From the IMG/VR virus record IMGVR_UViG_3300008265_000001: a stretch of DNA of 64,000 bases; one strand, written 5' to 3'. This DNA is from a virus. How positions within the stretch are numbered: position 1 is the first letter of the stretch; each line of letters begins with the position of its first letter. Positions 1-64,000 of the stretch are shown here, one piece after another. The notes beneath the pieces are model-generated. The model saw only the letters and a list, made by a program, of their open reading frames with translations, was not told the origin of the DNA and did not search any database. The translations under genes were made by a program, and so were the position numbers.

Positions 1-78
1 TGGGATGAAGATGATGACGACGAGGACGAGCCTGTTGTTAAGCCCGACCCCGTTCCCGAAGATAATCGTAAATATTAA
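1..78 (+). CDS. 3' end of a gene starting upstream of the window (acidic tail ...DEDDDDEDEPVVKPDPVPEDNRKY*)
   Basis: Frame +1 is open from base 1 to TAA at 76-78 and converges on the next gene. Confidence 0.3.
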   Translation, partial: WDEDDDDEDEPVVKPDPVPEDNRKY

Positions 79-770
79 GTTGCAGTTCTAGCTTCTGGGA
101 TTAGTTCTCCAGCTAAAAACTGCATCAAGCGATTCCCTGCATCCTTGGTTAGATTCACAGCTTTCCAAGGTTTTGTGGGGATTTCACCTGATAGTCTCAG
201 TCTCTCGAAGTTTTCCAAAATAGTTACGACACTGACTTCATCTTTGGTCAGCCCTGCCTTGCGAGTCTCCACACCGATAAGTTGGTTGTTGTGCTTGTTC
301 ACGGTTGCGAAGTGTATATCCTCGCATTTGTGTTTCCGCAATTCATTCATCAGGTCATGGTAGCCTTCAAGTTGCTTTTGTCGAGCAGCAGACTTAGTGT
401 TGTGCCTTTTTAGCCCTTCAAGGTCATCGGTGCGCTCTACGATGGAATCTGCCAAACTAATATCAGCTTCGATGTAGGCAACAAATACTTCCTTCACAAA
501 GACTTCAAAATCTGGACTCAACCATTCTGCAAGTTTGATTGCAATAAGTGGATGAATCCATGTACCACCACCTCGTCCTTGCTTAGTTTGAATAACCTCG
601 ACTAAATCGAGGCTTAAATTCTTGCAACAAGCTTTGACAAAAATAGTAGTACTGTCTAAATCCTTAAACCTCCACCACTCCTTACCCTTACCGAATTGTT
701 TGCACCATTTCGTAGCGTTAACGTAATTGTCATTTTCGCGCTTAGCGCTACTTACTAATTCATCAAACAT
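75..770 (-). CDS. KilA-N domain DNA-binding protein
   Basis: 231 aa. The N-terminal pattern YVNATKWCKQFGK..W..F...GTWIHPLIAIKLAEWLSPDF is typical of KilA-N. Confidence 0.65.
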   Translation of the reverse strand: MFDELVSSAKRENDNYVNATKWCKQFGKGKEWWRFKDLDSTTIFVKACCKNLSLDLVEVIQTKQGRGGGTWIHPLIAIKLAEWLSPDFEVFVKEVFVAYIEADISLADSIVERTDDLEGLKRHNTKSAARQKQLEGYHDLMNELRKHKCEDIHFATVNKHNNQLIGVETRKAGLTKDEVSVVTILENFERLRLSGEIPTKPWKAVNLTKDAGNRLMQFLAGELIPEARTAT

Positions 771-821
771 TTGTTTTGCTGTTTACAACAACTTCATTGA
801 AGCATCTATAATTTTATAAAA

Positions 822-830
822 CATCTATCT
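822..830 (-). promoter_or_regulatory. class-1 promoter-like motif (minus: AGATAGATG)
   Basis: One of 8 copies of YTTRRGRTAGAKRC. It ends 51 nt upstream of the ATG at 770 and is followed by a CA-rich leader. Confidence 0.4.
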
Positions 831-897
831 GAAGACATATACTAGAAAACCCAACATTGCTGCTGGGTCGTAGAAGGTTATTATCGGATACAGTCAG

Positions 898-1602
898 TTA
901 AAGTTGCCCTTGCTGACGTAAATCATGCTCAGCAAGCAAATACCTTTTGCAAAGACCGCTTCTCACGATGTCTTCGATTTTAAAGTCTACACGTTGAAAG
1001 TCTTCTGGCATATTTGCTAACACCTTGAGGAAAGTAAGTACCCCAGACTTCTCATCTTCAAAACGAAAATCACTCTGGCGGTAATCTCCTGCGAAAATTA
1101 TACGAGAATTTTCTCCGATTCTCGTGATTACGCTGTCTAATTCGTGAAAATTTAAGTTTTGAAACTCATCGACAATGACTACGGAGTTTGAAATGGTAAG
1201 ACCCCTCACGAAAGAAGTGCTTTTGAACTCTAATGTTTTCTCTTTCTTCAGTGCATCATAAGGATTGGAGATTGTAGGTAACAATTCTGAAAATATTGCG
1301 CGATAGCAGTCCTCGAACGGGGCTTGCTTCTCAGACAAATCTCCTTTCAAGAAGCCTTGGTTACGAGTTGGGACTGTTGAACGGAAAATAACTACTCTCT
1401 CGTACTTTTTCAGTAGTAGCGACTTGAGAGCAAGATACAGCGCTAGGAAGGATTTTCCTGTTCCTGCATTCCCGCTTAGTACAAGGTTATAGTTCTCCGA
1501 CCAGTAATCTACAGCGAGTTGCTGGTTCTCTGTCTTCGGCTTTACTGTAAGAAGCTTATCTGTGGAAAATAGTGCGGTGGATTGGTTTCTTTGTTTAGCC
1601 AA
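898..1602 (-). CDS. phoH: PhoH-like ATPase
   Basis: Walker A GNAGTGKS and Walker B VIVDEFQN. Size and layout fit the PhoH family. Confidence 0.85.
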   Translation of the reverse strand: MAKQRNQSTALFSTDKLLTVKPKTENQQLAVDYWSENYNLVLSGNAGTGKSFLALYLALKSLLLKKYERVVIFRSTVPTRNQGFLKGDLSEKQAPFEDCYRAIFSELLPTISNPYDALKKEKTLEFKSTSFVRGLTISNSVVIVDEFQNLNFHELDSVITRIGENSRIIFAGDYRQSDFRFEDEKSGVLTFLKVLANMPEDFQRVDFKIEDIVRSGLCKRYLLAEHDLRQQGQL

Positions 1603-1631
1603 AATCTTTGCCTATGAGTTAGTTTTAATGA

Positions 1632-1862
1632 TTATACATTAAACAAACTACTCCAAGCAGCGTCTTCACTCGTAAACCAATCAAGACAAAGTATGCGAGT
1701 CTTTTTGCTCACAATGCACCATCTAGTCTCCATAAAGTCACCAATCATCTTACAGCCTTGTACCACATCGAATTTGGAGCGAATTTCAGCTTCTCGGTCA
1801 TTAAGGGCTTTTGCAATCTTTTCGAGTCGTTCAATATCGAATTTACTCAGCTTCATAGTCAT
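1632..1862 (-). CDS. hypothetical protein
   Basis: Track ORF 1632-1940 trimmed to the ATG at 1862 (MTMKLSKF) to remove overlap with the upstream gene. Confidence 0.5.
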   Translation of the reverse strand: MTMKLSKFDIERLEKIAKALNDREAEIRSKFDVVQGCKMIGDFMETRWCIVSKKTRILCLDWFTSEDAAWSSLFNV

Positions 1863-2145
1863 CTTGATAAAAATGCCAGTGGCTAAGGTTAGTCCAAAAT
1901 TGCTCCAGTTCTTCCTCTCTAGTACCAAAGTACCGTTCATCGGAAGGTTTGAAAAAGATGTCTACCCAATCAAAAAATAAACAAACCATATAGCCTAGAC
2001 AAATTTGCGTGTCCCAGTACCACTCTACCCACCCCAGAAAGCTCTGAAGTTTTGGTTTGGTTGGATACACCATTTGGTCTTCTTCGGTAGCTTTTAAAGC
2101 ACGTTCAATGAGATTCATGTCACTCCATCCCCTTAAGTAACTCAT
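1843..2145 (-). CDS. hypothetical protein
   Basis: 100-aa ORF in a packed co-directional array. No motif recognised. Confidence 0.55.
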   Translation of the reverse strand: MSYLRGWSDMNLIERALKATEEDQMVYPTKPKLQSFLGWVEWYWDTQICLGYMVCLFFDWVDIFFKPSDERYFGTREEELEQFWTNLSHWHFYQDDYEAE

Positions 2146-2479
2146 AATATTTCTCTTCCCAGTATTGCTCTTTCTTTTCTGCTAAAGCTTGCAACTCAGC
2201 AGGTGATTTACCACTCTTTTTCTGCACAGTCACAAGGATAGTTTCGTGCGTTTCTAGGTGGTCTAGGCTGAACTCGATGTAGTTAGGCGCTTCCATCTCG
2301 TCAAGTAGCTCATGGAATGCTTCAGCCACGATAGGAACGATTTTTGACTTTAGTTTTAGGTCGATACTGTTGTCCTTGATTTGCATACTTTCGAGTGAGA
2401 TTTCGCCACAAATAGCTTGGCGAAGTTGGTCTTCCAGTTGTCTCACGTAGGGGAACAGTCTAAGAAAATGTCTAATCAT
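2120..2479 (-). CDS. hypothetical protein
   Basis: 119-aa ORF in a packed array. Confidence 0.6.
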   Translation of the reverse strand: MIRHFLRLFPYVRQLEDQLRQAICGEISLESMQIKDNSIDLKLKSKIVPIVAEAFHELLDEMEAPNYIEFSLDHLETHETILVTVQKKSGKSPAELQALAEKKEQYWEEKYYELLKGME

Positions 2480-2757
2480 ATTAACTCCATAGCTTTGTAA
2501 ACTTCTTGTGGAATATTTTCAGGCTGCAACCAACCTAAATTAAGGCAAACTCCGTAGTTATACCAATCACGACCGCAAAACTTTTCAAGATAGTACCAAC
2601 AACGTTTTACTGGTATGAAATCTTGTGCGTTCAGTATTTCTCGAACGCTGTAGTGAGGACAACTCTCTTTGATTGACATGATGAGTTTCAGTAAAATCAA
2701 CTCATCGTACTGATACCCCATTACCCTTGTTCGACAACAGTTTTTAGGTTTTCGCAT
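2476..2757 (-). CDS. hypothetical protein
   Basis: 93-aa ORF with a 4-nt overlap with its neighbour. Confidence 0.6.
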   Translation of the reverse strand: MRKPKNCCRTRVMGYQYDELILLKLIMSIKESCPHYSVREILNAQDFIPVKRCWYYLEKFCGRDWYNYGVCLNLGWLQPENIPQEVYKAMELI

Positions 2758-2978
2758 CAGATTGCCGCAAGTGCCTTAAGGAGTTCAGCGCGTTCAGTAG
2801 TTATATAAGTTCCACCCTCTTTAGGTAATTTAAATTCAGTATCAGCAACATCGTAATGCTTAGGTGTGACATCATAAATCCTAAATCTACCTTGCTCAGT
2901 AGTTGGGTGAATAGTGGAGATATGTTCAAGTACAATTACCGTACCGTTTCGTAATGTATATAAGTGTCTTGTGTTCAT
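2757..2978 (-). CDS. hypothetical protein
   Basis: 73-aa ORF with a 1-nt overlap with the downstream gene. Confidence 0.55.
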   Translation of the reverse strand: MNTRHLYTLRNGTVIVLEHISTIHPTTEQGRFRIYDVTPKHYDVADTEFKLPKEGGTYITTERAELLKALAAI

Positions 2979-3059
2979 GTGCTTCTCTCGTAATTAACTA
3001 TTTGATATTACTCACAACACTTATCCATGTCATCATCCCAATGGTAGAATAGTTACACC

Positions 3060-4832
3060 ATGAGCAGACCACCACGCAACGGCTATACGATAAACAGCGA
3101 TTTAGAGCTTTCGGCACTAGAGTCTTCATTATTACCTGAAAATACACCGCTAATCAACTTCGACCGCAAATGTTGGGGCGTTTACACGAACGTCGCCAGC
3201 AGCCTTAACGCATCATCTGGTTTCGAGTACATACCTCAGAACTCAATCGACGCATACACACTCACCTCAATCACCATTTCGACCGACACATACTCTCTTG
3301 ACCTCGCTGGCGCGACCCAATACATCAGTATCACCCTAGCAACCAACACGACCCTCACAATTCTCAATGCTGGCAAGTACACCAAATACTTCATCGAGTT
3401 GGTTCCAAATGGTCACATAATCAAGAATTTCACTGAACTTTTCGCGCTACCTAAGCAATACAGCCAAGCAACACTTCTCACAGCATATTTCGGCAAGCAA
3501 GTACTTGAACTACAATACATTAACAAACTTTACGCAAATATCAACTACTCCGACAACATCACTCCTGCTGGCGCAGTCGGTGCGGCAGAAAAAATAAATT
3601 GGGTAGCTCCTGCATCTGAAATTTTATATCTGGCGTTCGCATCTTCGGTCACGACGTATACAGGAAGCGGCATATCAAGCGTAAGTGCCACTGTAGGAAC
3701 TCCGAGTATCAGCAAGTCGCGCCTCTTACTTGGCTCCACTGGGCGGCTCGAAGCAACTAAGACCAGCGCACTAGATTTTGACGAAACTGATTTCACCATC
3801 TCCTTCTTTTCTGCCAAGACGAGCGTAGGCGAGTACGGTTGTATTCTAGGCAGCCACAAAGCGAGTAGCATAGGCTTTTATGTGGGTGTAGCGGCTGATA
3901 GCACCTTGTTTGCTGTCTTTGGTAGTAACGTACTTTCTTGTGCCTTACCAGACGATATCAAGGAGCATAGCGTCATCATTAATCGAATTGGGCGAGTCTA
4001 CAAAATATTTATAGATGGTATACTGAGCGCTCACCTCAAAGCAGCTAACAATTTCAACAACAACTCAACCGAGCCATTATGTATCGGCACTTTGAAGACT
4101 GCTACTGGAACACCCTCATGGACTTCACAAAGTTGGCAAGGATATCTGCGCCAGCTCACTATCAATACAGCAGCTAGCATTCCTTTTTCTGCCAATGATG
4201 TTCCACCAAAAGATACGTTAACTTCAACAACAGTCTTGCTGCTCAAATATAACGTCAATCACCTCGATTTTGCCCAGTACAGCCTCACAAGAAGTTTTAC
4301 GTCGAATGTTACGGTTCAACCACTCATTTCGTCAGGGAGGCTCAATAAGTACTCGCATATCGGCTATACAAACAGTAACTTGGAGATAACTGGCAATGTG
4401 ACGCTTGAAGCCAAGATATTCAATCCTATTGGCAACACTCGCGGAGCTATTATCGATGTTGAAGGTGGTTTTACGTGGGGCATCTATGACCTCAAGCTCA
4501 GAATCGTCTTTGGCAGCTTCACTTTGGATGGTGTGACTGATATTCCAGATAGTACAGTAGTTGATGTGTCTTTTGTAAAATCTGGTACAACTTGTTCGCT
4601 ATTCTTGAATGGAGTTCTTGAATCTACCAATACAACAAGCGAAGTGATGAATGCAAGCTCGTCAAGCTCGGAGTTCAGCATCAAACGTACTTTCACTCAA
4701 GATAGTGCGATAGCAAGTCTCAATACTTCATTGTTCCGCAGTAGGAGTTGGATTGAGATTGCACAGTTACGAGTCACCAAATCTGCGCGATACACTGGTG
4801 ACTATATTCCTGATGTTTTTTATGGTTCGTAA
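3060..4832 (+). CDS. structural/receptor-binding-type protein with two LamG (concanavalin-like) beta-sandwich-like segments
   Basis: 590 aa, Ser/Thr/Asn-rich. Segments DFDETDFTISFF...IINRIGRVYKIFIDGIL and VTLEAKIF...VSFVKSGTTCSLFLNGVL resemble LamG-fold repeats. Confidence 0.5.
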   Translation: MSRPPRNGYTINSDLELSALESSLLPENTPLINFDRKCWGVYTNVASSLNASSGFEYIPQNSIDAYTLTSITISTDTYSLDLAGATQYISITLATNTTLTILNAGKYTKYFIELVPNGHIIKNFTELFALPKQYSQATLLTAYFGKQVLELQYINKLYANINYSDNITPAGAVGAAEKINWVAPASEILYLAFASSVTTYTGSGISSVSATVGTPSISKSRLLLGSTGRLEATKTSALDFDETDFTISFFSAKTSVGEYGCILGSHKASSIGFYVGVAADSTLFAVFGSNVLSCALPDDIKEHSVIINRIGRVYKIFIDGILSAHLKAANNFNNNSTEPLCIGTLKTATGTPSWTSQSWQGYLRQLTINTAASIPFSANDVPPKDTLTSTTVLLLKYNVNHLDFAQYSLTRSFTSNVTVQPLISSGRLNKYSHIGYTNSNLEITGNVTLEAKIFNPIGNTRGAIIDVEGGFTWGIYDLKLRIVFGSFTLDGVTDIPDSTVVDVSFVKSGTTCSLFLNGVLESTNTTSEVMNASSSSSEFSIKRTFTQDSAIASLNTSLFRSRSWIEIAQLRVTKSARYTGDYIPDVFYGS

Positions 4833-5341
4833 GAATCGTCTACTAGTGAGTCTAGACATATTTCGTTATTTTTAAGCCACGCTTCAGTTTCAAGCACTTT
4901 AGTATAAAGACCTCGCATTTCGGGGGATTCTCTGTACCACGCATAGTAGTTGTCTTCTGCATTCCTTTTCCACGACATTTCATGGTCAGACTTCGCTGTT
5001 AGTTCTGCATAAATTGATTGGCTAGGTGTGGGTGGTTTTTCTCCAGAATCTTTTGCCACTTTCGCTAGTTTTCTGAAATTTCTAATTTCTTCAGATTCTT
5101 GTAGTGGGGCAAATTTATAAATCCCCATCTTAGATGCCAATTCAGGACTAATTAATCTAGGGGAGAGTCCTGATACAGCGTCATAGTCCCACCTTTCCGT
5201 GTTGATGTATACCCAACCTTCAGCCTCCATCTTAGTGACATATAAGGATGTGACTAGTTGTTTCTGTAGCCTTGCGTTCTCTACAGCTTCATCTAGCAAA
5301 GCTATTTGAGATTGATACCAGTCTAAGTCAATTTTTTCCAT
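4820..5341 (-). CDS. hypothetical protein
   Basis: Track ORF 4820-5371. The ATG at 5341 (MEKIDLDW) avoids overlap with the divergent gene at 5359. Confidence 0.55.
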   Translation of the reverse strand: MEKIDLDWYQSQIALLDEAVENARLQKQLVTSLYVTKMEAEGWVYINTERWDYDAVSGLSPRLISPELASKMGIYKFAPLQESEEIRNFRKLAKVAKDSGEKPPTPSQSIYAELTAKSDHEMSWKRNAEDNYYAWYRESPEMRGLYTKVLETEAWLKNNEICLDSLVDDSYEP

Positions 5342-5358
5342 GATGTTAAAATAAATAA

Positions 5359-5868
5359 ATGGCTCATCCAATTACATTCAGTACGCTTACTGAAGTCCTC
5401 AATCTAGATGTCAGCTCAATTCCCCAAGGATTTGCGGTTGTCTGCATTGAATTGAAGTCTTGGCTAATATACGATGCCACAGCTTCAGATGCAACTGTCG
5501 CAGGGCAGATATTCGCGCCTACGGCTGGTGCTGGGCGATGGTTTAGGTCGAACAATACTGCAAACAAACTAGACACGATTACGAGCGTCACAACCACTAC
5601 GTCCACGACTGTAGCTGATTTTACGAGTGTCGAGCAGGTTCGAGTGGTCTTTACACAAAACAGCACCATTAATCTACAGACGGTGCTGAGAAATGGTGCT
5701 GGTAGCTTGTTGTTAGATAGGAATAGTGGGGCTTGGACTATTACGGGATTTGACTCGCGCTTTAGATTTGGGAGTCTTTCTAGTCCTGCTTTTACTAGTA
5801 ATTTCTTGATTGTAAATTTTATATGTATAAATAGTTTGATATATGTTACAGAATATAATTCCTATTAA
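5359..5868 (+). CDS. hypothetical protein (possibly virion-associated)
   Basis: 169-aa ORF, Thr/Ser-rich, next to the fibre-like gene. Confidence 0.5.
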   Translation: MAHPITFSTLTEVLNLDVSSIPQGFAVVCIELKSWLIYDATASDATVAGQIFAPTAGAGRWFRSNNTANKLDTITSVTTTTSTTVADFTSVEQVRVVFTQNSTINLQTVLRNGAGSLLLDRNSGAWTITGFDSRFRFGSLSSPAFTSNFLIVNFICINSLIYVTEYNSY

Positions 5869-5871
5869 CGC

Positions 5872-6768
5872 CTAATTTATTTTCCATTTAATACTTAATT
5901 TATTTTCCATATCAAGTCTCCATGCCAAAGCATCTGCCCTACTAAAGAATGTGGGTGAGTTGTAATGCTTTTTATTAACGACAATTCTCGCTCTAAACTT
6001 TCCATTCCCGATATCATATACACCTTTACCAGAATTATCTCTTGCATTTAGTTTTTTATTTCTTATTAGTGTTTCTAGTTCTTTAATACTTCCCTCCCCA
6101 AACTTGTACACTTTTTCTGCCTCTAACTGTATAGCCAAAGCTTCTTCTCTTGTGGAATATGTTCCACAGCAAATTGTATTTTTATTAAGGTATATTCTTA
6201 CTTGCCATCTACCATCATCAAGTAATTTAATTCCTTTATTTGTCTGGATATTTTTATTTTTTTCTTTTATCTCCGATAAATATTTATAACTATCTCCCTC
6301 GGAAAATGTGCTAAATTTAGAAATTAAATTCTCTTTTTCTTTCAGTGCTTCTTCTTTTGTACAAAATGAGCCTACTCTTGCGGTTATACCTTTAAACTTA
6401 AGTCTTAACCTCCATTTATCATTTCTTTTATCTATGTGGCAGTTTATGTAGTATGACTCTCTTTCTGAAGGTCTAAAAACACTTTTGCAAATATTGTAGC
6501 AAAAATCCCAATTCTCAATACTGTCCAGATAAGTTTGTTCCAAATCTAGTAGCTTTTCTCTAGTAGATTCTTCAACAACAGTAAAATCAAAAACCTTTTC
6601 TCCGTATTTATTCCAAGCTTTTTGTAAATATTTGTTATCATGTATACCCTTTCTTAAATGTAATTTATGAGAGTTCCACCTAGTCCTTATACAAACTGAG
6701 CTGCCAACATAATACTTATTATTAGCAGTATTAGTAATAAAATAAATTCCTGATGTGTTCTTTTCCAT
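5872..6768 (-). CDS. GIY-YIG homing endonuclease with three AP2-like DNA-binding repeats
   Basis: GIYFITN...YYVGSS...R...H motif. There are three repeats of W(R/Q)(L/V/A)R...G(S/T)(F/Y)..(K/R)EEAL. Start set at the ATG at 6768. Confidence 0.8.
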   Translation of the reverse strand: MEKNTSGIYFITNTANNKYYVGSSVCIRTRWNSHKLHLRKGIHDNKYLQKAWNKYGEKVFDFTVVEESTREKLLDLEQTYLDSIENWDFCYNICKSVFRPSERESYYINCHIDKRNDKWRLRLKFKGITARVGSFCTKEEALKEKENLISKFSTFSEGDSYKYLSEIKEKNKNIQTNKGIKLLDDGRWQVRIYLNKNTICCGTYSTREEALAIQLEAEKVYKFGEGSIKELETLIRNKKLNARDNSGKGVYDIGNGKFRARIVVNKKHYNSPTFFSRADALAWRLDMENKLSIKWKIN

Positions 6769-6880
6769 AATCACTATTATAATTTTTTTTTTTTTCTTCG
6801 CTTTTTCAAGTAACTTTGCAATTATTGAGTTTACCTGTATCAACAATCTCATCTATGTGAAATCAGTTACGAGCTACTAG

Positions 6881-8017
6881 TTACTTTTTGCTGTCATATT
6901 CTGGGTTCATGACCTTGACCGACAAATCGTTTGAGTAAAGTGTACGAACTACAATACCTTCAATGACTCGACCAGCCTCTTTCTCTCTTTTAAAAACATC
7001 AGAAGCAAATGAAATAAGTTCATCGTAATTTCTAGGATGTAATTGAAAGAAAAGTCTTGCTGGAGTGTATTGGAGTTTTAGCTCATGACAAATAATTTCG
7101 AGATTGTGAGGTTGTCCATAATGGATTCGAGTTGCAAAACCGCTCGCCAAATCATCAACACCGAAAAGAATTAGTCCTTGCTTCAACTGAGCATGAGGAT
7201 TCAGCTTGTTACCACTTCCTTTCAAACCCTGACCATAGATTTCACCACGAAAAGCGAGTTCGACGTTGTGCTTTTTGCAGTATTCCATACCACGTTCGTA
7301 CAGACCAGAAGACTTAGCCAACTTGACCCAACTATCAGCAGTGTCGTCAGTGATTTTCTTTTCCAGTGAACGAGAACAGATACCAGTGTACCAGTTACCT
7401 TCGACATCCTTCTTGAAATACTCGGTAAAAGAGCTTCCATCAACTTTGATAGTGTATGCAACTTCTGCCCCACTCGCAAGAACCCGATTAATGTGAGATT
7501 TGAGGTTAGCGCAGTTTTCTTCATCTGTGGAGTACAGAAAAGAAGGTAGTGTGCCTCTAGTTAGTCCTGTAGCGCCTTTCTCTGGCTCTTCATACTTAGT
7601 AATGCCCAATGCTGCTGCAAGGTCTTCAGCCGCCAACAATTCGCTTGGAAGCTCATTTGTGTTGAGTAAGATACCGACAGAGTAAATTGGGTCAGAACTG
7701 TTCTCGAAACTGAAATTGAACTTGAGCGCTCGAATGCGATTGTTTTTGCCAAGTCGAGATTTGTTAGGGTCGCCGTTAGGGGCTGTGAAACTTGCAAACA
7801 GAGGTGAGTCGGGCAAACAGTAGTCGGGCTGAATGTAGACTGCCTTGGAACCTACTTGGTAGATGCCCTTTTGCGAGACGACATTATAGCCGCACTCGTC
7901 TCCATTACTGAAGTTGAGGTTGACAACTTGAATGGACGACGCTTCTTCGCCATTTTTGTAGATAGGGATGATGCGGGAGATTGTTACGATTTCGACAGGG
8001 GCAATGGTGTTGGTCAT
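6881..8017 (-). CDS. ATP-dependent RNA ligase (nucleotidyltransferase domain preceded by a ~170-aa N-terminal domain)
   Basis: Motif I IKVDGSS, motif III FRGEIYG, motif IV LFGVDD, motif V EGIVVR...KVMNPEY. Confidence 0.7.
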   Translation of the reverse strand: MTNTIAPVEIVTISRIIPIYKNGEEASSIQVVNLNFSNGDECGYNVVSQKGIYQVGSKAVYIQPDYCLPDSPLFASFTAPNGDPNKSRLGKNNRIRALKFNFSFENSSDPIYSVGILLNTNELPSELLAAEDLAAALGITKYEEPEKGATGLTRGTLPSFLYSTDEENCANLKSHINRVLASGAEVAYTIKVDGSSFTEYFKKDVEGNWYTGICSRSLEKKITDDTADSWVKLAKSSGLYERGMEYCKKHNVELAFRGEIYGQGLKGSGNKLNPHAQLKQGLILFGVDDLASGFATRIHYGQPHNLEIICHELKLQYTPARLFFQLHPRNYDELISFASDVFKREKEAGRVIEGIVVRTLYSNDLSVKVMNPEYDSKK

Positions 8018-8256
8018 AGTTCTTTCACTAGGTTGATTGTGTCGGGAATTTTGGATTGTTTTTCGTTACGGAGCCATTGATTGATTGCAGTTTCGGCAGC
8101 TTCAACGCTTTCGTAATGAGTTATTACTGTAGAACCATCGTAAGCAATAATATCCCTTTCTGTCCTGTACCAAAAGAAACAGAATCGTTCTTTAATGAAG
8201 TAATAATCTTCAGAGACATTGTGGAAAATCTTGAATCGTGGTGGTAATTTAATCAT
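8014..8256 (-). CDS. hypothetical protein
   Basis: Track ORF trimmed to the ATG at 8256 (MIKLPPRF), leaving an 8-nt overlap with the upstream gene. Confidence 0.5.
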   Translation of the reverse strand: MIKLPPRFKIFHNVSEDYYFIKERFCFFWYRTERDIIAYDGSTVITHYESVEAAETAINQWLRNEKQSKIPDTINLVKEL

Positions 8257-8527
8257 CCATGTATTCCTCAAGTTGTTGATGTGCTTGCTGCAATGCCTCT
8301 CGACGGTCACTCCGCTTAGCTGCTCGTTTGTAGGGTAGGTCATTATATCTACTATCTACTCCCTGTTTGTCGCCCCAGTTAGAGCCTCCATAATTTCTGC
8401 TGACCCTGCGCCGTACTTTATTCCATCTAGCTGCGCGTGGGTGCGTGAAGGGACTGCCAAGAGACTTGATGAGTCGATGCAGAAAACGAAGAAAGAATAA
8501 ATCTCTGTGTTTGCGAGTCCGTGACAT
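8249..8527 (-). CDS. small highly basic protein
   Basis: 92 aa, Arg/Lys-rich (RTRKHR, RRRVSR, KRAAKRSDRR). Confidence 0.55.
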   Translation of the reverse strand: MSRTRKHRDLFFLRFLHRLIKSLGSPFTHPRAARWNKVRRRVSRNYGGSNWGDKQGVDSRYNDLPYKRAAKRSDRREALQQAHQQLEEYMDD

Positions 8528-8582
8528 TTTGTTGCTCCTGAATAACTAATGAAAGTATGGCAGAAAGGAAGTATTAAAGCGT

Positions 8583-9059
8583 CTACTCGTAGAGGTAGAT
8601 TTGGTGGTCGGGCATACAATCAGCAAACTGTTCAATCAAAGGTCGCACATCTTCCCAATCAAGACCACCCAGACCGCAGCCAAGCTTAGGTATGTGAATG
8701 TTGTGAGTTTGTCTTCTCCACTCTAGGTAATCTAAATTAGGACTTGCAGCTAGTTCTAATAATCCTGACTTAATCCAGTGTAAATGAGAAGGGTCTTTCC
8801 AGTGCTTTTTAGTTGGGAAAAGTACGATACTTAAACAAGAGTCATCAAAAGATATAAATTCAGGAAAACCTACTCGAAGATAATGTTTTTCGCAGAGATT
8901 CTTATATTGCCAAACTAAATTTGGGTACTTGTTTTTGAAGTCGAGCGCTAAGCCCTTACCCATGACTCCGACCGTGTTCACAGGAATGAAGATGGAGTTC
9001 TCAGGCTTAGTCAGGTCAACATCGAGAATGTCAGAGCCTTTTGGCATTGATTTAAGCAT
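8583..9059 (-). CDS. macro domain protein (ADP-ribose / Appr-1''-p binding-processing fold)
   Basis: IFIPVNTVGVMGKGLALDFK ... IPKLGCGLGGLDWEDV matches the macrodomain signature. Confidence 0.65.
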   Translation of the reverse strand: MLKSMPKGSDILDVDLTKPENSIFIPVNTVGVMGKGLALDFKNKYPNLVWQYKNLCEKHYLRVGFPEFISFDDSCLSIVLFPTKKHWKDPSHLHWIKSGLLELAASPNLDYLEWRRQTHNIHIPKLGCGLGGLDWEDVRPLIEQFADCMPDHQIYLYE

Positions 9060-9333
9060 CTTTAATCTCCAATAATGAATCTATATTGCTTTCAACAAGG
9101 AATTGTATAGCTTCCTTCATGTCGTAAGAAGCATTATCAGCTAGTTTAAAGTAGAATCTAGCATTGTCGTATTTGATTTTAATCTGGCTGTACTGAAACC
9201 CTTCAAGTTTAGTTAGATGGCTTTCAAACAAATCATCGAGAAATTCTGCGACAGAAGCCTCGTTTATATCTAATCCATAATGCCCTTGCTCTAAATATTG
9301 TGCATATTTTGTGTTGAAGTCTTTGTCAAGCAT
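9052..9333 (-). CDS. hypothetical protein
   Basis: 93-aa ORF overlapping both neighbours by 8 nt. Confidence 0.6.
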   Translation of the reverse strand: MLDKDFNTKYAQYLEQGHYGLDINEASVAEFLDDLFESHLTKLEGFQYSQIKIKYDNARFYFKLADNASYDMKEAIQFLVESNIDSLLEIKDA

Positions 9334-10000
9334 CTTGGCGACTCCCGAAAACTCTTTCTATACGTTCATCCATTTCAGCTACAACTTTCTTCAAATTATC
9401 TGTGTTGATTTGAGGGTTAGTGATTTTTCTGGTAGTTTCAGCAAAATTCCCTTGTTTCGGAGGTGAGTCAGGACTGACATCATCGGCAACTTCTTTTTCT
9501 ACATCTGAGGCGTAGCCGAACATAGACTCACCAAGAGATTCTCTCATTTTATTGAGGTGTTTCGATGCTGCATTTTCTATTTTCTCAACTGCAATCGCAA
9601 TTTTTTCTAGGGCGGTTTTTTCTGAAGCTTGGTACTCAAAGTCATTGGGGTGAAACTCTTCGTAACGAATTTCGGGGTACTGTGTCACTGCTTTACCATT
9701 AAAGAACAATGTGCGATATTGACCGCCATATTCACCATCACTGACAGATAAACAGAAACAAGTGTCAGGAAAAGCAGTGAATGCTGGAGCAAGGTCTTCA
9801 ACCACGTTTCGCCAAGTGTAAGGCTCTTCAGTAGTTAAAAAGTTTGTCCCTAACTCTAAATCTTCAATATCTTCAAGAGTGAAGTCGTCTGCGGAAATTT
9901 CCTTTTCAATCTTTTTCGTAACAGCAAGTGCAATCTCTTGTAAGGGCTTCTCAGAGTAGTCTTCGAGAATTGAAATGCTGTAGCGGCGAGGGTCTGACAT
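9326..10000 (-). CDS. acidic hypothetical protein
   Basis: The track start at 10015 is TTG. An ATG at 10000 (MSDPRRY) sits 1 nt after the stop of the upstream small ORF. Confidence 0.6.
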   Translation of the reverse strand: MSDPRRYSISILEDYSEKPLQEIALAVTKKIEKEISADDFTLEDIEDLELGTNFLTTEEPYTWRNVVEDLAPAFTAFPDTCFCLSVSDGEYGGQYRTLFFNGKAVTQYPEIRYEEFHPNDFEYQASEKTALEKIAIAVEKIENAASKHLNKMRESLGESMFGYASDVEKEVADDVSPDSPPKQGNFAETTRKITNPQINTDNLKKVVAEMDERIERVFGSRQDA

Positions 10001-10001
10001 A

Positions 10002-10121
10002 TTATTGAAGCTCAATTAAAGTGCGAACAAATAAAAGTGTAATCTGAAGTGCCAACGTTGTCAACACTATAACGAAAAGATACTCCAACATTAGTTTGTA
10101 GAGTTGGTCGAAATCAAACAT
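10002..10121 (-). CDS. small hydrophobic protein (39 aa)
   Basis: MFDFDQLYKLMLEYLFVIVLTTLALQITLLFVRTLIELQ. Its stop abuts the next ATG. Below the track cutoff. Confidence 0.4.
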   Translation of the reverse strand: MFDFDQLYKLMLEYLFVIVLTTLALQITLLFVRTLIELQ

Positions 10122-10224
10122 GGCTATACCTCTAGATATGAAAAAGGGGCAACGCATCGCCCCTCATTAAGTTCATTGCTTCAGCCTTTCAATAAAGATA
10201 GGGAGAATCAGTTCGCGCAATTCT

Positions 10225-10806
10225 TTACGACTTCGATTCAAGCCGACCAACAAATACCGCTTCATTCTTGCTTCGTGACTCCACTGGAACTCGGATATCA
10301 AGTACACCACCCTCGTAGCTCAACACAGGTGCTGAAGTGGCAATTAGATAGCTGGGAATCTTGCTAGAGAATTTCCCTTTACCTGCACGTTCAGTCCAAG
10401 TAAATTCAAGCTTGTTGTCTTTGGTGAGTGTAGCAGTCGCTGAAGTTTTATCGAGGTCGAAGATGCCTAGAGAGACATAGAATTGATTGTCATACTGGTT
10501 TTCAATGTAATCCCCTGCTTTTCTAGCAGTCAGTAAGACATCGTTGTGGAAGATAGTTACAGGCTCAAGAAACTTCTCTACTTCAGCATTACGAGCAGCG
10601 ATTTTAGCGGAAAGCTTTTCAACAAACTCTTTACCAGCAGTTTTATCTGTCTGGTATCGTTTACCCACGCATTTGTAGTTCTCGTTAGGATTGGGGCTAG
10701 GTAAATCTAGCTCCTGAAAAGCTTTGTTGATTTTGACGGCTGCATTAACAAACTCAGGGTTAACAGCAACACCAATTAGGTCAGAAAGATAAAAACTGTT
10801 GGGCAT
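10225..10806 (-). CDS. hypothetical protein
   Basis: 193-aa ORF in the array. Confidence 0.65.
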   Translation of the reverse strand: MPNSFYLSDLIGVAVNPEFVNAAVKINKAFQELDLPSPNPNENYKCVGKRYQTDKTAGKEFVEKLSAKIAARNAEVEKFLEPVTIFHNDVLLTARKAGDYIENQYDNQFYVSLGIFDLDKTSATATLTKDNKLEFTWTERAGKGKFSSKIPSYLIATSAPVLSYEGGVLDIRVPVESRSKNEAVFVGRLESKS

Positions 10807-10815
10807 AATTATTAG

Positions 10816-11223
10816 TTATTCAGGAAATGCTGCGAAATCGTCATGTACAAGATTGATATTTTCAGTATCGCTTACAGTTGGTTCTGGTGCAATACTTCTT
10901 GGGGTAGGTTTTACCGTCTTTGTGGTAGCGGCTTTCCGAATACGCTTCTCTGTGACGACAGGAGGAGGTGTTTGTTGCTCTTGCACAGGCTCTGGCGCAG
11001 CTTCCAGTGCGCGGAATGCAGAAAGAGAGTTCTGTACCACGTTCAGACGATTTCGTAAGTGCCCTTCACGACTCTTGGCTTCGGCTATATCGAGTAGTTC
11101 ATTTATCAGGTGGGACTCTTCAGCTTCGAGCACAATTATTAAGGTATTGGCTTGTGGCAATACTTCTAGGTCTTGCTGCGTTTGTGGACGAGTGTAGCGC
11201 TTAGTGCTTGTTAGTAGTGACAT
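10816..11223 (-). CDS. hypothetical protein
   Basis: 135-aa ORF. Confidence 0.6.
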   Translation of the reverse strand: MSLLTSTKRYTRPQTQQDLEVLPQANTLIIVLEAEESHLINELLDIAEAKSREGHLRNRLNVVQNSLSAFRALEAAPEPVQEQQTPPPVVTEKRIRKAATTKTVKPTPRSIAPEPTVSDTENINLVHDDFAAFPE

Positions 11224-11815
11224 TTGTTGTTTTTGGTTTACGTGTTGTGCTGGTACGGCGATTCAAGTCCTCGTAAGGATTCTTGATTTTTTCGTTCTCT
11301 TGTTCGGCTAGCGCTTCGTTGAGCCAATCATACTGAGAGGCATCCATATCTTCATCATCATTGTAATGCGAATAGTCGAGGAAGTTATATCCTTTGCCAC
11401 TTTTCAGGTCGAAGCTGACCCAAAATTCGTCTAACGACTCAGCAGAAAAGAATGTTTGGGGCGACAGTAGGATAGCGCTGTGATGGTCAAGTCCGAACTC
11501 TTGACGAAACTTTGCCCCCTTTTTAGATTGGATAAACTCTTTGACGGCTTGGTAATCGAGCCATCCAAAAGTGAAGTATACAGCTACTTTTCTACCGTAG
11601 ATTTGTAGAATGGTGTTGTATGCAGCCAACTCCTCCCAAGTTGTTGCTTCGTTGAGGTCGAATCTGTCGCGCTTGAATTTCTCAACTGCTTTGGGCAAGT
11701 TAATATAGCACCAGTTGCGGAGCTTGTCGATGTCAAGGCGTTTTAGCTTGATTTGTGGGTAATCTAGTTGCCGAATGAGGCTGCTGACTCGAAGTCTAAT
11801 GTCATGTTTTACCAT
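11201..11815 (-). CDS. hypothetical protein
   Basis: 204-aa ORF. Confidence 0.65.
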   Translation of the reverse strand: MVKHDIRLRVSSLIRQLDYPQIKLKRLDIDKLRNWCYINLPKAVEKFKRDRFDLNEATTWEELAAYNTILQIYGRKVAVYFTFGWLDYQAVKEFIQSKKGAKFRQEFGLDHHSAILLSPQTFFSAESLDEFWVSFDLKSGKGYNFLDYSHYNDDEDMDASQYDWLNEALAEQENEKIKNPYEDLNRRTSTTRKPKTTNVTTNKH

Positions 11816-11916
11816 TAAGACTTGTTGCTCCCGTCAGTACCTACAAGCCAAATAATCAACTGACATACAGCTACAGTACCGAAAGTTGCAATGAGAAATA
11901 CTATGAAATTAAACAT
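11815..11916 (-). CDS. small membrane protein (33 aa)
   Basis: MFNFIVFLIATFGTVAVCQLIIWLVGTDGSNKS. It has a TAATG overlap with the next gene. Confidence 0.4.
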   Translation of the reverse strand: MFNFIVFLIATFGTVAVCQLIIWLVGTDGSNKS

Positions 11917-11970
11917 AGAAAAATTACACGATGTTTACTGTTCTCAAGCTAACATCATGTAACTGTGGAT

Positions 11971-11982
11971 TGTATCTATCTA
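11971..11982 (-). promoter_or_regulatory. class-1 promoter-like motif (minus: TAGATAGATACA)
   Basis: Ends 54 nt upstream of the ATG at 11916. Confidence 0.4.
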
Positions 11983-11992
11983 GAGGAATAGA

Positions 11993-12931
11993 TTATAGAA
12001 GCTTAGGTTTGGTTAATACAGTTGGTTTAGGAATTTCACCTTCAATAGTGAAGTCAGCAGCGTTGAATTTTGGTGTGCCAAATGAATCTAGTTCACCAGA
12101 GTAGTTGTAGACCAGCTTTAGAGGCGGGTTCATGGGTGAATTATTGTTGCACGACCCTATAGGTTTATATTTTATAGTGCCGTTACCAAATTCAATAATC
12201 TGTTTAGCAGCTTCAATGTGAGATTCTTCGTTGTAAATATGAGCGTCACCAAATACCCAAGTGAGTGAGCCAACTTTTAAATTGCTGTGGAAAGCGAAGT
12301 AAGTAAGCAAAGCCCAGTATTGTACGATATTTGCCTGAAAACCAAGTAACATATCTTGACTTCTGGCATAATGTTTGATGTGCAATTCACCGTTTACAAC
12401 AAAGAACTGAAGTACTGTGGAATGGCAACAACTTGGGGTTTGAGGGTTATTGTTGGTCTTCGTAATGTTAGCCATCTCTCCTGTGTTCCAAGATGTCAGA
12501 ACTAAGCGGCGGGAGTGTTGGTGATTTTTTAAGCCGTCGAGAATGTAAGCGATTTGGTCAAAACCATCTAGGTCGTACTCATTCATCCCATGCTCATCTC
12601 TGCCATAGGTTGTAGTAGTTTGGTTACGAAATTGTTCAGCATACCCGTTTATGTAGTTGCCGTCCTTGTTAAGTTGTCCAGCCCACCACTTAGATAACTT
12701 CTCAGGGCATTTGAGGCTACCAGACATGAACCACTCCATCTCGGTCAGCGCGAGTTTCCATGCTGTCTTGCGGATAGTGATTAGCGGTAGAGAGTCAAAT
12801 GTTACGTTATCAAGAAAGGGATTGCAGTAGCACGAATGGTTACGTGTTTCGACCACGTTATTGAGTCTCAAAATGTCTTGCAGTAGAAAAGCGTAGGTGA
12901 GGTCGGCGGAAGTGTAGTTAGTTGTTGTCAT
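11993..12931 (-). CDS. divergent ThyA-family enzyme (thymidylate synthase or dUMP hydroxymethylase)
   Basis: Catalytic SCCH...LQFFV, RSQDMLLG, Asn in QANIVQY (dUMP-type specificity) and GDAHIYN. The N-terminal dRTG motif is not conserved. Confidence 0.6.
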   Translation of the reverse strand: MTTTNYTSADLTYAFLLQDILRLNNVVETRNHSCYCNPFLDNVTFDSLPLITIRKTAWKLALTEMEWFMSGSLKCPEKLSKWWAGQLNKDGNYINGYAEQFRNQTTTTYGRDEHGMNEYDLDGFDQIAYILDGLKNHQHSRRLVLTSWNTGEMANITKTNNNPQTPSCCHSTVLQFFVVNGELHIKHYARSQDMLLGFQANIVQYWALLTYFAFHSNLKVGSLTWVFGDAHIYNEESHIEAAKQIIEFGNGTIKYKPIGSCNNNSPMNPPLKLVYNYSGELDSFGTPKFNAADFTIEGEIPKPTVLTKPKLL

Positions 12932-13193
12932 GGTTTTCCCAGCTTATTTCGTAAATTTTACAGTTAGATTCACATCTCGTACCCATATCTGTGATAGTGT
13001 AACCCAAGTCTTGTAAGCGAACTTTAGTTTCATCTAAAAGATATTCGCCTCGCAAAGTAGTATAAACAACACTATTTTGCCCTTCACTCTGTAATTGGAA
13101 GAATAAGGCAGACAAATATTTTAGGCTATTGATTCTGTCTTTAGTTTCAAGTTTGGGGATATCTCTAACCGCACTCGCTGATAGTATTTGCAT
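12918..13193 (-). CDS. hypothetical protein
   Basis: Start moved to the ATG at 13193, which is preceded by GAGGAGAGG. Confidence 0.55.
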   Translation of the reverse strand: MQILSASAVRDIPKLETKDRINSLKYLSALFFQLQSEGQNSVVYTTLRGEYLLDETKVRLQDLGYTITDMGTRCESNCKIYEISWENHDNN

Positions 13194-13659
13194 CGCCTCT
13201 CCTCTGTTGTAGTAATGTACGTCTTGCTTCAAGGTGGTTCAATAACCATCGATATTTGCGGCTTTCGTCAACCACATTTCCATCAGAGTCTACGTGATAG
13301 TACAGAAAAGGAAGTTCTGAGTCAGTGAACTCCTCTTGCCAGTATTCGCTCCACTTGATTTTTTGGTCGAGCGCCTTTTTGATTTTGGCTTGAAGCTCGG
13401 CTGCGGGTAATTGCTGTTTTTTAGGTAGCGCAGTGAGTTGAGTAGCAAGAAGTTCAGTTTCCCAATCGTGGACACGGTTAAGGCGGCTATCTTCTTTGCA
13501 AGTTAGATGATACCAGTAAGCGGCAACACATAGGAATCTCCCTTCAGGCATATTTAATTCGCAGAGAGTGCGGTGTGAAAGAAATTTGCCTAGAAAAGTC
13601 GCGCCCTTAGCCCAAACATTAATATGCCCAACACCATCAAGTTTAGGGTTAATTGCCAT
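13165..13659 (-). CDS. conserved phage protein, tandem paralog 1
   Basis: Shares DG..HIN...KGAT.LG.FL...PEG.F...YWY.LT...QAKIKKA.D.KIK.S.YW.EEFT.SELPF...KYRW..NH.EARRTLL with the next gene. Confidence 0.65.
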   Translation of the reverse strand: MAINPKLDGVGHINVWAKGATFLGKFLSHRTLCELNMPEGRFLCVAAYWYHLTCKEDSRLNRVHDWETELLATQLTALPKKQQLPAAELQAKIKKALDQKIKWSEYWQEEFTDSELPFLYYHVDSDGNVVDESRKYRWLLNHLEARRTLLQQRRGDANTISECG

Positions 13660-14113
13660 TTCTTTTCTGCCTCTCTTTCAGTAATGTGCGTCGTGCTTCC
13701 CAGTGATTCATAATCCATCGGTATTTATCTGTAACGTCCTTCACGACACCTTTGAACACATAATAATGAACAAAAGGTAATTCAGATTTGGTAAACTCTT
13801 CAAGCCAATAAGGACTAGATTTGATTTTCAAGTCCATAGCCTTTTTGATTTTGGCTTGGAACTCTTCTTGTGGTACTTTTACTTGGGTTAACATCATCCC
13901 CAAATTCTTCGCATCAAAGCCTGACAAATGAAATAATTCAGAGGACTTTTCTTTGGTCGTTAAGTAATACCAGTATCCCTCTAAAGATTGGAATGTACCT
14001 TCAGGAAGTACAAGTTCATGTCTTGCAAAGTTCGTAAGAAATCTGCCAAGAGGAGTAGCACCTTTAGAATAGATATTAATGTGGGTCTTGCCGTCGAGTG
14101 TAGGGTCAATCAT
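13649..14113 (-). CDS. conserved phage protein, tandem paralog 2
   Basis: Paralog of 13165-13659. The track start is GTG at 14125. The ATG at 14113 (MIDPTLDGKTHIN) aligns with the paralog start. Confidence 0.65.
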   Translation of the reverse strand: MIDPTLDGKTHINIYSKGATPLGRFLTNFARHELVLPEGTFQSLEGYWYYLTTKEKSSELFHLSGFDAKNLGMMLTQVKVPQEEFQAKIKKAMDLKIKSSPYWLEEFTKSELPFVHYYVFKGVVKDVTDKYRWIMNHWEARRTLLKERQKRNGN

Positions 14114-14253
14114 GTTAGTAAGCACTTACAAATTAAATCACCAAAAGAATCGTAAATTTCGACAAAATCGCCTACGACTTGTGCGGTATTTTTATGTTTA
14201 GTACCAAAGTCAATTGATGCAGGTTTTTGAAGAATTATATTTCGGTCAGACAT
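14110..14253 (-). CDS. small protein (47 aa)
   Basis: An AAGGTGA Shine-Dalgarno (SD) sequence lies upstream, and the ORF has an ATGA overlap with the next gene. Confidence 0.45.
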   Translation of the reverse strand: MSDRNIILQKPASIDFGTKHKNTAQVVGDFVEIYDSFGDLICKCLLT

Positions 14254-14355
14254 AATTCACCTTTTGGTGGAAGCGATAGTTGAAGAATGTCATATTGTCA
14301 CTATAAATAAAAAGAGGGATAATAGCATCCCTCTCAAGTTGTAAATATAAAAATC

Positions 14356-15087
14356 TTAGACGTAGTTCGGTAAATTTTCGTTAGCTTGCTCGAAAAACGC
14401 TGGCATCCGAGATTTACGTGTTTCAACTAGCTCAGGGGCTACTCCACGATACAGTAGCGAATCACTTTGGCGAATCCAAAAATCCTTGCTAGCATGATTA
14501 AGGTTAGCTGCTGCGGTTACTTCACCAACCTTGTCCACCATCCAAGCGACAGTAGTTTTACGAAGACGGTCAAGATTAGCGGTTAAGTCGATACCCATAT
14601 CTTTGCAGAAAAGAGAATTGGTAACAACATGAATCTGTTCATCCATTGAGATGTCACTAGAAACGGTTCTAAGGGCGCTGTTACCTAGAAAACGTAGGAT
14701 AGGGAGCAGGACAAAAAATACAGAGCGCTCAAGCACCATAGCCTTGAGTACAGGATGTTCGGGAGCATTTACCCAAGCATTGACGATGGCGGCTGCTTCT
14801 TTGTCATAGTTCGGCAGTTTACCACCGAATGAGTCTGCGGCGAATTGCAGTGCTTGGTCATGGCGAATCTCGTCAACAATATTGCTTTCAAGAAGTTCGA
14901 GGCTATTTGCAGGGATTTCCTTCTTAGTAGCAGCTTCGATAAAGTTACCAACAGGGATTTCGAGCGCTCTTAGGGACAAGGCTCTGGCAAGTACATCTTC
15001 AGCCCCTTCCACTACGGGTTCATAAGTTGGGCGAACAGGTGTCCATTTGCGTTTTTTGGTGAGTAGGTCGGTGTAATTAGAAGTCAT
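14356..15087 (-). CDS. nrdB: ribonucleotide reductase small (beta) subunit, compact ferritin-like di-metal protein
   Basis: Two ExxH motifs (VDEIRHD, MDEQIHV) plus ERSVFF. The ATG at 15087 lies 5 nt after the alpha-subunit stop. Confidence 0.65.
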   Translation of the reverse strand: MTSNYTDLLTKKRKWTPVRPTYEPVVEGAEDVLARALSLRALEIPVGNFIEAATKKEIPANSLELLESNIVDEIRHDQALQFAADSFGGKLPNYDKEAAAIVNAWVNAPEHPVLKAMVLERSVFFVLLPILRFLGNSALRTVSSDISMDEQIHVVTNSLFCKDMGIDLTANLDRLRKTTVAWMVDKVGEVTAAANLNHASKDFWIRQSDSLLYRGVAPELVETRKSRMPAFFEQANENLPNYV

Positions 15088-15091
15088 GGCG

Positions 15092-16801
15092 TTATTCCGA
15101 GCAAGATGTGCAGTGTGTACGAGAAGATTCAGCAGATGGTTCAAAACCGAATAGAGAAAAGTCAATAATTTCGCCACTAGGGACAGCAAAAGAACTTTTA
15201 TTTTGTGTGTCGGGCATTACTGGTAAAGAATAGTAAAGCGACTTGATTGGACTATCGAGGAAATCTTGGATGAATTGTTGGTCGGCATAAATTATGTCGC
15301 TCCACCAGTTCATGCTAATCGAGTGACCAAGACCTGTTGAGTCCATCAAGCGTTGGAAATAGCTGTTCAACTTAAAGAAGGTTTCCCAGCCTACTTCGGC
15401 AGCGATTTCAGTCTTGGGGTGATAGTCGTAGCTCTTGACACCAAAAGTAGCAGAGTCTCGTTCTACTAAACGATTGATTGGAGGTGCAATTTCGGGGGCA
15501 GTCGTGTATCCTTCACGGTCTACATAGTTATAAGAGCAAGTTGCCGTCGGTGCGATAGTGAATGCGCGTTCCATTCCATAAAGTTTTGCAATTTCAGCTC
15601 CTTGGTGATACCCCGATACAAGATTTTCAACAATTTTTAAAGCTTTGGCATTTACTGTTGGTTCATAGTATAGAAAGGAGTCAGAAAAGAAGTACTCAAA
15701 AGCTTCTACAAACTCTTTGTAACTTACCTCTTCAATAGCCAGTAGATTAGCCAAACCAAGGAAGCCGTAACCAATCTGACGGTCTTCTTCTGGTTTAAGG
15801 TAAATTCCAGAGTCGCCAACACCTGTAATTGCGTGAAGTTGGCATAGGATTTCTACACCTTCTTTCATTACTTGAGGAATCTCTTCGATGGTACAAGCGC
15901 CAAGATTTCCGTGCATTAACAAACACGTTGCTTTGTGTTTTATTGCGATTTCAAGGCAAACTTGCAGATAGATTCGTTCGCCCTTAGCGTCGTACAACTT
16001 CTTAACAAGCCAAACATCACCACCTTGCATTTTCTCGATTAAGTCAGCGAGAATTTCAGGATGAGAAGTAATGAGATGTTCATCAACATTGAGAGCGCGT
16101 TTTGCCCATGAGACTTGTTCGCGAGTCATGTTTAAAAACTCGGAAACGTATGGGTAGTCATAGTCGTAATGGAGTGTGATTGCACCATTTTTGAAGATGC
16201 CTCCACGACGAAGTACCTGATTTAGAGTGCTGTAGACACCAGAAAGAGTGGTCAGTGAAGTATCGGAAATGTAAGCGTATAGTGCAGAATAAATCGCCTT
16301 GAAGCTGCTTGCACCAGAAGCGGTCAATCCTTGTGGGTTAGTGGTTCCTTTTTTGCGTAGGCGGCTCAAATCGACGACAACAAATTTATCGCCAGAGTAG
16401 TTAAGGAACGCCAACCAAGAGTTCTCAATTGACAAAATATTATCTTTACCTTGTTCCATCGAATCAGCAACAGAAATTACATACTCGTATGATTTGGGGG
16501 GTGTAGTTAATTCTTCGTAAGAGGCATCATAATCACCAGAGCAGTTCTCACCCAGATAAACGCGCCAGCTAAACTTACGATTGATTGGAACGATATTTTC
16601 AGGTAAATGAATCGCCACACCTGCCGCATTGCGTAACGCCTTCGAGGTGAAAATGAAGCTTTCGTCGATGTTGTTGTCGTCGCACACAAACACTGTACAG
16701 CTAACTGGTAAGCGTGAGCCGCTATTCTTCATCCAGTCTTTGATTCTGCCTGTCACAGCCTGTTTTTCCCATGTCGGGAACTTAGTAATATCTAAAGTCA
16801 C
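15092..16801 (-). CDS. nrdA: ribonucleotide reductase large (alpha) subunit, class I-like, no ATP-cone
   Basis: Active-site loop GNLGACTIEEI, YY pair in KSLYYSLP and C-terminal CTSC pair. GTG start. Confidence 0.75.
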   Translation of the reverse strand: MTLDITKFPTWEKQAVTGRIKDWMKNSGSRLPVSCTVFVCDDNNIDESFIFTSKALRNAAGVAIHLPENIVPINRKFSWRVYLGENCSGDYDASYEELTTPPKSYEYVISVADSMEQGKDNILSIENSWLAFLNYSGDKFVVVDLSRLRKKGTTNPQGLTASGASSFKAIYSALYAYISDTSLTTLSGVYSTLNQVLRRGGIFKNGAITLHYDYDYPYVSEFLNMTREQVSWAKRALNVDEHLITSHPEILADLIEKMQGGDVWLVKKLYDAKGERIYLQVCLEIAIKHKATCLLMHGNLGACTIEEIPQVMKEGVEILCQLHAITGVGDSGIYLKPEEDRQIGYGFLGLANLLAIEEVSYKEFVEAFEYFFSDSFLYYEPTVNAKALKIVENLVSGYHQGAEIAKLYGMERAFTIAPTATCSYNYVDREGYTTAPEIAPPINRLVERDSATFGVKSYDYHPKTEIAAEVGWETFFKLNSYFQRLMDSTGLGHSISMNWWSDIIYADQQFIQDFLDSPIKSLYYSLPVMPDTQNKSSFAVPSGEIIDFSLFGFEPSAESSRTHCTSCSE

Positions 16802-16865
16802 GTTGGATTTTCTCGTTTTAAGTTTTACAATTCTAGCATCTAAGCTTTCTTTTCTGCAAGCATTT

Positions 16866-17531
16866 TTAGAATGCAGCTAGGTCGTACTTTTCCTCTAGCC
16901 AGTCGAGGTGAGACTCATTGGTACTAGCCTCAAGTGATGCACGTTTCATACTGTAAGTCCAGTTGTCGATTTGCTCAGGATGAATCTTGAAATAATTATC
17001 ATCAGAGCTAAAATAAGCGTAGTCAGGAAACTTAGAGCGAACCTTTTCAATATATGGGTCGTCGTCTTGATAGTTAGGATGTACGCGCACAATAGACTTG
17101 TTGTTAACACCAGCGTCAAATTCAGGAGTTGTGCTGATTGTTCGGTGCTTATACCATGTTAGAGATAAGTTGACAGCAAAGGAACTTAAAACCGAATCGT
17201 GCGTCTTTTGTCCCATCATCATTAGTTGAACGGGAATAGCAGTGTCTAGAGGCTCAAAAATCACCTTAGTTTCAGGAGACTTGCCGTAGCCTATACCTAC
17301 TTCACCAAAATCTTTGTATCCGTCCAACTTGAACCCAACGTCTATCAACAAATCGTAGATTGTCTTAGTACTTCTGCCACCAGCATAGAAATAAACATCA
17401 AGGTCAGTAGCTTCTCGTCCTAGATACCAATCGCGAGGCGCTCCACCAGCAATAATGGCGTGGCGGTCAATTTGCTCAATCATTGCGAGAACTTGGTCAG
17501 CGTAAGCTTGTTGCAGTTTAATAATCGACAT
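16866..17531 (-). CDS. nucleotidyltransferase of the CCA-adding / poly(A) polymerase head-domain type
   Basis: IIAGGAPRDWYLGREATDLDVYF matches the GG.(V/P)RD...D.D signature. Confidence 0.6.
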   Translation of the reverse strand: MSIIKLQQAYADQVLAMIEQIDRHAIIAGGAPRDWYLGREATDLDVYFYAGGRSTKTIYDLLIDVGFKLDGYKDFGEVGIGYGKSPETKVIFEPLDTAIPVQLMMMGQKTHDSVLSSFAVNLSLTWYKHRTISTTPEFDAGVNNKSIVRVHPNYQDDDPYIEKVRSKFPDYAYFSSDDNYFKIHPEQIDNWTYSMKRASLEASTNESHLDWLEEKYDLAAF

Positions 17532-17585
17532 GACGTTCTCCTTTTGTGTGTAATTAATGTAATTGAATGTGCGAGGCTAGGGCAA

Positions 17586-17813
17586 CTATCTTAGGGGTGA
17601 GATTGTAAACTCGTCTTGGATAATCTCTACAAATTGAGAGTAAGGTTTATTAAGAAAAAGCACTTCCTTGACAAACTTGAAGGCATCTTCATAAGAGTCA
17701 AAGTTTATAGGAAAAGAAAAACCTTCCCAGTCTGACTGTGATTCAATCGTCTTCCAGTAGTACCACCAAAGGAATTTACGCTGCTCTAAGACAGTCCAGT
17801 GAGTTTTAGCCAA
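17586..17813 (-). CDS. hypothetical protein
   Basis: 75-aa ORF. Confidence 0.5.
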   Translation of the reverse strand: MAKTHWTVLEQRKFLWWYYWKTIESQSDWEGFSFPINFDSYEDAFKFVKEVLFLNKPYSQFVEIIQDEFTISPLR

Positions 17814-17865
17814 TTGACCATACTCGTCTCAATACTCGTTGCGAACAATGCGAAATAATTTCATG

Positions 17866-18072
17866 TTAGACCTCTTTTTTCAGTTGTAAGAACCAATTTT
17901 CAAGTATTTTGAACAGTTTGCGCTCTTGTTCAGGTGTCAACTGTGTTTTCGTCTCGATTTCAACGCGACTGTACGAGTAATTTGCATCTGGAGGAAACAG
18001 TCGAACGCCAATAGGTAGCCCGACTGTCGATTTTTGTGGTGTGCCGCGATATGAGCAGATAATTTTACTCAT
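17866..18072 (-). CDS. hypothetical protein
   Basis: Start trimmed to the ATG at 18072 (MSKIICSY). Confidence 0.5.
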   Translation of the reverse strand: MSKIICSYRGTPQKSTVGLPIGVRLFPPDANYSYSRVEIETKTQLTPEQERKLFKILENWFLQLKKEV

Positions 18073-18364
18073 TAGGCTTTGATTTACGAACTGAAGTTTT
18101 ACCGAGGATATATGCACCTTGAAATCCTTGCCCAAGAACCTCCCCAAGTTGCCTTACAAATTCAGGGTTTTGCAACATTTGGTGAATTTGAGGGGTATTT
18201 AGAATAGGAAGTACCTTGTTCTTGAAAAAGTCCCTAGCCATTTCACTAGCTACATAGTCTTGCTCAGAAATAGCTGAGGTGGAGGTTTTTACTTCGGCAA
18301 TACGCTTGCTAAGTACTGAAAAGTCGAGTTGGGATTCGGGCTGGTCGGGGGGTTCTGCTAGCAT
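18065..18364 (-). CDS. hypothetical protein
   Basis: Start trimmed to the ATG at 18364 (MLAEPPDQ). Confidence 0.5.
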   Translation of the reverse strand: MLAEPPDQPESQLDFSVLSKRIAEVKTSTSAISEQDYVASEMARDFFKNKVLPILNTPQIHQMLQNPEFVRQLGEVLGQGFQGAYILGKTSVRKSKPNE

Positions 18365-18414
18365 GGGTTTGTAGGTAGTATAATTGTTGTAAATAATAAC
18401 ACAGAAAAGAGAAT

Positions 18415-18837
18415 ATGCAACACTTTGCAAACTTTGAGCTAAGCCCAGAGCAAAAAAGAACTGCTGATAGTCTGAACTACCTTAGACAAAATGACCCAGA
18501 AGAATTTAATAGGGTAAAAACTGCTGGGCAAGCCGTCAGAAAAAGAAATCAGAATGTAAATGTGCCGATTATCCAAAAACAAGTAGCTGCTGGCGGAGAT
18601 GCGAAGGAGTTGTTTGCAAATAACCGCCAAAACTACAATCAGACGTTTACGAAAGCTACTAATGCAAATCAAGCGGCTGGGGCTATGGGCAAAATTGGCA
18701 ACACAGCTAAGCGTTGGGGTGGTAAGGTTGCTGGGCTTGGAGGAGCCGCAGTTACAGCCTCGATGCTGCTTCCTATGGCATCTTCCCTGCTTCCTTTTGG
18801 TAAAGGTCAGACTAAAGAAGAAAACCAACCCTATTAG
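18415..18837 (+). CDS. MQHFANF-leader protein with Gly/Ala-rich hydrophobic C-terminus
   Basis: 140 aa, on the opposite strand to its neighbours. A TATAAT-like box lies at ~18378. The N-terminus MQHFANF is shared with 60601, 62157 and 63943. Confidence 0.6.
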   Translation: MQHFANFELSPEQKRTADSLNYLRQNDPEEFNRVKTAGQAVRKRNQNVNVPIIQKQVAAGGDAKELFANNRQNYNQTFTKATNANQAAGAMGKIGNTAKRWGGKVAGLGGAAVTASMLLPMASSLLPFGKGQTKEENQPY

Positions 18838-18843
18838 ATTAAC

Positions 18844-20016
18844 CTAAGCCGAATAATCTGACATCTCTCTAATGACAGAAGAGATTAAATTTTGATTGTC
18901 AAAATAAAAACATTCAGACTTACCATCGAAAGTCTTTTTAGGAGTATATTTGTATTTCTTGAAGATTCGCTGAAGATGGTTCTCTAATTTAAATATTAGG
19001 CTAGGGTCGTCACTAGATATAACGTGGATAAGTTCGTATGCATAAGGCATATCGTTTTTAAAACGTCTCTTTATGGTGTTGTAAGTCCTCCCTACCTTAT
19101 AGAAGTTTTCTTCTTCGCCCGATAATTTTACAAAATATACTTTGTAACTATCGAAATATTTAGAGGATTTTGCATTTTTCTTCCAAGCTATTAATCCCCA
19201 ACCATGAGGGTTTTCATAGTTAGCTATATTAGTTTTATCTCTACCACAAACACTACAACCAGTACCTTGCAAATGACCACTTGGCAAGATTTTAAAGTCT
19301 CCGTGTTTAGGGCAGGTGACAGTTATCTTATCGGCTGCGGTTGTATAGATTAACTTATCGTAACTATAAAAGCTTGAGTGTTTTTCATTTGCCCTTTCTA
19401 TAAACTCTTGTCGCGTATATCTTTTCGCTTCCCCAACTCTCTCACCCCCACATTGGGGGCAACCATCTCCATCCAAATGCCCCATAGCAGATTGTAGAAA
19501 ATCTCCATGTTTAAGGCAAGTAATCTTACTTTTAGAGCCATAAAGAGTATATTCAAACCTATCGTAGCTATAAGTATTTCCGTGTATTTCTCTAGCCTTG
19601 TTTATAAAGTACAGGTTTTTATTGGTAGCACTTCTAAACGACGGGGAAGCTCCTCTTAGTATTGAGGCTGGCAACATTTCATGTAATCCATACTTATCTT
19701 TTAATGTTATTGGGCTATAAAGTCCTTTGCAATTAGACAAGAATTTATAGGGGAAGTTAGGGAATTTATTATATAAGCGTTTTAAAAATTCTTCGTGACT
19801 AACCCTACGTTTAGCTGCTGTCGCTTCGCAACCGCATTTATTACAACCCTCTCCCTGCATATGACCACTAGGCATCTGCTCAAATAAACCGTGAATCGGA
19901 CAAATTATTTTTACGGGAAAGGTACTAGATATGTACTCAGACAAAGAGTAGTCATATTTGTTACTATGACTTTTATTAGACCTCTCAATAAATGATGTGG
20001 TTGTTACTTTTGGCAT
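18844..20016 (-). CDS. T5orf172/GIY-YIG-like endonuclease with three Zn-ribbon repeats
   Basis: Three repeats of C(P/L).HG.F...GH..G.GC..CG. The C-terminal FYKVGRTYNTIKRRF...YELIH is T5orf172-like. Confidence 0.6.
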   Translation of the reverse strand: MPKVTTTSFIERSNKSHSNKYDYSLSEYISSTFPVKIICPIHGLFEQMPSGHMQGEGCNKCGCEATAAKRRVSHEEFLKRLYNKFPNFPYKFLSNCKGLYSPITLKDKYGLHEMLPASILRGASPSFRSATNKNLYFINKAREIHGNTYSYDRFEYTLYGSKSKITCLKHGDFLQSAMGHLDGDGCPQCGGERVGEAKRYTRQEFIERANEKHSSFYSYDKLIYTTAADKITVTCPKHGDFKILPSGHLQGTGCSVCGRDKTNIANYENPHGWGLIAWKKNAKSSKYFDSYKVYFVKLSGEEENFYKVGRTYNTIKRRFKNDMPYAYELIHVISSDDPSLIFKLENHLQRIFKKYKYTPKKTFDGKSECFYFDNQNLISSVIREMSDYSA

Positions 20017-20204
20017 ATTGGCAGTATTAGTTTTAGTAGCCTAGTTATACTAACATACAAATACGTCAGCATGATTTTACCAAACCTCATGAGCTTAATG
20101 CCCCAGAAGCCTCAACCTGAACAAGAACCTCCTTACTAAGCGCTTGGCTCCGTATCGTAGGGATATGGCTTCTTTTACAAAAACCTCTGAAGTTGTTTTC
20201 ATAC

Positions 20205-22772
20205 TTAGTGACATCCTGCCCATGAACGGGAAATTTTGAACTCAAAACCAAGATTGACTCTTAATTTTAAAGTTGATACTGATTTTGCAAGAGACTCAGT
20301 AATAGTTCTGGATATTACGCTAGGCATTGCCACGTAATAGCCACGTTTGCCTTTAGAGATAGGACTGATTTGCTCGCCTTGCCAAGAAGATACAAACTCT
20401 TCTGCAAGTTCTTTTGTTTCAAAATTACGAATTTCAACCATATTTTTAGTAATAGCAAGTTGGACTTCATCGTGCATTTCTATCATTGGACAGATTTCAG
20501 GCTTATTAACAAATGGGTCTGTGCAATACCCCTGCTCTTCAAAACTCTGCATCATGAATACAGTAGCATACTTAACAGAGATAACACCACCACTTTGAAA
20601 TAAGGCATTCAACAATGAATGTTTGCTTCGAGTCATAATTTTTCGCTTGTCCAAACCGAGAATATGTTGCTTTCCAGACTTCTCCCAGTAAGCCTCTAAT
20701 TTTTCTTTCAATGCCTTCAATGCTGGCATACCATTCCAGAAATCGTTATAGAGTTGTTGCGCTTTTTTCAAGCTAATTGATAGCATCTTTGCAAGTTTAG
20801 CTGGTTGCGCTCCGTATAGGCAAGCATAGCTAAAACTTTTAGCATCATCTCTACTAATTCCTAACTTCTTAGCGTTCAAAGAATGCAAATCATTTGGTTT
20901 TGCAGCTACCATTGCTTGAGCTAGTTCTTCTCCTCCTTGAAACGGTATTACATAGTGTCCAGATATACAATTTTCGAGGGAGTTTATATCGAAACCACCT
21001 TCCCAAAACTCGCTACCAGAGCCAAACAAGCCTCTAATAACTTCACCGTAAACACTTGATACTCTAGGTATATTGCAAACACCAATATGTTTGTATCGCG
21101 TTGTATTGCAGCCTATAGTAATGCAAGGGGTTGGTATTCTGCCATCTACCTCACGGAACTGAGCTAAGTATCCAGACGGAGGGCTTTCTTCATCGAAATC
21201 AAAATCCTCGGAGATGCCCCCCGCTATCGAATTTTTACGATGCTTATATGTCAAGTACAAAGCAAAATCTCCAGCAAAAGAAACAGCAGAACCCAACTTA
21301 GTTAAATTGGGGCAAAGCTCTTTTTCAACCCCTAAGCGCACCATCGGGCTTGTTGGGACTAAAACTGGTTTGTTTGATTTTATTTTCTCAGCCAGCACAG
21401 AAAAAAGACTATTCTCATCAAGCTCAAGAACTTCCAATCTCTGCTCTTTGTATTTACCATCTTCCAGAGTTTCTTTAACGTATCTTTGGAGCGCTGCAAG
21501 ACGTTTTTCATAAGGGATAGACTGTTTTTTAGAATCACAGATGAGATTTCTTTGTCTGTATTCGAGAGGATGCCAACCACACTCAATAAGGTAACTCTTC
21601 ACCCAATCTATATTATCGATATCAGCTTCAATATGAGTCTCTAGCGGCTCGTTATAGGGAAGAGGGTACATTTGCCCTTTATAAAATAAAATCCACTCTC
21701 CATCGATTTCATCAAGCGTTCCGTTAACTTTTTTAGCGAACTTCACCATAGATTCGGTAGGTTCAGTAAATTCTGGCACTAACGCCTCGTAATATGGCAA
21801 TTCATAGCACGTTGCATTGAACCAAAACGAAAAACTTCCTTCTTCATAGGCAATTTCTTCTTGGTTTTTTAGAAACTTTACAACCGCAGCCGACAATGTA
21901 CCATCTTTTTTCACCTGCACTTTAGGAAGATAGATAGCTTTGTGGGTTTTTAGCTGATTTGCTGGGGGGGTAACTTCCGCTAATTCGCCTTTATTACGAG
22001 GTTTGGGGGGTAATAGAGGATTAATGCTATCTGCAATCACCTTCATCTTTTCTTGTAAGTCTTGGACTGCTTCACGCGCTGCCTTTTCATCAAATGCAAA
22101 ACCAAAATGCTCTCTTCTAAGTGCCAAATCGCAAAGCTTCGATTCCATCTTAAAGGCTTGATGCCATCCTGAATACTCTAAATACTCAGACCACAAACGT
22201 TGAAACAGCTTGCAAGTGACTACAGTATCCTGAATACAATAATCGAGTAAAAGTGGTGTCCAGTTTAGGAATTGTTCACTTTTACCAGAATTTTTTTCAA
22301 TGTAACCTGCCTCAATGCAAGCACTTCTGTAGTCTTGCTTGTGTTCGCCAAGCCTCGCCCCCCAAGCTTCGAGCGAATGCCCCATTCCTTCAGGAGTATA
22401 GCGGTCAGGACTTAGCAAACGAGACAAGAGCAGTGTATCAACAATTTGGCAAGGCTGACCAAATACTTCATCGCTTTGGTCGAGGTATCCAATTCTATAG
22501 TCAAGAACACCAAATAGCTTCAGTGCTGGAAAGTCAAATGAGATGCCATTGTGAGCAACCAAGTGTGTGCAACCCTTGAGAACACCAGCAAGCCAATCCC
22601 TAGTAACACTTTCTTTTTCTGCACTCCAAGTCTCGCCTGTGTTCACATCACGCACAACAACACAGTGCAACTTCGCACTAGGCAGTAGTTTGTAAGGGAA
22701 GCTAGAATAGTCGAGCATCCCTGAGAGGAGGTTGTCAGTTTCAATATCCAGAACTAAAATTCTATCTGTCAC
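20205..22772 (-). CDS. family A DNA polymerase with 3'-5' exonuclease domain
   Basis: ExoI LDIETDN, motif A FDINSLE, motif B RDDAKSFSYACLYGA, motif C MHDE. Confidence 0.9.
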   Translation of the reverse strand: MTDRILVLDIETDNLLSGMLDYSSFPYKLLPSAKLHCVVVRDVNTGETWSAEKESVTRDWLAGVLKGCTHLVAHNGISFDFPALKLFGVLDYRIGYLDQSDEVFGQPCQIVDTLLLSRLLSPDRYTPEGMGHSLEAWGARLGEHKQDYRSACIEAGYIEKNSGKSEQFLNWTPLLLDYCIQDTVVTCKLFQRLWSEYLEYSGWHQAFKMESKLCDLALRREHFGFAFDEKAAREAVQDLQEKMKVIADSINPLLPPKPRNKGELAEVTPPANQLKTHKAIYLPKVQVKKDGTLSAAVVKFLKNQEEIAYEEGSFSFWFNATCYELPYYEALVPEFTEPTESMVKFAKKVNGTLDEIDGEWILFYKGQMYPLPYNEPLETHIEADIDNIDWVKSYLIECGWHPLEYRQRNLICDSKKQSIPYEKRLAALQRYVKETLEDGKYKEQRLEVLELDENSLFSVLAEKIKSNKPVLVPTSPMVRLGVEKELCPNLTKLGSAVSFAGDFALYLTYKHRKNSIAGGISEDFDFDEESPPSGYLAQFREVDGRIPTPCITIGCNTTRYKHIGVCNIPRVSSVYGEVIRGLFGSGSEFWEGGFDINSLENCISGHYVIPFQGGEELAQAMVAAKPNDLHSLNAKKLGISRDDAKSFSYACLYGAQPAKLAKMLSISLKKAQQLYNDFWNGMPALKALKEKLEAYWEKSGKQHILGLDKRKIMTRSKHSLLNALFQSGGVISVKYATVFMMQSFEEQGYCTDPFVNKPEICPMIEMHDEVQLAITKNMVEIRNFETKELAEEFVSSWQGEQISPISKGKRGYYVAMPSVISRTITESLAKSVSTLKLRVNLGFEFKISRSWAGCH

Positions 22773-23447
22773 TTAACCTTCCTCCAAATAGTTTAAAACA
22801 AACTTCACAAAATCATCAAAAGGCTGCGTAGCGCTGAAATCATTATTATCAAGCCAGTAGTCAGGTATCTCCACCTTGTTATAAAAATCCCACTGTAACA
22901 ACTCACTCTCTGGTGGGCGATGTGTACCGTACCGCATACTCTTGTTAGGTTCTACCCAACCATGAAGAGTCTCTCTTGCCTTCTGAGCCTTAGCAGCAGC
23001 TTCGTTGTGAATGTACACAACTTTACCACCTTGTCGCTTCACCCAATCGAGTTCATTCTGGTAACGTAAATCTGAAATGAGCAAAATACTTGCAGAATTA
23101 CCATACTTCCTATCGAGGGCATTAATAAACACATCTTCGCCAAGATTTTCGCGAAGTAATTGCCCTACTCTTTTCTGCACATCTCTTGAAGACCACTTAG
23201 ACTCGATGCCAGAACGGTTAGCGCCAAATACAAATCGTTTCTCTTCTTTCAAGCTGCGGTCTTGCAATTCCTTACCACTAATGCCAAGAATCGGAGCTAT
23301 GGCTTCATTCAACGAGTCTGCAAAGCGAGTTCTTACAGTAGACATGGTGTAGCGATGCTGATAAATCAATCGGGACTGCAAGCGATTCATGATGAAGTCT
23401 TTACCTCCGTTGATTGAAGATATAGCAGCTATAATTTTTCTAGTCAT
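22773..23447 (-). CDS. dNMP kinase-like P-loop protein
   Basis: The N-terminal IIAAISSINGGKDF resembles the T4 gp1-type dNMP kinase P-loop. Confidence 0.45.
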   Translation of the reverse strand: MTRKIIAAISSINGGKDFIMNRLQSRLIYQHRYTMSTVRTRFADSLNEAIAPILGISGKELQDRSLKEEKRFVFGANRSGIESKWSSRDVQKRVGQLLRENLGEDVFINALDRKYGNSASILLISDLRYQNELDWVKRQGGKVVYIHNEAAAKAQKARETLHGWVEPNKSMRYGTHRPPESELLQWDFYNKVEIPDYWLDNNDFSATQPFDDFVKFVLNYLEEG

Positions 23448-24042
23448 TTTGTCTACTCTCTATTATCATTTTTACAAATTTCAAAGCTTCGTCATTAGTG
23501 TGATTATTCTTCATAAGGTTAGCACCTTTACAAACAAATTGAACATTCCCTTGGGCATATTCTTTACTGGAGTCAATCCTATCTAAACTAGCTCCCCATA
23601 AAGGTGTTCTAGGTCGTTTCTTTACCTCTAAAGTAGTTGCTCTAATCTCCATAGGTACACCCGTTAAAGCACATATACCTTTCTGACTGTCCCAGACATC
23701 CTTAAGGTATTGTAAAGTTAAATTTTCGTATTGTCTATGCCCTTTTTTGCGGGAACCATTTAGAAATAATCTAAAAGGGCTGAACTCATCTAAATTTTTC
23801 AATTTTCTTTGTATGTTTATATATCTTTTTTGTTCTGGTGATAGGGCTTTAGACCCTTTTAATCCCCTCAATCTAAGTTCTTCCTTATCGGTTAATTTTT
23901 GGGCAGTACAACTCACGCTACAGAATGTCATTTTAGACTTGTTTCTAGATAGTCTGTATTTCAATTCCGATTCAGTAAGTGAAATTAAAACCCCACAAAA
24001 ATCACAAGGGTAATTTACCCTCTTCTTAAAAGGTCTAGACAT
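23440..24042 (-). CDS. HNH endonuclease
   Basis: N-terminal CxxC...C..C and C-terminal DRIDSSKEYAQGNVQFVCKGANLMKNNH. Confidence 0.7.
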   Translation of the reverse strand: MSRPFKKRVNYPCDFCGVLISLTESELKYRLSRNKSKMTFCSVSCTAQKLTDKEELRLRGLKGSKALSPEQKRYINIQRKLKNLDEFSPFRLFLNGSRKKGHRQYENLTLQYLKDVWDSQKGICALTGVPMEIRATTLEVKKRPRTPLWGASLDRIDSSKEYAQGNVQFVCKGANLMKNNHTNDEALKFVKMIIESRQND

Positions 24043-24592
24043 TACTCATTACCTCTTTGTTTAATCTTCGTATATCTTCGACATTCGCCAAATTGTAAAT
24101 CGGAACCCCGAAATCCTGAGCAATTTTCATCGCTTGCGCTGTTCCGCCAACCAGTTTACCACCTTTTGTCCAACAAATTACAAAATCTACTGGGTCTTTA
24201 AGTGTAGTGCTGAGGACTTGGTAAGCATTTCTTGCTTGAAGTTTCCTTGCTCCTTGACTAAGTTTGTCAGGAGAAGGGTGATATTTGTTGACCAACTCTA
24301 AGGCTTCGTTCCAAGTAGAAGCAGTTGATGAATCAAAAAAACCTCTTGAGGGGTTATGTTCAAGGTCATTAAATCCGTTCCAAGGTAGGTACACTTTGTA
24401 AGGTATCTTAGAACTGCCAAAAGAAGCTTCAGCAGCCCCCATTGCAAACGCAGAGTCAGCACCGTTAGCACCTCCAGACCGAAGTATGTAACCCTTCTTA
24501 TAGAGTGTGCCAGCAATATACTGCATAGATTCAAGTACATCTTGGGGGGTTTCACGACTACCAATACCAGCGTAGAATTTTTTAGTAGCCAT
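24035..24592 (-). CDS. DprA/SLOG-like Rossmann-fold protein
   Basis: YAGIGSRETP...LRSGGANGADSAF...GGTAQAM. Start set at the ATG at 24592. Confidence 0.5.
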   Translation of the reverse strand: MATKKFYAGIGSRETPQDVLESMQYIAGTLYKKGYILRSGGANGADSAFAMGAAEASFGSSKIPYKVYLPWNGFNDLEHNPSRGFFDSSTASTWNEALELVNKYHPSPDKLSQGARKLQARNAYQVLSTTLKDPVDFVICWTKGGKLVGGTAQAMKIAQDFGVPIYNLANVEDIRRLNKEVMSNV

Positions 24593-24791
24593 TTTTCTTT
24601 GCCCTGTTACCGACAACAGAAATACCTATACTGGAGCCAAGAGCGATTCCAGATTGAGTAAAATAATTCCAAGCATTTTTTGGGTAGCCCATTGCTAAAA
24701 TAAGTGCAGATAAACTTACACCAAGAAGAAAGGCAGAAGCAGTTAGATAGTGGCGCAAAAACAATCTTTTCATCTTAAAACTCATCTTCAA
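24582..24791 (-). CDS. small membrane protein
   Basis: 69 aa with two hydrophobic segments. Confidence 0.5.
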   Translation of the reverse strand: MKMSFKMKRLFLRHYLTASAFLLGVSLSALILAMGYPKNAWNYFTQSGIALGSSIGISVVGNRAKKNGY

Positions 24792-26439
24792 TACTCTCCT
24801 CAGTAATAACCGAACTTTCTACAGCAACTACATTACCAGCAATACCATCGATTAACATCTCCTCTAGGACATACTCTGTCCCAGCTTCATCTACGACCGT
24901 GTAGGTAACATCGCGCAGACTTGCTTTCTCGCTTCTTGAAGTTACGGTGAAATCTTCGCCATTGTGGGATACAACATCACCAACTTGATATAAGAACGAA
25001 GTTGTCAGTTGCTTCAGTCGCTCACGCTCCTCGTCAGAAAAGAGAAGTTTGAGGGCAGCTTTGCGACGTTCGGTAGTCCAATCATGCGTTAAGTTGTAGA
25101 GAGCGCGTTTGTCCTTGCACAGCATTGCGTTATGTGCGTCAAGAACCGCAGGGGAGTATTGCTTGGCAGCTTTCTCAGGCTCAACCATCCAAAGTGACTC
25201 AGAGGGCATAACATAAGTCATTTGAGTGCCATCATGAACTGCAATAATTGTCTGGTTTTCAGTTAAATATCCCAAACTCTGCTTGACTTCAAATGTGCCT
25301 CCAAAAGATAGTAGGTCTTTCACGATATACGCTTTGCCATGATTCGCAGCAAAATGTCTAAGTAGTTTTCCAGTGAGTTCATGATTAGAATCAGCACTCT
25401 CAGATAGCACTTCAAGCCCGTCTAGCCCGTTTTCCAATTTAACCATGTTGTATTCGATTGTCATTGGCTTACCTTGCCTTGGAAGCGTTGTTAGGGTAAG
25501 TGGGGAGTTGGTATCTTTGTTGTAGTCTTCTTTTTTAGTCTTGAAAAGGGCAATAATGCCATCACTATTAGATGAAATTGAGGTTGAACCACTCAGAGCG
25601 TTGACCAAACTACCTTTTTGACCGTTTTTAGCTCCTTCTTTCGATAAATGGTGAATCACAACCCCGCAAGTATCTGTCTGCGTGAAAACTTGCTTCAATT
25701 TAGCTACAATTTTACCGAACTCACTAGAATTTTCTGAAAACTCGCTGTTAGCTGTTGAAGCTCGAAGACTGTCGATGATAACAAGTGTGGGCGAATACTC
25801 CATTATTCTCTTTTGCAAGTATGGAATCTCAATCGTCGCATCAAAAATTCTCTCGACTACTAAGGCATCAGGGTCAAAGTTGACTAGTAAGCTAGTTCCT
25901 TTATCATTCTTGTTACCAAACCCAGCCATGTAGACTCTGCTGGCAATAGTTTTTCTGTTTTCTTCCAATTGCCAATAAAGTACGCGACCTTTTTTAACTG
26001 GAAGACCTAAAAAGCGTCCAGAAATTGCGAACGAATAAGCTAGTTGGTATGCTAGGAGCGACTTTCCGCATTTTGGCTCAGCACCGAAGATGTACATACC
26101 GCCAGCTTGAAGGAGATTAGGAATAAGCCACTGGTCGGAGGGGTCGTAGCTCTCAAGTATTTTTTTGAGGTTCATGCTGCGTTCAAATACTGGAGTAGGA
26201 TTCATCAGTTCTTGAATGTCAGCACTGATGTTTTTAGGCTCGAAACCAAGAAGAGGATACCACTTAGAGGCTATCTTGTTGCGGAGTAACCTCAAAGCTT
26301 GTTTTTTGTTCTCAACCCCCTCTTCCTCCATGAACTTGACAAACCCTCGAAGGTCTTGAGCATACTCTGCCAATAATGCTTTGTGGTTATCAAGTGTGAA
26401 ATCAATTTTCTCTAACCCAAGGCTTTCTGTGTATTGCAT
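24775..26439 (-). CDS. replicative helicase (RepA/AAA_25-like ATPase)
   Basis: Walker A GAEPKCGKS and Walker B LVIIDSL. It lies downstream of, and overlaps, the primase gene. Confidence 0.75.
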   Translation of the reverse strand: MQYTESLGLEKIDFTLDNHKALLAEYAQDLRGFVKFMEEEGVENKKQALRLLRNKIASKWYPLLGFEPKNISADIQELMNPTPVFERSMNLKKILESYDPSDQWLIPNLLQAGGMYIFGAEPKCGKSLLAYQLAYSFAISGRFLGLPVKKGRVLYWQLEENRKTIASRVYMAGFGNKNDKGTSLLVNFDPDALVVERIFDATIEIPYLQKRIMEYSPTLVIIDSLRASTANSEFSENSSEFGKIVAKLKQVFTQTDTCGVVIHHLSKEGAKNGQKGSLVNALSGSTSISSNSDGIIALFKTKKEDYNKDTNSPLTLTTLPRQGKPMTIEYNMVKLENGLDGLEVLSESADSNHELTGKLLRHFAANHGKAYIVKDLLSFGGTFEVKQSLGYLTENQTIIAVHDGTQMTYVMPSESLWMVEPEKAAKQYSPAVLDAHNAMLCKDKRALYNLTHDWTTERRKAALKLLFSDEERERLKQLTTSFLYQVGDVVSHNGEDFTVTSRSEKASLRDVTYTVVDEAGTEYVLEEMLIDGIAGNVVAVESSVITEESIEDEF

Positions 26440-27389
26440 CCTTTTAATAATCCTAATAATTCTTCTCTAGTACAAATTTCCCAATTCTCAATTGCATCAG
26501 CCGCGTCGTAATTCTTTTCTGCACCTCGTCCGAGTAACTGCGCGATGTTGTAGCTTGATGCTGAGATGCCGCTTTTCCATGCTTCCTGTAAGAACTTCTG
26601 CGCTTTCTGTTTTCCAGTTTCATCATTGTCTTCCAAATAGATAATGTTTTTCACTTTGTAGGATAAGCATCTTAAGAACTTAGCTAGGTGTGACTGTTGG
26701 TAAACAAAAGAAGGAAAACTGACAGCATTTATACCAAGCTCTTGAAGATAAGAAGCGACCTTTTCCCCCTCGACAAAGACCACGAAAGCCGCCAAATAAC
26801 AAGACCTGTATACTGGGACATGATTGAACTTTGTAGGAACTTCATTTGACCATTCTCCATTGTCTTTTTTAATGCGAAAGTAAAAAAACTTTTTTTCATG
26901 TCTTGGGTCACACCTAATTAATTGAAAATCGTCGTAGGGATAGATAGTAAACTTTGTTTCATTCTCAAAGTAGGTAGACCAAGGTTTCTTGTAAGAGATA
27001 GAAGAGAAAAATTGGGTAACATCTATTTCACTAAGGTTAAGTGGCAGAGGCTTTATAATATCGCGAAGTTTTGGTATGCGTATCTGCCTTGGGGATGAGC
27101 TACGGCGAGGTCGAAACTCACCCTCTTGCAATTTGGCTGCAATCAGACTCGGTTGGTAGCCTGTGCCTTCTTTGCGGAGAAGATGACATTGACTGCTTGA
27201 ATAGCATGAGTATGCACCTTTCTTGGTTCCCTCCGCAACGATTTTAAGCTTATGTTCACCGCAAATAGGGCAATCTGCTGATATCCAACTCCTGTGGTTT
27301 GAGACATTCTCCAGCTTGTGCAAATAGGTTAGGATTTGAAAGTCATGCTGCTTTACTTCTATTCTGCCGTCAGAGTGTCTAATTCTCAT
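26412..27389 (-). CDS. DNA primase (Zn finger + Toprim)
   Basis: CPICGEH...C...C zinc motif, plus Toprim FVEGEKVA and LEDNDETG. Confidence 0.75.
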   Translation of the reverse strand: MRIRHSDGRIEVKQHDFQILTYLHKLENVSNHRSWISADCPICGEHKLKIVAEGTKKGAYSCYSSSQCHLLRKEGTGYQPSLIAAKLQEGEFRPRRSSSPRQIRIPKLRDIIKPLPLNLSEIDVTQFFSSISYKKPWSTYFENETKFTIYPYDDFQLIRCDPRHEKKFFYFRIKKDNGEWSNEVPTKFNHVPVYRSCYLAAFVVFVEGEKVASYLQELGINAVSFPSFVYQQSHLAKFLRCLSYKVKNIIYLEDNDETGKQKAQKFLQEAWKSGISASSYNIAQLLGRGAEKNYDAADAIENWEICTREELLGLLKGCNTQKALG

Positions 27390-28324
27390 TTTATTGACTC
27401 AATCTCTTTAGGAATATTGCTTGTATACCCACCATTAACATAATCTGGTCGCCAGTTCGCATCACTTATCATCTGCTTCCAATTTCTCTCTAGTGGCTTA
27501 ATACCATAGAAATCTCGTAGAATATCCTTGAAAATCCTCCAATAATAGTTTAAATCCGAATGTGATAGATAAGCCAGCTTACTTCGTTCTTCGTTAACGT
27601 ATACGAGAACTGCACCCGTTATTCCAGCACCGTATCTTTCTTTAAAGTCAGTGCCTAAAGTCAAAGCAGCAGCGTAGAATGATGCCTGTAAGCAATTTTT
27701 AAACATAAAATCCACATTGTCTGAGCGACCTAGACTCTTCAGCTTAACACCGCCTTTTTTAAGTTTTTCGTAGCTTCTTTTAGTTTTTAAATCGCATATA
27801 ACAAATTTTTCTGAGATTATTTCTCCTGTTTTTACGGTTTTGAAAGTATTATCTGGGATTTTTACGAGATTATCATATCTACCAGCTAACATGAAATTTT
27901 CTGGATTTTTTTGGATATTACCGTGAAAAAATAATGGTTGCTCGACTTGTGCGTATTCGGGGTCTACGTGACTATAGAAGTTATCAATGGCAGTACAGGC
28001 TAACTTTTGCTCTACAAGGCTTCCTAGAGGGTATACGCCATCTATCAAGTAACTTTCGATTAAAGCATGAGCAGCAGTACCCACTCGCGCTGACTCTTGA
28101 CTGATTAAATCTGGGTCTTGACCTAATTTTCGCATTTTGTTACCCCACACTTCAAGGATATCCTCCCCCTTATCATTCGTTAAATCTTCGTATTGGCTTA
28201 ACACAGTCGTTGTCGAGGCACAGGACAAACCACATTTACTCGTATACTGGCGTTTCCCTGATTCTTCAGTTATTTCACCAGCATACTCAATGAACGGACG
28301 ATATTCAAACAGTTTCTTAGCCAT
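27386..28324 (-). CDS. PD-(D/E)XK family exonuclease (RecB/YqaJ-like)
   Basis: GTAAHALIE ... RYDNL ... ICDLKT motif series. Start set at the ATG at 28324. Confidence 0.5.
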   Translation of the reverse strand: MAKKLFEYRPFIEYAGEITEESGKRQYTSKCGLSCASTTTVLSQYEDLTNDKGEDILEVWGNKMRKLGQDPDLISQESARVGTAAHALIESYLIDGVYPLGSLVEQKLACTAIDNFYSHVDPEYAQVEQPLFFHGNIQKNPENFMLAGRYDNLVKIPDNTFKTVKTGEIISEKFVICDLKTKRSYEKLKKGGVKLKSLGRSDNVDFMFKNCLQASFYAAALTLGTDFKERYGAGITGAVLVYVNEERSKLAYLSHSDLNYYWRIFKDILRDFYGIKPLERNWKQMISDANWRPDYVNGGYTSNIPKEIESIK

Positions 28325-28985
28325 TAGTACGAACCGAAGTGCTGCCAAATCCGCCTCTATTCTTGTTACCAATCACTTCACTCCAGAACACACAATTCTC
28401 TTCCGTGAAGTCCAACCTAATATGCAGTATGTCGTCAAGGCTAGGAGCCACAACCTGCAACAATCGGTCGCCAGCATCAATATATGGCTTACGTCTGTGT
28501 AGAGGAGCTTTACCGAGTTGGGGATGATAGTCGAGATAGCAACCTAAAGTGTCCCCAGAAATAAGAGAGGAGCCTTGTAGTTCAATTCCTCGATAGGTCT
28601 TGTCAATTGTACCTACTGCATTAGATAAACGAAATGGAGATTTTCCAATACTACTGCGAGGTCGGATATCGAAATGGGTTGGGCATACAGTTTCAGGTCT
28701 ATCTTTTAGGTAGTAATGAAGATAATCCAAATCTGATTCTGAATTTGTAATATTATTTTGAATGCTGTCTATGAATGCAGGGTAGAGACTGTCATACATC
28801 GCAAAAACAGTCTCAAAACTGATAACACCAATAGTCTCGACAACTTCAGCATCATAAGGCTTCACATCCGTGACAAATGGAAGGTCAATACCTGCATCAC
28901 CAACTTTGTTGTACGCAGGTGCAGAGCTACCGTAGAATCGCTGTGCTGCGTCAGAAAGAGGAAGGGAGATTAGTAGTTTAGTCAT
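28317..28985 (-). CDS. dUTPase/dCTP-deaminase-fold protein
   Basis: GDAGIDLPF, RPRSS and VGTIDKTYRGE motifs. Confidence 0.65.
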   Translation of the reverse strand: MTKLLISLPLSDAAQRFYGSSAPAYNKVGDAGIDLPFVTDVKPYDAEVVETIGVISFETVFAMYDSLYPAFIDSIQNNITNSESDLDYLHYYLKDRPETVCPTHFDIRPRSSIGKSPFRLSNAVGTIDKTYRGIELQGSSLISGDTLGCYLDYHPQLGKAPLHRRKPYIDAGDRLLQVVAPSLDDILHIRLDFTEENCVFWSEVIGNKNRGGFGSTSVRTNG

Positions 28986-29158
28986 AGTACCTAAAAATAA
29001 ATAAATTGAAAGGGCGAGAACTTAATCATCGCTCCTCTTTAAAATGTCGAACCAACCTTGTCGAGAGTCACTGGTTACAGCACTTGTCAAACAGCTTCTG
29101 GATGCCATCCTGTAGGACAGAATGAAGGTCGCTTTTTTCATGCCAGCCGACATTGAGA

Positions 29159-29425
29159 TTAAATGGTAGTAGGTAGTTGTTGTTGAAGTAAATAACCTTC
29201 CAGTTGCCACAACTTGTTCTCGACCTGTTCTCTGGCAACTTTACGACCAATTTCAATGTCGAAGTTTTGCGGGTCAACACAAGCACCACGACCGATAATA
29301 GAGAATCCATTGCGAGTAGGGAATCGATAAGAGACAACAACTTCCTTATTCCAAAAAACAGCTTCTTGGGTTTCGGCAGAGTTTAGTAAATCTTGAATGT
29401 CTTGGGGTGTAATTTTGTTTTTCAT
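29159..29425 (-). CDS. N4 gp49 / Sf6 gp66-family protein
   Basis: 88 aa. GACVDPQNFDIEIGRKVAREQVENKLWQLEGYLL matches my recollection of that family. Confidence 0.5.
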   Translation of the reverse strand: MKNKITPQDIQDLLNSAETQEAVFWNKEVVVSYRFPTRNGFSIIGRGACVDPQNFDIEIGRKVAREQVENKLWQLEGYLLQQQLPTTI

Positions 29426-29487
29426 TTTAGTTGGTGAGTGAAGGGCAAAGGACTAGCCAATGCCCATGTTACAATTACGAATTAAAC

Positions 29488-29880
29488 CTAAAAGTCCTCG
29501 TCGTCCTCTACCGCAGGAGCCGCAGACTTAGTTGCAGTCTTGGTAGTAGTAGCTGCACCATCTTTAGCTTTTTCAAGTACAACAATAGGGAACAACTGAA
29601 AAGGAGAAAGTTGGTAGTAAGTTTTACCGTTGTATTCCCGACTTGTCAGGATGCCTTCAATTACAACCTTATCTCCCTTCTCAATGCTGTCGTCAGTGGT
29701 GAGTGCCGAGATGAAGATGCTTGGAGCGTACTGTTCGCCATCTCGCTTTGCAGCAGTGTTTACCGAAACCGAGACATCAGTGTATTCAGAGAAGTTACCG
29801 TTAGCTTGCTTAGTTCCAGTCACACGACCGAAGAACTTTTCAACTTTGCCAGAACCGATTGCAGAAAATAAAGGAGCCAT
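29488..29880 (-). CDS. ssb: single-stranded DNA-binding protein
   Basis: OB-fold-sized core followed by a low-complexity linker and an acidic tail VEDDEDF. Confidence 0.7.
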   Translation of the reverse strand: MAPLFSAIGSGKVEKFFGRVTGTKQANGNFSEYTDVSVSVNTAAKRDGEQYAPSIFISALTTDDSIEKGDKVVIEGILTSREYNGKTYYQLSPFQLFPIVVLEKAKDGAATTTKTATKSAAPAVEDDEDF

Positions 29881-29935
29881 GTGTTTTTGTCTTTTGTTTG
29901 AGTAAATTTAATGTAGCAGTGAGTCAGTAGTAAAA

Positions 29936-29944
29936 GTATCTATC
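29936..29944 (-). promoter_or_regulatory. class-1 promoter-like motif (minus: GATAGATAC)
   Basis: Ends 55 nt upstream of the ssb ATG at 29880. The leader is CA-rich with no SD. Confidence 0.4.
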
Positions 29945-29954
29945 GAAAGACTGA

Positions 29955-30662
29955 TTAAGCAGCCACTTCGGGAGCCGCGCTTTTGTTAGGGTTGTAGCGG
30001 TCACGATTTTCCCAGCAAAGCATCTTCCACTTACCTGCTGTATCGTAGTGACCCTTCTTAGCGAAAGCGTCGAACTTGAGAGCGCGTTCGTCAGCACTTG
30101 CATGACAGTAAGGTGCATTCTTTTCTGCCCATTCCAAACACTCTTTTTTAGAGTACGCTAAAGGTTGTACTTCAGCTTGAGCAGTCACAGCAGCATTACC
30201 ATCATCATCGGCATCAGCAGACAAGTTAAGCAGCGCACAGATGGAGTAGCGTCGAGCGTAGGTTAGTGCAGAACCTTTTTGTTGCTCGTTAGCTGGGAGT
30301 GTGATTGGGTAGTCAATCTGAAAACTTTCACCAGTTGGAGCAAAAGTGATTCTCGTCACCAAATTCGTTTGCTCTTCTATTTTCTCGAAAAAGCTGAACA
30401 GAACCAAGTTATGTCTCAGCAGAGGTTCACGAATAGACTTCATGATAGAGTCTAAATCGGCATACTTGCTTTTGAAGTGCGGGTTGAGTTTGTCCTTGAT
30501 GATTGGCGTAAACTCAAGTTGTGCCTTGACAAGTGCAGAAAAGAGATTATCGGGCTGGTGTGAGTATGGCGCGTAAATTTCTGGTTGCGGCGAGACAACG
30601 AGTTCGGACGACTCTTGGCGGTCGTCGATTTGGTCGGTCGTAGCTGGTTTTCTAGGAGCCAT
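29955..30662 (-). CDS. erf: ERF-family single-strand annealing protein
   Basis: NPHFKSKYADLDSIMKSIREPL...QQKGSALTYARRYSICALL. Confidence 0.8.
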   Translation of the reverse strand: MAPRKPATTDQIDDRQESSELVVSPQPEIYAPYSHQPDNLFSALVKAQLEFTPIIKDKLNPHFKSKYADLDSIMKSIREPLLRHNLVLFSFFEKIEEQTNLVTRITFAPTGESFQIDYPITLPANEQQKGSALTYARRYSICALLNLSADADDDGNAAVTAQAEVQPLAYSKKECLEWAEKNAPYCHASADERALKFDAFAKKGHYDTAGKWKMLCWENRDRYNPNKSAAPEVAA

Positions 30663-30720
30663 TTTGTTTTTCCTTGTAATAGTAGGGGTAGGTATCTCGC
30701 CTACCCAATTTAGTTGCGGT

Positions 30721-31044
30721 CTAGCTGTTTAGTTTAGCGGTCTTTACATCGGTCAAGCTGCTGCGAACTGCTTCGAGGCGACCATTGCGAACTGCACCAT
30801 TCAATTTAGTGCCTTTGATTTTCTCGCCATTGTCAATTTTTTCAACTAGGCGCTCTGCTTGAGATACCCAAACTTCAGCATCGTTAATTGCAAGAATGAG
30901 AAGTGCGCGATATTCATCGTTTGAGATAACTTCGGGTTCTTCGGTGATTGTCTCGGCTTCTTCAATTGCGGCTAAGGCTTGTTGTGCAACTTCAGGCTGA
31001 TATGCGACTGTGGTTTCGACTTCGTTGGTTTCTAGTGTAGGCAT
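30721..31044 (-). CDS. hypothetical protein
   Basis: 107-aa acidic ORF with a class-1 motif upstream. Confidence 0.6.
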   Translation of the reverse strand: MPTLETNEVETTVAYQPEVAQQALAAIEEAETITEEPEVISNDEYRALLILAINDAEVWVSQAERLVEKIDNGEKIKGTKLNGAVRNGRLEAVRSSLTDVKTAKLNS

Positions 31045-31102
31045 TTGTTTTCGGTGTTTTGCTCGATTGCTTAGTTAATATATCGTGTTGAGCAGGGTAG
31101 GT

Positions 31103-31111
31103 CATCTATCT
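31103..31111 (-). promoter_or_regulatory. class-1 promoter-like motif (minus: AGATAGATG)
   Basis: Ends 58 nt upstream of the ATG at 31044. Confidence 0.4.
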
Positions 31112-31120
31112 TGCGACTGA

Positions 31121-31372
31121 TTAGTACCGAGGATTTCCGAGAATATCTTTGCCCTTCACTTGCGGCTCCTTGACTCGCCAAGACTTGAGTTGCCAATCGC
31201 GGTAGTTCCCCTTTCTGCCACGATAACTAGCCACTACCTTCTCATTTTCGAGGTCTACGCTGACGATTCGGAGAGTATCGAGAACTTGACGAGTCATTGT
31301 TGTGTGTCCAGCTTTCTCTTTTCTGACCTTGTATAGAATTTGGTCGGGTTTTAAATTTCTAAGTGTTGCCAT
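31121..31372 (-). CDS. hypothetical protein
   Basis: 83-aa ORF. Confidence 0.55.
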   Translation of the reverse strand: MATLRNLKPDQILYKVRKEKAGHTTMTRQVLDTLRIVSVDLENEKVVASYRGRKGNYRDWQLKSWRVKEPQVKGKDILGNPRY

Positions 31373-31718
31373 CTGTCTTTCTCCAATTTATTGATTTGAA
31401 CTCTTTCAAGATTTTCAGTTTGATGGGGGTTCTAGCTATTTGCTTGCCATTGATTTCCATGCAGTAAGGATTTGAAGTAATTGTCCCGTCTGGATTTAGT
31501 TTAGTCTGACATACTCCGTCAAAACTGATATCGTAGTATTTTATCTTCGTTGTTTTCAGAGATGAAAATAGTCTAGCAACAGCTTCTAGGGGATAGTGAT
31601 TTAAAGTCAGAACCAGTGTGTCAGGAGGATAGACTGTAACGTCCTGCGGGAATACTTGGAACCCAAAATCTGTAATTTCTTTAAGGTCTTCGGGCAGTTG
31701 GAATTTATTGTTACTCAT
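31359..31718 (-). CDS. hypothetical protein
   Basis: 119-aa ORF. Confidence 0.6.
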   Translation of the reverse strand: MSNNKFQLPEDLKEITDFGFQVFPQDVTVYPPDTLVLTLNHYPLEAVARLFSSLKTTKIKYYDISFDGVCQTKLNPDGTITSNPYCMEINGKQIARTPIKLKILKEFKSINWRKTDGNT

Positions 31719-31932
31719 CTGTTTTGTTTACCCAATCTTTGTTGATTTCAAGCCATTCTTTTAATTTAGTCATACATTTTACATGAGAGTCACCACAAAA
31801 AGCAACATCAGCACATGACTCTTCTTCTGGGGGATTGGAGGCAACCCACACCATTATTTTGTAGCGACCGTTCGGGAATATTTGGCGGTAGACGTAGTGA
31901 CCTTGGAAGCGAAAACCGCAAGTTGTTCTCAT
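31711..31932 (-). CDS. hypothetical Cys-rich protein
   Basis: 73 aa, with GGAG 7 nt upstream of the ATG. Confidence 0.55.
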   Translation of the reverse strand: MRTTCGFRFQGHYVYRQIFPNGRYKIMVWVASNPPEEESCADVAFCGDSHVKCMTKLKEWLEINKDWVNKTDE

Positions 31933-32092
31933 AATTATCTCCAGATATAGAGAAAGACAGCGTTTTTAGGACTGTCTTTCGGGTGGTCTAGGCGGCTACA
32001 GGGGTAGCTTTCCTAGAAAAAGAAACGATGTTGTTGACGTTTATTTTTTCGCTATTTTAGCTGTCGCTCGTAAAGTCCCAGCGTGTTCTAGG

Positions 32093-32169
32093 CTTCCTTA
32101 CCTGTCGAAACCGTTAGCCTCACTTGAAGTGTAAGGCAAGAGAGTCGAACTCTTGTCCAGCCAAGGAAG
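32093..32169 (-). ncRNA. tRNA-like module C (7-bp closing stem, T-arm-like hairpin, 7-bp capped hairpin)
   Basis: Minus strand: CTTCCTT GG CTGGAC AAGAG-TTCGACT-CTCTT GCCTTAC-ACTTCAA-GTGAGGC TA ACGGTTTCGACAGGT AAGGAAG. A G.U pair exists only on the minus strand. Confidence 0.45.
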
Positions 32170-32212
32170 TACCTAAACTCTCAATAACACTTATATACTA
32201 ACACAACTACCA

Positions 32213-32926
32213 TTAATTACATCTACCATTAGAAATAATTTCTTCAACCTTCTTTTGTGCATCTTTCTCAAACTTAAAACTTCCAAAGTTGGCTGTTTTA
32301 CCCTTTACGGGAAACCTTACCCTCCAAACATTTCTTTTCTTGTCAAAAGAATACCCCTTGAAAGACCTCCGCCTAGCCTCTCCCATAATTACCAAGTTGT
32401 TATTATTTTTCCTAGTAAGTTTACATGGGTCAATATTTTTATGGTACTCAATAAGTTGTAATTTTGTAAGTGACTTTAGATAGTCTACTTTACATTTAGC
32501 GTCTTCCTCATCTTCAAAATACCCGAATTTCAATTGGATTCCATTAACTCTGTAGGCTACAACAAATACCTTCTTTTCTTTATTCCAAGAGTAGTAGTTT
32601 GAGTCTTTATATTTTATTCCTAATACCCAATTTGTAGTGTCTCTTGATATATTGTAAACCGAAGCCCAATCCTTAACAGCATCTAAATAAAATTGCTCTA
32701 ATGAAAACACCGTAGCTGCGTTAGCTGAAGATAATTTGTCTACTATCGAGAATACAAACGAAGATTGACCAAAACTATTCCACTCGAATTGCAGAGAACG
32801 ATTATGGTGCTTGTTTTTATTTAGTCCATTTAAATGCTCTTTAAATCTACGTTCAATATGAAGACTAGAACCGATATAATACTTGCCATTGACTACATTA
32901 GTTATGTAGTATATCCCTATTGTCAT
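32213..32926 (-). CDS. GIY-YIG homing endonuclease with two AP2-like repeats
   Basis: GIYYITN..GKYYIGSS...R..EH. Repeats VAYRVNGIQLKFGYFEDEEDA and WRVRFPVKGKTANFGSFKFEKDA. Confidence 0.8.
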   Translation of the reverse strand: MTIGIYYITNVVNGKYYIGSSLHIERRFKEHLNGLNKNKHHNRSLQFEWNSFGQSSFVFSIVDKLSSANAATVFSLEQFYLDAVKDWASVYNISRDTTNWVLGIKYKDSNYYSWNKEKKVFVVAYRVNGIQLKFGYFEDEEDAKCKVDYLKSLTKLQLIEYHKNIDPCKLTRKNNNNLVIMGEARRRSFKGYSFDKKRNVWRVRFPVKGKTANFGSFKFEKDAQKKVEEIISNGRCN

Positions 32927-33034
32927 TAATTCTTTACTGGTTAATCTGGTAGTTGGAAAAGCGACAGGGTTCCAGAGCCTTTTCGAGTTGCAATCTCTAT
33001 TCGCTTACTACCATAGTAACATACATAAAAATGA

Positions 33035-33421
33035 CTACACCAAGTCCCAAAAATTATCGCAAAGAATCTTAGCAAACTCTGCTGGTATCGGCTTTTGTTT
33101 TTCGAGTAGCTTCTTAGCGAAATCATCAACTATATTTTGCTTTTCCGCAGCATCTTTACAAATAGCCTCAAACTCCTGCTTTACCTTCGACTCGAAGCGC
33201 GACTCCTCGATAAAGTTCTGCTCAGAATCAACTCTGCCCCACATCAACACGTTTTGACCAGTACTAGCATCTCGTTGTAGTACAAAACTCCAACCAAGCT
33301 TAGTTAGCTCATCCATAACCATAATGCCAGTAGATTCAGCAGTTTTTATTACTTGAGCATCTCGCCATGCCCATTCTTCTTCTACCATGAGCGAGGAGAT
33401 TTTTTCGATTGTGTCATTCAT
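33035..33421 (-). CDS. hypothetical protein
   Basis: The track start is TTG at 33466. The ATG at 33421 follows the terminator hairpin. Confidence 0.5.
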   Translation of the reverse strand: MNDTIEKISSLMVEEEWAWRDAQVIKTAESTGIMVMDELTKLGWSFVLQRDASTGQNVLMWGRVDSEQNFIEESRFESKVKQEFEAICKDAAEKQNIVDDFAKKLLEKQKPIPAEFAKILCDNFWDLV

Positions 33422-33446
33422 AATATTAAAGGGGCATAAAGCCCCC
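33422..33446 (-). terminator. intrinsic terminator
   Basis: Minus strand: GGGGC-TTTAT-GCCCC followed by TTTAATATT, 28 nt after the stop at 33475. Confidence 0.6.
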
Positions 33447-33474
33447 TGTAATGTGTACCAAATCAAGCGTGAGA

Positions 33475-34098
33475 CTAGCGGTTATTGGGTGTGCCAACGT
33501 TAATAGAGCCAACAGAGCCAGCCTTAGCCACTTCCGCAGTCAAGTTACGTTGAGCTTCGATTTCTCTGAACAACTTGGCGATTTCATTACTGAGCGCGCC
33601 GTTACGTTCGGTGAGAGATTCGATTTGTGCAAGTTGCTTGGCTGTAGACGTTTCAAACTGGCTTTGAAGTAGTGCTTTCTCGGAGGCAAAATCGCGAGTC
33701 AAACGGCTATTTTCGATTGTAACTGCCTTTTTGACTTCAGCATCACGCTCTTGCTTGACGGCAACAAGTTCGGTCTGCAATGCTTTGTAAGCTGCCGATT
33801 CAATTGCTTCCTTGCCAACAGACTTCAAGTACTCGTTGACGGTCACATCTTTCTTTTCTGCCAGCTTCAGATTGAAATCAACTTCAGACTGACGGTATTT
33901 GGTCTGATATACTTCGGTCAAGCCTTCAATTTCAGCTCTCTTGTTAGCGATGTCGCGAGTTAGATTCTCTGCGGTTTCGGTGAGACTATCAACTGACTTG
34001 AATGCTTCTTGAATATTTGCTGTTGCTTTGACGAGTGCTGCTGCTGCGGAGGAAATTACTACGTCGGTGTTATCGGACTTGGTTTTAGCTGTTGCCAT
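33475..34098 (-). CDS. coiled-coil protein, apparently monocistronic
   Basis: 207 aa, heptad-rich and Ala/Glu/Lys-rich. It has its own class-1 motif upstream and a terminator downstream. Confidence 0.7.
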   Translation of the reverse strand: MATAKTKSDNTDVVISSAAAALVKATANIQEAFKSVDSLTETAENLTRDIANKRAEIEGLTEVYQTKYRQSEVDFNLKLAEKKDVTVNEYLKSVGKEAIESAAYKALQTELVAVKQERDAEVKKAVTIENSRLTRDFASEKALLQSQFETSTAKQLAQIESLTERNGALSNEIAKLFREIEAQRNLTAEVAKAGSVGSINVGTPNNR

Positions 34099-34151
34099 GT
34101 GATTAGTTGTTTTGTGTTTGTTTTACAAGTGTAGAGGGTTGTGGTGATGAT

Positions 34152-34163
34152 TGTATCTATCTT
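34152..34163 (-). promoter_or_regulatory. class-1 promoter-like motif (minus: AAGATAGATACA)
   Basis: Ends 53 nt upstream of the ATG at 34098. The leader is CA-rich. Confidence 0.45.
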
Positions 34164-34290
34164 AAGGTACATATAGTGAACCCCCGCAAATATCCGATGC
34201 GAGGGTTCTTTTTAGTTTGTACGACTAAAACATATAGGTGTACAGTACTTATATTTTACTTCCTGATTTTGCCTTGTTAATATCCTGTGG

Positions 34291-34391
34291 TCAAGCTTTA
34301 GACTTATATTAGCCGTATTACCATTATACTGATTCTGCCATGATAAGGCAGAAATGAGAATTGAACTCACATCGCTAATTATTAAGCTTGA
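34291..34391 (-). ncRNA. tRNA-like module A (inverted arm order; Y-RNA-like mimic or permuted tRNA)
   Basis: Minus strand: TCAAGCTT AATA ATTAG CGAT GTGAG-TTCAATT-CTCAT TTCTGCC-TTATCAT-GGCAGAA TCA GTAT-AATGGTA-ATAC GG CTAAT ATAAGTCTA AAGCTTGA. Confidence 0.6.
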
Positions 34392-34463
34392 AACGTCGAT
34401 ACAAAAGGGAAGGTTTTAAAATGAACTTGGAGCAATAACTTCAATTTCACTTTCAGATTGAGC

Positions 34464-34556
34464 CACTTCTCTAGACCCCAGATGTTTACCAGTTACATCA
34501 CCCTCCGATAGTCGGAGAAGTTCGGCTCGAACGAACAAGACTGCGGTTTAGAAGTG
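34464..34556 (-). ncRNA. tRNA-like module B (inverted arm order)
   Basis: Minus strand: CACTTCT AAA CCGCA GTCTT GTTCG-TTCGAGC-CGAAC TTCTCCG-ACTAT-CGGAGGG TG ATGT-AACTGGTAA-ACAT C TGGGG TCTAG AGAAGTG. Confidence 0.6.
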
Positions 34557-34612
34557 TTGTATAAGCTTTAACTTACGCTCTTTAATTAATATACTCGACC
34601 AACTTACTACCT

Positions 34613-34635
34613 CGCATCTACCTAAAGACAGATAT
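34613..34635 (-). promoter_or_regulatory. class-1-variant motif heading the ORF-free RNA locus (minus: ATATCTGTCTTTAGGTAGATGCG)
   Basis: Matches 37273-37295 at 20 of 23 positions. It ends 56 nt upstream of module B. Confidence 0.45.
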
Positions 34636-34660
34636 AAAAAAGCGCTCCCGAAGGAACGCT
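34635..34660 (-). terminator. intrinsic terminator
   Basis: Minus strand: AGCGTTCC-TTCG-GGAGCGCT followed by TTTTTT, directly after the stop at 34672. The stem has a G.U pair only on the minus strand. Confidence 0.8.
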
Positions 34661-34671
34661 CTCTCTCTCTC

Positions 34672-35436
34672 TTATTGCAATGGTTGAGTCAGATAGTTAG
34701 TTATATCTTTTCCAATCTTGAATTGAATCACCTCAATGGCATTTGCACCTTCCCTTGCCACTACAACAGCCTCTAGAAGCTTCTGAGCGCGACTGACGAG
34801 TGCTTGCTTGGTTGTCTGATAAATTGCACCACTGTAGCTGATTTGCTCCCACACACCTTCGTTAATGTCTTGACTGTACTCTTTAACTTGAGCAGGGTGC
34901 TTGTCGGTCAGCGTACCTTCAATGACTTTCCAATCGGTGATTTTCTTGGTCTTGTTGGTACGGCGAACTTCGGATTCATACAAACCAGTGTTGGGGTCAA
35001 CACTCCACTTTTCTGCGCTGTCAAGGACAGGTAATGAATCGAAAAATGTAACGATGTCAGTTAACTGCTTTTCGAGAAACAACAAGCTTGAGACAGGTAC
35101 ATTCTCGGCGATTGTAGCTCCGTTAACCACAATGTTGCCAACTGCGGCTTGATTGGTTTTGTCGAGTGTTGTGATTGTGTCGAACAACTCGGTTAATAAC
35201 GAAGTGAATGCTGCAACTTGGTCTTTGACATTAGTTTGAGTCAACTTCGATTCAGGAGGATACACATACCCATCTTCAGCATTGGGGCGATAAGTTTTGC
35301 TCAAACCACCAAACAAATCTCGCTTTTGAATTGTCTTGTAGATTTCAGTCTTTGCCTTACTGACGCGAGATTTAACGCCTTCGGTGATGGCAAGCAATTG
35401 GTGTAGAAGAAGTCCAGATGCAGTTGATTTAGCCAT
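34672..35436 (-). CDS. hypothetical protein, apparently monocistronic and highly expressed
   Basis: 254-aa ORF bracketed by a class-1 motif (35493-35504) and a strong terminator. Confidence 0.75.
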   Translation of the reverse strand: MAKSTASGLLLHQLLAITEGVKSRVSKAKTEIYKTIQKRDLFGGLSKTYRPNAEDGYVYPPESKLTQTNVKDQVAAFTSLLTELFDTITTLDKTNQAAVGNIVVNGATIAENVPVSSLLFLEKQLTDIVTFFDSLPVLDSAEKWSVDPNTGLYESEVRRTNKTKKITDWKVIEGTLTDKHPAQVKEYSQDINEGVWEQISYSGAIYQTTKQALVSRAQKLLEAVVVAREGANAIEVIQFKIGKDITNYLTQPLQ

Positions 35437-35492
35437 GACAGTTTTAGATTAATTTTGATAGTTTAATTAGATTACAGAAAAGAATGTCGAAA

Positions 35493-35504
35493 TGTATCTA
35501 TCTA
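35493..35504 (-). promoter_or_regulatory. class-1 promoter-like motif (minus: TAGATAGATACA)
   Basis: Ends 56 nt upstream of the ATG at 35436. Confidence 0.45.
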
Positions 35505-35680
35505 AAGTTAGGTATAGACAATTGCGCCAGTATTTAGGTCGATGATGCGGCGCTTAATACGAGGCTCAAAGTAGCACATAACTTCAAAAAGTCTGGTTAG
35601 TCTAGCTAGACTTTCCTCTCCACGATGCCACATTAAAAGCCAACGATTATGTTTGGCAGAAAAGAATTGTATTTGATACA

Positions 35681-35869
35681 TTACAACACCTTAACTAAAA
35701 TAATGTCGTTGACCAACAATACTAAAAATGCAATAGGAATAATGACTTTCGCAAGTTGCCAGCCATTTTGGGTGAATCGCGCTTCATGTGCCTCTACAGC
35801 TTCTCGCGCAATCTCTTCTGTTGACTTGTAGGGTAAGTAAATGTCATTTTTGCCAGTCAGTCGTGCCAT
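35681..35869 (-). CDS. small membrane protein
   Basis: 62 aa with a C-terminal hydrophobic helix. Confidence 0.5.
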   Translation of the reverse strand: MARLTGKNDIYLPYKSTEEIAREAVEAHEARFTQNGWQLAKVIIPIAFLVLLVNDIILVKVL

Positions 35870-35870
35870 G

Positions 35871-36050
35871 TTAAAAATCTCCTTCGTAGTTAGGGTCAGC
35901 GAGTAGTCCTAAAACAATCTGCTGCAAACAAGTAATGAACGGGAGCAACCTTGCCGAATATTGAATCGAGTAGATGTAATCCTCAGCGAAGCGGTCTTGC
36001 AACCATCCTGAAGCTAATGAATAGACTTGAGCATCATATTGGTCATCCAT
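35871..36050 (-). CDS. small protein (59 aa)
   Basis: MDDQYDAQVYSLASGW... Its stop lies 1 nt before the next ATG. Below the track cutoff. Confidence 0.45.
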   Translation of the reverse strand: MDDQYDAQVYSLASGWLQDRFAEDYIYSIQYSARLLPFITCLQQIVLGLLADPNYEGDF

Positions 36051-36192
36051 TTTTTCTGCTCCATCTGTAATCAGCGTATTGTTTAGCGTACTCGTAAGTC
36101 TTGAAAGGTAGTGGACATTCAGGGTCTTCGACTGAAAAAGTTAACAAACCATCAAAGTTGAAATAAGGGCGTATAAGATAAGGTAACTTCAC
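36043..36192 (-). CDS. small protein (49 aa, GTG start)
   Basis: Fills the gap between 36194 and 36050 and overlaps the next start by 8 nt. Confidence 0.35.
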   Translation of the reverse strand: MKLPYLIRPYFNFDGLLTFSVEDPECPLPFKTYEYAKQYADYRWSRKNG

Positions 36193-36193
36193 A

Positions 36194-36763
36194 TCAAACC
36201 TCCGATGTATAAATTAAATCGTTTACTTTCAAATCTTTAGGGAATACTAACTCAGTATTAGTTGTAAAACTGCTCTCTTTGAACAAAACGTAATTTGTTG
36301 GTTGAATTGTTAATCTCCCATTATCAAGTCGAATAAACATGAACTCTTTGGCTTGCTCAGGGTACTCAGTGAAACCATCGTCTAGAGGACAGACAGAAAA
36401 GAGATAAGTGCCTAGAAGAGCTGTTTCAGCGTCAATGGCAGCTTTGCATCGTAAGTTGGCTAGATACTTATACTCAATTGCAGACCAGTTTTGGCTGTAG
36501 CAGTCCCAGCGTTGAGCTTGCTTAATGTCCCAAGTGTCGGCAGAGAAAGATAACGGGTCTTCAAACAATATTGCATGAGGTGGCAAATTACGAAAAAATG
36601 CCCCACACTCCAACATAACGTGTAAGCCCCAACTCCGACCACACACACTGTTGAGAGCAAACCAAACAGCAGGGATGTAGCCAATAAATTGCTTGTGAGT
36701 GAAATTAGTGTCTATCCAAATATATTTGTGTTTTGGGATGTCGCCCACTGCAATGTTTTTCAT
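36194..36763 (-). CDS. hypothetical protein
   Basis: 189-aa ORF immediately after the terminator at 36781-36810. Confidence 0.65.
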   Translation of the reverse strand: MKNIAVGDIPKHKYIWIDTNFTHKQFIGYIPAVWFALNSVCGRSWGLHVMLECGAFFRNLPPHAILFEDPLSFSADTWDIKQAQRWDCYSQNWSAIEYKYLANLRCKAAIDAETALLGTYLFSVCPLDDGFTEYPEQAKEFMFIRLDNGRLTIQPTNYVLFKESSFTTNTELVFPKDLKVNDLIYTSEV

Positions 36764-36780
36764 TTGTTAAGTTTAGATAT

Positions 36781-36810
36781 AAAAATGCCCCTAACCAATG
36801 TTCAAGGGGC
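36781..36810 (-). terminator. intrinsic terminator closing the ORF-free locus
   Basis: Minus strand: GCCCCT-TGAACATTGGTT-AGGGGC followed by ATTTTTAT. Confidence 0.7.
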
Positions 36811-37272
36811 GCTTCTCGTTGAGGTTATCTTAGATGGTGCTAATTGTCTCCAAGTGGTAAGGTTATGTCGAAGGAGTAACGGATTCATGACTTCTCTTCT
36901 CCCCTAAGACTAGAGCTTACTTGCTGCTTCATGTATTGTAAAACCTAAAAACAATACACTACAGAGTGGGTGGTTAGGTTCCTCAGCCCGTGCCGATATG
37001 CACCTACACCTTGGGTTGTTGCTGGATAGCCCTGTCCTAGACCCAACTTCGCAGAGCTTGATTACTTAGGCTCAAGTTGCGGCTGGGGTTAGCAGGAACA
37101 CGCCCACAGATTGCATATTGACTATTTTGCAAATATCCAGATTGCAAAGAGGGGAACCCTAAGACCGCAACCTCTTTGCTTTGTTTAGCTGGTAATTGAA
37201 GAGTCACCTCCTTACTTACTTGCTACACTGCATTGCTGCATCTCTTTTAATATAACTCAACTTCTTTTTCTG
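36811..37272 (-). ncRNA. candidate large structured ncRNA (~460 nt, GC-rich, ORF-free)
   Basis: No ORF of 60 aa or more on the minus strand. There are 83 G+C in 36961-37110 (55%). It has nested helices, a promoter-like motif at the 5' side and a terminator at the 3' side. Confidence 0.5.
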
Positions 37273-37295
37273 CGCCTCTATCCAAAGACAGATAT
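37273..37295 (-). promoter_or_regulatory. class-1-variant motif (minus: ATATCTGTCTTTGGATAGAGGCG)
   Basis: Near-identical to 34613-34635. Both head ORF-free structured loci. Confidence 0.45.
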
Positions 37296-37363
37296 CTACA
37301 TGGCAAAACTCAGTTTCAGTTACTAAACACATACAATCAGTCCGAGAGAAAGATACTGCCATG

Positions 37364-37777
37364 TTAATCCTTAAAAAGTTCTACAAGTTCACGCAAATTA
37401 CTGATAGCTTCATCTTCGTTGTCAGCGCCGTCCCAAGCTTTTTGCCAGAGCTTTGTCGCCTTCTTTTCTGACAATCCTAGTTTTGATAGACCTACATCAT
37501 TGAAAATCAAATCAGTTACTTGTTTTTCTATAGAAGCACATAGAGGTTGCGCTTCATCATAAACCTTTTTCGCCGCCGTGAACTCTTTTTCAAACACTTC
37601 CCGTTTATCAGCATATTCTAATAGAGATGCTGCCATTTTCCTTACCTCATCTACAGACTTAAAAGCTGTACCCGCAGGTGATTTAGGGGGTTTTGGGATT
37701 TCTAATACAGGTTTTGCTTTGCGTATTGCTGCAATTCTTTGCTTCAAAGGTAATTCAAAAACACCATCGTCTAACAT
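37364..37777 (-). CDS. hypothetical protein
   Basis: 137-aa ORF. Confidence 0.6.
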   Translation of the reverse strand: MLDDGVFELPLKQRIAAIRKAKPVLEIPKPPKSPAGTAFKSVDEVRKMAASLLEYADKREVFEKEFTAAKKVYDEAQPLCASIEKQVTDLIFNDVGLSKLGLSEKKATKLWQKAWDGADNEDEAISNLRELVELFKD

Positions 37778-37780
37778 AAC

Positions 37781-38284
37781 TTAATCCTTCCAAAATGTTT
37801 TCAAGCCGTCTTGTTCAATCTCAAAACAGTATCGAGTAAAACAGGCAGAAAAGAAATCTGCCCAAGGACATAAGTAGCCTCCAGCCGTATAATTGTTGCT
37901 TTTATGCGTAAATTTACGGAAATGCAGCTTTTCTAACTCAATACACAACAACATTTGAGCATCTATGAAGCCAATTTGCTGCGATTGTGGAAAAACAAAG
38001 GCAAAAACAATCTTACTATTAGGTTTTATCTTACGAATAAAGCCTAGACCATCACCAACTTCAGTTTCGAGGAATATATTGCCCGTTTTAGCGGCTGCGT
38101 AGTCGGTTTTTACCTCAATTAGCAGGTCTTTTTTGCCGACCACACGAAAATCCCAGCTTTCATTGATTTGTTGGTCGAGAGTAGCTGGAATTACTTCGTA
38201 TTTTTTGCTGAGGAAGAACTCTTTTACGACTTTTTCACCGAAATTACCTTTAGCGAAGGACTTTGAGCGCTCAGAGTTAGTCAA
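37781..38284 (-). CDS. PD-(D/E)XK nuclease-like protein
   Basis: GEKVVKEFF...WDFRVV...LLIEVKTD matches an E..D..E.K arrangement. Confidence 0.45.
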   Translation of the reverse strand: MTNSERSKSFAKGNFGEKVVKEFFLSKKYEVIPATLDQQINESWDFRVVGKKDLLIEVKTDYAAAKTGNIFLETEVGDGLGFIRKIKPNSKIVFAFVFPQSQQIGFIDAQMLLCIELEKLHFRKFTHKSNNYTAGGYLCPWADFFSACFTRYCFEIEQDGLKTFWKD

Positions 38285-38733
38285 AATTGCGAACTTCCAT
38301 GTTCAAGGTCTTTCAATACCAACAAGATTTCCTCTGCATCGACACCAAGAAATTCTAAGTCGGTAATTTCAGCAGTACTCCACTTATCAAAGGTGGCGCG
38401 AATTGCTGCACAAATTTTATTTTCGGTATATGGAGACATCGCGTAATCACCTTCACCTCCAAACAATCCAAAAATAGTATCATTCTCGAATCGATAGTGG
38501 AAATCTCGTTTTGTTTTGCTAACTTTGTAACCAGCTTTCACCAGCACAAGAACCAAGTCTTCTATACTGTTGATTTTTTCGAGTCGATTCTCTTCTACAA
38601 GTGTAGCAATTTCTTCGCGCCAATCTAGCCGTTTCAATTTGTGAGCGCCACGTTTTCCTTTGGGTCGCTGATGCCGACACCAAGCATACGCTGACGTTCG
38701 GTAGCGTCGGTAGTCGTTGCTTTTATCTCTCAT
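38281..38733 (-). CDS. hypothetical protein
   Basis: 150-aa ORF with a 4-nt overlap. Confidence 0.6.
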   Translation of the reverse strand: MRDKSNDYRRYRTSAYAWCRHQRPKGKRGAHKLKRLDWREEIATLVEENRLEKINSIEDLVLVLVKAGYKVSKTKRDFHYRFENDTIFGLFGGEGDYAMSPYTENKICAAIRATFDKWSTAEITDLEFLGVDAEEILLVLKDLEHGSSQF

Positions 38734-38947
38734 AGTATTTCCTCAAATCATTCATCTGTGCATCACCACCTTCGATTACTACTCTAGGGTTCTTGTTTTT
38801 GGTTACAACTTTAGGAGCTAAAACTGGACTGTATTGAGTTTCTTGTCCTTCAAACTGGTAGCGTTGTTTGCGAACTACAGGAATGTCGTCGCCATACTTA
38901 GCTGCAAGAGCTTCAAGTTGTTGAATATATTTGCGAAGTGTTTTCAT
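38723..38947 (-). CDS. hypothetical protein
   Basis: 74-aa ORF. Confidence 0.55.
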   Translation of the reverse strand: MKTLRKYIQQLEALAAKYGDDIPVVRKQRYQFEGQETQYSPVLAPKVVTKNKNPRVVIEGGDAQMNDLRKYYER

Positions 38948-38948
38948 T

Positions 38949-39395
38949 TCAGTGATTAGTATACAAAGGTTTCCAATCCAAATTTTTCAAGTGATGATAC
39001 ATTCTATCCATCAACCACTCTGCAAGACGCAGTTTCTTGGGGTTGTAGCCAGCCTTGAGGCAAGCAGCCATCAAACTATACCCAATCTCTACATCGCCTG
39101 TCAAGCGTTCTCTATAGTGTTGGAACCGTTGCAGTTGTTTCTTCGAGCGACTGGTTTTAGGTAACGGGTCACATCTGAAAATGAAATCTGGGTCGTTACT
39201 TCGTGTCAAACCCCAATCTCCCCAGAACATATATACATCATTGTGCAGTTTTGTAGAGTGTTGATTATAGCTTGTAAGACCTTCAGGCGATTTGTAGTTG
39301 GTAGGTCGAACCAATCTTACAAGAGTCCAACCTTCGACAACTTCGCCATACACTTCTTCGTCTCCGAGACAATTAATTGCTGACACTTTTTTCAC
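38949..39395 (-). CDS. hypothetical protein
   Basis: 148-aa ORF. Confidence 0.6.
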   Translation of the reverse strand: MKKVSAINCLGDEEVYGEVVEGWTLVRLVRPTNYKSPEGLTSYNQHSTKLHNDVYMFWGDWGLTRSNDPDFIFRCDPLPKTSRSKKQLQRFQHYRERLTGDVEIGYSLMAACLKAGYNPKKLRLAEWLMDRMYHHLKNLDWKPLYTNH

Positions 39396-39795
39396 TCCAA
39401 TATTTTACACAACGTACAACCGTATCTAAATGACATCGAGGTACAAGTTCGACAGCATCACTTCGACGACACCAACAACGTACTCGGTATACTTTTTTCT
39501 CTTTATACAAGGGAACAAGCTGGTGTAACTTGAAGACGATATCTTTCGTTGAGGGTGTTTTCCAAACTTTCGAGATTGGTAGTGTTTTACTAATCTCTCT
39601 AGGGTCAACATACTGGTCTTTCATGCCAGCATTGTAACGTCTAATTACCAATTTCAAATAAGCTTCATGAGCATCACAAACTTTATCGCGAAACTCTTCA
39701 CTAACTAGGTCAAAAGGGTTGCCAAGTGCGGTTGCTCGGTCACACCTGATGTCGGAATCACGTTGACGCTCTTTGAGATGCCCTACAACCAACAT
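39373..39795 (-). CDS. DUF4326-like protein
   Basis: ALGNPF...AYL...VRCWC......CHLD resembles the DUF4326 pattern, from my recollection. Confidence 0.45.
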   Translation of the reverse strand: MLVVGHLKERQRDSDIRCDRATALGNPFDLVSEEFRDKVCDAHEAYLKLVIRRYNAGMKDQYVDPREISKTLPISKVWKTPSTKDIVFKLHQLVPLYKEKKVYRVRCWCRRSDAVELVPRCHLDTVVRCVKYWSEKSVSN

Positions 39796-40187
39796 TACAA
39801 CGACTCCAACAATTCAGCTTTACTTGCAAACAAACGAGCTTCCTCGACTTGCCAATTTGGGTCAAGTTCTCGATTACCTTTTTGAAGACAATACAACACC
39901 AGAACTTTCGCATCAGTGTTTCGAGAAAAATAATCAGACTCTTCTTTGAGATTTTGACTGCTCTCGGTAATTTGACGAAGACGTACAATTCCTGTCTGTA
40001 CCTTGTCATTCTTGATAAAATATACCGCTTGACCGATTGCAAACTTGAAAGTTGGGTTTGTGGGTAGATTATTGTAAGCTGCGCGTAAATTATCGTAGGC
40101 AATTAGAGAGTCGTCTTGATTAACTACATCATTTGTGAGTTCAAGACGCAACTTAATGAATAATTCTTTGATTCTATCTTCCAGCAT
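39795..40187 (-). CDS. hypothetical protein
   Basis: 130-aa ORF with a 1-nt overlap. Confidence 0.6.
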   Translation of the reverse strand: MLEDRIKELFIKLRLELTNDVVNQDDSLIAYDNLRAAYNNLPTNPTFKFAIGQAVYFIKNDKVQTGIVRLRQITESSQNLKEESDYFSRNTDAKVLVLYCLQKGNRELDPNWQVEEARLFASKAELLESL

Positions 40188-40246
40188 AATACCTCGCGTT
40201 AACCCTGATATACTAGTATAAAAATAACAAAAACTCCATCTATCAA

Positions 40247-40747
40247 ATGACAGATTATAAGTTCATGAACTCGCCACTCGAAGCGGATTTTGCTATTGGC
40301 AATCTTGACCGTTTACTAACTCGCGCCAAAGCAGATATCAAAACAACCATCGGTGCAGCTAAGGACATCGCTAGCAAAGCAGCATGGAAAGACCCCAAGA
40401 AGAACGCCAGCTACACCGATTTAGGTAAAGGTGCATCTGAAGCCAAGGGTCGTGCCAACAAAGCTCTCAGCGAGAAAAACGCAGCTAACAAAGCGGCAGA
40501 AAGAGAGAAAACTGCCAAGGATACCACTTTGAAATATGTTGAGCCTCGCAAACCCAGAGCAACCGCAGGAGCAGGAACTAGCGACCCCACAAAGGAAATC
40601 GCTGACCGCTACAGAAAAGAAGGTAAGGAGAATTACGAGAAAAATGGGGCGCGAGATTTAAGCCGTGCAAGTGCCGATGGAACGCTCGAACTTGATAAGC
40701 GCTTCAAGACTGGCGAAAAACGTTATGAATCTAATAAATCTAAGTAA
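40247..40747 (+). CDS. Lys/Ala-rich, probably disordered basic protein (opposite-strand island gene)
   Basis: 166 aa. TTAACC-N17-TATAAA lies upstream in the divergent gap 40188-40246. Confidence 0.55.
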   Translation: MTDYKFMNSPLEADFAIGNLDRLLTRAKADIKTTIGAAKDIASKAAWKDPKKNASYTDLGKGASEAKGRANKALSEKNAANKAAEREKTAKDTTLKYVEPRKPRATAGAGTSDPTKEIADRYRKEGKENYEKNGARDLSRASADGTLELDKRFKTGEKRYESNKSK

Positions 40748-40931
40748 CGGCACTCAAATCGCTCTCCAGTGACCACTGAAGGTAGCTGGGTGTAGTTACA
40801 ACACTCTTTAGATAGTATTGATGCTCTGAGCCGTCATCTGGTGCGATGTGCGAGTACACTTCGTAGATGCTTGCTTGTTTGCCAAACCGTACACGTTGTC
40901 CTACACTGAATTTGAATTTAGGATTGCTCAT
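40740..40931 (-). CDS. hypothetical protein
   Basis: 63-aa ORF. Confidence 0.5.
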   Translation of the reverse strand: MSNPKFKFSVGQRVRFGKQASIYEVYSHIAPDDGSEHQYYLKSVVTTPSYLQWSLESDLSAVT

Positions 40932-41259
40932 CTGGTCTATCTCCTAGCAATTTTTTTGCCATCTCTAAATAGTACTCGTCATTAGGTAAATCCAGCTCAA
41001 TTGCGTTGTTGTTGACACGAACAAACTCATGTAACTCTGCGGGTGTCTTTTGCAGCAGCCCTAAATCAGATTCGTGCAGTTGCTTAGCGAGACAAGGTAC
41101 GTTTTGCTTGTCACCATGTCCTGCGGTCGGAATACAAACTTTCGCCAACACTTGCTCAGGAGTTGTAGGTCGATTCTTGTAGCTCCAATGGAATACGCCA
41201 TCGATGTTTGCGATACCACATTTTTGACAATAAGTTATTGAGGGAAGTTTATCAGTCAT
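40918..41259 (-). CDS. hypothetical protein
   Basis: 113-aa ORF. Confidence 0.6.
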   Translation of the reverse strand: MTDKLPSITYCQKCGIANIDGVFHWSYKNRPTTPEQVLAKVCIPTAGHGDKQNVPCLAKQLHESDLGLLQKTPAELHEFVRVNNNAIELDLPNDEYYLEMAKKLLGDRPDEQS

Positions 41260-41263
41260 ATTG

Positions 41264-41527
41264 CTAAAACTCCTGATTGTAGATGTAATAAGAAATTTCC
41301 TTTTCTGCCTGAGCCTTCAGTTTCAGAAGTTCGGGATGGTTAGGAAATTCTTGTAAAGCGGTATAAACATACACAGAAGCGTCAACATACTTCTTTTCTG
41401 CAATCAGGCGCTCGATGTAGTGTAATTTGTATGAGACAGTGTGGCGGCGAAAGAGCCAATTGATTAGGCGGCTAACCATGTGAGATTCCTGTGGGTAGTT
41501 GGGCAATACTGAGATGCGAGAATGCAC
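41264..41527 (-). CDS. hypothetical helical-repeat protein (start uncertain; internal Met17 MVSRLINW likely)
   Basis: 87-aa track ORF whose first codon is non-ATG. Confidence 0.5.
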   Translation of the reverse strand: MHSRISVLPNYPQESHMVSRLINWLFRRHTVSYKLHYIERLIAEKKYVDASVYVYTALQEFPNHPELLKLKAQAEKEISYYIYNQEF

Positions 41528-41731
41528 TCTCGACGAGTAACTTGATGTTTATGAATAGTCTTGAAAATCGTTTGTGCGGTGGAATCATCGACGACGTATT
41601 TTTTGGTATTCATTGCAAATAATGGTAGATAAGTTTACTCAGAACATCATCTAGCTAGAGGAAGATATGTCTGTACAATCATTAGCGAAAATGAAACCGT
41701 TAAAAGTCTTATGATGAAGAATTTCTAACTT

Positions 41732-41998
41732 CTAAGCATACTCTTCTTTAGTAAGTACTTTAGTTGCTGTTGGTTGATAAACGCTAAACAATCGGTCAAC
41801 TTCTTTAGCTTGAGTATCACTGTTATTCAACGGGTTATCGTCGTCCCAATCCCCAACCTCAACGCTCTGAGACTTGATTACGCTAGGGGCAATGCAATCG
41901 TTCGGGTAGTTCGCATCTTCGATAACACGCTCGATTTCATCGGCTCCTAGATGGTCATGGTCGATTATCAAAACTTGCAGTAAATATGCTTTAGTCAT
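41732..41998 (-). CDS. hypothetical acidic protein
   Basis: 88-aa ORF. Confidence 0.55.
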   Translation of the reverse strand: MTKAYLLQVLIIDHDHLGADEIERVIEDANYPNDCIAPSVIKSQSVEVGDWDDDNPLNNSDTQAKEVDRLFSVYQPTATKVLTKEEYA

Positions 41999-42224
41999 TG
42001 AAAATATCTCCGATATGCATACTGCCAGTGACCGTACCGATGCTAATAACCTTGGAATTGCCAGAAGCCTTAATGTTTGTGCGAATGTTTTTACGCGAGT
42101 CTGAAATTTTCACTTGAGAATTTTCGGAACTCACAATAAAACCAGTAGCTTCAGTCCAAGTCACAGCAAGATGTTCGTTTTCCTGTGTGTAGATGTCGAT
42201 TGTTTGACCAGATTTTATTTCCAT
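41991..42224 (-). CDS. hypothetical protein
   Basis: 77-aa ORF. Confidence 0.55.
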   Translation of the reverse strand: MEIKSGQTIDIYTQENEHLAVTWTEATGFIVSSENSQVKISDSRKNIRTNIKASGNSKVISIGTVTGSMHIGDIFND

Positions 42225-42225
42225 G

Positions 42226-42381
42226 TTACTTTTCTCCGTACTTTCCCAATAGTGCCTTGAGTTCTCTGTGTGGTGTTTTCACAACCAACGCTTTTGTTTC
42301 TGAATTATAAGTAATGATAATCTTTTTATCATCGATTGTGAATAGCTCTAGCGGAACATTGTTTTGTAGCTGCTGTGGCAT
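42226..42381 (-). CDS. small protein (51 aa)
   Basis: MPQQLQNNVPLELF... It sits between the stops and starts of its neighbours. Below the track cutoff. Confidence 0.4.
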   Translation of the reverse strand: MPQQLQNNVPLELFTIDDKKIIITYNSETKALVVKTPHRELKALLGKYGEK

Positions 42382-42383
42382 AA

Positions 42384-43145
42384 CTAGATTTCCCATAAAG
42401 TAGTTGTATCAAACTGTTCGTTACTGTCGTTGTAACCTCTAGGATTACTAATAACTCGCGTATCACCTAGCTCGTAGTTCACAGACTCATGTAGATGACC
42501 ATGAAACCAATATTTTGCACCAGAGTATGCAACAAAACCATCGAGATTGCTTGCATACGCTGCGCTAACAGGGTCAGAAAAGAACTGTGGGCTTAGTGAC
42601 TTGGGTGAGGGGGCATGATGAGTGCAAATTACCTTTTTAGAGTCGGGTGTACGGTCAAATAAAGCCTGTCGTAGCCAATTAACTGAACGATGATGCCATT
42701 TTTCCGTGTCTGAAGGTGTTATTTTTCGATATCGGTCATCATTTCCGAGTCGAATTTGCTTGTAGTCGTTCAATTTATCGTAACAATCAAGTTTCCCTAT
42801 AGTTGAATCACCAAAAAGCGCGAAGTCTGTCCATAAGGTTGCCCCAAAAAAGGTGACATCATCAATAACCACACTCTCATTCTCAAGAACGTGAAAGTTT
42901 GGGCTATATTTTTCCGCCTCGGCGCGAATTTTGTCTGGTGTGTCGGGGTATTTGCCACCATAGTACTCATGATTGCCAAGAATATAGATAATATGCTTCG
43001 ACTCGATGGTATTAGCTGCCCACTGAACTCCTTTAATACTTGTGTGGATGTCGCCAAGCAGTATAGTGACATCGGCTTTGTCGGTGCTGGGGATGTGTAG
43101 GGCTGAAAATTCGAGATGAAGGTCTGAAAGAGCTAGGATTTTCAT
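42384..43145 (-). CDS. calcineurin-like metallophosphoesterase
   Basis: LSDLHLE, GDIH, GNHEYY, HHAP and GHLH motifs in canonical order. Confidence 0.85.
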   Translation of the reverse strand: MKILALSDLHLEFSALHIPSTDKADVTILLGDIHTSIKGVQWAANTIESKHIIYILGNHEYYGGKYPDTPDKIRAEAEKYSPNFHVLENESVVIDDVTFFGATLWTDFALFGDSTIGKLDCYDKLNDYKQIRLGNDDRYRKITPSDTEKWHHRSVNWLRQALFDRTPDSKKVICTHHAPSPKSLSPQFFSDPVSAAYASNLDGFVAYSGAKYWFHGHLHESVNYELGDTRVISNPRGYNDSNEQFDTTTLWEI

Positions 43146-43469
43146 TTAACACACCAAAACATTTAGTTGAGAGTTCAAGTATTCTCGAACAGCCGCATTA
43201 TCAGCTATCCAGTCGCCATGCAAGCTGTACTCCTTGCAGTCGTTCAGGATAGTCCATTTTGTATCGTTAGTACCGCCGAAGCTCATATAAGCTGACAAAG
43301 TACTCGGATTGCCCTTCTGAAGCTCAGAGACGATTTTAGCCTCATCTCTGGAGCTAAGTACTACTTTGAATGCACCTTGCTGCTCAGAACGGATGATGTG
43401 AATTTTCTTGGGTGTAGTGATTGGCACTTGTTCGACTTGACAGAACGTCATTTGCTCGTAGTTAGACAT
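43146..43469 (-). CDS. hypothetical protein
   Basis: 107-aa ORF. Confidence 0.6.
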   Translation of the reverse strand: MSNYEQMTFCQVEQVPITTPKKIHIIRSEQQGAFKVVLSSRDEAKIVSELQKGNPSTLSAYMSFGGTNDTKWTILNDCKEYSLHGDWIADNAAVREYLNSQLNVLVC

Positions 43470-43716
43470 AATAACTGCTACCTAACTCATCAGTGTGTAA
43501 ATTTAGCATCGATTTGTCATCAATCCAAGCTTGCTCTTGCGGTGACATTGAGTTGTAGCACTCACGCATATCTTGTTCGCATTCTAGGACGTAAGACAGT
43601 GCATCGACAACCATGAAAAAGATGAGTCGTGTGTTAATGAAAAATGGCAGGAAGCTATTAGTGATGTCGCAAGAACCTCCAAGCCCGAAAAATAGTTTAG
43701 GTCGCATCGATTCCAC
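43462..43716 (-). CDS. hypothetical protein
   Basis: 84-aa ORF. Confidence 0.5.
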   Translation of the reverse strand: MESMRPKLFFGLGGSCDITNSFLPFFINTRLIFFMVVDALSYVLECEQDMRECYNSMSPQEQAWIDDKSMLNLHTDELGSSYYV

Positions 43717-43909
43717 AACTGTAGCCTCCGAGATTATCTCGCTTGTGTTTTTGTTTCAGGTCATCAAGTGTGATTCCGTCTTCTAATGTAACTTTCACTG
43801 GCATTTTTTGATATATACCACGAGACTGATTGTAAACGTGAAGCTCGATTACTTCTTGACCAGTGAAGGACTGACCGCGAGAAACGAGGCGATACTGTGG
43901 TTGACTCAT
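43697..43909 (-). CDS. hypothetical protein
   Basis: 70-aa ORF. Confidence 0.55.
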   Translation of the reverse strand: MSQPQYRLVSRGQSFTGQEVIELHVYNQSRGIYQKMPVKVTLEDGITLDDLKQKHKRDNLGGYSCGIDAT

Positions 43910-44139
43910 ATCTTTTTCATCTCTCTATAAGTTGATTCAATATCTGGTGCTGCATCGACTTTGAACTTCTTCTCTTGGTCAACGTACCACCATTGCCTTT
44001 CGATGGCTCTGTAGGCATAGTAGTAATCTGCGAATAGTGGAATCCACATGATGTTGTCACCATCAGTCTTGCGGAGCCAATCTCGGCTGTCTACGGTGAT
44101 ATGTGCAGAAGAGGAATTGATGCGGTTGGGTTGTGTCAT
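43906..44139 (-). CDS. hypothetical protein
   Basis: 77-aa ORF. Confidence 0.55.
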   Translation of the reverse strand: MTQPNRINSSSAHITVDSRDWLRKTDGDNIMWIPLFADYYYAYRAIERQWWYVDQEKKFKVDAAPDIESTYREMKKI

Positions 44140-44140
44140 G

Positions 44141-44281
44141 TTATTTTTTCGGTTTAAGGTAAACTACATTCCCACTGGCGTAAGTCTTCTTAGTCCATCC
44201 CAGCTTCTCTAAGGCGTTTGCAATCTGCTTTTTGGAAATACTTTCAGTCCCTTTATATATTTCAGGTATAGTTACTAGATA
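44141..44281 (-). pseudogene. start-less ORF remnant (…IPEIYKGTESISKKQIANALEKLGWTKKTYASGNVVYLKPKK*)
   Basis: 46 open codons with protein-like composition. There is no ATG, GTG or TTG between the upstream in-frame stop and the end. Confidence 0.3.
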
Positions 44282-44305
44282 TTACTAAGCCGTCGGCGCA
44301 TGAGA

Positions 44306-44389
44306 CTAGGCAAGCGCCAATGAGCTAGAACTCACTCCGTTCGTGTGCAGAAAAGAAGGTAAGCGACAGTGAAAAAGGAAATGCTGCAT
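44306..44389 (-). CDS. 27-aa mini-ORF beginning MQHF (degenerate copy of the MQHF leader cassette)
   Basis: GGAGG lies 7 nt upstream. The peptide is MQHFLFHCRLPSFLHTNGVSSSSLALA. Its DNA shares ~35 nt with 62911-62945. Confidence 0.35.
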   Translation of the reverse strand: MQHFLFHCRLPSFLHTNGVSSSSLALA

Positions 44390-44407
44390 AACAACACCTC
44401 CACACTA

Positions 44408-44842
44408 CTATTCGCAATACTCCCGCCAAATTTGCTCGACTTCAGGTTCTTCGCAGTCAAATCTGTAACCTAAAGCATCACATCTAATCCAACGTTTATT
44501 TTTGTATCTGTAGATGTCTCCACGAACTGTATCCACTCTATTCCAGACAATCAAATCCTCCTCCTCTCTCCTCAGCCAAGCACTACCAGCTATCTCTAGT
44601 GATACTGTTTGATTAATGACCTTTACGACATCCTTCGCGCTGACCTCGACCTCGCGGCTGATTGTTTTAATGCTGATATTTTTAGTTCTTTTCAAAATAC
44701 TGGCAACACCTAAGCTTGCCGATTCTCTTGATTCCCAACCTTCGTGCGGGTTGTGGGCAGAGTCAATCCATTGCCCTCTAGCATCGTCGTGCTGAATAAA
44801 CCATCGTGTCATTTTCATAGTGCTTGTGTAGTCCCGTACCAT
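44408..44842 (-). CDS. hypothetical protein
   Basis: 144-aa ORF. Confidence 0.6.
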   Translation of the reverse strand: MVRDYTSTMKMTRWFIQHDDARGQWIDSAHNPHEGWESRESASLGVASILKRTKNISIKTISREVEVSAKDVVKVINQTVSLEIAGSAWLRREEEDLIVWNRVDTVRGDIYRYKNKRWIRCDALGYRFDCEEPEVEQIWREYCE

Positions 44843-44973
44843 TCTGCATCTTCAAAATTCGTGAAAGCTTCCAAAAATTCGTTCTCGCCGCTAGGATGCA
44901 CAGCAATAACGAACCACCAGCCGCAGTTTTGTATAGCGGTCAGGTAAGTATAATCGCACTTCTTTTCTGGCAT
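44815..44973 (-). CDS. hypothetical protein
   Basis: Start trimmed to the ATG at 44973 (MPEKKCDY). Confidence 0.45.
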   Translation of the reverse strand: MPEKKCDYTYLTAIQNCGWWFVIAVHPSGENEFLEAFTNFEDAEWYGTTQAL

Positions 44974-45063
44974 ATCAATAACTCCAAAATTTACTCTTGA
45001 TGTATTCTCTCGTTTCTTCACTACAAGCAAAAGGGCAAGAACCGTCAACGTGACAAACTCCAC

Positions 45064-45540
45064 TCATAGCTGCACTTCTCCTTCTACATAATATGGTTTA
45101 GTTTTGATATAAGCCCGATAACTTTCAACTACATCATCAGTCTTGAACTCGTCAGGCATGGCAGAAACAAATGGTGTGTGATTACTCCAATAGCATTGTA
45201 TTGTGTTGAAAGCAATCGATACAAGTACTTCGTTTAATGCAAGATAGTGTGCTGGCATTTTCCCGTAAACTTCTAGATGACGTTTACAAAGAGCAATACC
45301 GTGTAGAGCCAACCATTGCATATTTTCGCGACTCTGGCAAGCCCATTTAGTGCAAGGATGATTAACGTGCGATTTTGGTGAATACTCGTTACCATCTTTT
45401 TTGTGGGGTAGAGCCAGACCGTGATGAGCGCAAGCGACTGCAAGCATCTGAGCAGCTTCAAGAGCCATCTTGCTGGCTACTTTAACTGGAACAAGACGCG
45501 CAGCTTCGATTGGAGTTTCGTGAAGTACGAAGATGTTCAT
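45064..45540 (-). CDS. conserved phage protein
   Basis: Start set at the ATG at 45540 (MNIFVLHETPIEAAR...), with HPCTKW downstream. I recall this pattern in a widespread phage family of unclear function. Confidence 0.5.
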   Translation of the reverse strand: MNIFVLHETPIEAARLVPVKVASKMALEAAQMLAVACAHHGLALPHKKDGNEYSPKSHVNHPCTKWACQSRENMQWLALHGIALCKRHLEVYGKMPAHYLALNEVLVSIAFNTIQCYWSNHTPFVSAMPDEFKTDDVVESYRAYIKTKPYYVEGEVQL

Positions 45541-45547
45541 GTTGCAC

Positions 45548-45802
45548 CTAGTAACTTGGTAGTTTTGCTGCTTCGACATAATCTTTAGGAATTAAACAAC
45601 CTTCAGGAAGTTGGAACTCACAGCCCAACATTCCATCAATGTATCCAGTATTACGGTAAGTCCTAAACTCAATATCGTCATCTGTCAAAGTGGGGAAATC
45701 CTTCCTTGCCTCTTCTGCCAATTGTTTGATAGTTGAGAGTGAGTGTCCATAGGGGCTATTTAGCATATAGACATGAGGCATCGTAGGCTTGAGGCTCAGC
45801 AC
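45548..45802 (-). CDS. hypothetical protein
   Basis: 84-aa ORF. Confidence 0.55.
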   Translation of the reverse strand: MLSLKPTMPHVYMLNSPYGHSLSTIKQLAEEARKDFPTLTDDDIEFRTYRNTGYIDGMLGCEFQLPEGCLIPKDYVEAAKLPSY

Positions 45803-45839
45803 ATGGTTAGATGGTAAGGGATGACGTAGTTTTTTCTAA

Positions 45840-46184
45840 TCATTTTTTCGGTTCTCGCAAATAGGGGTATCCGTCTGAGTAATCATCGCGCAAGTGGAAA
45901 CCGTATCGTTCATACCAATTTTCAAGTTGAAAAACTGTCGGGCAATGGTCGTCAAGCGAGACAGGCACTAATACAACCGTGAAGCCAAGTGAATCAGCTA
46001 ACCAACACACTTGAGCTAACAGACGACTGCCAAGTTTCATGCCACGATACTGAGCCTCTACTTCTATTTCTTCTAAGATAATTTTCTTGTTGGTGTGGTC
46101 AATGAGTAAACTAGCATTACCGCGACCTTGGGGGTCACTTATGGTTGTGATGATGTAATGCGAAAGTAGTAAAGCAGTCATCAT
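45840..46184 (-). CDS. GNAT-family N-acetyltransferase
   Basis: EEIEVEAQYRGMKLGSRLL (acetyl-CoA loop) and the C-terminal YERYGF. Confidence 0.65.
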   Translation of the reverse strand: MMTALLLSHYIITTISDPQGRGNASLLIDHTNKKIILEEIEVEAQYRGMKLGSRLLAQVCWLADSLGFTVVLVPVSLDDHCPTVFQLENWYERYGFHLRDDYSDGYPYLREPKK

Positions 46185-46354
46185 CCTTGAGGCAGAAAGA
46201 AAACAACTGAGTAGATAATCCAAGCATCAACAATAAGAAGCGCCCAGAACCAATACCAATCAATCTGAAACTCGAAACGAACTTCGGGGAGAACATCGTG
46301 CGCCAACTTCAGAGCCAGTGCAGCTAGGGCAGAAAAGAATATGTAGAGCTTCAT
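46181..46354 (-). CDS. small membrane protein (57 aa)
   Basis: MKLYIFFSALAALAL...WYWFWALLIVDAWIIYSVVFFLPQG. It has an ATGA-type overlap with the GNAT gene. Confidence 0.45.
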   Translation of the reverse strand: MKLYIFFSALAALALKLAHDVLPEVRFEFQIDWYWFWALLIVDAWIIYSVVFFLPQG

Positions 46355-46380
46355 GTCAGTTCCTTATAGCTCCTATGTTA

Positions 46381-46411
46381 AATAAAGCGGTACTTGCACT
46401 CTAAGTACCGC
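46381..46411 (-). terminator. intrinsic terminator
   Basis: Minus strand: GCGGTACTT-AGAGTGC-AAGTACCGC followed by TTTATTT. Confidence 0.65.
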
Positions 46412-46419
46412 GAGAGTGA

Positions 46420-46566
46420 TTATCGTGTAATGAGTCGAAACATCTGAGCTATTTCTTCAAGAGGCGTAACAGGAGGTCGCTGCACCTTGAGTTTGGTTGG
46501 GGTTGGTACTGTAGGTTTGGGTACGATACCGTACTTACGTTTACCAAATCCAAGTGACTTTTTCAT
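46420..46566 (-). CDS. small basic protein (48 aa)
   Basis: GGAG SD upstream. MKKSLGFGKRKYGIVPKP... It is followed by the terminator. Confidence 0.45.
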   Translation of the reverse strand: MKKSLGFGKRKYGIVPKPTVPTPTKLKVQRPPVTPLEEIAQMFRLITR

Positions 46567-46666
46567 TTAGTATTTATCTCCGACACCATACAAACCAGAA
46601 GGAACAATCACAAAACTACTCAAACCATAATAATTGAGCCATTCTAGGGTATTGGGGTGGTCGAGT

Positions 46667-47101
46667 TTAGTCTGAACAATTTTTTTTCACTTTGGCAGGT
46701 TTAGTGTCCCAATCAATAAGAAGAATGTCATACAACTCAGCTTCGCCATCATCGTCAGCAACTAGCGGCAACTCACCAACAACACCTTCCCACACTTCTT
46801 TTTCTGCCTCTGCTTTAGCAAAAGTCTCTTGCACCAGACGAACTCTGCGCCGAATCTCTGCAAGTGGGTTAGCATTTGTTTTATCGGAGTTAAAGGAATG
46901 CTGAAAGTCTATGGCTAGTGTCCTTGCGCCATCAGAGAATTTGACTACGAAACCAGAAGAGAAAATGCCACTACGAAAATCTTCGGTAGCTTCAATAGGC
47001 GATGTTAGTAAGTCAGATGATTCACGATTGAACTGTTTAGCCTGACCATCGATTTGTAGATAGAAATTGTCACCAAACTTTTCGACTCGAACTCTAGACA
47101 T
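46667..47101 (-). CDS. hypothetical protein
   Basis: Start set at the ATG at 47101 (MSRVRVEKF), which is preceded by AGGAG. Confidence 0.6.
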   Translation of the reverse strand: MSRVRVEKFGDNFYLQIDGQAKQFNRESSDLLTSPIEATEDFRSGIFSSGFVVKFSDGARTLAIDFQHSFNSDKTNANPLAEIRRRVRLVQETFAKAEAEKEVWEGVVGELPLVADDDGEAELYDILLIDWDTKPAKVKKNCSD

Positions 47102-47253
47102 AATGAATACTCCTAAATAAGTGTTGAAGAAGAAAGAACCTATAAGCAACCGCCAACCGTTCTTTGTTGGATACGGGTAGTTGCGACTCTTGCTCAGCGC
47201 AAGTCGTCTTTTTCGGGTTCTGTGGTAGGACTTATTGACATTGCCTGAAGATG

Positions 47254-47418
47254 TTACCACTTAGCCTGAACTTTTGAAGCTAGACCAGAAAGAATGATTG
47301 AGGAATACCAAAAACTAGGATAGCCCTGACAAGCATCTTTAACTTGGTCACACTTGTCGTTCCAGTCGCTTTCAGATGTAGCACTATTCATCAAATCGAT
47401 TACTTGTTGTTGTGTCAT
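47254..47418 (-). CDS. hypothetical protein
   Basis: Start trimmed to the ATG at 47418 (MTQQQVIDL). Confidence 0.5.
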   Translation of the reverse strand: MTQQQVIDLMNSATSESDWNDKCDQVKDACQGYPSFWYSSIILSGLASKVQAKW

Positions 47419-47489
47419 AATACTTTTTTGATTGGTAATAAAAATTGTAGAGTGAGGGAGGATTTGTGTCACTCCCTCTGAAGACTTAA

Positions 47490-48599
47490 CTATGCTCCAA
47501 TGTGCTTAGCAGGTAATAGCTCGTCTAGGTAGTCGAATGCATTCTTGCGAACCTTGCCAAACATATTGCCCTTGAAGCCAGCTAACGGGTCAAAACCTGC
47601 GTCCTTGCCAGTGGTTTTGACATAGGAAGTCGCAGCATTGGCATAGCGATATCCTGTGTGCTGATTTGCATCGAAGATATCAACGTCAGATAAGCTTCTA
47701 TAGATGTCCATGAACTTGTGGTAATTCTTGACTGCGGAAGGGTAAGTCTCGTCTTCGTCTAGAACCGCAGGTATTTCTTGTGTGCGGCGAATTGCAAAGA
47801 GGTCGCGAGTGAGAGTGTCAACCACTTTTTCATCGAGCTTCAGGTCACGCAATGCCTCTAGGTGCGGCGCAGTCTCGTTATGGAATCGGGTTTTAGCCAA
47901 GTCGATGTTCTGTTTAGCCATCGCCATGAGTTCTTGTGGTGACTTGTGACTGCCCTTTTTGGGGTCAAAGCCGAAGAATTTCTCAGTGCCTTTTGCCGAA
48001 GCTAACGCCATCGTCAAAGTGTTTTTGCAGATAGCTCGGAATGAACTGAAAAAGACTGCGCGAGGTGTCGTTCCGTCATGGGAGAGTGTGAAAATCATAT
48101 AAGGGGTGATTTTATCTGCTTCACCTTGGATTGTGATAACTTCGTCGGGAATGAGATTGTTGACTGCGAGAATTGCACCAGAGTCAAGCAAGAGCCAGTC
48201 TTGAATCTCAATCAGACTTTCATCGGTGTAATTCTCTAGCCAGCGCAAGCCATCCTGATATTGGATGATACGGTATTTGCTGGGAACTTTTAGTGCAAAA
48301 TTACGTCCGTGATGGTCGATGTGTTCTTGTTCGAGATAGGTTGGATTGATGCCAACTGCCTCTTCTGTCAGAAATTCTTGGCGAATGTAGTTGGACTTGA
48401 GAGCGTCTACGGGTGTGTTGTCTTCATTCATGTTGGGGTACATGAACGCTTGCCACTCTTCGAGTTTAGCTTCAGCGATGATGTCGATTGGAAACATCTT
48501 AGGGACTACTCTGGAGGTTTCGAGTTGACCGAAAGCACCAGTCGTACTAACGTGTAGTGACTTCGGTGTATTGTCGATAGTGGGAGTGGTTGTGGTCAT
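47490..48599 (-). CDS. DUF932-like protein (family common on plasmids, ICEs and phages)
   Basis: 369 aa. YRIIQYQD...LSHDGTTPRAVFFSSFRAICKNTL resembles the DUF932 core, from my recollection. Confidence 0.5.
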   Translation of the reverse strand: MTTTTPTIDNTPKSLHVSTTGAFGQLETSRVVPKMFPIDIIAEAKLEEWQAFMYPNMNEDNTPVDALKSNYIRQEFLTEEAVGINPTYLEQEHIDHHGRNFALKVPSKYRIIQYQDGLRWLENYTDESLIEIQDWLLLDSGAILAVNNLIPDEVITIQGEADKITPYMIFTLSHDGTTPRAVFFSSFRAICKNTLTMALASAKGTEKFFGFDPKKGSHKSPQELMAMAKQNIDLAKTRFHNETAPHLEALRDLKLDEKVVDTLTRDLFAIRRTQEIPAVLDEDETYPSAVKNYHKFMDIYRSLSDVDIFDANQHTGYRYANAATSYVKTTGKDAGFDPLAGFKGNMFGKVRKNAFDYLDELLPAKHIGA

Positions 48600-48944
48600 T
48601 TATTTAATCCTGAGTGAATAGATGCAGAAAAGAAAAGCGAGACTATTTTTCGTCGTTCTTGTCAGATGGTGTGAGTAAACAAATAGTGACAGCACCAACC
48701 CAAACAACAGCGTAGAAAGTCCAGATAGGGAAAAACATCATGCAGGAATACCTAGTTAGAGATTATTAAAAGTTTGCTTGGAGCCATCGTTAGATGGTGT
48801 TGCCCTTTTTAGGGGCGTTCGCATAAGTTTCACCAGACCTATTCAGAGTTAAGTTCCTGCGAGTTGTCTTTTTACCAGTTTTGAAAATCTTTAAAGGCTC
48901 TGCCTGTATATCGGAGGAGGTCGGGCTAAGGCATAAGTCATGAT

Positions 48945-49163
48945 TTATTCCTGTGAAAAATCGATTGCGTTTTCTTCGATGAACTCGATAACATAACTTA
49001 AATCTTGCTCGGAAATTGGTAGCTCGATGAGTTCGTGGTCGTACTCGTTACGAAGTTCTACAAATTCTCCTGATGAGCTAGTAGTTACTGTGATTGGGTA
49101 CTCTAAGCTACGTTCGTGATTCTGTACGATGTGTTCTTTGACTTGCTCAATTGTAGTAATCAT
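48945..49163 (-). CDS. small acidic protein, MITTI(E/A)QVKE paralog 1
   Basis: 72 aa. It shares its N-terminus and overall pattern with 51675-51890. Confidence 0.6.
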   Translation of the reverse strand: MITTIEQVKEHIVQNHERSLEYPITVTTSSSGEFVELRNEYDHELIELPISEQDLSYVIEFIEENAIDFSQE

Positions 49164-49642
49164 CGGCTGTACCTATCTTTCTGTAGTGTTGAGTGAGTAT
49201 CATTCTTGTCGTTCAAGTACCAAGTGACCAATCGTACATATCGGTAATCGAGTCGGTCAGCCTGAAGTCTACCTCCCAATACCAGTATGATATCGGTATC
49301 AGGGGATGTTGGTAAATCTACCCGCAGAGCTAGTTTAGTCACCTCGTAGTTGACATCCAAGACAATCTCAAAGATGTCTTCATGAGACGCTTGCGCTAGA
49401 AGGGCAGAAAAGAGGGTGAGGTTACGAATGGAATGTTCATCGGCGTAGCTGACGTTAAAGCATTGACTGTTCTTGTAGACTCCATACTCTGACCAGACGT
49501 AGCTGAAATGCTTGTGTTTGGCATGATTGGAGATGATGAGAGACTTCTGTGCGTGAGTGAGTAGCGCGAGTTGCTGCGCGATGATGTATGGGTCGCGGAA
49601 CTTTTGTGGTGCGAGTAGGCGATGGTGCAAGGATGTAGTCAT
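49160..49642 (-). CDS. hypothetical protein
   Basis: 160-aa ORF with a 4-nt overlap with the paralog gene. Confidence 0.6.
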   Translation of the reverse strand: MTTSLHHRLLAPQKFRDPYIIAQQLALLTHAQKSLIISNHAKHKHFSYVWSEYGVYKNSQCFNVSYADEHSIRNLTLFSALLAQASHEDIFEIVLDVNYEVTKLALRVDLPTSPDTDIILVLGGRLQADRLDYRYVRLVTWYLNDKNDTHSTLQKDRYSR

Positions 49643-49929
49643 TACAGTGTCACCCCAAATCTATTTTCTGCAAATTCGAGCGTAGCGTCAACATCGGTAA
49701 ACACTTTCTCAATCAAGCGTCCTGAATGTCTGTAGAGCAGCACCAATTCTTTTTCTGTGTGCAAGAGGATGAACTCTTTTACTGCGAGAGGTCTACCAGC
49801 GATTTTAGACGGCTTGTAGCCCGTTGCAAGCTTGCCGAAGGTACATTCTAGGCTTTGACGCAAGAACAAGTCGTGGAGGCTGAAATCTTGAAGTGTGAGA
49901 GGGTTTTTGGGTAGTGTGGCGAGAGTCAT
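49642..49929 (-). CDS. hypothetical protein
   Basis: 95 aa, with an AGGAG SD upstream. Confidence 0.6.
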   Translation of the reverse strand: MTLATLPKNPLTLQDFSLHDLFLRQSLECTFGKLATGYKPSKIAGRPLAVKEFILLHTEKELVLLYRHSGRLIEKVFTDVDATLEFAENRFGVTL

Positions 49930-49992
49930 TTTGTTCTCCTGAGAAGTAGTGGAATGAATAGCCCCGTCTAGCCGCTAGGTCAGCTTGTGAGA

Positions 49993-50589
49993 CTAAAATA
50001 AATCGCTTGCTACCCGTTCATCCCAAGTAGCTGAAAGGATTTGTGAACCAGTGTAGAGGTAGTAGTGGGAGCTAGGCGCACCGTAGAGTCTGCCAGAGTA
50101 ACGAGTGCGGAAGACTACATTCTTTTCTGCTACTGCAATCAACTGTTGACCAGAACCCATGTAGCCAGCAGCACCTTGAGCAATACGTCCCTCTGCAAGA
50201 ATCTCACAAGGGAAAGGAAGGAACTCGATATTATCTGGGTCGTAGTCTGGCACACAGTCGCCTGTGTGAGAATTACTGCCACGAAATCCGATTGAGGTAC
50301 GAAAAGTAATTAGACATTTATCATTTGTCAACGTATTGGCAGCTTCGATAAGCTTTTGACCACCTTTTTGAGTTTTGCCTAGAGATACATGATTGATACT
50401 TACTTGCCCTTCAGCATCGAATTTAGCACGACTGGAGGTGTTTAGTTCAACAGGCAGAAAGGAGAGTTGTCTACCTCGACCTTCTTCCCCTACTTGAACG
50501 ACTGGGATTTTGATACCACTTGATAATTCACGGGCTTGGACAAGAATACCTTCAGTCGGTTTTCCGTTTTCAATTGTGTATGTTTTCAC
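49993..50589 (-). CDS. hypothetical protein
   Basis: 198-aa ORF. Confidence 0.65.
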   Translation of the reverse strand: MKTYTIENGKPTEGILVQARELSSGIKIPVVQVGEEGRGRQLSFLPVELNTSSRAKFDAEGQVSINHVSLGKTQKGGQKLIEAANTLTNDKCLITFRTSIGFRGSNSHTGDCVPDYDPDNIEFLPFPCEILAEGRIAQGAAGYMGSGQQLIAVAEKNVVFRTRYSGRLYGAPSSHYYLYTGSQILSATWDERVASDLF

Positions 50590-50678
50590 GGTGTTTGTTT
50601 CCTTGAGTAATTAACGTGTGAAGTAATGAAAGCGATTTTAGTATGCGTTGTGATGAGACGTAACTTAGAATCTAGGGC

Positions 50679-51122
50679 TTATTGACATTGCCTAGCTGGA
50701 TAGTTAGGGGAATGGTGATTTTCTATATGAGTCCAACTTTTACCAAGTTTAATAGTAGAAATTACACTTGAATTTATTTTGTACATCTTAGCTATAGAGG
50801 CTTGAGTAAACCCTAAATGCAACAATTCAAAAATTGTGGGTATATCAAAATCTGTAAGTTTTGACATTGAATTTTTTTCGCCTTTTACCCTCCCTTTTCT
50901 AACCTTATCTTTGCAATTGTCTGAAACACTGCCAAGAAACAAATGTTCAGTATTTGTGCAAGCAGGGTTATCACACTTATGGCAAACAAGCATACCTTTG
51001 GGAATTTCGCCATTAGCTAAAGTCCAAGATAAACGGTGCGCTCTCCATTCTTTACCTTGATACCTTGCCCTTCCATAACCATCCCTATCTTTAATACCCT
51101 CGAAATTTATACAATCGTCCAT
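50679..51122 (-). CDS. HNH endonuclease with C-terminal HTH-like segment
   Basis: HRLSW...CHKCDNPACTNTEHLFLGSVSDN. Confidence 0.75.
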   Translation of the reverse strand: MDDCINFEGIKDRDGYGRARYQGKEWRAHRLSWTLANGEIPKGMLVCHKCDNPACTNTEHLFLGSVSDNCKDKVRKGRVKGEKNSMSKLTDFDIPTIFELLHLGFTQASIAKMYKINSSVISTIKLGKSWTHIENHHSPNYPARQCQ

Positions 51123-51194
51123 AAAATCATTTACTGCTTTATTCGTCTTATTAGTCTAACAAGAGGGAGCTTTGTTGTCACTCCCTCCAAAGTT

Positions 51195-51581
51195 TTAACC
51201 TACTGCCAGAGCTAAACATCCGCAAGGCTTGATATCGCTAGCAGAGTAAACTGTATCAGTCACAGTAGCTAACTTTGATGTGTCGCCGCCAAGAGCTTGC
51301 ACAGCAGAGCGATAGAGATTGGACACGATGTAGATATCGTAACCGTCTGGAAGTGCATCGTAGGAAGTGAACTGAACAGCACCAACAACAGGTACAGGGC
51401 AGTTCTCAATGGTTGGAGTAGGGGCGTTAGCTGTCTTGCAGTTGACAGGTGTACCTTTAGCAATTGTGAAGATTGGTTCTGCTCCAACAGCAGCAATGTA
51501 TTTCCGTTGGGCTACATCGAACTCTACATCAGACTTGTTGTAGAAGTTGATTTGGTGTGGTGTTGCGTTGTAGATAGTCAT
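51195..51581 (-). CDS. hypothetical protein
   Basis: 128-aa ORF. Confidence 0.6.
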   Translation of the reverse strand: MTIYNATPHQINFYNKSDVEFDVAQRKYIAAVGAEPIFTIAKGTPVNCKTANAPTPTIENCPVPVVGAVQFTSYDALPDGYDIYIVSNLYRSAVQALGGDTSKLATVTDTVYSASDIKPCGCLALAVG

Positions 51582-51674
51582 GTTTTTTATTCGGGTGATT
51601 GGTAAAGGGTAACTAGCGTCAGCTAATCACTCCACACGATGCACTAACACAAGCTAATGCATCGTGTGGAAAGA

Positions 51675-51890
51675 TTAATCACAGTATTCGGAGGCAACTT
51701 TTTCAATTACTTCGATTGCGTCATCTATAGAGGAATCTTCAGTAGGGAGATGAAGTGTTTGCCAATAATACTTATTGTGAAGCGATACTGCGTTAGGGTA
51801 GCTTTCTGGCTCTACTACTACGATAGGAAATCTTGGTCTAGGCTCAATCTTTTTTACATATTCTTTGACCTGTGCGATTGTTGTAATCAT
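51675..51890 (-). CDS. small acidic protein, MITTI(E/A)QVKE paralog 2
   Basis: 71 aa. Paralog of 48945-49163. Confidence 0.6.
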   Translation of the reverse strand: MITTIAQVKEYVKKIEPRPRFPIVVVEPESYPNAVSLHNKYYWQTLHLPTEDSSIDDAIEVIEKVASEYCD

Positions 51891-52477
51891 GATGCTTCTA
51901 GCTCCTGTTGTAGTCTTGTGTACTCTTGGAAGTGATACTGAGCCGCTACTTGTTTTTTAGTGCGCTCAAGTTGCTCTTGTTGTTTTTGTTTTGTTTCGTA
52001 CTGTGTTGCATCGAACTCAAAATTGAATAACGTTGCAATGTATTGTGTTGAATCAATCAATGCGTGAATGCTTTCATAGCTTATATTTTTTTCTATAGCT
52101 TTGTCAAGTACTTTTTGAGCTTGTTTGAAGATGTTTATAGGATTTACATCTTTAGGCGTACATCTAATTGGGTAGGTAACTAAGCGCTCAACCCAAAGAA
52201 ATTCAGCAGTCGGAGCAAGAGCAAATTCGTTATAAGGTACGTGAGGGATGTTTTTCTCTTCTGCCATCAGGCGAAGCGAATGAACTCGATTGCGATTGCA
52301 TACTTGAGAGCTACCGCAGTCGATGAATAAGATATCTTTTTGCCAAGCTGCTATCATTTCGCCCGAAGCATAGAGATAGCCTTCAGAATCGATTTGTAAG
52401 CCACTGGAAGAAAGGTCTTTACTTCGTAACAGAAAAGAATCGATGAGTTGTTCTTTTGAGAGATTAGTTTTTGCCAT
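51887..52477 (-). CDS. hypothetical protein
   Basis: 196-aa ORF with a 4-nt overlap. Confidence 0.6.
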   Translation of the reverse strand: MAKTNLSKEQLIDSFLLRSKDLSSSGLQIDSEGYLYASGEMIAAWQKDILFIDCGSSQVCNRNRVHSLRLMAEEKNIPHVPYNEFALAPTAEFLWVERLVTYPIRCTPKDVNPINIFKQAQKVLDKAIEKNISYESIHALIDSTQYIATLFNFEFDATQYETKQKQQEQLERTKKQVAAQYHFQEYTRLQQELEAS

Positions 52478-52640
52478 CAGATTGTAGTTTTAGGTATTCT
52501 TCTTTAGTAATTTCATGTAAGCCCCAGTGATTACCAAGAGTGACATTTTGAGTCAAGCAGTCCTCAGCCTGTTCAATACTAGGGGCAGTGATTGTATTGG
52601 CATAGAAATAGTCTGGAATGTAGTAAGAAAAGTATTTCAT
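52464..52640 (-). CDS. small protein (58 aa)
   Basis: ATGA overlap with the stop of 52637-53032. MKYFSYYIPDYFY... Confidence 0.4.
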   Translation of the reverse strand: MKYFSYYIPDYFYANTITAPSIEQAEDCLTQNVTLGNHWGLHEITKEEYLKLQSDGKN

Positions 52641-53032
52641 AGGTCGAGTGCCTCACATTTGATTGCTTGGTATTCAGAGTCAGGTGAGACTTGCCTCCAG
52701 TAATCTAAAGCCAACTCTACTGCTTTCGTAGTCTGGAAAATCTCTTCGAGAAACTGCCAACCATTCTTCGTTCTTAGCTGAATTTTAAAGAACGGTCTGC
52801 TTAGTATCTCTAGATATTCACTTCTAGGTATTTGAATCAGACCAGAGCATCTATAGGGAAGATGTTTGACCTTCTCTTGTGCTTCAGCTAAGGACTGAGC
52901 CTTAACCACTTGTGCGCCGATTGTGTCTACAAGATGGTAGGAGTAATATTGCATAGGTTCAATTTCAAAATAATAGTGTTCGGTATTTCCAAAGTCAGCC
53001 GAGTTCTTTTTCGGTGAATGTTTGTTAGCCAT
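52637..53032 (-). CDS. hypothetical protein
   Basis: 131-aa ORF. Confidence 0.6.
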   Translation of the reverse strand: MANKHSPKKNSADFGNTEHYYFEIEPMQYYSYHLVDTIGAQVVKAQSLAEAQEKVKHLPYRCSGLIQIPRSEYLEILSRPFFKIQLRTKNGWQFLEEIFQTTKAVELALDYWRQVSPDSEYQAIKCEALDL

Positions 53033-53486
53033 CAGCTATATCTTCTTCTGATAGACAGTAATCCTCACTGTTAACCACAGAGTAAGTGAATTGAATCAAT
53101 ACCTTTCTAGGGAATTTTCCAATAGTCTCTACTCGTAGTGTTATATCGCTGCTGGGTTGATGGCAGTAATCCAGAACTACAATTTGAGCATTGTATTTTT
53201 CGAGAAGCTTACGCAAGTCCCTGCGGATATCAGGCTTAGGCTCTTCTTTGGGGAGTTCAACAAACACGAACACATCATTACCGTTAGACAGGAAACCATG
53301 CTCTAGGCGATACTTGACTACGCCGTTGAACGTTAGCCAGTTGTACTTATCTGCAAGCTCCTGAGCGATGCGCGAAGCAGTATAGCCACCGTCTTGTTCG
53401 ACGCTGCGAGAGATAGCGGGAACACCTTCAGCTTTAGCGCGATACTTGTGAGTGATACTGGAATAGGAAACTTGAATTGCTTTCAT
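53025..53486 (-). CDS. hypothetical protein (C-terminal segment paralogous to 54052-54501)
   Basis: DLRKLLEKYNAQI...PSSD aligns with ALRKLLEEYNASI...PSSD. Confidence 0.6.
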   Translation of the reverse strand: MKAIQVSYSSITHKYRAKAEGVPAISRSVEQDGGYTASRIAQELADKYNWLTFNGVVKYRLEHGFLSNGNDVFVFVELPKEEPKPDIRRDLRKLLEKYNAQIVVLDYCHQPSSDITLRVETIGKFPRKVLIQFTYSVVNSEDYCLSEEDIADG

Positions 53487-53487
53487 T

Positions 53488-53694
53488 TTATTTAAAGTTT
53501 TGGTTATAGTGATAATTGTCTTGGGAGAAATCGAAAGCCTTGTTGGGTGAGTTGGTGAAGTTCAAGAAACCTTCTAGTTGATTAGTAGTGTCAAAGCGAT
53601 ATACAGGAGTGCAAGGCATGATTAGCTTCGCTGTACTCTTGCGTAATTGCTTGTCAGCTTCGATTTGAAAAGGGAGTCTAGTGTCTTGTGGCAT
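53488..53694 (-). CDS. hypothetical protein
   Basis: 68-aa ORF. Confidence 0.5.
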   Translation of the reverse strand: MPQDTRLPFQIEADKQLRKSTAKLIMPCTPVYRFDTTNQLEGFLNFTNSPNKAFDFSQDNYHYNQNFK

Positions 53695-53760
53695 AATTTT
53701 CTCCGAAAAAGTTGGCAGAAAGAGAGGGGAGTTAAGGGGTGTACCCTCTCAAGTAATGCT

Positions 53761-53934
53761 TCAAGATTTGATTAGCGGATGTGATGCTTCGATGTTCAGT
53801 GTCGATGCTTCGCGCAGTTCCCAAGCTGTGCGATGTGAATTGTTGCGGACGATAGCTACATCAGGTAAATTACCTGTTAGCTTTGCGTGTTCAAGGTTTA
53901 GAAATGCTTCTCTTGATGGTGAATGTTGAGACAT
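53761..53934 (-). CDS. small protein (57 aa)
   Basis: GGAG 9 nt upstream. MSQHSPSREAFLNLEHAKL... Confidence 0.4.
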   Translation of the reverse strand: MSQHSPSREAFLNLEHAKLTGNLPDVAIVRNNSHRTAWELREASTLNIEASHPLIKS

Positions 53935-54051
53935 GACGTAATGCTCCGTGATGTGAATGTTTTTGTTGTTGAGCGTTTGACTGCTCTTGTCTGTTCGTTA
54001 AGGGTAGCTTCTCACGAACAGATAGGAAAAGTCAACTGCGTAGGCTATTTC

Positions 54052-54501
54052 TTAGGGGATATCTTTTGGTGATGTAATAATTACTTCACAGTTATCGTCA
54101 ATTTCATGAATATCGATATACTCATTATTGAAAACTAGGATAGGCTTTTCTTGAATATCTGAGTTGTCTAGAATCTCAAGATGAGCATCGAAGACGCAAG
54201 CTAAATCAGAGCTAGGGTCACAAGTCCAATTAATAGACGCATTGTATTCTTCAAGAAGCTTACGCAAAGCCGTCTTGAAATTCTTTTTTCTGATATTTAG
54301 CATTTCTTTATTCCAAAACTTGATTTGTATATCGTTAATTTCGACTTGTTGGGCGACAGTTCCTTTGTAGCCCCAAAGTTTGCCCCCTTTTCTTTGGCAG
54401 ACAGGACACTCTAGATAAGCGTAAGGCATAGTTCGATTCACAAAAACATCTATGCCTCTCTGCACAATTGGTTCAGTGTTGCAACAATGGGTTATAGACA
54501 T
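54052..54501 (-). CDS. hypothetical Cys-containing protein
   Basis: 149 aa. CxxC at LECPVCQRKG. Paralogous segment with 53025-53486. Confidence 0.6.
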   Translation of the reverse strand: MSITHCCNTEPIVQRGIDVFVNRTMPYAYLECPVCQRKGGKLWGYKGTVAQQVEINDIQIKFWNKEMLNIRKKNFKTALRKLLEEYNASINWTCDPSSDLACVFDAHLEILDNSDIQEKPILVFNNEYIDIHEIDDNCEVIITSPKDIP

Positions 54502-54905
54502 TAATCAATTTTCCTTGCGAATTTTGCACCAGACTTCGACAAACGTTCGATATTGTCTAGAAAACGATTGGCACTTTCTTCATCATCAAAGTAGCGCCCA
54601 GAATGAAAATCAACAAAATCTTTTGTGATGTGACATACAATTGGATTGACTGTACTGTTACTCTCACGCAAGCAAACGAAGTCAGGTGTCGATAAATCGC
54701 GCACCACGACACGAATACACTTTGGCTGTATATTCTCAAGCCAAAAGCGATATTGTGTCTTGACAGCTTCAGGATGTGGCAATTCTGCGATGTGCTTTTT
54801 ATTGCCATGCTGAAAATCTACAGGAAGCGAAGCTAGAAATATATCTAAATTGTTGATGAAGCTAGCTAAAGTGTAGGGTTCTGTTGTGTTGTTATATGTT
54901 GCCAT
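54501..54905 (-). CDS. hypothetical protein
   Basis: Start trimmed to the ATG at 54905 (MATYNNTTEP). Confidence 0.55.
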   Translation of the reverse strand: MATYNNTTEPYTLASFINNLDIFLASLPVDFQHGNKKHIAELPHPEAVKTQYRFWLENIQPKCIRVVVRDLSTPDFVCLRESNSTVNPIVCHITKDFVDFHSGRYFDDEESANRFLDNIERLSKSGAKFARKID

Positions 54906-54963
54906 GATTTTAATCTCTAATAGTTTATCAATGCCCCGTATAGCCGATAGGTCAGCACCAAAA

Positions 54964-55482
54964 CTAGAATACGATTTTTTGGGCTGCAAATTCCCCTGTG
55001 TAATGCCTTACAGCAGCTTGTAAGACAATCTCAGAAAAGAGAATTTTGTCCAAGATAGGGAATATCTCAAGCGTAGGGACGTTTTCATGTTTCCACAAGT
55101 AATCGAACAAATCATCTTTTGCTTTCTGGTAAGCTTCAAATTCACTATGCAAGCTAAACCCAAGTTCAGAACGTCCAGACTCAAAATGATGTCTGTAATC
55201 ATGGACAGCACGAAACTTCTGGTTGGTAGCTTCATCCCACAAAGGATGCTCATTGAATAGCGAGAAAATGAATACATGATTGTTTTGAGCGATGTCATCA
55301 AACAGCGCTTTACTGTTTTCATAGCTGTCTGCTTGTTCAGTTAACTCAACTTTCAAGCCCTTGGCAACAATGGCATCATATTCATGATTAATCCATTTTG
55401 TCAAAATGTCCCCTGTAAGTTCAGGCAAGTTTGGGGTTTGGTCAACACCGTCTAGATATCTTTGTGCTAATGCTTCTAACAT
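54964..55482 (-). CDS. hypothetical protein
   Basis: 172-aa ORF with a GGAG SD. Confidence 0.6.
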   Translation of the reverse strand: MLEALAQRYLDGVDQTPNLPELTGDILTKWINHEYDAIVAKGLKVELTEQADSYENSKALFDDIAQNNHVFIFSLFNEHPLWDEATNQKFRAVHDYRHHFESGRSELGFSLHSEFEAYQKAKDDLFDYLWKHENVPTLEIFPILDKILFSEIVLQAAVRHYTGEFAAQKIVF

Positions 55483-55588
55483 CTTTTTTTTATAGCTCCA
55501 ATTTAGGGTTAACGAGTAGTGTGAATACTCTTAGCTGTGCAATAGCTTACACTACACAGCTAGGAATAATCAACGATATGTTTCAGGT

Positions 55589-55933
55589 CTATAGCACCGT
55601 GTTAATATCAGGGTATTCTACATAAGCCCAAAAATAATCACCATCATACGAATCTAAAAAAGACCATGTAGAATCTGTATGGTAGATAACACCTTTATGG
55701 AGCGAATTAGCTGATGCAAGGTCAGCAAGAAAATCGATTTTCTCTTGTTCACTGAAACCTTTAGATAAAGTCAATACACGGTCAGGGGTGTATACATACT
55801 CACCAGTTTCCCAACTGCCCTTATAACTAGCTTGAACTTTAGCGGCTATAATTCCGAATTTCTTGATAAGTTCTAGAGTAGGGAAGATAAATTGTGAATT
55901 GTAATTTCTATCAATGTCAAAATGTTTCAGCAT
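55589..55933 (-). CDS. hypothetical protein
   Basis: 114-aa ORF. Confidence 0.6.
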   Translation of the reverse strand: MLKHFDIDRNYNSQFIFPTLELIKKFGIIAAKVQASYKGSWETGEYVYTPDRVLTLSKGFSEQEKIDFLADLASANSLHKGVIYHTDSTWSFLDSYDGDYFWAYVEYPDINTVL

Positions 55934-55937
55934 ATTT

Positions 55938-56618
55938 TTATACCAGATTCAAATCAAATTTAAGTTGCACAGGCTTAGGAATGCCGTAGACTTTAGCACA
56001 CCAAATCATAGCTTGCAATTGGTGGCTTAGCAATCCCTTTTCCCTAGCAATGCGGTTGAAGACTACTTCAAATTCACGATATGCCGCCTTAGTGAAACTA
56101 GCAGAACCCACAATTTCAGGTACAAAGATTTGTCCCATGTGAGAGTCTAGAGTACAACCCGTCTCAACTTTAGGGTAAAACCCGTTCAGAAAGAAATGGG
56201 ATGTTTTGGGCGCATTCAAAATCTTCAAGATATTGGTTTCTAAAAGCTCATCCTGCGGCAGTGAAAGCACTGCTAGAGACTTTCTCAAGTTCAGGGAGAA
56301 CAAACACCTAATACCAGAGTTGTAGAGCGTCTCACAGTCATTTATAACTGTTTGCGTCAACTCACATAACAACAGAGCGAACTCTTTGTTTTTTTCCCAG
56401 CTTGTAGAGGGACTAAGGCAAGAGATTACACCGCACCACTGCAAGAGCGAAAATTTGGGGTTTACGCTATGGCAGAATTTTGCAGTTTCGTGAAATTCTG
56501 TAGAATACCAGTCTTTGCATTCTGGATAATACCTGATTGCCAGATTGTAGTAATAGTCAACACGTTTTCTAATGACAGATTCATTGAGATGCTTTAATGT
56601 TACAGAGGTTTTTTTCAC
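55938..56618 (-). CDS. hypothetical protein (GTG start, no SD)
   Basis: 226-aa ORF. A class-2 motif abuts the start codon. Confidence 0.6.
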   Translation of the reverse strand: MKKTSVTLKHLNESVIRKRVDYYYNLAIRYYPECKDWYSTEFHETAKFCHSVNPKFSLLQWCGVISCLSPSTSWEKNKEFALLLCELTQTVINDCETLYNSGIRCLFSLNLRKSLAVLSLPQDELLETNILKILNAPKTSHFFLNGFYPKVETGCTLDSHMGQIFVPEIVGSASFTKAAYREFEVVFNRIAREKGLLSHQLQAMIWCAKVYGIPKPVQLKFDLNLV

Positions 56619-56724
56619 AACTATCTAGCCTATACAGACTAGCCTAAAGGATAGTAGAGACATTCAACAGAATGAATGCTCTTAATGGGATAGTCTTGCA
56701 CTATCCGCATAGGAGAACTCATTA

Positions 56725-56892
56725 TTAAAATTCTTTCTTTTTCATTACAGATAGAACCGTCTCAAACGTCTCTACCTTTGTTTCAAGATTCCGAATTTTG
56801 TCATCTTTTTGCATACCAGAAATAAACAGATTCAAGGCTACAAAGCTAGGAGCAACAGCGCCGAATAGGGCAGCTCCAATTAGAGTTCCCAT
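56725..56892 (-). CDS. small membrane protein (55 aa)
   Basis: MGTLIGAALFGAVAPSFVALNLFISG followed by a charged tail. TAATG overlap with the upstream gene. Confidence 0.45.
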   Translation of the reverse strand: MGTLIGAALFGAVAPSFVALNLFISGMQKDDKIRNLETKVETFETVLSVMKKKEF

Positions 56893-57197
56893 TACGCATC
56901 CCCCCTAATAAATTTGGGGCGTGAATTCACAGAAAGAAGCATTACAGCTTCTTGGTGGAATTGCTTAGCAAGCCATCCTGCAAGGTGTTTTGCTTGGCTG
57001 TCAGTAATACCAAACACTTCAAAGCGAATTGTATTTTCTGGTATACCTTGCCAATAACCTTTCCCTTCATAGACCGAGAAAGAATTGCAGTCTAGTGTTT
57101 TGAGACATAGAGCGAAATAGTCTACAGCCCTAGTAACGTCTATAGCGTCAACTGTATCGCCAACATTGCGACCGAGTGTTACTTGATGTGTTTGCAT
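56892..57197 (-). CDS. hypothetical protein
   Basis: 101-aa ORF. A class-2 motif ends 6 nt before the ATG. Confidence 0.6.
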   Translation of the reverse strand: MQTHQVTLGRNVGDTVDAIDVTRAVDYFALCLKTLDCNSFSVYEGKGYWQGIPENTIRFEVFGITDSQAKHLAGWLAKQFHQEAVMLLSVNSRPKFIRGDA

Positions 57198-57325
57198 CGT
57201 ATCATCTAGCCTTATAGACTAGCCTTAGTAGGATGAAAGCGTAGCAAGTAATGTTATTAGCATCACTCCGCACGATAGCTAACGCTAGTTGCCAAGTTAT
57301 TAGCTACCGTAGGGAAAGATATTAA

Positions 57326-57766
57326 TTAATCAGGGAAAACAGGAGCTAAACCGTGTTCTATCCAATCATAGCCAGAAACATAATATCCAACTTCATCATC
57401 AGTACGTTGCTCTTGCAATTCTGCCCATGTACCATCTTTATACCAGATAATACATTTTTCAGTATCGTAACCAAGAACCTTTGGAAATTCATTCCTGTAC
57501 CATTCATGAGAATGTCTAGAAAAATCAGTGAATGCAAGATTAGCTTTAAGCTTTTCTAAAGTTTCTTCATTGAGTTCACTGATTTTGACAACAAACCTAC
57601 CACAATCATACCCTTTTGTAGAAATTACAGAATCAGGGTAAGGGAAACAATCTACAGGAACACTGTAAGATAATCTCACAGATAGCACTATTGAAGTAGC
57701 TTCAATACCTTCATCATTAGTTAGAGGGATGTAGATATCTTTCAACAAGCACTTAGTATTTGACAT
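57326..57766 (-). CDS. hypothetical protein
   Basis: 146-aa ORF. Confidence 0.6.
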   Translation of the reverse strand: MSNTKCLLKDIYIPLTNDEGIEATSIVLSVRLSYSVPVDCFPYPDSVISTKGYDCGRFVVKISELNEETLEKLKANLAFTDFSRHSHEWYRNEFPKVLGYDTEKCIIWYKDGTWAELQEQRTDDEVGYYVSGYDWIEHGLAPVFPD

Positions 57767-57926
57767 TTTTCTATCTTGCTAAAAAGCAAGCCGTAAAGGA
57801 TAGAATTTTTTTGGGGGAATTGGAAAAGTTGTATAGGGTAAATAACCCCTATGGGTACTCTACATAATGTTACAAGCTTTCCACTTGTACGGACTAGTGC
57901 TAGTCTTAGCTGTGCTGTCAGCTTAT

Positions 57927-58091
57927 TTATAATCGTTCTAGATGATTGATTGCTATTCTTATATAGCTATTAGCGTACTGTAGACTTTTCTCAGAATCTC
58001 TTTTACAGACATCATTAGGAAATTCGTTAATCTTAAAGTCAATTTCAGATATTAACTTTTCAATTCGCTTTAATTTTTCTAAATTACTCAT
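57927..58091 (-). CDS. small helical protein (54 aa)
   Basis: GGAG SD upstream. MSNLEKLKRIEKLISEIDF... It is flanked by a 27-nt imperfect inverted repeat. Confidence 0.45.
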   Translation of the reverse strand: MSNLEKLKRIEKLISEIDFKINEFPNDVCKRDSEKSLQYANSYIRIAINHLERL

Positions 58092-58326
58092 TGTCTTATC
58101 TCCTATGTTTTCAAGTGATGCCTTACGGTAGTTAGCTTTACAGCACAGTTAGGACTAGACTAGACTTAACCAAGTTACAGTAGCAAGGATAGTAATAGAT
58201 TCTAAAATTGTAGAATCTCTAGCAGTATTACAGCTATATAGCCTATAGCTTGCCTGAACAGTCGTGGTTAAGTAGTTTTTGTCTCAGTTACTTCTTTCCA
58301 TACTCTTTGCTGCGATGTAGTTGATT

Positions 58327-58476
58327 TTACATACTTTGTATCGTATCGTAGTTATCCCAATAATCTTGATTGTATATACCGAATTTATCCGCTAAGTATT
58401 TTGCATACTCTATAGCGGTTTCTAATCTCTCTTGAGCTAATTTTCTGGTTAGTTCAATTCGTTTTTGTTCAGTCAT
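58327..58476 (-). CDS. small protein (49 aa)
   Basis: MTEQKRIELTRKLAQERLETAIEYAKYL... This is the first gene of the minus-strand array. Confidence 0.4.
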   Translation of the reverse strand: MTEQKRIELTRKLAQERLETAIEYAKYLADKFGIYNQDYWDNYDTIQSM

Positions 58477-59826
58477 TATCTTATTTTCCTTATAGTAGCG
58501 AGTGAATTACATCGCAGTAAGGAATACAGAAAGAAGTAACGCGATTATTTAAGGTCATCGCAGTGTTTTGTTATAGCGCCCTAATCAGTATTACAAGCGC
58601 TGATAGTTTCAGTACTCTATCAAACTAACCGCTATCTAAAGATATCTTAAATTACTTTAGAATCATAGCTTTTATGCTTAAGTGTTATATCTTAGTGACT
58701 TGCTATCATCACGACACGCCCTTACAGCCCTTTACAGGCATACAGCATTTTTCAACTGTCGGAATTATGTGTATTCAATTTTCAAGGTACTAGAGATGCG
58801 ACCGCTTGGCTTGCGTCTTACCGCTTGCTTTGCTTATCTCGTATCTCATGTAAATTAAGTTATCAGGTTATCTCTAGAATGTAAAGCCCCCTCGCAGTAT
58901 GTAAACGGATAAAAGTGGTTAAAAGTCTTACAGTGTATAGAGAAAAAAGTTTGAAAATTCTTTTTAGTCCTGCAATTTTCGTATTAACATAATATAGCGT
59001 GTATGTATTTCTATGCTTGTATGTGTATTCGCTAGAGATGTATATATGCTTAGCAGCTACCTCTAGATTGACCTGTAAGACTTGTTTACATACATTCAGG
59101 AGTATTTGTACCCTAGCAATTTTGCTAGTCTTAAAATCGATTTTAGAGCTATGCAACAAATTGCATATAGTAAGTATCGTTAAATAATCATTAGAGTGAA
59201 ACATATATAATAATCTAAAAGGATGAGTGATTTAATATCAATCATCTCAAATGATTATACAGTAGGATATACACGTTATACGGTATCATATAATACAATC
59301 TGATGCTGATATATAAACGAATAAGCTGATATTTGTCTTAGGGAAGTAGATGAGTTAAGAGATAGAATGTGAAGTTTGTGCGAGAGATAGAACGGATTTG
59401 TTCGTGTGCTTCTCGTATATACGAGAATTATACGAGAGAAATAATATGCCCCACTTGCTTCGACTAAGTGTAAATCTGACACTAACATATAGTTGCAACT
59501 GCAATCATCTACACATATACCAACGAGTTTGCGCCATCACAGCATTGTTTGATAGTACTCGAACATTCATACATACAGTGAAATGCACAAAGATTGTCCT
59601 CCAGAAGAAGAAGTAGAAGTATATAGGTTAAGTTTATTCGATTAGCAACTCGACTGTGTAAGGGTTTCAGCCTCAACATCGATTAGCAAAACAGCTTATT
59701 CGATTAGCAAATTCTTCATAACTAACCCAAACAATTATGAAACTGCCCTATTTGATTAGCAACATAATCGCAAAAATACTGCTAACAGGTATGCTAATAT
59801 AATAATAGTAAGCTACTTAAATAAAT
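58477..59826. other. ORF-poor AT-rich divergent control region (candidate early promoters, origin or genome-end region)
   Basis: 1.35 kb with no convincing ORF and many short palindromes and direct repeats. Gene polarity switches here. Confidence 0.6.
59640..59798 (+). repeat. iteron/operator array: 4 direct GATTAGCAA plus 2 inverted ATTAGCA/GTTAGCA cores
   Basis: Direct copies start at 59640, 59681, 59702 and 59754. Inverted copies lie at 59780-59786 and 59792-59798. The array ends 29 nt before the ATG at 59827. Confidence 0.65.
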
Positions 59827-60474
59827 ATGGACGAGACTTCGGCGCTTGTAGCCCAACTAGAAAAAAGCCTGTGGCGTAATCCCACAGATGAAGAAGGGGT
59901 TTTAGGACTTTTCAGTGACTCAGATAAACCATTAGCCAGTGTGCTTCTTGGTGGTGTTGTAAGTATGCAAAAACAACTGTCAGAAATAAAATCCCTGATA
60001 ACAGCTATTGCAAGTAACAAGACCAATTCAGTAACACCCACAGAGCTAGGTATGTTCTTCATCATGGACGCTTACAAGTACCTTATCGAAGACTTTACCC
60101 TTATAGGCGACAAAGTGGCTTACAGGGGAGAAATATGCGGTCAGAGTGATTCGGTAATTTTGCAGTTATCTATACGTCTCGAAGACTTCTTTGGTTCTAA
60201 GGATGTCCACTTTGCAAATCTGTTCAAGGGATTGCGCCGAGCCTTAACCAAACGTGATAACGTGCATCAAGACTATAAATTACTATTGCAGAATGAGTTG
60301 GACGAATACTTCAGCCAACATAAAAAAGCTAAGCGAATTAAGTTCAAGGTCATAGCAGACATCTTCTCTGAACTACCTGATGTCACAGAACAAAAACTAA
60401 AAGTGTGGCTTGAAGAATTGGGATACAATCCTAAACCAGACGTTAACCGAGTATTATGGTACACCAATAAATAA
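59827..60474 (+). CDS. hypothetical protein (first gene of the plus-strand block)
   Basis: 215-aa ORF directly downstream of the iteron array. Confidence 0.65.
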   Translation: MDETSALVAQLEKSLWRNPTDEEGVLGLFSDSDKPLASVLLGGVVSMQKQLSEIKSLITAIASNKTNSVTPTELGMFFIMDAYKYLIEDFTLIGDKVAYRGEICGQSDSVILQLSIRLEDFFGSKDVHFANLFKGLRRALTKRDNVHQDYKLLLQNELDEYFSQHKKAKRIKFKVIADIFSELPDVTEQKLKVWLEELGYNPKPDVNRVLWYTNK

Positions 60475-60600
60475 AAATATGAAAAAGCTAATATTAGCGA
60501 CCCTAAGTAGTAATCCGCAAGTTCTATACCCCGACTCCCGCCTACATAGTCGAGTGCGATACAATAAACATTGGAGACACTTGTTCTAACTAACACCCTT

Positions 60601-61512
60601 ATGCAACACTTCGCAGATTTTAGTAACGCAGCTAGAAAAACATTTACAAGAACAAAACAAGCTACCCTGCTTGGTGGTCTAGGTAATGTCAAGGAAGGTG
60701 CGCCAGTACCTAAAGAACAAAGGCGAACAGTTACAAGAGAAGTGCCTACACCTCCCCCTAAATACAAAGGACTTCTATCCTTCCTTAACCCTAAGAAACC
60801 TGCTACACCTGCAACCTACACAGCAACTGAAAAATTTACACCTGAAAACCCTTTAAATGATAGGATAGGTTATGTAGATGCAATACAAACTGCCAGAAGA
60901 GGTAGTACTAACCCCATAAAATCCAACAGCTATATCGACAGACAGGGTTACATGAACACACCTCAAGATAACACTGTGCTGGCGGGAACCATAGATAAAT
61001 TAAGAAAGACAGCCAGCGTAGACCCTAAAAATGAATATGGAGCTTTATTGTATAAAGATGACCCTAGAGTCACTTTAAAAACCACACCTATAACGGGAGG
61101 TGGTAGTCATTCAATAAAGCTCTATAGTGGAAACACAGAACAAGATAAGAAATCGTTGGTCAATATCCATACTCACCCACCATACGCAAAAACAATTGCA
61201 GGTGTCACACCCTCACCTAGAGATTTTCAAATGGATGCTAATCAAAGATACGATACTCCTAATACAACATCTTTGATTTTAGCAAATAACCCTATAACTG
61301 GTCAAAATCATATCACACAATATAAAACTAGCAAACACCCCTCTTCAAGAATTGCTAAGCATTTAGATGAAAAAATGTATTCAGATGCCAATCACCAAAC
61401 TTATGCTGAGACTGATAGACAGGATTTCCTAAACACTTTTAGAAATTACAGGCAAAATGTCAAAAATCTTGGCGGAGACTATAAAGTAATTAGCAATAAA
61501 ACTAATCAGTAA
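60601..61512 (+). CDS. MQHFADF-leader protein with C-terminal JAB/MPN (RadC-like) metalloprotease-type motif
   Basis: The track start at 60571 is TTG and the ATG is at 60601. The motif is NEYGALLY...NIHTHPPYAKTIAGVTPSPRD, i.e. E...HxH...SxxD. Confidence 0.55.
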   Translation: MQHFADFSNAARKTFTRTKQATLLGGLGNVKEGAPVPKEQRRTVTREVPTPPPKYKGLLSFLNPKKPATPATYTATEKFTPENPLNDRIGYVDAIQTARRGSTNPIKSNSYIDRQGYMNTPQDNTVLAGTIDKLRKTASVDPKNEYGALLYKDDPRVTLKTTPITGGGSHSIKLYSGNTEQDKKSLVNIHTHPPYAKTIAGVTPSPRDFQMDANQRYDTPNTTSLILANNPITGQNHITQYKTSKHPSSRIAKHLDEKMYSDANHQTYAETDRQDFLNTFRNYRQNVKNLGGDYKVISNKTNQ

Positions 61513-61521
61513 TATAAACAA

Positions 61522-61737
61522 ATGAACACTGACGACACCACCACCCCCACTACAACCAAGAAGCCCTCGACCAAGCTGCCTGACATCTTTCCTCCCAAAC
61601 TAACCGACCTCAAAGGACTGACGGGCAAAAAAGCTGACAAGAAGATGCTGAAAAGTATCGCAAAGCCGCCCCTTATGCCCAAGGCGTTGCAAAAGAAAAA
61701 TGCCAGTGCAGAACTCATCGAACGTATTAAAAGTTAG
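61522..61737 (+). CDS. small Lys/Pro/Thr-rich basic protein
   Basis: 71-aa ORF. Confidence 0.5.
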   Translation: MNTDDTTTPTTTKKPSTKLPDIFPPKLTDLKGLTGKKADKKMLKSIAKPPLMPKALQKKNASAELIERIKS

Positions 61738-61785
61738 TGGCAAGCGAATACTGGAACAATAATGACCAACTAGAGGAGTCTATCA

Positions 61786-62133
61786 GTGAATAAGCTCCCA
61801 TTAGAAAAAGAAACGAGAAATAAAGTTGCGAATTTCTTTAAATCTCAAGGTTACGTTGTGCAGATGGAATACAAGACCCCCTACGGTTTTATAGATATCC
61901 TTCTCAAAGAATATAAACCAAGCGGTGAAGTCATTTATCACCTAATTGAATGTAAAAGAAAAAATGACAGCACAGCCATCAAAAATAGTATAGGACAACT
62001 CATCTGCTACGCTAAGCACTTCCCTAAATCTCAAGTGCAATTATATTTTTGCACCAGTTGTAAAAAACCTCTGTCTCAGGAATCACTCAGAATAATGCAA
62101 GCAAACCCCGACATCCTCTATAAGGTATTCTAG
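61786..62133 (+). CDS. minimal Mrr-cat / PD-(D/E)XK nuclease-like protein, paralog 1
   Basis: GTG start with a GAGGAG SD. GFIDILLKEY...HLIECKR...GQL..YA....LYFCTS. About 50% identical by eye to 63006-63362. Confidence 0.6.
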   Translation: MNKLPLEKETRNKVANFFKSQGYVVQMEYKTPYGFIDILLKEYKPSGEVIYHLIECKRKNDSTAIKNSIGQLICYAKHFPKSQVQLYFCTSCKKPLSQESLRIMQANPDILYKVF

Positions 62134-62156
62134 TAATATACAGAATAAATAAAATC

Positions 62157-62903
62157 ATGCAACATTTTGCCAATTTTATCCGCCTCAGTGACAAGAACAT
62201 CAATGCAGCCCGAAAGAAAATCACAGAGTTGCAACCTAACGGCTGGACAGAACTAAGCGGCTTCAAATCCGACAACACACCATCAGCACTGAAGCTACAC
62301 GATACACTTCAGCATAGGCTCATTGACAAACCCATATTCAAAGCAGCAACAGGCATAGACCCCAATACACTATTTCCTAGTGGCTCACCTCAACAAGCTA
62401 CCAAGATGATGCCGCTAGTTCAACAATCTCCCAGCATTTCAAGAGACAGGCGCAATGTCCTTAACGAAACTATCGAGAAGATGGTAGATGTAGGTACTTT
62501 CCCCAGCTACCGCAGCAGATTACCCGTAGATACTATGGAGTTACTACCTAACACCAAGTTCGACGCTGTGATGCCTTACATACGCAAGAAAGCTAAGCCA
62601 GCAGATAGGTTAGCTGCTGAGGCTATTAGCATGACATTCCTACCAACCAGCAGCAATGAAGAGTTTCGCAACATCTATCTCGACACAGCACAACGCGATA
62701 GCAGAATACGTGCAGCAATGAAAGAGCGACTACCCAAACTAGCGACCGAGAAATTGCAGCCTAATGCCAGTGCTGGTCAACGCTTAAGGGCTAAGCTCGA
62801 AGACAGAAAAAATTACAGCAAGCAATTTGACTGGACTAGAGACTTGAGCGCAAGGGAAGACCGACTCAACCAATATAGACAAACAGGACTAATGCCAAGA
62901 TGA
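62157..62903 (+). CDS. MQHFANF-leader protein
   Basis: 248-aa ORF. The N-terminus is MQHFANF...NINAARKKI. Confidence 0.6.
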   Translation: MQHFANFIRLSDKNINAARKKITELQPNGWTELSGFKSDNTPSALKLHDTLQHRLIDKPIFKAATGIDPNTLFPSGSPQQATKMMPLVQQSPSISRDRRNVLNETIEKMVDVGTFPSYRSRLPVDTMELLPNTKFDAVMPYIRKKAKPADRLAAEAISMTFLPTSSNEEFRNIYLDTAQRDSRIRAAMKERLPKLATEKLQPNASAGQRLRAKLEDRKNYSKQFDWTRDLSAREDRLNQYRQTGLMPR

Positions 62904-63016
62904 TGCACTTTACTTCTTTTCTGCCAACGAACGTAGTGAGTGACTTCAGCAACAGCGCTCGTAAGTCATTCACACGACAAAAGCAAGCCACACTACTTGG
63001 TCAAAATGTCAAGTAA
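62900..63016 (+). CDS. 38-aa mini-ORF: interrupted or truncated MQHF leader
   Basis: MMHFTSFLPTNVVSDFSNSARKSFTRQKQATLLGQNVK. Its tail matches residues 6-24 of the 60601 protein. It has an ATGA overlap upstream and overlaps the next start. Confidence 0.35.
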   Translation: MMHFTSFLPTNVVSDFSNSARKSFTRQKQATLLGQNVK

Positions 63017-63362
63017 AAAAACTAAAGTCCCCCTCGAAAAAGTTACCAGAGAGAAAGTGGCGAGTTTCATGAGAGCAAGCGGATTTGTTGTCCAACAAGA
63101 AGTGGTCGTGCCAACTGGTCGTATCGATATTTTGGTCAAAGAGTACAAACCAAACGGGGAAATTACCAACTACATTATCGAGTGTAAACGTTATGGAGAC
63201 AGCAATTCAATCAAAAATGCAGTGGGTCAGTTGAGAACTTACGCCACCCACTATGGTAAAAATACTAAATTGTATATATGTACCAGCGACCCCACACCCT
63301 TAAACAAGGAAGCCCGAAAAGTTCTATCTTTGAATCCCGATATCCTCTACAAAGTATTCTAA
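63006..63362 (+). CDS. minimal Mrr-cat / PD-(D/E)XK nuclease-like protein, paralog 2
   Basis: The ATG at 63006 (MSSKKTKVPLEK) aligns with the paralog 1 start. GRIDILVKEY...YIIECKR. The C-terminus NPDILYKVF is identical in both. Confidence 0.6.
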   Translation: MSSKKTKVPLEKVTREKVASFMRASGFVVQQEVVVPTGRIDILVKEYKPNGEITNYIIECKRYGDSNSIKNAVGQLRTYATHYGKNTKLYICTSDPTPLNKEARKVLSLNPDILYKVF

Positions 63363-63366
63363 CTAT

Positions 63367-64000
63367 ATGAACACTTCCTCATTCGCTCGTATCCGTAACG
63401 CCAAAGCACTTCTCCTCACATCAGACAAGCGTGTAATGCACTTCCCTGCCACAAACAAGGTACGCATCGACAACATACTTCCTGACAATCCCAACTATAA
63501 AGCAGCAGCCAGACGCGCCAGCGTGAAAGAATATGAGAACGCAAGTAAAGCAGCCTCTACGACAGGGTTAGTTCCACCAGTGCAAAACTACCGTGAACGA
63601 GGGAACATGACCTCCTACACGCAAGACTATGCTGGTAAGCCATTACCTGACAAACTAGAAGGAATCTCACCAAAGGAACAATATAAAATTGGTAGTCAAG
63701 TAGGGCGTATGCAAAATCGCCTATACGAGAAAGGTATGGGTCACATGGATATACATGAAGGCAATGTAGTTAGACCAAACCCAAATAAAAAACAACTAAA
63801 ATTGGTGGATAATGCTTCAGTAAGACCTATTGAAGTTGAATATGATACAGGCGAGATGAAAAATCCATACTCTCGTCACTGGTTGGGTAAGCCATTTATG
63901 ACAGGCTATAATAGCAGAATAAACTTTTCGCAACATAAACAGATGCAACATTTCGCTCACTTCGGTTCGCAGGATGCAAATTTCGCACCATTTACAGTAA
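63367..64000 (+). CDS. protein with kinase-like catalytic-loop motif and an internal MQHFAHF (partial, runs off the window)
   Basis: Frame open from the ATG at 63367 to the window end. GMGHMDIHEGNVV...KLVDNAS resembles the HxDxxxxN...D of protein-kinase-like folds. MQHFAHF lies in frame at 63943. Confidence 0.5.
   Translation, partial: MNTSSFARIRNAKALLLTSDKRVMHFPATNKVRIDNILPDNPNYKAAARRASVKEYENASKAASTTGLVPPVQNYRERGNMTSYTQDYAGKPLPDKLEGISPKEQYKIGSQVGRMQNRLYEKGMGHMDIHEGNVVRPNPNKKQLKLVDNASVRPIEVEYDTGEMKNPYSRHWLGKPFMTGYNSRINFSQHKQMQHFAHFGSQDANFAPFTV

Follow-up and report, generated by a model that had tools for sequence, protein, structure and literature searches.

Over-represented asymmetric 9-mers in the genomes of lytic phages have a single documented function, site-specific nicking (PMC3517423). 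For example, phage tf carries 14 nicks, each within the over-represented asymmetric 9-mer TACT/RTGMC, and at similar positions its relatives use TACTATGAC, a sister word that differs by one base (PMC3517423). In tf, as in LUZ24-like, phiKMV-like and T5-like phages, every site is on the same strand (PMC3517423). Here we describe a word family in a 64,000-nt stretch of viral DNA, referred to below as the window. It resembles that of tf in its sharp 9-mer, its lineage-specific sister words and its positional conservation, but differs from all of these phages in using the two strands equally, with as many sense as antisense copies. No description of this word family was found in the searchable literature.

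A word family in a cyanophage genome

The window derives from a cyanophage related to the Pseudanabaena phages Pam2 and PA-SR01, which supports the phage origin proposed in a first-pass annotation of the same DNA. The word unit is TC-T(4-6)-CTG, spans 9-11 bases and is present in about 40 copies over both strands. Its best-defined core, the T4 form TCTTTTCTG, occurs 33 times (14 copies on the plus strand and 19 on the minus strand), against 1.45 expected under an order-3 Markov model. The T4, T5 and T6 forms together make up 41 sites, each run length being enriched 10-23 times, and any single substitution in TCTTTTCTG reduces the count to background level. Around the word, G is excluded for ∼5 nt on the 5′ side and for just 2 nt on the 3′ side, a pattern that is the same in sense, antisense and intergenic copies.

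The first-pass annotation had listed 19 exact copies of a 9-mer, CTTTTCTGC or its complement GCAGAAAAG. That 9-mer is real and every coordinate given for it matches; however, the best core begins one base further left, and the total is 22, with copies at 11442 (−), 23170 (+) and 30535 (−) added. Dinucleotide shuffles give 1.07 copies on average and 4 at most. The near variants reported earlier were all recovered, namely CTTTTTCTGC at 4183, 6111, 22613, 37264 and 46798, with one extra copy at 2216, and GGCAGAAAG at 8559, 46191, 50453 and 53714, with one extra at 40495. An 'ncRNA locus' proposed near 37264 found no support in Rfam. The window matches a single RNA family, with a permuted tmRNA at 31988-32191 (−).

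On the plus strand, the T4 form is matched exactly at 2173-2181 and recurs at 13661-13669, 23169-23177, 33852-33860, 37462-37470 and 41392-41400. Minus-strand copies lie at 11443-11451, 15682-15690, 18402-18410, 30536-30544, 35657-35665, 36394-36402, 42575-42583, 46330-46338, 52430-52438 and 55032-55040, and one at 14606-14614 falls beyond the greedy gene calls. Intergenic copies are found at 16848-16856 (+), 35475-35483 (−), 44348-44356 (−), 48625-48633 (−; ∼25 nt upstream of a start codon) and 62915-62923 (+); those at 44348 and 62915 sit within a common repeat of ∼35 nt. The T5 form, TCTTTTTCTG, is matched exactly at 2215-2224 (+) and recurs at 22612-22621 (+), 37263-37272 (+), 46797-46806 (+), 49748-49757 (+) and 18537-18546 (−), and the T6 form is present at 21398-21408 (−) and 54282-54292 (+).

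Words are spaced at random, about one per 1.5 kb. Spacing on each strand is also random, with gaps of 13-24 kb. In the window the word has no preferred direction with respect to transcription or genome position, which together with the equal strand use bears out the earlier argument against Chi-, KOPS- and promoter-type signals.

Selection on the DNA word

The word is maintained at the level of DNA rather than peptide, as the first-pass annotation had argued. Within genes, TCTTTTCTG occurs 27 times, whereas codon-preserving shuffles, proposed there as a refuting check, yield 2.2-3.0 copies (maximum 10). Genic copies are both sense and antisense and are read in several frames. The predicted proteins hold 15 AEK tripeptides, 12 of them spelled GCA-GAA-AAR, exactly as claimed; GCA accounts for just 32% of Ala codons and GAA for 63% of Glu codons (binomial P = 1e-6).

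Comparison with relatives points in the same direction. At orthologous positions, the word is intact at 14/25 and 13/23 sites, against 22-25% for matched 9-mers, so that word sites are kept ∼2.5 times more often. The word is thus under purifying selection at these positions. Copies intact in both Pam2 and PA-SR01 are those at 3805-3813 (+), 7535-7543 (−), 26513-26521 (+), 31317-31325 (+), 37846-37854 (−), 40612-40620 (−) and 49405-49413 (−), and where the window has the copy at 25035-25043 (−) both phages have an A6 form. Other copies are lineage-specific: 30119-30127 (+), which is missing at the orthologous place in relatives, 44961-44969 (+) and 50121-50129 (+).

Distribution among phages and host-type DNA

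TCTTTTCTG ranks first among 9-mers in each of the seven clade members with this form, and one subclade favours longer T-runs. The second refuting check of the first-pass annotation, enrichment in relatives, likewise came out in favour of the word, which is enriched in their complete genomes. Further afield, four distant uncultured phage lineages (GC 27-48%) have a sister word, TTTTCTAAC, which exceeds expectation 14-35 times, lies on both strands and survives codon shuffles. The two words have TTTTCT in common and differ at the 3′ end, CTG versus CTA. In host-type DNA, the word did not rise above background, either in 250 kb of Pseudanabaena plasmid sequence or in 1.17 Mb from other cyanobacteria; across 80 cyanobacterial loci HIP1 dominates instead.

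Selection regardless of the encoded proteins, absence from host-type DNA and a sister word in distant phages together indicate that the word is very probably a recognition signal for some phage protein. Taken as a set, these recognition words form a family that is under selection and specific to the phage lineage.

A shared replication cassette

Related lineages were located with the replicative helicase as a marker. Over the ∼21 kb sampled per lineage, the distant carriers of TTTTCTAAC share with the window only a nuclease-primase-helicase triad, RNR and one unknown protein. The candidate reader within this triad is a DnaG/T7 gp4-type primase at 26412-27389 (−), identified by PHROG (DNA primase), sequence and a structure model. 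It belongs to the zinc-ribbon/TOPRIM class, with a Cys4 zinc ribbon and acidic EGEK and DND motifs, both read as TOPRIM, all invariant in 12/12 lineages. Its model (pLDDT 79.6) has DnaG or T7 gp4 primases as all of its top 15 PDB matches. The primase's partner is a DnaB/RepA-like helicase at 24775-26439 (−; Pfam AAA_25). The third member, at 27386-28372 (−; PHROG exonuclease), is predicted to be a RecB-family PD-(D/E)XK single-strand DNA nuclease of the MGME1/Cas4/AddB type, with an invariant D...DxK...QxxxY and a model (pLDDT 85.9) whose top PDB matches are MGME1, Cas4 and AddAB.

Two other readers were considered. DNA polymerase is ruled out because the window and Pam2 share the word while their PolA genes are non-homologous. 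Homing endonucleases, one of the functions first suggested, are unlikely since the Pam2 annotation lacks a counterpart of the one checked, an HNH/GIY-YIG gene at 23440-24042, whereas the word occurs throughout the clade. Nicking, priming and protein binding, also suggested then, are retained below; word positions showed no association with mosaic breakpoints of recombination.

Possible functions of the word

In the favoured reading, the word is a genome-wide signal that is read strand by strand by a protein encoded in the phage lineage. Tentatively, it may be the preferred start signal for the phage's own primase; we infer both the identity of this reader and every step of priming. Behind the DnaB-like helicase, either strand, once single-stranded, would expose 5′-...TC-TTTT-CT-G-C-C-3′, and the primase zinc-ribbon domain would read its 3′ end, the lineage-variable part (G-C-C in the window, A-A-C in distant relatives). 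Synthesis would begin opposite the T of CTG (or CTA), leaving the 3′ base uncopied, and the invariant TTTTCT core would template a purine-only primer, pppAGAAAA(GA). The trinucleotides at which E. coli and S. aureus DnaG initiate are CTG and CTA. For primases of the DnaG and T7 types, the 3′ base is 'cryptic' and a purine comes first in the primer. Given the shared TTTTCT and a cryptic 3′ base, both words predict the same primer start, pppAGAAAA.

Several features are consistent with priming. Equal strand use is expected of a signal read on an unwound strand if forks go both ways, and the word covaries with lineage while the cassette, with its invariant primase motifs and DnaG/T7 gp4-like predicted fold, is common to carriers of both words. 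The longer G exclusion lies on the 5′ side, the direction in which a primase travels, and tolerance of T-run length would fit template copying or single-strand reading better than rigid duplex recognition. However, we know of no primase that needs 9-11 specified bases, the usual number being 3-5. T to C changes are not tolerated, so the constraint exceeds that of a pyrimidine-only template, and the known T7 primase words are over-represented only 1.2-2 times as against ∼20 times here. Random per-strand spacing with its long gaps means that the word cannot be the sole Okazaki start signal. One lineage, L113, has the same cassette with intact primase and nuclease, yet no DNA-level word; the cassette association may reflect mere shared ancestry, and given the extent of sampling in the distant lineages the reader could be the product of a different conserved gene outside the sampled regions. 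Finally, the documented function of comparable phage 9-mers is nicking (PMC3517423).

Nick sites and a duplex-binding or self-marking protein are close rivals of priming. A phage nickase that cuts one strand inside the word is possible, if somewhat doubtful. Packaged DNA, like that of T5, phiKMV-like phages and tf, would then carry localized single-strand interruptions, here on both strands, and the nicks could be entry points for replication or recombination. Phage tf is the closest documented precedent, random spacing with long gaps poses no problem, and L113 would simply have lost the nickase. Nonetheless, tf and the other phage groups named at the outset have their sites on one strand only, Pam2 and PA-SR01 do not avoid close opposite-strand pairs of the word (60 nt apart), and a nickase site would not ordinarily be expected to tolerate T4-T6 runs. 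The search for a conserved nickase yielded no candidate, the conserved cassette nuclease being of the predicted MGME1/RecB single-strand type.

Rather less probable is a site for a phage-encoded, sequence-specific duplex-DNA-binding protein with an architectural or regulatory role, or one as a 'self' marker by which phage DNA is told from that of the host while host DNA is broken down or during packaging. The word is dense and additive, with no dependence on orientation or position, and its background level in host-type DNA, its purifying selection and its lineage-specific variants fit co-evolution of a protein and its site. Many small proteins are uncharacterised, and one, at 45064-45579, is a PHROG 'DNA binding protein'. 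Against this, the candidates common to the clade and the distant loci are only the triad, RNR and one unknown protein, a rigid reader would be expected to favour one of the T4, T5 and T6 spacings over the others, and no palindromic or dimeric arrangement or clustering was seen in the window.

A Chi-like attenuator is improbable. Here the single-stranded word would turn off a RecB-family nuclease, the phage's MGME1/AddB-like enzyme or the host's, sparing phage DNA ends while word-less DNA is degraded. The cassette nuclease falls in the RecB/AddB/Cas4 fold family, some members of which read short single-strand sequences; a circularly permuted genome, with ends anywhere, would make both orientations useful; and background levels in host-type DNA fit a phage-private signal. 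However, known Chi recognition needs a large RecC or AddB helicase-like scaffold rather than a 330-residue nuclease such as this one, a host reader predicts host enrichment, which was not seen in the plasmids, and L113 retains the nuclease without the word.

Molecular drive, proposed for uptake sequences and cyanobacterial HIP1, is quite improbable. Biased recombination or mismatch correction would turn near-matches into the word, which would accumulate selfishly with no per-site function. As with uptake sequences, the word is strand-symmetric, randomly spaced and placed in the best-tolerating reading frames, and Erf/Sak annealing proteins, a DprA-like protein and many homing endonucleases imply frequent recombination in these phages. 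Yet one-off variants are not depleted (∼35 observed versus ∼31 expected by our own tally), and the lack of a breakpoint association also speaks against drive. A sequence-specific reader would still be needed, so drive alters the reason for accumulation and not the mechanism.

A host-imposed or compositional origin (a host Chi, uptake or restriction-related word, or a by-product of codon or oligonucleotide bias) is largely refuted and highly improbable: a pyrimidine-rich word in an AT-rich genome does encode peptides that are common (F-S, E-K), but codon-preserving and Markov nulls fall short of the count by an order of magnitude, the plasmids and HIP1-dominated loci hold the word at background, and the same architecture recurs in phages at GC 27% to 48%.

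Outlook

If the word serves priming in this phage lineage, its primase would prefer TCTTTTCTGCC oligonucleotides to versions with a G to A or C to T point mutation.

Anatomy of the word

The first-pass annotation had singled out CTTTTCTGC as a 9-mer over-represented on both strands. That over-representation is real: the window holds 22 copies of CTTTTCTGC or its complement, where dinucleotide-preserving shuffles predict 1.07 (at most 4 in any shuffle). The 19 copies originally located are all correct, but three others had been missed (11442 on the minus strand, 23170 on the plus strand and 30535 on the minus strand); every run-length variant reported alongside them lies where it was placed. 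The argument drawn from A-E-K tripeptides is likewise exact, with 12 of 15 spelled GCA-GAA-AAR where GCA makes up 32% of alanine codons and GAA 63% of glutamate codons (P = 1e-6).

An unbiased k-mer census of the window shifts the core one base to the left, to TCTTTTCTG. This 9-mer occurs 33 times (14 on the plus and 19 on the minus strand) against 1.45 expected, and all of its single substitutions are at background. Runs of four, five and six T are each found at 10-23 times the order-3 Markov expectation, and T3 at only ~3 times. Written as TC-T(4-6)-CTG, the word has 41 sites in the window. Its specificity resides in nine invariant positions plus flanking preferences: T or C precedes the word, G is nearly excluded across 4-5 nt on its 5′ side and across 2 nt on its 3′ side, and the final G is followed mostly by C and then by C or A. 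The exclusion of G is seen separately in sense, antisense and intergenic copies, and is therefore part of a DNA signal rather than of a peptide. Around the word copies in the window there is neither a hairpin nor a longer conserved context. Two intergenic copies, at 44330-44356 (minus strand) and 62915-62941 (plus strand), belong to a longer repeat of ~35 nt, TTCTTTTCTGC-(A/C)-(C/A)-ACGAACG-(G/T)-AGTGAGT; these two copies probably serve some further, possibly regulatory, purpose.

Selection and placement

Reading frames and shuffles were based on greedy ORF calls made for this analysis. When codons are shuffled so that protein sequences and per-gene codon usage stay unchanged, genes carry 2.2-3.0 copies (maximum 10); the real genes carry 27, which leaves standing the earlier proposal that the nucleotide word itself is selected. 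Together, the dinucleotide, Markov and codon-preserving nulls rule out a coding or compositional artefact. The favoured frames are those that spell common peptides, ..T-TTT-TCT-G.. as F-S and.CA-GAA-AA. as E-K, and copies occur in both sense and antisense. The frame is anchored at the TTTTCTG end, independent of T-run length.

The two related Pseudanabaena phages, Pam2 and PA-SR01, are ~79% identical in nucleotide sequence to the window where alignable, and orthologous sites are intact in 14 of 25 and 13 of 23 cases, respectively. For comparison, purine- or pyrimidine-rich 9-mers are intact at 22-25% (P about 1e-3 to 3e-4). Identity to these phages is 87-88% in the core versus 78-79% in the flanks, and there are clear gains and losses of the word particular to individual lineages. 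The excess of intact sites and the lineage-specific gains and losses point to purifying selection with turnover.

Orientation and spacing appear random. Plus- and minus-strand sites number 20/21 in the window, 36/30 in Pam2 and 35/30 in PA-SR01, and the pooled sense and antisense counts are 80/71. Because sense and antisense counts are equal, a promoter, terminator or other transcription signal is ruled out. Runs tests and strand counts reveal no polarity switch along complete genomes, which dismisses a replication-polarity signal. Intervals between sites are Poisson-like, with a site about every 1.5-2 kb, regularity no greater than random and per-strand gaps of up to 13-24 kb. Alignment breakpoints that mark mosaic boundaries between the window and its relatives show no association with word sites, and a mosaic or recombination boundary signal was rejected accordingly.

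Relatives and a sister word

The window matches Pam2 and PA-SR01, the sole isolates with this replication module, and is the counterpart of their early/replication arm. The enrichment extends to both: TCTTTTCTG is the top 9-mer genome-wide, with 38 copies in Pam2 and 36 in PA-SR01. The same 9-mer ranks first in four IMG/VR contigs of 116-146 kb, whose helicases share 49-70% identity with that of the window. Longer T-runs (TTTTTCTG) are favoured in one subclade, whose primase identity is 61%.

A wider family was reached through the helicase of a divergent short contig, and its members lie on contigs of 75-146 kb. Six contigs of this distant family were sampled, ~21 kb each, around the helicase gene only. 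In four sampled lineages (GC 27, 33, 36 and 48%), the most over-represented 9-mer is TTTTCTAAC, with observed/expected counts of 16/0.7, 17/0.5, 7/0.5 and 7/0.2. Copies of this sister word are found on either strand and in both sense and antisense orientation, and its enrichment persists against codon shuffles. The shorter TTTTCTA appears in two further lineages, at 15/4.7 and 17/4.5. A DNA-level word is absent altogether from one lineage (L113), where the pyrimidine words are Glu-coding repeats on a single strand; they were rejected as a diverged analogue. TCTTTTCTG and TTTTCTAAC are mutually exclusive between lineages, and each is at background in cyanobacterial DNA. TTTTCT is common to both words; the clade of the window adds a 5′ TC and a 3′ G-C-C/A, and the distant clade adds a 3′ A-A-C. 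A metagenome scan and part of the IMG/VR scans added almost nothing. One TTTTCTAAC lineage encodes a pilin-like protein (L109, 21296-21725) with a faint match to ComP_DUS. ComP is the uptake-sequence-binding pilin of Neisseria; the match is probably fortuitous, though curious beside an uptake-sequence-like word.

The word in host DNA

Among 80 loci from diverse cyanobacteria (1.17 Mb), the word occurs 12 times, or 0.66 per 64 kb. The freshwater Pseudanabaena sp. ABRG5-3 contributes 250 kb of plasmid DNA with 4 copies versus 4.7 expected, a count from plasmids of another strain and not from the host chromosome. The chromosome of the actual host is CP101416 (PMC9837993). A host-imposed signal is rejected as far as these data allow, with the loci and plasmids at background and CP101416 outside the comparison.

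HIP1 (GCGATCGC) is likewise a highly iterated short word from the same biological setting, but it is palindromic and belongs to the host. The 250 kb of Pseudanabaena plasmids contain 259 copies, about one per kb, and the 64 kb window contains none, a zero that is not significant alone since a back-of-envelope estimate from composition gives ~0.4 copies. This is clearly a phage without its host's iterated word. A related phage-like contig binned as Chroococcidiopsis (L111) is rich in CGATCG words, unlike the window. Pam3, Pam4 and Pam5 contain zero copies of TC-T(4-6)-CTG, but at 63-74% GC these counts are uninformative. All three were deposited with the host 'Pseudanabaena sp.' despite that GC content; a Pseudanabaena genome has 43% GC, and Alphaproteobacteria were co-cultured with a Pseudanabaena strain (PMC9837993). 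These host assignments may deserve a second look.

Candidate readers

The facts call for a reader that is sequence-specific, encoded by the phage lineage, indifferent to orientation and position, able to gain from many copies and co-evolving with its site. The only proteins common to the window and the distant loci are an adjacent nuclease-primase-helicase triad (27386-28372, 26412-27389 and 24775-26439, all on the minus strand), ribonucleotide reductase and one uncharacterised protein (11201-11815), and all of these are also found in wordless L113. The primase has a Cys4 zinc ribbon and EGEK and DND motifs, read as TOPRIM, which are kept in 12/12 lineages. Its gene adjoins that of the AAA_25/DnaB_C helicase. 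The top 15 PDB matches to its predicted structure (pLDDT 79.6) are all DnaG or T7 gp4 primases. The nuclease carries a D...DxK...QxxxY signature, and its model (pLDDT 85.9) matches MGME1, Cas4 and AddAB/AdnAB nuclease domains. Judged by this model, it is a RecB-family single-strand nuclease and not a nickase; the predicted MGME1/RecB-type fold would rule out that role.

Other candidates fared worse. The window encodes a family-A DNA polymerase (PolA, 855 aa; 20205-22772, minus strand) for which neither Pam2 nor PA-SR01 yields a detectable homologue anywhere (best tblastn E about 1). These phages nevertheless carry the identical word, which excludes the DNA polymerase as the reader. The adjacent helicase of the window is 94% identical to that of Pam2, and PolA homologues with 55-70% identity exist in other clade members (L099 and L106). 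From sequence comparison, this looks like non-orthologous replacement of the replicative polymerase inside a tight phage clade. Thymidylate synthase is also swapped, being of the ThyA type in the window and Pam2 and ThyX in PA-SR01. Five homing-type endonuclease genes (GIY-YIG, HNH and T5orf172/DUF723) lie at 5872-6852, 18844-20016, 23440-24042, 32213-32926 and 50679-51122. For at least one of the five, 23440-24042, the Pam2 annotation offers no counterpart, a difference that makes these enzymes unlikely readers and fits active homing in the clade. The GIY-YIG/HNH gene at 32213-32926 directly adjoins a permuted, two-piece-type tmRNA gene on the minus strand (31988-32191, Rfam RF04321, 62.6 bits; ARAGORN 31897-32223), for which ARAGORN gives the cyanobacterial-style tag peptide VNNIVSFSRKATPVAA. 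A likeness of the word to the cyanobacterial DnaA box (TTTTCCACA) was set aside because the positions that differ are those that DnaA reads.

The window also encodes a nucleotide-metabolism set (11993-12931, 22773-23447 and 28317-28985) comprising a ThyA-family enzyme, a P-mevalo_kinase match and a dUTPase-like protein. The kinase match is weak and below the cutoff; the Pam2 counterpart is annotated as a deoxynucleotide monophosphate kinase. A combination of ThyA, dNMP kinase and dUTPase-like protein is often tied to the replacement of a pyrimidine by a modified base. Base modification, if present in the DNA of this phage, could interact with a T-rich recognition word.

Possible functions and known precedents

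The reading that we tentatively prefer, as one possibility among several, is that the word is a start signal for the phage primase. The nuclease-primase-helicase cassette is the sole positive association that we found, the words end in the DnaG-like initiation trinucleotides CTG and CTA, the flanks carry information on the side towards which a primer would be extended, and a flexible T-run suits template copying. DnaG initiates at CTG in E. coli and at CTA in S. aureus; the 3′ base is left uncopied and the primer starts with a purine. By this logic both words predict the same primer start, pppAGAAAA, and as sequences their invariant ends are simply compatible with pppAG starts. The resemblance to known primase sites spans a zinc-ribbon/TOPRIM primase beside a helicase, the CTG/CTA ends, a predicted purine-started primer, information laid out in the direction of synthesis, and a signal that would be strand-specific yet needed on both strands.

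Specificity is one objection to a priming signal. The gp4 protein of T7 reads 5′-GTC-3′ in GGGTC/TGGTC contexts, and known sites specify 3-5 bases with weak enrichment at most (1.2-2x for the known primase words in T7), whereas the cyanophage word specifies 9-11 bases and is enriched ~20x. To our knowledge, no primase requires 9-11 bases. L113, moreover, has the primase but no word. An obligatory role at regularly spaced priming sites is ruled out by random spacing and per-strand gaps that reach 24 kb. In T7 (L114), without correction for coding bias, the strongest known primase word of this phage, GGGTC, comes 5th among the 1024 pentamers sorted by observed/expected ratio on the bottom strand (55 vs 26.9), and GTGTC comes 13th on the top strand (43 vs 22.9).

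A second reading, doubtful but with the best documented precedent of all the rivals, is that the words are nick sites. Phage tf has 14 nicks within the 9-mer TACT/RTGMC, and its relatives use TACTATGAC (PMC3517423). Like the nick words of tf/LUZ24-like phages, phiKMV-like phages and T5 (PMC3517423), the present word is asymmetric, ~9 nt long and strongly over-represented in a lytic phage genome, with copies in genes, partly conserved positions and a sister word differing by a base in relatives. However, every known nick word is confined to one strand, at 4-14 copies per genome (PMC3517423), whereas the present word makes equal use of the two strands, reaches ~65 copies per genome and has a flexible T-run. 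The known words also correspond to physical nicks in virion DNA; the present one is known from sequence alone. A nick model predicts avoidance of close opposite-strand pairs, and no such avoidance was seen. Nor did we find a phage-encoded nickase conserved wherever the word occurs, in a search that covered ~21 kb of each distant lineage.

A protein that binds the duplex, or one that marks the phage's own DNA, is an unlikely but arguable reader. Uptake sequences (Neisseria DUS and Pasteurellaceae USS) are asymmetric and 9-12 nt long, and occur roughly every 1-2 kb, on either strand. They share with the word its density, strand symmetry, random spacing and use of tolerant frames in coding sequence. 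Such sequences, however, are part of the competent bacterium's own genome, and it is that cell's uptake machinery which reads them, whereas the word is viral and absent from host-type DNA. Cluster A mycobacteriophages have stoperators, an asymmetric 13-bp word with some 25-35 copies spread over the genome, a few of them in genes, that a phage protein reads. They differ in lying mostly between genes in one orientation relative to transcription, and in belonging to temperate phages with a repressor; the word is mostly coding and random in orientation, and the abstract of the PA-SR01 paper describes that phage as lytic.

The remaining explanations are weaker. A Chi-like attenuator of the RecB-family nuclease is improbable: like the word, Chi (RecBCD/AddAB) is short, asymmetric and over-represented, it is read in single-stranded form, and a RecB-family nuclease gene adjoins the primase gene here, but Chi is a host-genome feature with strong replication-orientation skew, and neither is true of the word. 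Molecular drive by recombination is about as improbable, and a host-imposed or compositional explanation is essentially excluded.

Overall, the statistics of the word behave like those of an uptake sequence, and its privacy to phages, with lineage variants, is by analogy that of the tf nick words. It fails one defining feature of each family that could be compared: confinement to one strand (nick words), a length of 3-5 nt (primase sites), and host residence and skew (Chi and uptake sequences). Neither the PA-SR01 paper nor the Pan1-5 phylogenomics paper mentions such a motif, and a literature search with the word itself returned unrelated papers only.

Implications

A broader and speculative proposal, which we consider unlikely as it stands, concerns cyanophages of 75-146 kb, a large and mostly uncultured group: each lineage would use a private word of 9-11 nt as an identity code that its own replication machinery recognises. 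Priming, or else nuclease sparing, would be allowed on word-bearing DNA alone, so that phage DNA would be replicated or protected and host DNA ignored or destroyed; word and reader would co-evolve, giving TC-T(4-6)-CTG, TTTTTCTG and TTTTCTAAC. If true, this would amount to a viral self/non-self system encoded in sequence, with a primase (or RecB-family nuclease) of unprecedented specificity.

The narrower readings have consequences of their own. A primase start signal would mean the first primase with a long, genome-shaping recognition sequence, and would offer a direct handle on lagging-strand organisation in a large siphophage. If the word marks nicks, the 'localized nick' phenomenon, itself unexplained and so far one-stranded in three phage groups, would gain a two-stranded, high-density counterpart in cyanophages. 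With host strains and two phages (Pam2 and PA-SR01) in culture, the question is testable with ordinary experiments. Under any reading, the word family provides a simple computable signature for uncultured, bloom-relevant cyanophages and a case of co-evolution between a DNA word and its reader.

What the first reader, a model, noticed from the sequence alone, without database searches (positions are those of the whole stretch)
18415..64000. Shared N-terminal peptide MQHFA[NDH]F on otherwise unrelated proteins: candidate targeting or processing leader
Four reading frames carry the heptapeptide:
- 18415: MQHFANF-ELSPEQ
- 60601: MQHFADF-SNAARKTFTRTKQATLLGG
- 62157: MQHFANF-IRLSDKNINAARKKI
- 63943: MQHFAHF-GSQDANF, in frame inside the ORF that starts at 63367

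There are two degenerate copies, at 62900 (MMHF...) and 44389 on the minus strand (MQHF...).

The codons differ at wobble positions: caacactttgca, caacacttcgca, caacattttgcc and caacatttcgct. Conservation is therefore at the amino-acid level.

A second short motif, (D/S)F(S)N(A/S)ARK.FTR.KQATLLG, follows in 60601 and 62900. It echoes weakly in 62157 and at the N-terminus of the 63367 ORF (SSFARIRNAKALLL).

The downstream domains are unrelated: a hydrophobic Gly/Ala tail, a JAB/RadC-like domain, an unknown domain and another unknown domain.

By analogy with the T4 capsid-targeting sequence shared by internal proteins, this could be a virion-packaging, ejection or protease-processing leader. The internal copy at 63943 could mark a cleavage site or an internal start.
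Basis: partly seen in the sequence, partly recalled or inferred. Interest (0 to 1): 0.75.

Follow-up and report, generated by a model that had tools for sequence, protein, structure and literature searches.

The report
Shared virion-loading peptide on cyanophage proteins
A seven-residue tag (MQHFA-N/D/H-F) carried by many unrelated, very basic proteins of a freshwater cyanophage group marks proteins that end up inside the virus particle, much like phage T4's capsid-targeting sequence, and so points to a set of enzymes the phage probably carries into its host.

Summary
MQHFA[NDH]F starts three ORFs (18415, 60601, 62157) and lies inside a fourth (63943). A degenerate copy at 62900 heads a 38-codon gene remnant. 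The minus-strand 'copy' at 44389 is chance.

The window is a Pam2/PA-SR01-like Pseudanabaena siphophage. Across this clade the tag heads at least 11 unrelated protein families, with synonymous codons freely mixed. It also occurs at an internal domain junction in all 46 kinase orthologues and at the extreme C-terminus of the gp46 family.

Published virion mass spectrometry of Pam2 detects 8 of 9 tag-bearing proteins, plus gp46, against 19 of 182 other ORFs (p = 5e-7). All tag proteins are strongly basic (pI about 9.8 against 5.8).

Sister lineages replace the tag with MY[LI]L[VA]DF or FLLCDF, again shared by unrelated proteins. This argues for co-evolution with a lineage-specific partner.

Best reading: a short virion-incorporation (cargo-loading) peptide, analogous to but not homologous with the T4 capsid-targeting sequence. 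Cargo in the window: a JAB/MPN-like peptidase, an atypical kinase fused to a glycine-zipper module, a hydrophobic-tail protein and one unknown.

Causality, binding partner, head-versus-tail location and any cleavage are untested.

The parts
18415..18837 (+). ORF of 140 aa. The tag MQHFANF is at 18415-18435, followed by ELSPEQKRTADSLNYLRQ and a Gly/Ala-rich hydrophobic C-terminal tail; pI 10.0. It is a lone + strand gene among - strand replication genes.
   Evidence: It falls in the same BLAST cluster as Pam2 gp118 (virion MS+), PA-SR01 103596 and L021. Close orthologues in IMG/VR contigs L014 and L015 also start with MQHFANF.
60601..61512 (+). ORF of 303 aa. The tag MQHFADF is at 60601-60621, followed by a family-specific N-terminal helix (SNAARKTFTRTKQATLLGG) and a JAB/MPN-like domain with H190-x-H192...S205-x-x-D208; pI 9.8.
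   Evidence: Alignment. Pfam gives sub-threshold hits to DUF4329, Prok-JAB and RadC in several members. AlphaFold2: pLDDT 68, pTM 0.68, residues 2-23 helical, residues 2-6 low confidence. All top Foldseek PDB hits are JAB1/MPN proteins. BFVD hits include JAB-domain proteins and 'minor capsid proteins'. Gene callers start P0001-P0004 at this ATG rather than at the upstream TTG at 60571.
62157..62903 (+). ORF of 248 aa. The tag MQHFANF is at 62157-62177, followed by IRLSDKNINAARKK and a domain of unknown function; pI 10.05. It is the orthologue of Pam2 gp186.
   Evidence: M1, H3, F4, A5 and F7 are invariant in 9 orthologues. gp186 is virion MS+. There are no Pfam or PHROGs hits. A promoter-like palindrome TATTCTAGTAATATA lies at 62131-62145.
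62900..63016 (+). 38-codon remnant ORF, MMHFTSFLPTNVVSDFSNSARKSFTRQKQATLLGQNVK*. It is a degenerate tag plus the N-terminal helix of a JAB-family paralogue whose body has been deleted.
   Evidence: In relatives a full JAB-like gene (MKHFTNFSNSARKSFTRQKQASLLG..., 194 aa) sits at exactly this position, between the gp186 homologue and the PD-(D/E)XK gene (L167, L168).
63367..64000 (+). Atypical protein kinase. The ORF runs off the window; the full protein is 367 aa on the identical contig L159. The catalytic-loop residues H126, D128 and N133 and the pair D148-N149 are invariant. A glycine-zipper module follows the internal tag.
   Evidence: Pfam sub-threshold hits: ABC1 in 24 of 46 members, also RIO1, Kdo and Pkinase, plus Gly-zipper families. 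The Pam2 orthologue gp189 is annotated casein kinase I-like (HHpred 0.94) and is virion MS+.
63943..63963 (+). Internal copy of the tag (MQHFAHF, followed by GSQDANF) at the junction between the kinase domain and the glycine-zipper module.
   Evidence: M193, H195, F196 and F199 are invariant in 46 kinase orthologues, while the sequence after the tag is mosaic. The same module occurs as stand-alone proteins that begin with the tag (L033:5362, L037:5538, L167:4874), and these cluster with the kinase C-terminus by BLAST.
40247..40747 (+). Possible degenerate member (uncertain). ORF of 166 aa, MTDYKFMNSPLEADFAIGNLDRLLTRAK.... It lacks the H-F core but has the 'EADF + basic helix' element that follows the tag in gp41- and gp187-type proteins.
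   Evidence: Its Pam2 orthologue gp146 is a + strand gene among - strand genes, has pI 9.8 and is virion MS+. Membership rests on resemblance only.

Best explanation
**What it is.** MQHFA[NDH]F is the clade-specific form of a short virion-incorporation (cargo-loading) peptide.

- Its core is [M/F]-x-H-F-[A/T/V/S]-[N/D/H/S]-F.
- It is normally the very N-terminus. The initiator Met should be retained, because residue 2 is always large (Q, K, E, R, I, M).
- It also occurs at an internal domain junction (the kinase) and at the extreme C-terminus (the gp46 family). It therefore behaves as a position-tolerant docking motif, not as a signal peptide.

**Proposed mechanism.**
- During particle assembly the peptide binds a conserved site on a structural or assembly component.
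- That component is most likely the interior of the procapsid or its scaffold. A tail component is the alternative.
- The attached, uniformly very basic proteins are thereby built into the virion and are presumably released into the next host with the DNA.

**Cargo in this window.**
- a JAB/MPN-like metallopeptidase (60601)
- an atypical protein kinase fused to a glycine-zipper membrane module (63367 onward)
- a small protein with a hydrophobic Gly/Ala tail (18415)
- a protein of unknown fold (62157)

These would act as early take-over, anti-defence or membrane-penetration factors.

**Shown:** the motif, its non-random occurrence, selection at the peptide level, conservation across the clade on unrelated proteins, lineage-specific replacement of the motif, and the presence of the motif-bearing proteins in purified Pam2 virions.

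**Inferred:** that the motif causes incorporation, what it binds, head versus tail location, ejection into the host, and whether it is ever cleaved.
For: 1. **Non-chance and peptide-level conservation.** The 12-nt pattern occurs 5 times against 0.13 expected. Synonymous codons are mixed over 39 copies.
2. **Breadth.** The tag starts or ends proteins in Pam2, PA-SR01, the window and 13 related IMG/VR contigs. All other database matches are out-of-frame chance hits. In the Pam2 proteome the core pattern occurs only in 10 proteins.
3. **Unrelated cargo.** There are at least 11 BLAST-separate families after the first 35 residues are trimmed.
4. **Virion proteomics** (PMC9382816 Table S2; PEG plus CsCl-purified particles).
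   - Tag proteins are 8 of 9 MS+ against 19 of 182 others, Fisher p = 4.8e-7.
   - Within + strand ORFs only, it is 8 of 9 against 17 of 63, p = 6e-4; size-matched, p = 0.0025.
   - In the + strand cluster gp183-189, only the three tag proteins (186, 187, 189) are MS+.
   - They were detected although several large tail proteins (gp36, gp43, gp45) were not, which suggests appreciable copy number.
5. **Basic charge.** All tag proteins have a median pI of 9.8 against 5.8 for other ORFs, Mann-Whitney p = 1e-6. T4 internal proteins are also highly basic (PMC8442874).
6. **Position tolerance.** The motif is invariant at an internal junction in 46 kinases and at the extreme C-terminus in 7 of 7 gp46 homologues. 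gp118 has gained an N-terminal extension that again starts with MQHFSNF.
7. **Lineage covariation.** Orthologues of the JAB-like protein and of the GKxNLxNxQK family in sister lineages carry MY[LI]L[VIA]DF, MLLLADF or MT[LI]FLLCDF instead. Those variants are again shared by non-homologous neighbours. In L163 there are 5 copies against 0.18 expected.
8. **Structure.** AlphaFold2 places the tag at the free, low-confidence start of an N-terminal helix, not packed into the JAB fold.
9. **Related folds in other phages.** JAB-like folds similar to 60601 occur in proteins labelled 'minor capsid protein' in other phages.
Against: - No experiment links the peptide itself to incorporation. The proteomics is a presence/absence column with no method details, no peptide-level data, no copy numbers and no head/tail fractionation.
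- The proteomics comes from a relative with about 81% nucleotide identity over the matched 27% of the 24-kb query, not from this phage.
- One tag protein, Pam2 gp37, the closest Pam2 relative of window ORF 60601, was not detected.
- Basic late proteins could co-purify with DNA-filled particles.
- No binding partner is identified.
- Four of the Pam2 tag genes lie in the tail-gene block, which fits a tail location as well as a head location.
- AlphaFold2 confidence at the tag is low, so its conformation is unknown.
Confidence: 0.6

Rival explanations
1. Tail or baseplate anchor peptide. The tag docks small accessory proteins onto a tail component, as the conserved N-terminal anchor peptides of multi-tailspike and depolymerase phages do. 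On this reading the proteins are external or tail-lumen virion parts rather than capsid cargo.
For: Pam2 gp37, 39, 41, 42 and 44 lie between the 'tail protein' gp36 and the tail fibre gp43, and gp46 follows the 1630-aa gp45. They are virion MS+. A terminal docking peptide that works at either end of a protein is typical of structural adaptors.
Against: The cargo proteins are small, very basic and include a kinase, a JAB-like peptidase and, in PA-SR01, an SNF2/DEAD helicase. None looks fibrous or like a receptor-binding protein. Half of the tag genes are scattered outside the tail block. JAB-like folds of this type are found on 'minor capsid proteins' elsewhere. This rival differs from the best explanation only in where the peptide docks.
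Confidence: 0.15
2. Protease recognition site. The motif is primarily where a phage or host protease cuts (for example F|A), by analogy with the Prp motif MLxx(D/N)LQ(F/L)F'A(S/H)KK. That motif is shared by ribosomal protein L27 and by non-homologous virion proteins of staphylococcal phages.
For: Q-H-F-A resembles LQ(F/L)F'A, and in 80alpha-type phages the motif sits on capsid, scaffold and, in phi13, major tail proteins (PMC9405229, PMC5744158). The internal copy in the kinase lies exactly between two modules. The PA-SR01 authors' HHpred annotation includes a Mu gpI-like protein, a possible prohead protease.
Against: At the N-terminus a cut at F|A would remove only four residues. The 5-9 residues upstream of LQFF that the Prp motif includes are absent. 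The C-terminal copy in gp46 leaves nothing to release. No Prp homologue was found in Pam2, PA-SR01 or the window by tblastn, though the query sequence was recalled from memory, so this is a weak test. Nothing conserved follows the tag that looks like a cleavage consensus. Sister-lineage variants (MYLLVDF) lack the F-A pair.
Confidence: 0.08
3. No peptide function. On this reading the shared 5' end is a relic of paralogous duplication, or a DNA-level linker that promotes recombinational shuffling of gene cassettes.
For: The tag marks mosaic junctions: the kinase C-termini switch type immediately after it. Recombination scars exist, namely the window 62900 remnant and the Pam2 20-codon ORF MQHFADYNSQIANKRCVPNE*, which joins a tag to the C-terminal tail of the gp42/187 family. 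Nuclease genes (PD-(D/E)XK, GIY-YIG) are interleaved with the tag genes.
Against: Only 21 nt are shared, and 5-6 of them vary freely at synonymous sites. That is too little for homologous recombination and is the signature of selection on the peptide. The motif is kept at a C-terminus and at internal sites, is re-created on N-terminal extensions (gp118), and is replaced as a set in sister lineages. The strong association with virion presence is unexplained by this reading. Recombination at the tag may be a consequence of the shared sequence, not its purpose.
Confidence: 0.05
4. Intracellular short linear motif. The tag binds a host hub protein, a phage chaperone or a protease adaptor, for example to localise, stabilise or time the destruction of the proteins in the infected cell. 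Virion presence would then be incidental.
For: The motif is short, aromatic and position-tolerant, like many docking motifs. The lineage-specific variants could track a host or phage partner other than a virion protein.
Against: 9 of 10 motif proteins are in purified virions. Cellular genomes gave only scattered chance matches within the rows returned. It does not fit the clamp-binding or Sec/Tat signal patterns I know (from memory, by inspection only).
Confidence: 0.07

Closest known systems
[quoted passage not shown]
   Same: A roughly 7-10-residue N-terminal tag is the only thing shared by a diverse, rapidly changing set of highly basic proteins. Those proteins are built into the particle and delivered to the host (PMC3012670, PMC8442874). 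Even the spacing Met1 / aromatic-4 / Phe7 is alike: MKTYQEF against MQHFANF.
   Different: There is no homology. No PHROGs or Pfam family is shared. The virus here is a siphovirus of cyanobacteria with unrelated head genes. The T4 CTS is strictly N-terminal and is cut off by the prohead protease after Glu10. Here the tag also works (or at least is conserved) internally and at a C-terminus, and no cleavage consensus follows it. Sufficiency for packaging is proven for T4 and untested here.
Phage P1 Dar anti-restriction proteins (N-terminal packaging signal of DarB)
   Same: Large enzymes, including a helicase/methyltransferase-type protein, are packaged in the head through an N-terminal signal of fewer than 30 residues and are delivered to protect the incoming DNA (PMC9024508). 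PA-SR01 similarly has an SNF2/DEAD helicase carrying the tag.
   Different: Here one explicit heptapeptide is shared by all cargo.
Prp cleavage motif of Firmicute L27 and staphylococcal phage 80alpha capsid and scaffold proteins
   Same: An N-terminal motif ending ...LQ(F/L)F'A is shared by non-homologous virion proteins, and Q-H-F-A looks similar (PMC9405229, PMC5744158).
   Different: The Prp motif is 9-14 residues long and is removed by a host cysteine protease that also processes L27. Here the tag starts at Met1. No Prp homologue was found in the phages (a weak test). Sister-lineage variants have no F-A. The host is a cyanobacterium; whether it has Prp was not tested.
Encapsulin cargo-loading (targeting) peptides
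   Same: From general knowledge: a short peptide, usually terminal, is shared by unrelated cargo enzymes and docks them to the inner face of an HK97-fold shell. It works at either terminus or in fusions, which matches the position tolerance seen here.
   Different: There is no sequence resemblance to the encapsulin motifs I know. Binding to the capsid protein is not shown here. Encapsulins do not package DNA or eject their cargo.
MuF / SPP1 gp7-type minor capsid proteins with polymorphic C-terminal effector domains
   Same: Phages deliver variable effector domains by attaching them to something that is packaged in the head. Foldseek finds JAB-like folds resembling ORF 60601 in proteins labelled 'minor capsid protein'.
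   Different: There the carrier is a whole conserved domain fused to the effector. Here it is a 7-residue tag. No MuF domain was detected in the tag proteins.

Membership tests
T4-type capsid targeting sequence system | A short conserved terminal peptide is shared by otherwise unrelated proteins of one phage. | tested here: met
   Three ORF starts plus one internal copy in the window. At least 11 BLAST-separate families carry it in the clade.
T4-type capsid targeting sequence system | The tagged proteins are present in mature virions. | tested here: met
   This rests on published proteomics of the relative Pam2, not of this phage: 8 of 9 tag proteins, plus gp46, are MS+ in CsCl-purified particles, p = 4.8e-7.
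T4-type capsid targeting sequence system | The tag is necessary and sufficient to direct a protein into the capsid. | not testable with these tools
   This needs reporter fusions and tag mutants in an infected host.
T4-type capsid targeting sequence system | The tag is removed by the prohead protease at a consensus site next to it. | tested here: inconclusive
   No conserved residue or cleavage-like consensus follows the heptapeptide; Gly follows in about half of the copies. The C-terminal and internal copies argue against obligatory removal. No peptide-level MS data are available.
T4-type capsid targeting sequence system | Sequence homology to T4 internal proteins or the T4 CTS. | tested here: not met
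   None of the ten tag proteins tested has a PHROGs family, and the Pfam scan of the four window tag proteins gave none above threshold. The sequence differs from MKTYQEFIAE except for the M1/aromatic-4/F7 spacing. It is an analogue, not a member.
Prp-processed N-terminal extension (L27 / 80alpha type) | The motif MLxx(D/N)LQ(F/L)F'A(S/H)KK, with 8-13 residues before the cut. | tested here: not met
   Only Q-H-F-A is similar. The tag begins at Met1 and is followed by N/D/H-F, not (S/H)KK.
Prp-processed N-terminal extension (L27 / 80alpha type) | A Prp (DUF464) cysteine protease is available in the phage or the host. | tested here: inconclusive
   tblastn of a recalled S. aureus Prp sequence against Pam2, PA-SR01 and the window gave no hit. 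The host genome was not examined.
Encapsulin-type cargo-loading peptide | The peptide binds the luminal face of an HK97-fold shell protein. | not testable with these tools
The capsid protein lies outside the window and could not be submitted.
Sec/Tat/lipoprotein signal peptide | A positively charged n-region, then a hydrophobic h-region of 10 or more residues, then a cleavage site. | tested here: not met
   By inspection, the tag is followed by polar or basic helices (SNAARKTFTRTKQ, IRLSDKNINAARKK, ELSPEQKRT), not by a hydrophobic core. It also occurs at C-termini.
JAB/MPN (JAMM) metallopeptidase (ORF 60601 cargo domain) | The MPN fold. | tested here: met
   The AlphaFold2 model has pTM 0.68. 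All 50 PDB matches listed are MPN/JAB-type proteins or complexes containing them (Prp8 Jab1, AMSH/Sst2, BRCC36, Rpn11, CSN), best E-value 3.6e-4, but TM-scores are only 0.2-0.4.
JAB/MPN (JAMM) metallopeptidase (ORF 60601 cargo domain) | The metal-binding motif H-x-H...S-x-x-D, plus an upstream Glu. | tested here: inconclusive
   H190, H192, S205 and D208 are nearly invariant, but the spacing is longer than canonical and the catalytic Glu is not assigned. Pfam hits (DUF4329, Prok-JAB, RadC) are below the curated cut-off for the one member whose score is shown (15.3 against 28.6 bits) and have weak E-values in the others.
Protein-kinase-like superfamily (ORF 63367 cargo domain) | The catalytic loop H-x-D-x4-N and a downstream metal-binding Asp. 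| tested here: met
   H126, D128, N133 and D148-N149 are invariant in 46 orthologues.
Protein-kinase-like superfamily (ORF 63367 cargo domain) | A significant match to a kinase family model or fold. | tested here: inconclusive
   There are only weak Pfam hits: ABC1 in 24 of 46 members (best E-value 0.007), also RIO1, Kdo and Pkinase. The PDB sequence search found nothing. The AlphaFold2 model was too poor to use, pLDDT 41. The Pam2 authors report an HHpred match to casein kinase I at 0.94.

The most novel reading that the evidence does not exclude
The heptapeptide is a position-independent cargo-loading peptide that binds directly to the inner surface of the HK97-fold capsid or the portal, as encapsulin targeting peptides do. 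It works without a cleavable propeptide or a carrier domain, and peptide and receptor co-evolve lineage by lineage (MQHFANF, MYLLVDF, FLLCDF). The tag would then define, from sequence alone, a polymorphic arsenal of ejected effectors in an uncharacterised cyanophage group: a kinase, a JAMM isopeptidase, an SNF2 helicase and glycine-zipper membrane proteins. It would also provide a ready-made handle for loading foreign proteins into cyanophage particles.
Probability: 0.25. Interest if true: 0.8.

Novelty: new variant of a known kind. Interest (0 to 1): 0.65.

Why it matters
**Predicting carried proteins from sequence.** Which proteins a phage carries into its host is usually learnt only through proteomics. 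Here a seven-residue tag appears to predict it from sequence. It picks out enzymes that probably act in the first moments of infection of bloom-forming cyanobacteria: a kinase, a JAB/MPN-like peptidase, a helicase in a relative, and membrane-active glycine-zipper proteins.

**Extending the T4 principle.** The T4 capsid-targeting principle would extend to an unrelated siphovirus group. The tag tolerates N-terminal, internal and C-terminal positions and changes as a set between sister lineages. That gives a natural experiment for finding its receptor.

**Practical use.**
- The tag is a candidate handle for loading foreign proteins into cyanophages that are being engineered for bloom control.
- It can serve as a search key for annotating 'hypothetical' genes in related metagenomic phages.

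Tried and rejected
**Family and structure searches that found nothing useful**
- Pfam on the four window tag proteins and PHROGs on ten tag proteins (four window, six Pam2): no family above threshold.
- Pfam on ten Pam2 head-region proteins, to look for a prohead protease, scaffold or MuF: nothing apart from a Laminin_G_3 domain in gp7.
- PDB sequence search with the kinase and JAB-family profiles: nothing.
- AlphaFold2 of the full kinase with a 46-sequence alignment: pLDDT 41, unusable.

**Database scans that were uninformative**
Nearly all hits were out-of-frame chance matches; only L148 belongs to the clade.
- The same scan of 185,579 cellular genomes: scattered chance hits within the rows returned.
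- tblastn of a sister-lineage JAB protein against isolated phages: only Pam2. The sister lineages therefore have no cultured member with proteomics.

**Other tests**
- tblastn of a recalled S. aureus Prp sequence against the three phage sequences: no homologue.
- Sigma-70 promoter and terminator scan of 59000-64000: not above shuffled expectation.
- A promoter-like palindrome TATWCTARWAMTATA precedes only 3 tag genes, so it does not define the set.

**Readings rejected**
- The 44389 minus-strand MQHF as a family member.
- The roughly 200-aa kinase entries as evidence of gene fission; they are contig-end fragments.
- A Sec/Tat signal-peptide reading.
- A beta-clamp-binding-motif reading. The pattern does not fit the consensus I recall; this was not formally tested.

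Full report
**1. The observation**

Six-frame translation confirms four copies of the heptapeptide:
- MQHFANF at 18415, the first codons of a 140-aa ORF
- MQHFADF at 60601, the start of a 303-aa ORF
- MQHFANF at 62157, the start of a 248-aa ORF
- MQHFAHF at 63943, 203 codons inside the ORF that begins at 63367 and runs off the window

The back-translated 12-mer ATGCARCAYTTY occurs 5 times where shuffles give 0.13.

The copy at 62900 (MMHFTSF...) is a real relative. It is only a 38-codon remnant of a gene of the 60601 family. In related contigs a complete JAB-like gene occupies that slot. The minus-strand MQHF at 44389 has no A-x-F, sits in a 27-codon ORF and has no relatives. I regard it as chance.

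**2. What the window is**

The right-hand 24 kb matches Pseudanabaena phage Pam2 (142.9 kb, siphovirus, Lake Chaohu) and PA-SR01 (137 kb) at about 81% identity over the conserved parts. The window is identical over the compared 13.4 kb (window 50601-64000) to a 137.9-kb JGI metagenome contig.

The + strand is the strand of the structural genes. The window covers mostly - strand replication and early genes, with a few + strand islands. The tag genes are on those islands.

**3. The tag in the clade**

*Pam2.* The same tag starts gp37, 39, 41, 42 and 44 (gp44 has a GTG start and reads MEHFANF). These lie between the 'tail protein' gp36 and the tail fibre gp43. It also starts gp118, gp186 and gp187 (MIHFANF). 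It sits inside the kinase gp189 and ends gp46 (...NFQHFANF*). In the whole Pam2 proteome the core [HFY]F[ATVS][NDHS][FY] occurs in these ten proteins only.

*PA-SR01.* This phage adds new cargo:
- a 121-aa protein (MKHFANF)
- a 159-aa protein (MEHFVNF)
- an SNF2/DEAD-box helicase with an internal MEHFANF

*Metagenomic relatives.* A scan of IMG/VR with the degenerate 21-nt pattern found true, in-frame, ORF-initial copies only in 13 contigs of this phage group (GC 0.39-0.42, several of 142-146 kb). Everything else was out-of-frame noise. The much larger metagenome and cellular-genome scans were swamped by such noise and added one clade member.

*Sequence features.* Over 39 distinct copies, synonymous codons are freely mixed, so selection is on the peptide. 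Residue 2 is always large (Q, K, E, R, I, M). By the known specificity of methionine aminopeptidase, this means the initiator Met should be kept.

After the first 35 residues are removed, the tagged proteins fall into at least 11 BLAST-separate families. What follows the heptapeptide is family-specific:
- GYVKQANKQLKRL
- SNAARKxFTRxKQATLLG
- FIRLSDKNINAAR
- ALSPEQxxTADSLNYLRQ
- ALGDTELGNLNRQ
- a glycine zipper

**4. The tag is not only N-terminal**

All 46 kinase orthologues keep M193, H195, F196 and F199 at the end of the kinase domain. The sequence after the tag switches between several glycine-zipper types.

The same glycine-zipper module exists as stand-alone proteins of 116-141 aa that begin with the tag (L033:5362, L037:5538, L167:4874). 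These cluster with the kinase C-terminus. The kinase is therefore a fusion, and the internal copy is the retained head of the second module.

All seven gp46 homologues examined end in NFQHF[AV]NF* or SFVHFANF*.

In gp118 the copy homologous to the window's 18415 start has become internal (GVHFADF-ALTAEQQATADSLNYLRQ). The new N-terminal extension again begins MQHFSNF. Tandem repeats of the unit (MQHFTHF....ANF) are common.

A tag that is conserved at either end of a protein, or in the middle, behaves as a docking motif. It does not behave as a secretion signal or a translation-initiation feature.

**5. Link to the virion**

Table S2 of the Pam1-5 paper (PMC9382816) marks which Pam2 ORFs were identified by mass spectrometry in PEG- and CsCl-purified particles. 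There are 27 such ORFs out of 191.

- Of the nine proteins with an N-terminal or internal tag, eight are marked. gp37 is not. gp46 is also marked.
- Against 19 of 182 for all other ORFs this gives Fisher p = 4.8e-7.
- Within + strand ORFs only, which include the true structural genes, it is 8 of 9 against 17 of 63, p = 6e-4. Size-matched, p = 0.0025.
- The + strand cluster gp183-189 is a useful internal control. The three tagged members (186, 187, 189) are marked. The untagged members (183, the GIY-YIG nuclease 184, 185, and the PD-(D/E)XK nuclease 188) are not.
- gp118, a lone + strand gene among replication genes, is marked too.
- Several large tail proteins (gp36, 43, 45) were not detected, so the tagged proteins are probably not rare in the particle. 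This is an inference.

The window's 62157 and the kinase are direct orthologues of gp186 and gp189. The window's 18415 belongs to the gp118 family. The closest Pam2 relative of 60601 is the one undetected protein, gp37.

**6. Properties of the cargo**

All tagged proteins are strongly basic: median pI 9.8 against 5.8 for other Pam2 ORFs, p = 1e-6. T4 internal proteins are also highly basic (PMC8442874).

*ORF 60601.* It has nearly invariant H190-x-H192...S205-x-x-D208 and sub-threshold Pfam hits to DUF4329, Prok-JAB and RadC. Its AlphaFold2 model has pLDDT 68 and pTM 0.68. All the PDB neighbours listed are JAB1/MPN-type proteins or complexes containing them, though TM-scores are low. Neighbours among predicted viral structures include JAB-domain proteins and several 'minor capsid proteins'. 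The tag lies at the low-confidence start of an N-terminal helix (residues 2-23), outside the fold.

*The kinase.* H-x-D-x4-N and D-N are invariant. Pfam hits are weak but recurrent: ABC1 in 24 of 46 members, also RIO1, Kdo and Pkinase, plus glycine-zipper families for the C-terminal module.

*ORF 62157.* It has no detectable relatives outside the clade.

**7. Lineage covariation**

More distant homologues of the JAB-like protein keep the SNAARKAFT...LLGG helix. They replace the heptapeptide with one of the following:
- MYLLVDF, MYLMCDF or MYILADF
- MLLLADF
- MT[LI]FLLCDF
- MRLSNYKNFANF

In the contigs that encode them, non-homologous neighbours carry the same local variant:
- L163:4361, MIYLLVDFQKNEK... 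(327 aa)
- L161:4091, MYILADFAKEEP... (75 aa)
- L163:15158, ...FLLYDMIDFGKINLKNIQKLQKLD. This is the orthologue of the clade's MQHFANFGKVNLQNLQKMQKLD protein.
- L170, where the JAB-like protein (MTLFLLCDF) and a member of the GKxNLxN family (...IFLLCDILQNADFG) share the FLLCD form

. L163 has 5 copies against 0.18 expected.

The tag thus changes as a set between lineages. That is what is expected if it co-evolves with a lineage-specific binding site. Across the lineage variants, Met1, a hydrophobic or aromatic residue at position 4, D/N at position 6 and Phe7 recur (F7 is invariant in the JAB-family alignment). The M1/4/7 spacing is shared with the T4 CTS MKTYQEF; I take this as analogy only.

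**8. Interpretation**

The best-supported reading is a virion-incorporation (cargo-loading) peptide. It docks diverse basic proteins to a structural or assembly component so that they are built into the particle and, presumably, delivered to the next host.

[quoted passage not shown] There is no homology to it. The position tolerance and the lack of a cleavage consensus differ from T4. In that respect the tag resembles encapsulin targeting peptides more (general knowledge).

Rivals and the weights I give them:
- A tail-anchor peptide (0.15). Half of the Pam2 tag genes sit in the tail block, but the cargo proteins are enzymes, not fibres.
- A protease site of the Prp kind (0.08). Q-H-F-A resembles LQFF'A (PMC9405229, PMC5744158). 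However, the tag starts at Met1, occurs at a C-terminus, sister variants lack F-A, and no Prp homologue was seen.
- A DNA-level recombination linker or paralogue relic (0.05). Mosaic junctions and scars exist, but wobble divergence and the virion link argue against it.
- An intracellular docking motif (0.07).

What remains unproven: that the tag causes incorporation, its receptor, head versus tail location, ejection into the host, and processing.

**9. Novelty and score**

I found no paper describing this tag. The Pam2 and PA-SR01 papers, searched for other terms, gave no sign of it.

The principle is known from T4 and P1. This sequence, its phage group, its positional freedom, its lineage-wise replacement and its cargo set are new. 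I rate it a new variant of a known kind, interest 0.65.

Noticed in passing
window 61786-62133 (+) and 63006-63362 (+): Two paralogous PD-(D/E)XK / Mrr-type nuclease genes, both ending ...NPDILYKVF*, are interleaved with the tag genes (Pfam PDDEXK_9 and Mrr_cat). Pam2 has one such gene plus a GIY-YIG nuclease in the same + strand cluster. They may be homing-type nucleases that drive the cassette shuffling at this locus.
   Followed up: partly
Pam2 140746-140808 (L004:40746-40808): A 20-codon ORF, MQHFADYNSQIANKRCVPNE*, overlaps the kinase start. It joins a tag to the C-terminal tail of the gp42/gp187 family (...YNSQIHNKRYIPTE*). It looks like a recombination or deletion scar, like the window's 62900 remnant.
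   Followed up: partly
L158/L159 14973-17087, about 1.8 kb beyond the window's right end: The large terminase of the window's phage is 704 aa, with Intein_splicing, PT-HINT and Hint hits together with Terminase_6C. It therefore probably carries an intein, which the 561-aa Pam2 TerL lacks.
   Followed up: no
PA-SR01 25081-26877 (-), L155: The SNF2/DEAD-box helicase has an internal MEHFANF at residue 128. It also has two twin-arginine-like motifs (MNRRNFLKNLG and SRRQFLKNAAKP) in its N-terminal 127 residues. This is odd for a phage helicase encoded among head genes.
   Followed up: no
window 62131-62145; Pam2 37907-37921 and 39081-39095: A near-palindromic element TATWCTARWAMTATA ends 11-14 nt upstream of three tag genes and occurs nowhere else in Pam2 or the window. 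It may be a phage-specific promoter or operator. Pam2 encodes its own sigma factor, gp8.
   Followed up: partly
Pam2 gp16 and gp17 (L002:16398-18931), gp57 (L003:9748-10500): Further glycine-zipper and very basic proteins sit in the head-gene region without the tag. gp17 and gp57 are virion MS+ with pI above 10. gp57 contains KYANF and SPFANF, which resemble the second half of the tag.
   Followed up: no
L055, L065, L068, L069 and similar loci, several from human gut metagenomes: A short tandemly repeated element translating as KHFADFGK(I/N)R recurs in many unrelated contigs, apparently outside any long ORF. It is unrelated to the phage tag and was hit by chance.
   Followed up: no
window 44378-44389 (-): An ATGCAGCATTTC (MQHF) at the start of a 27-codon minus-strand ORF. 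It has no A-x-F and no relatives, and I judge it a chance match.
   Followed up: yes
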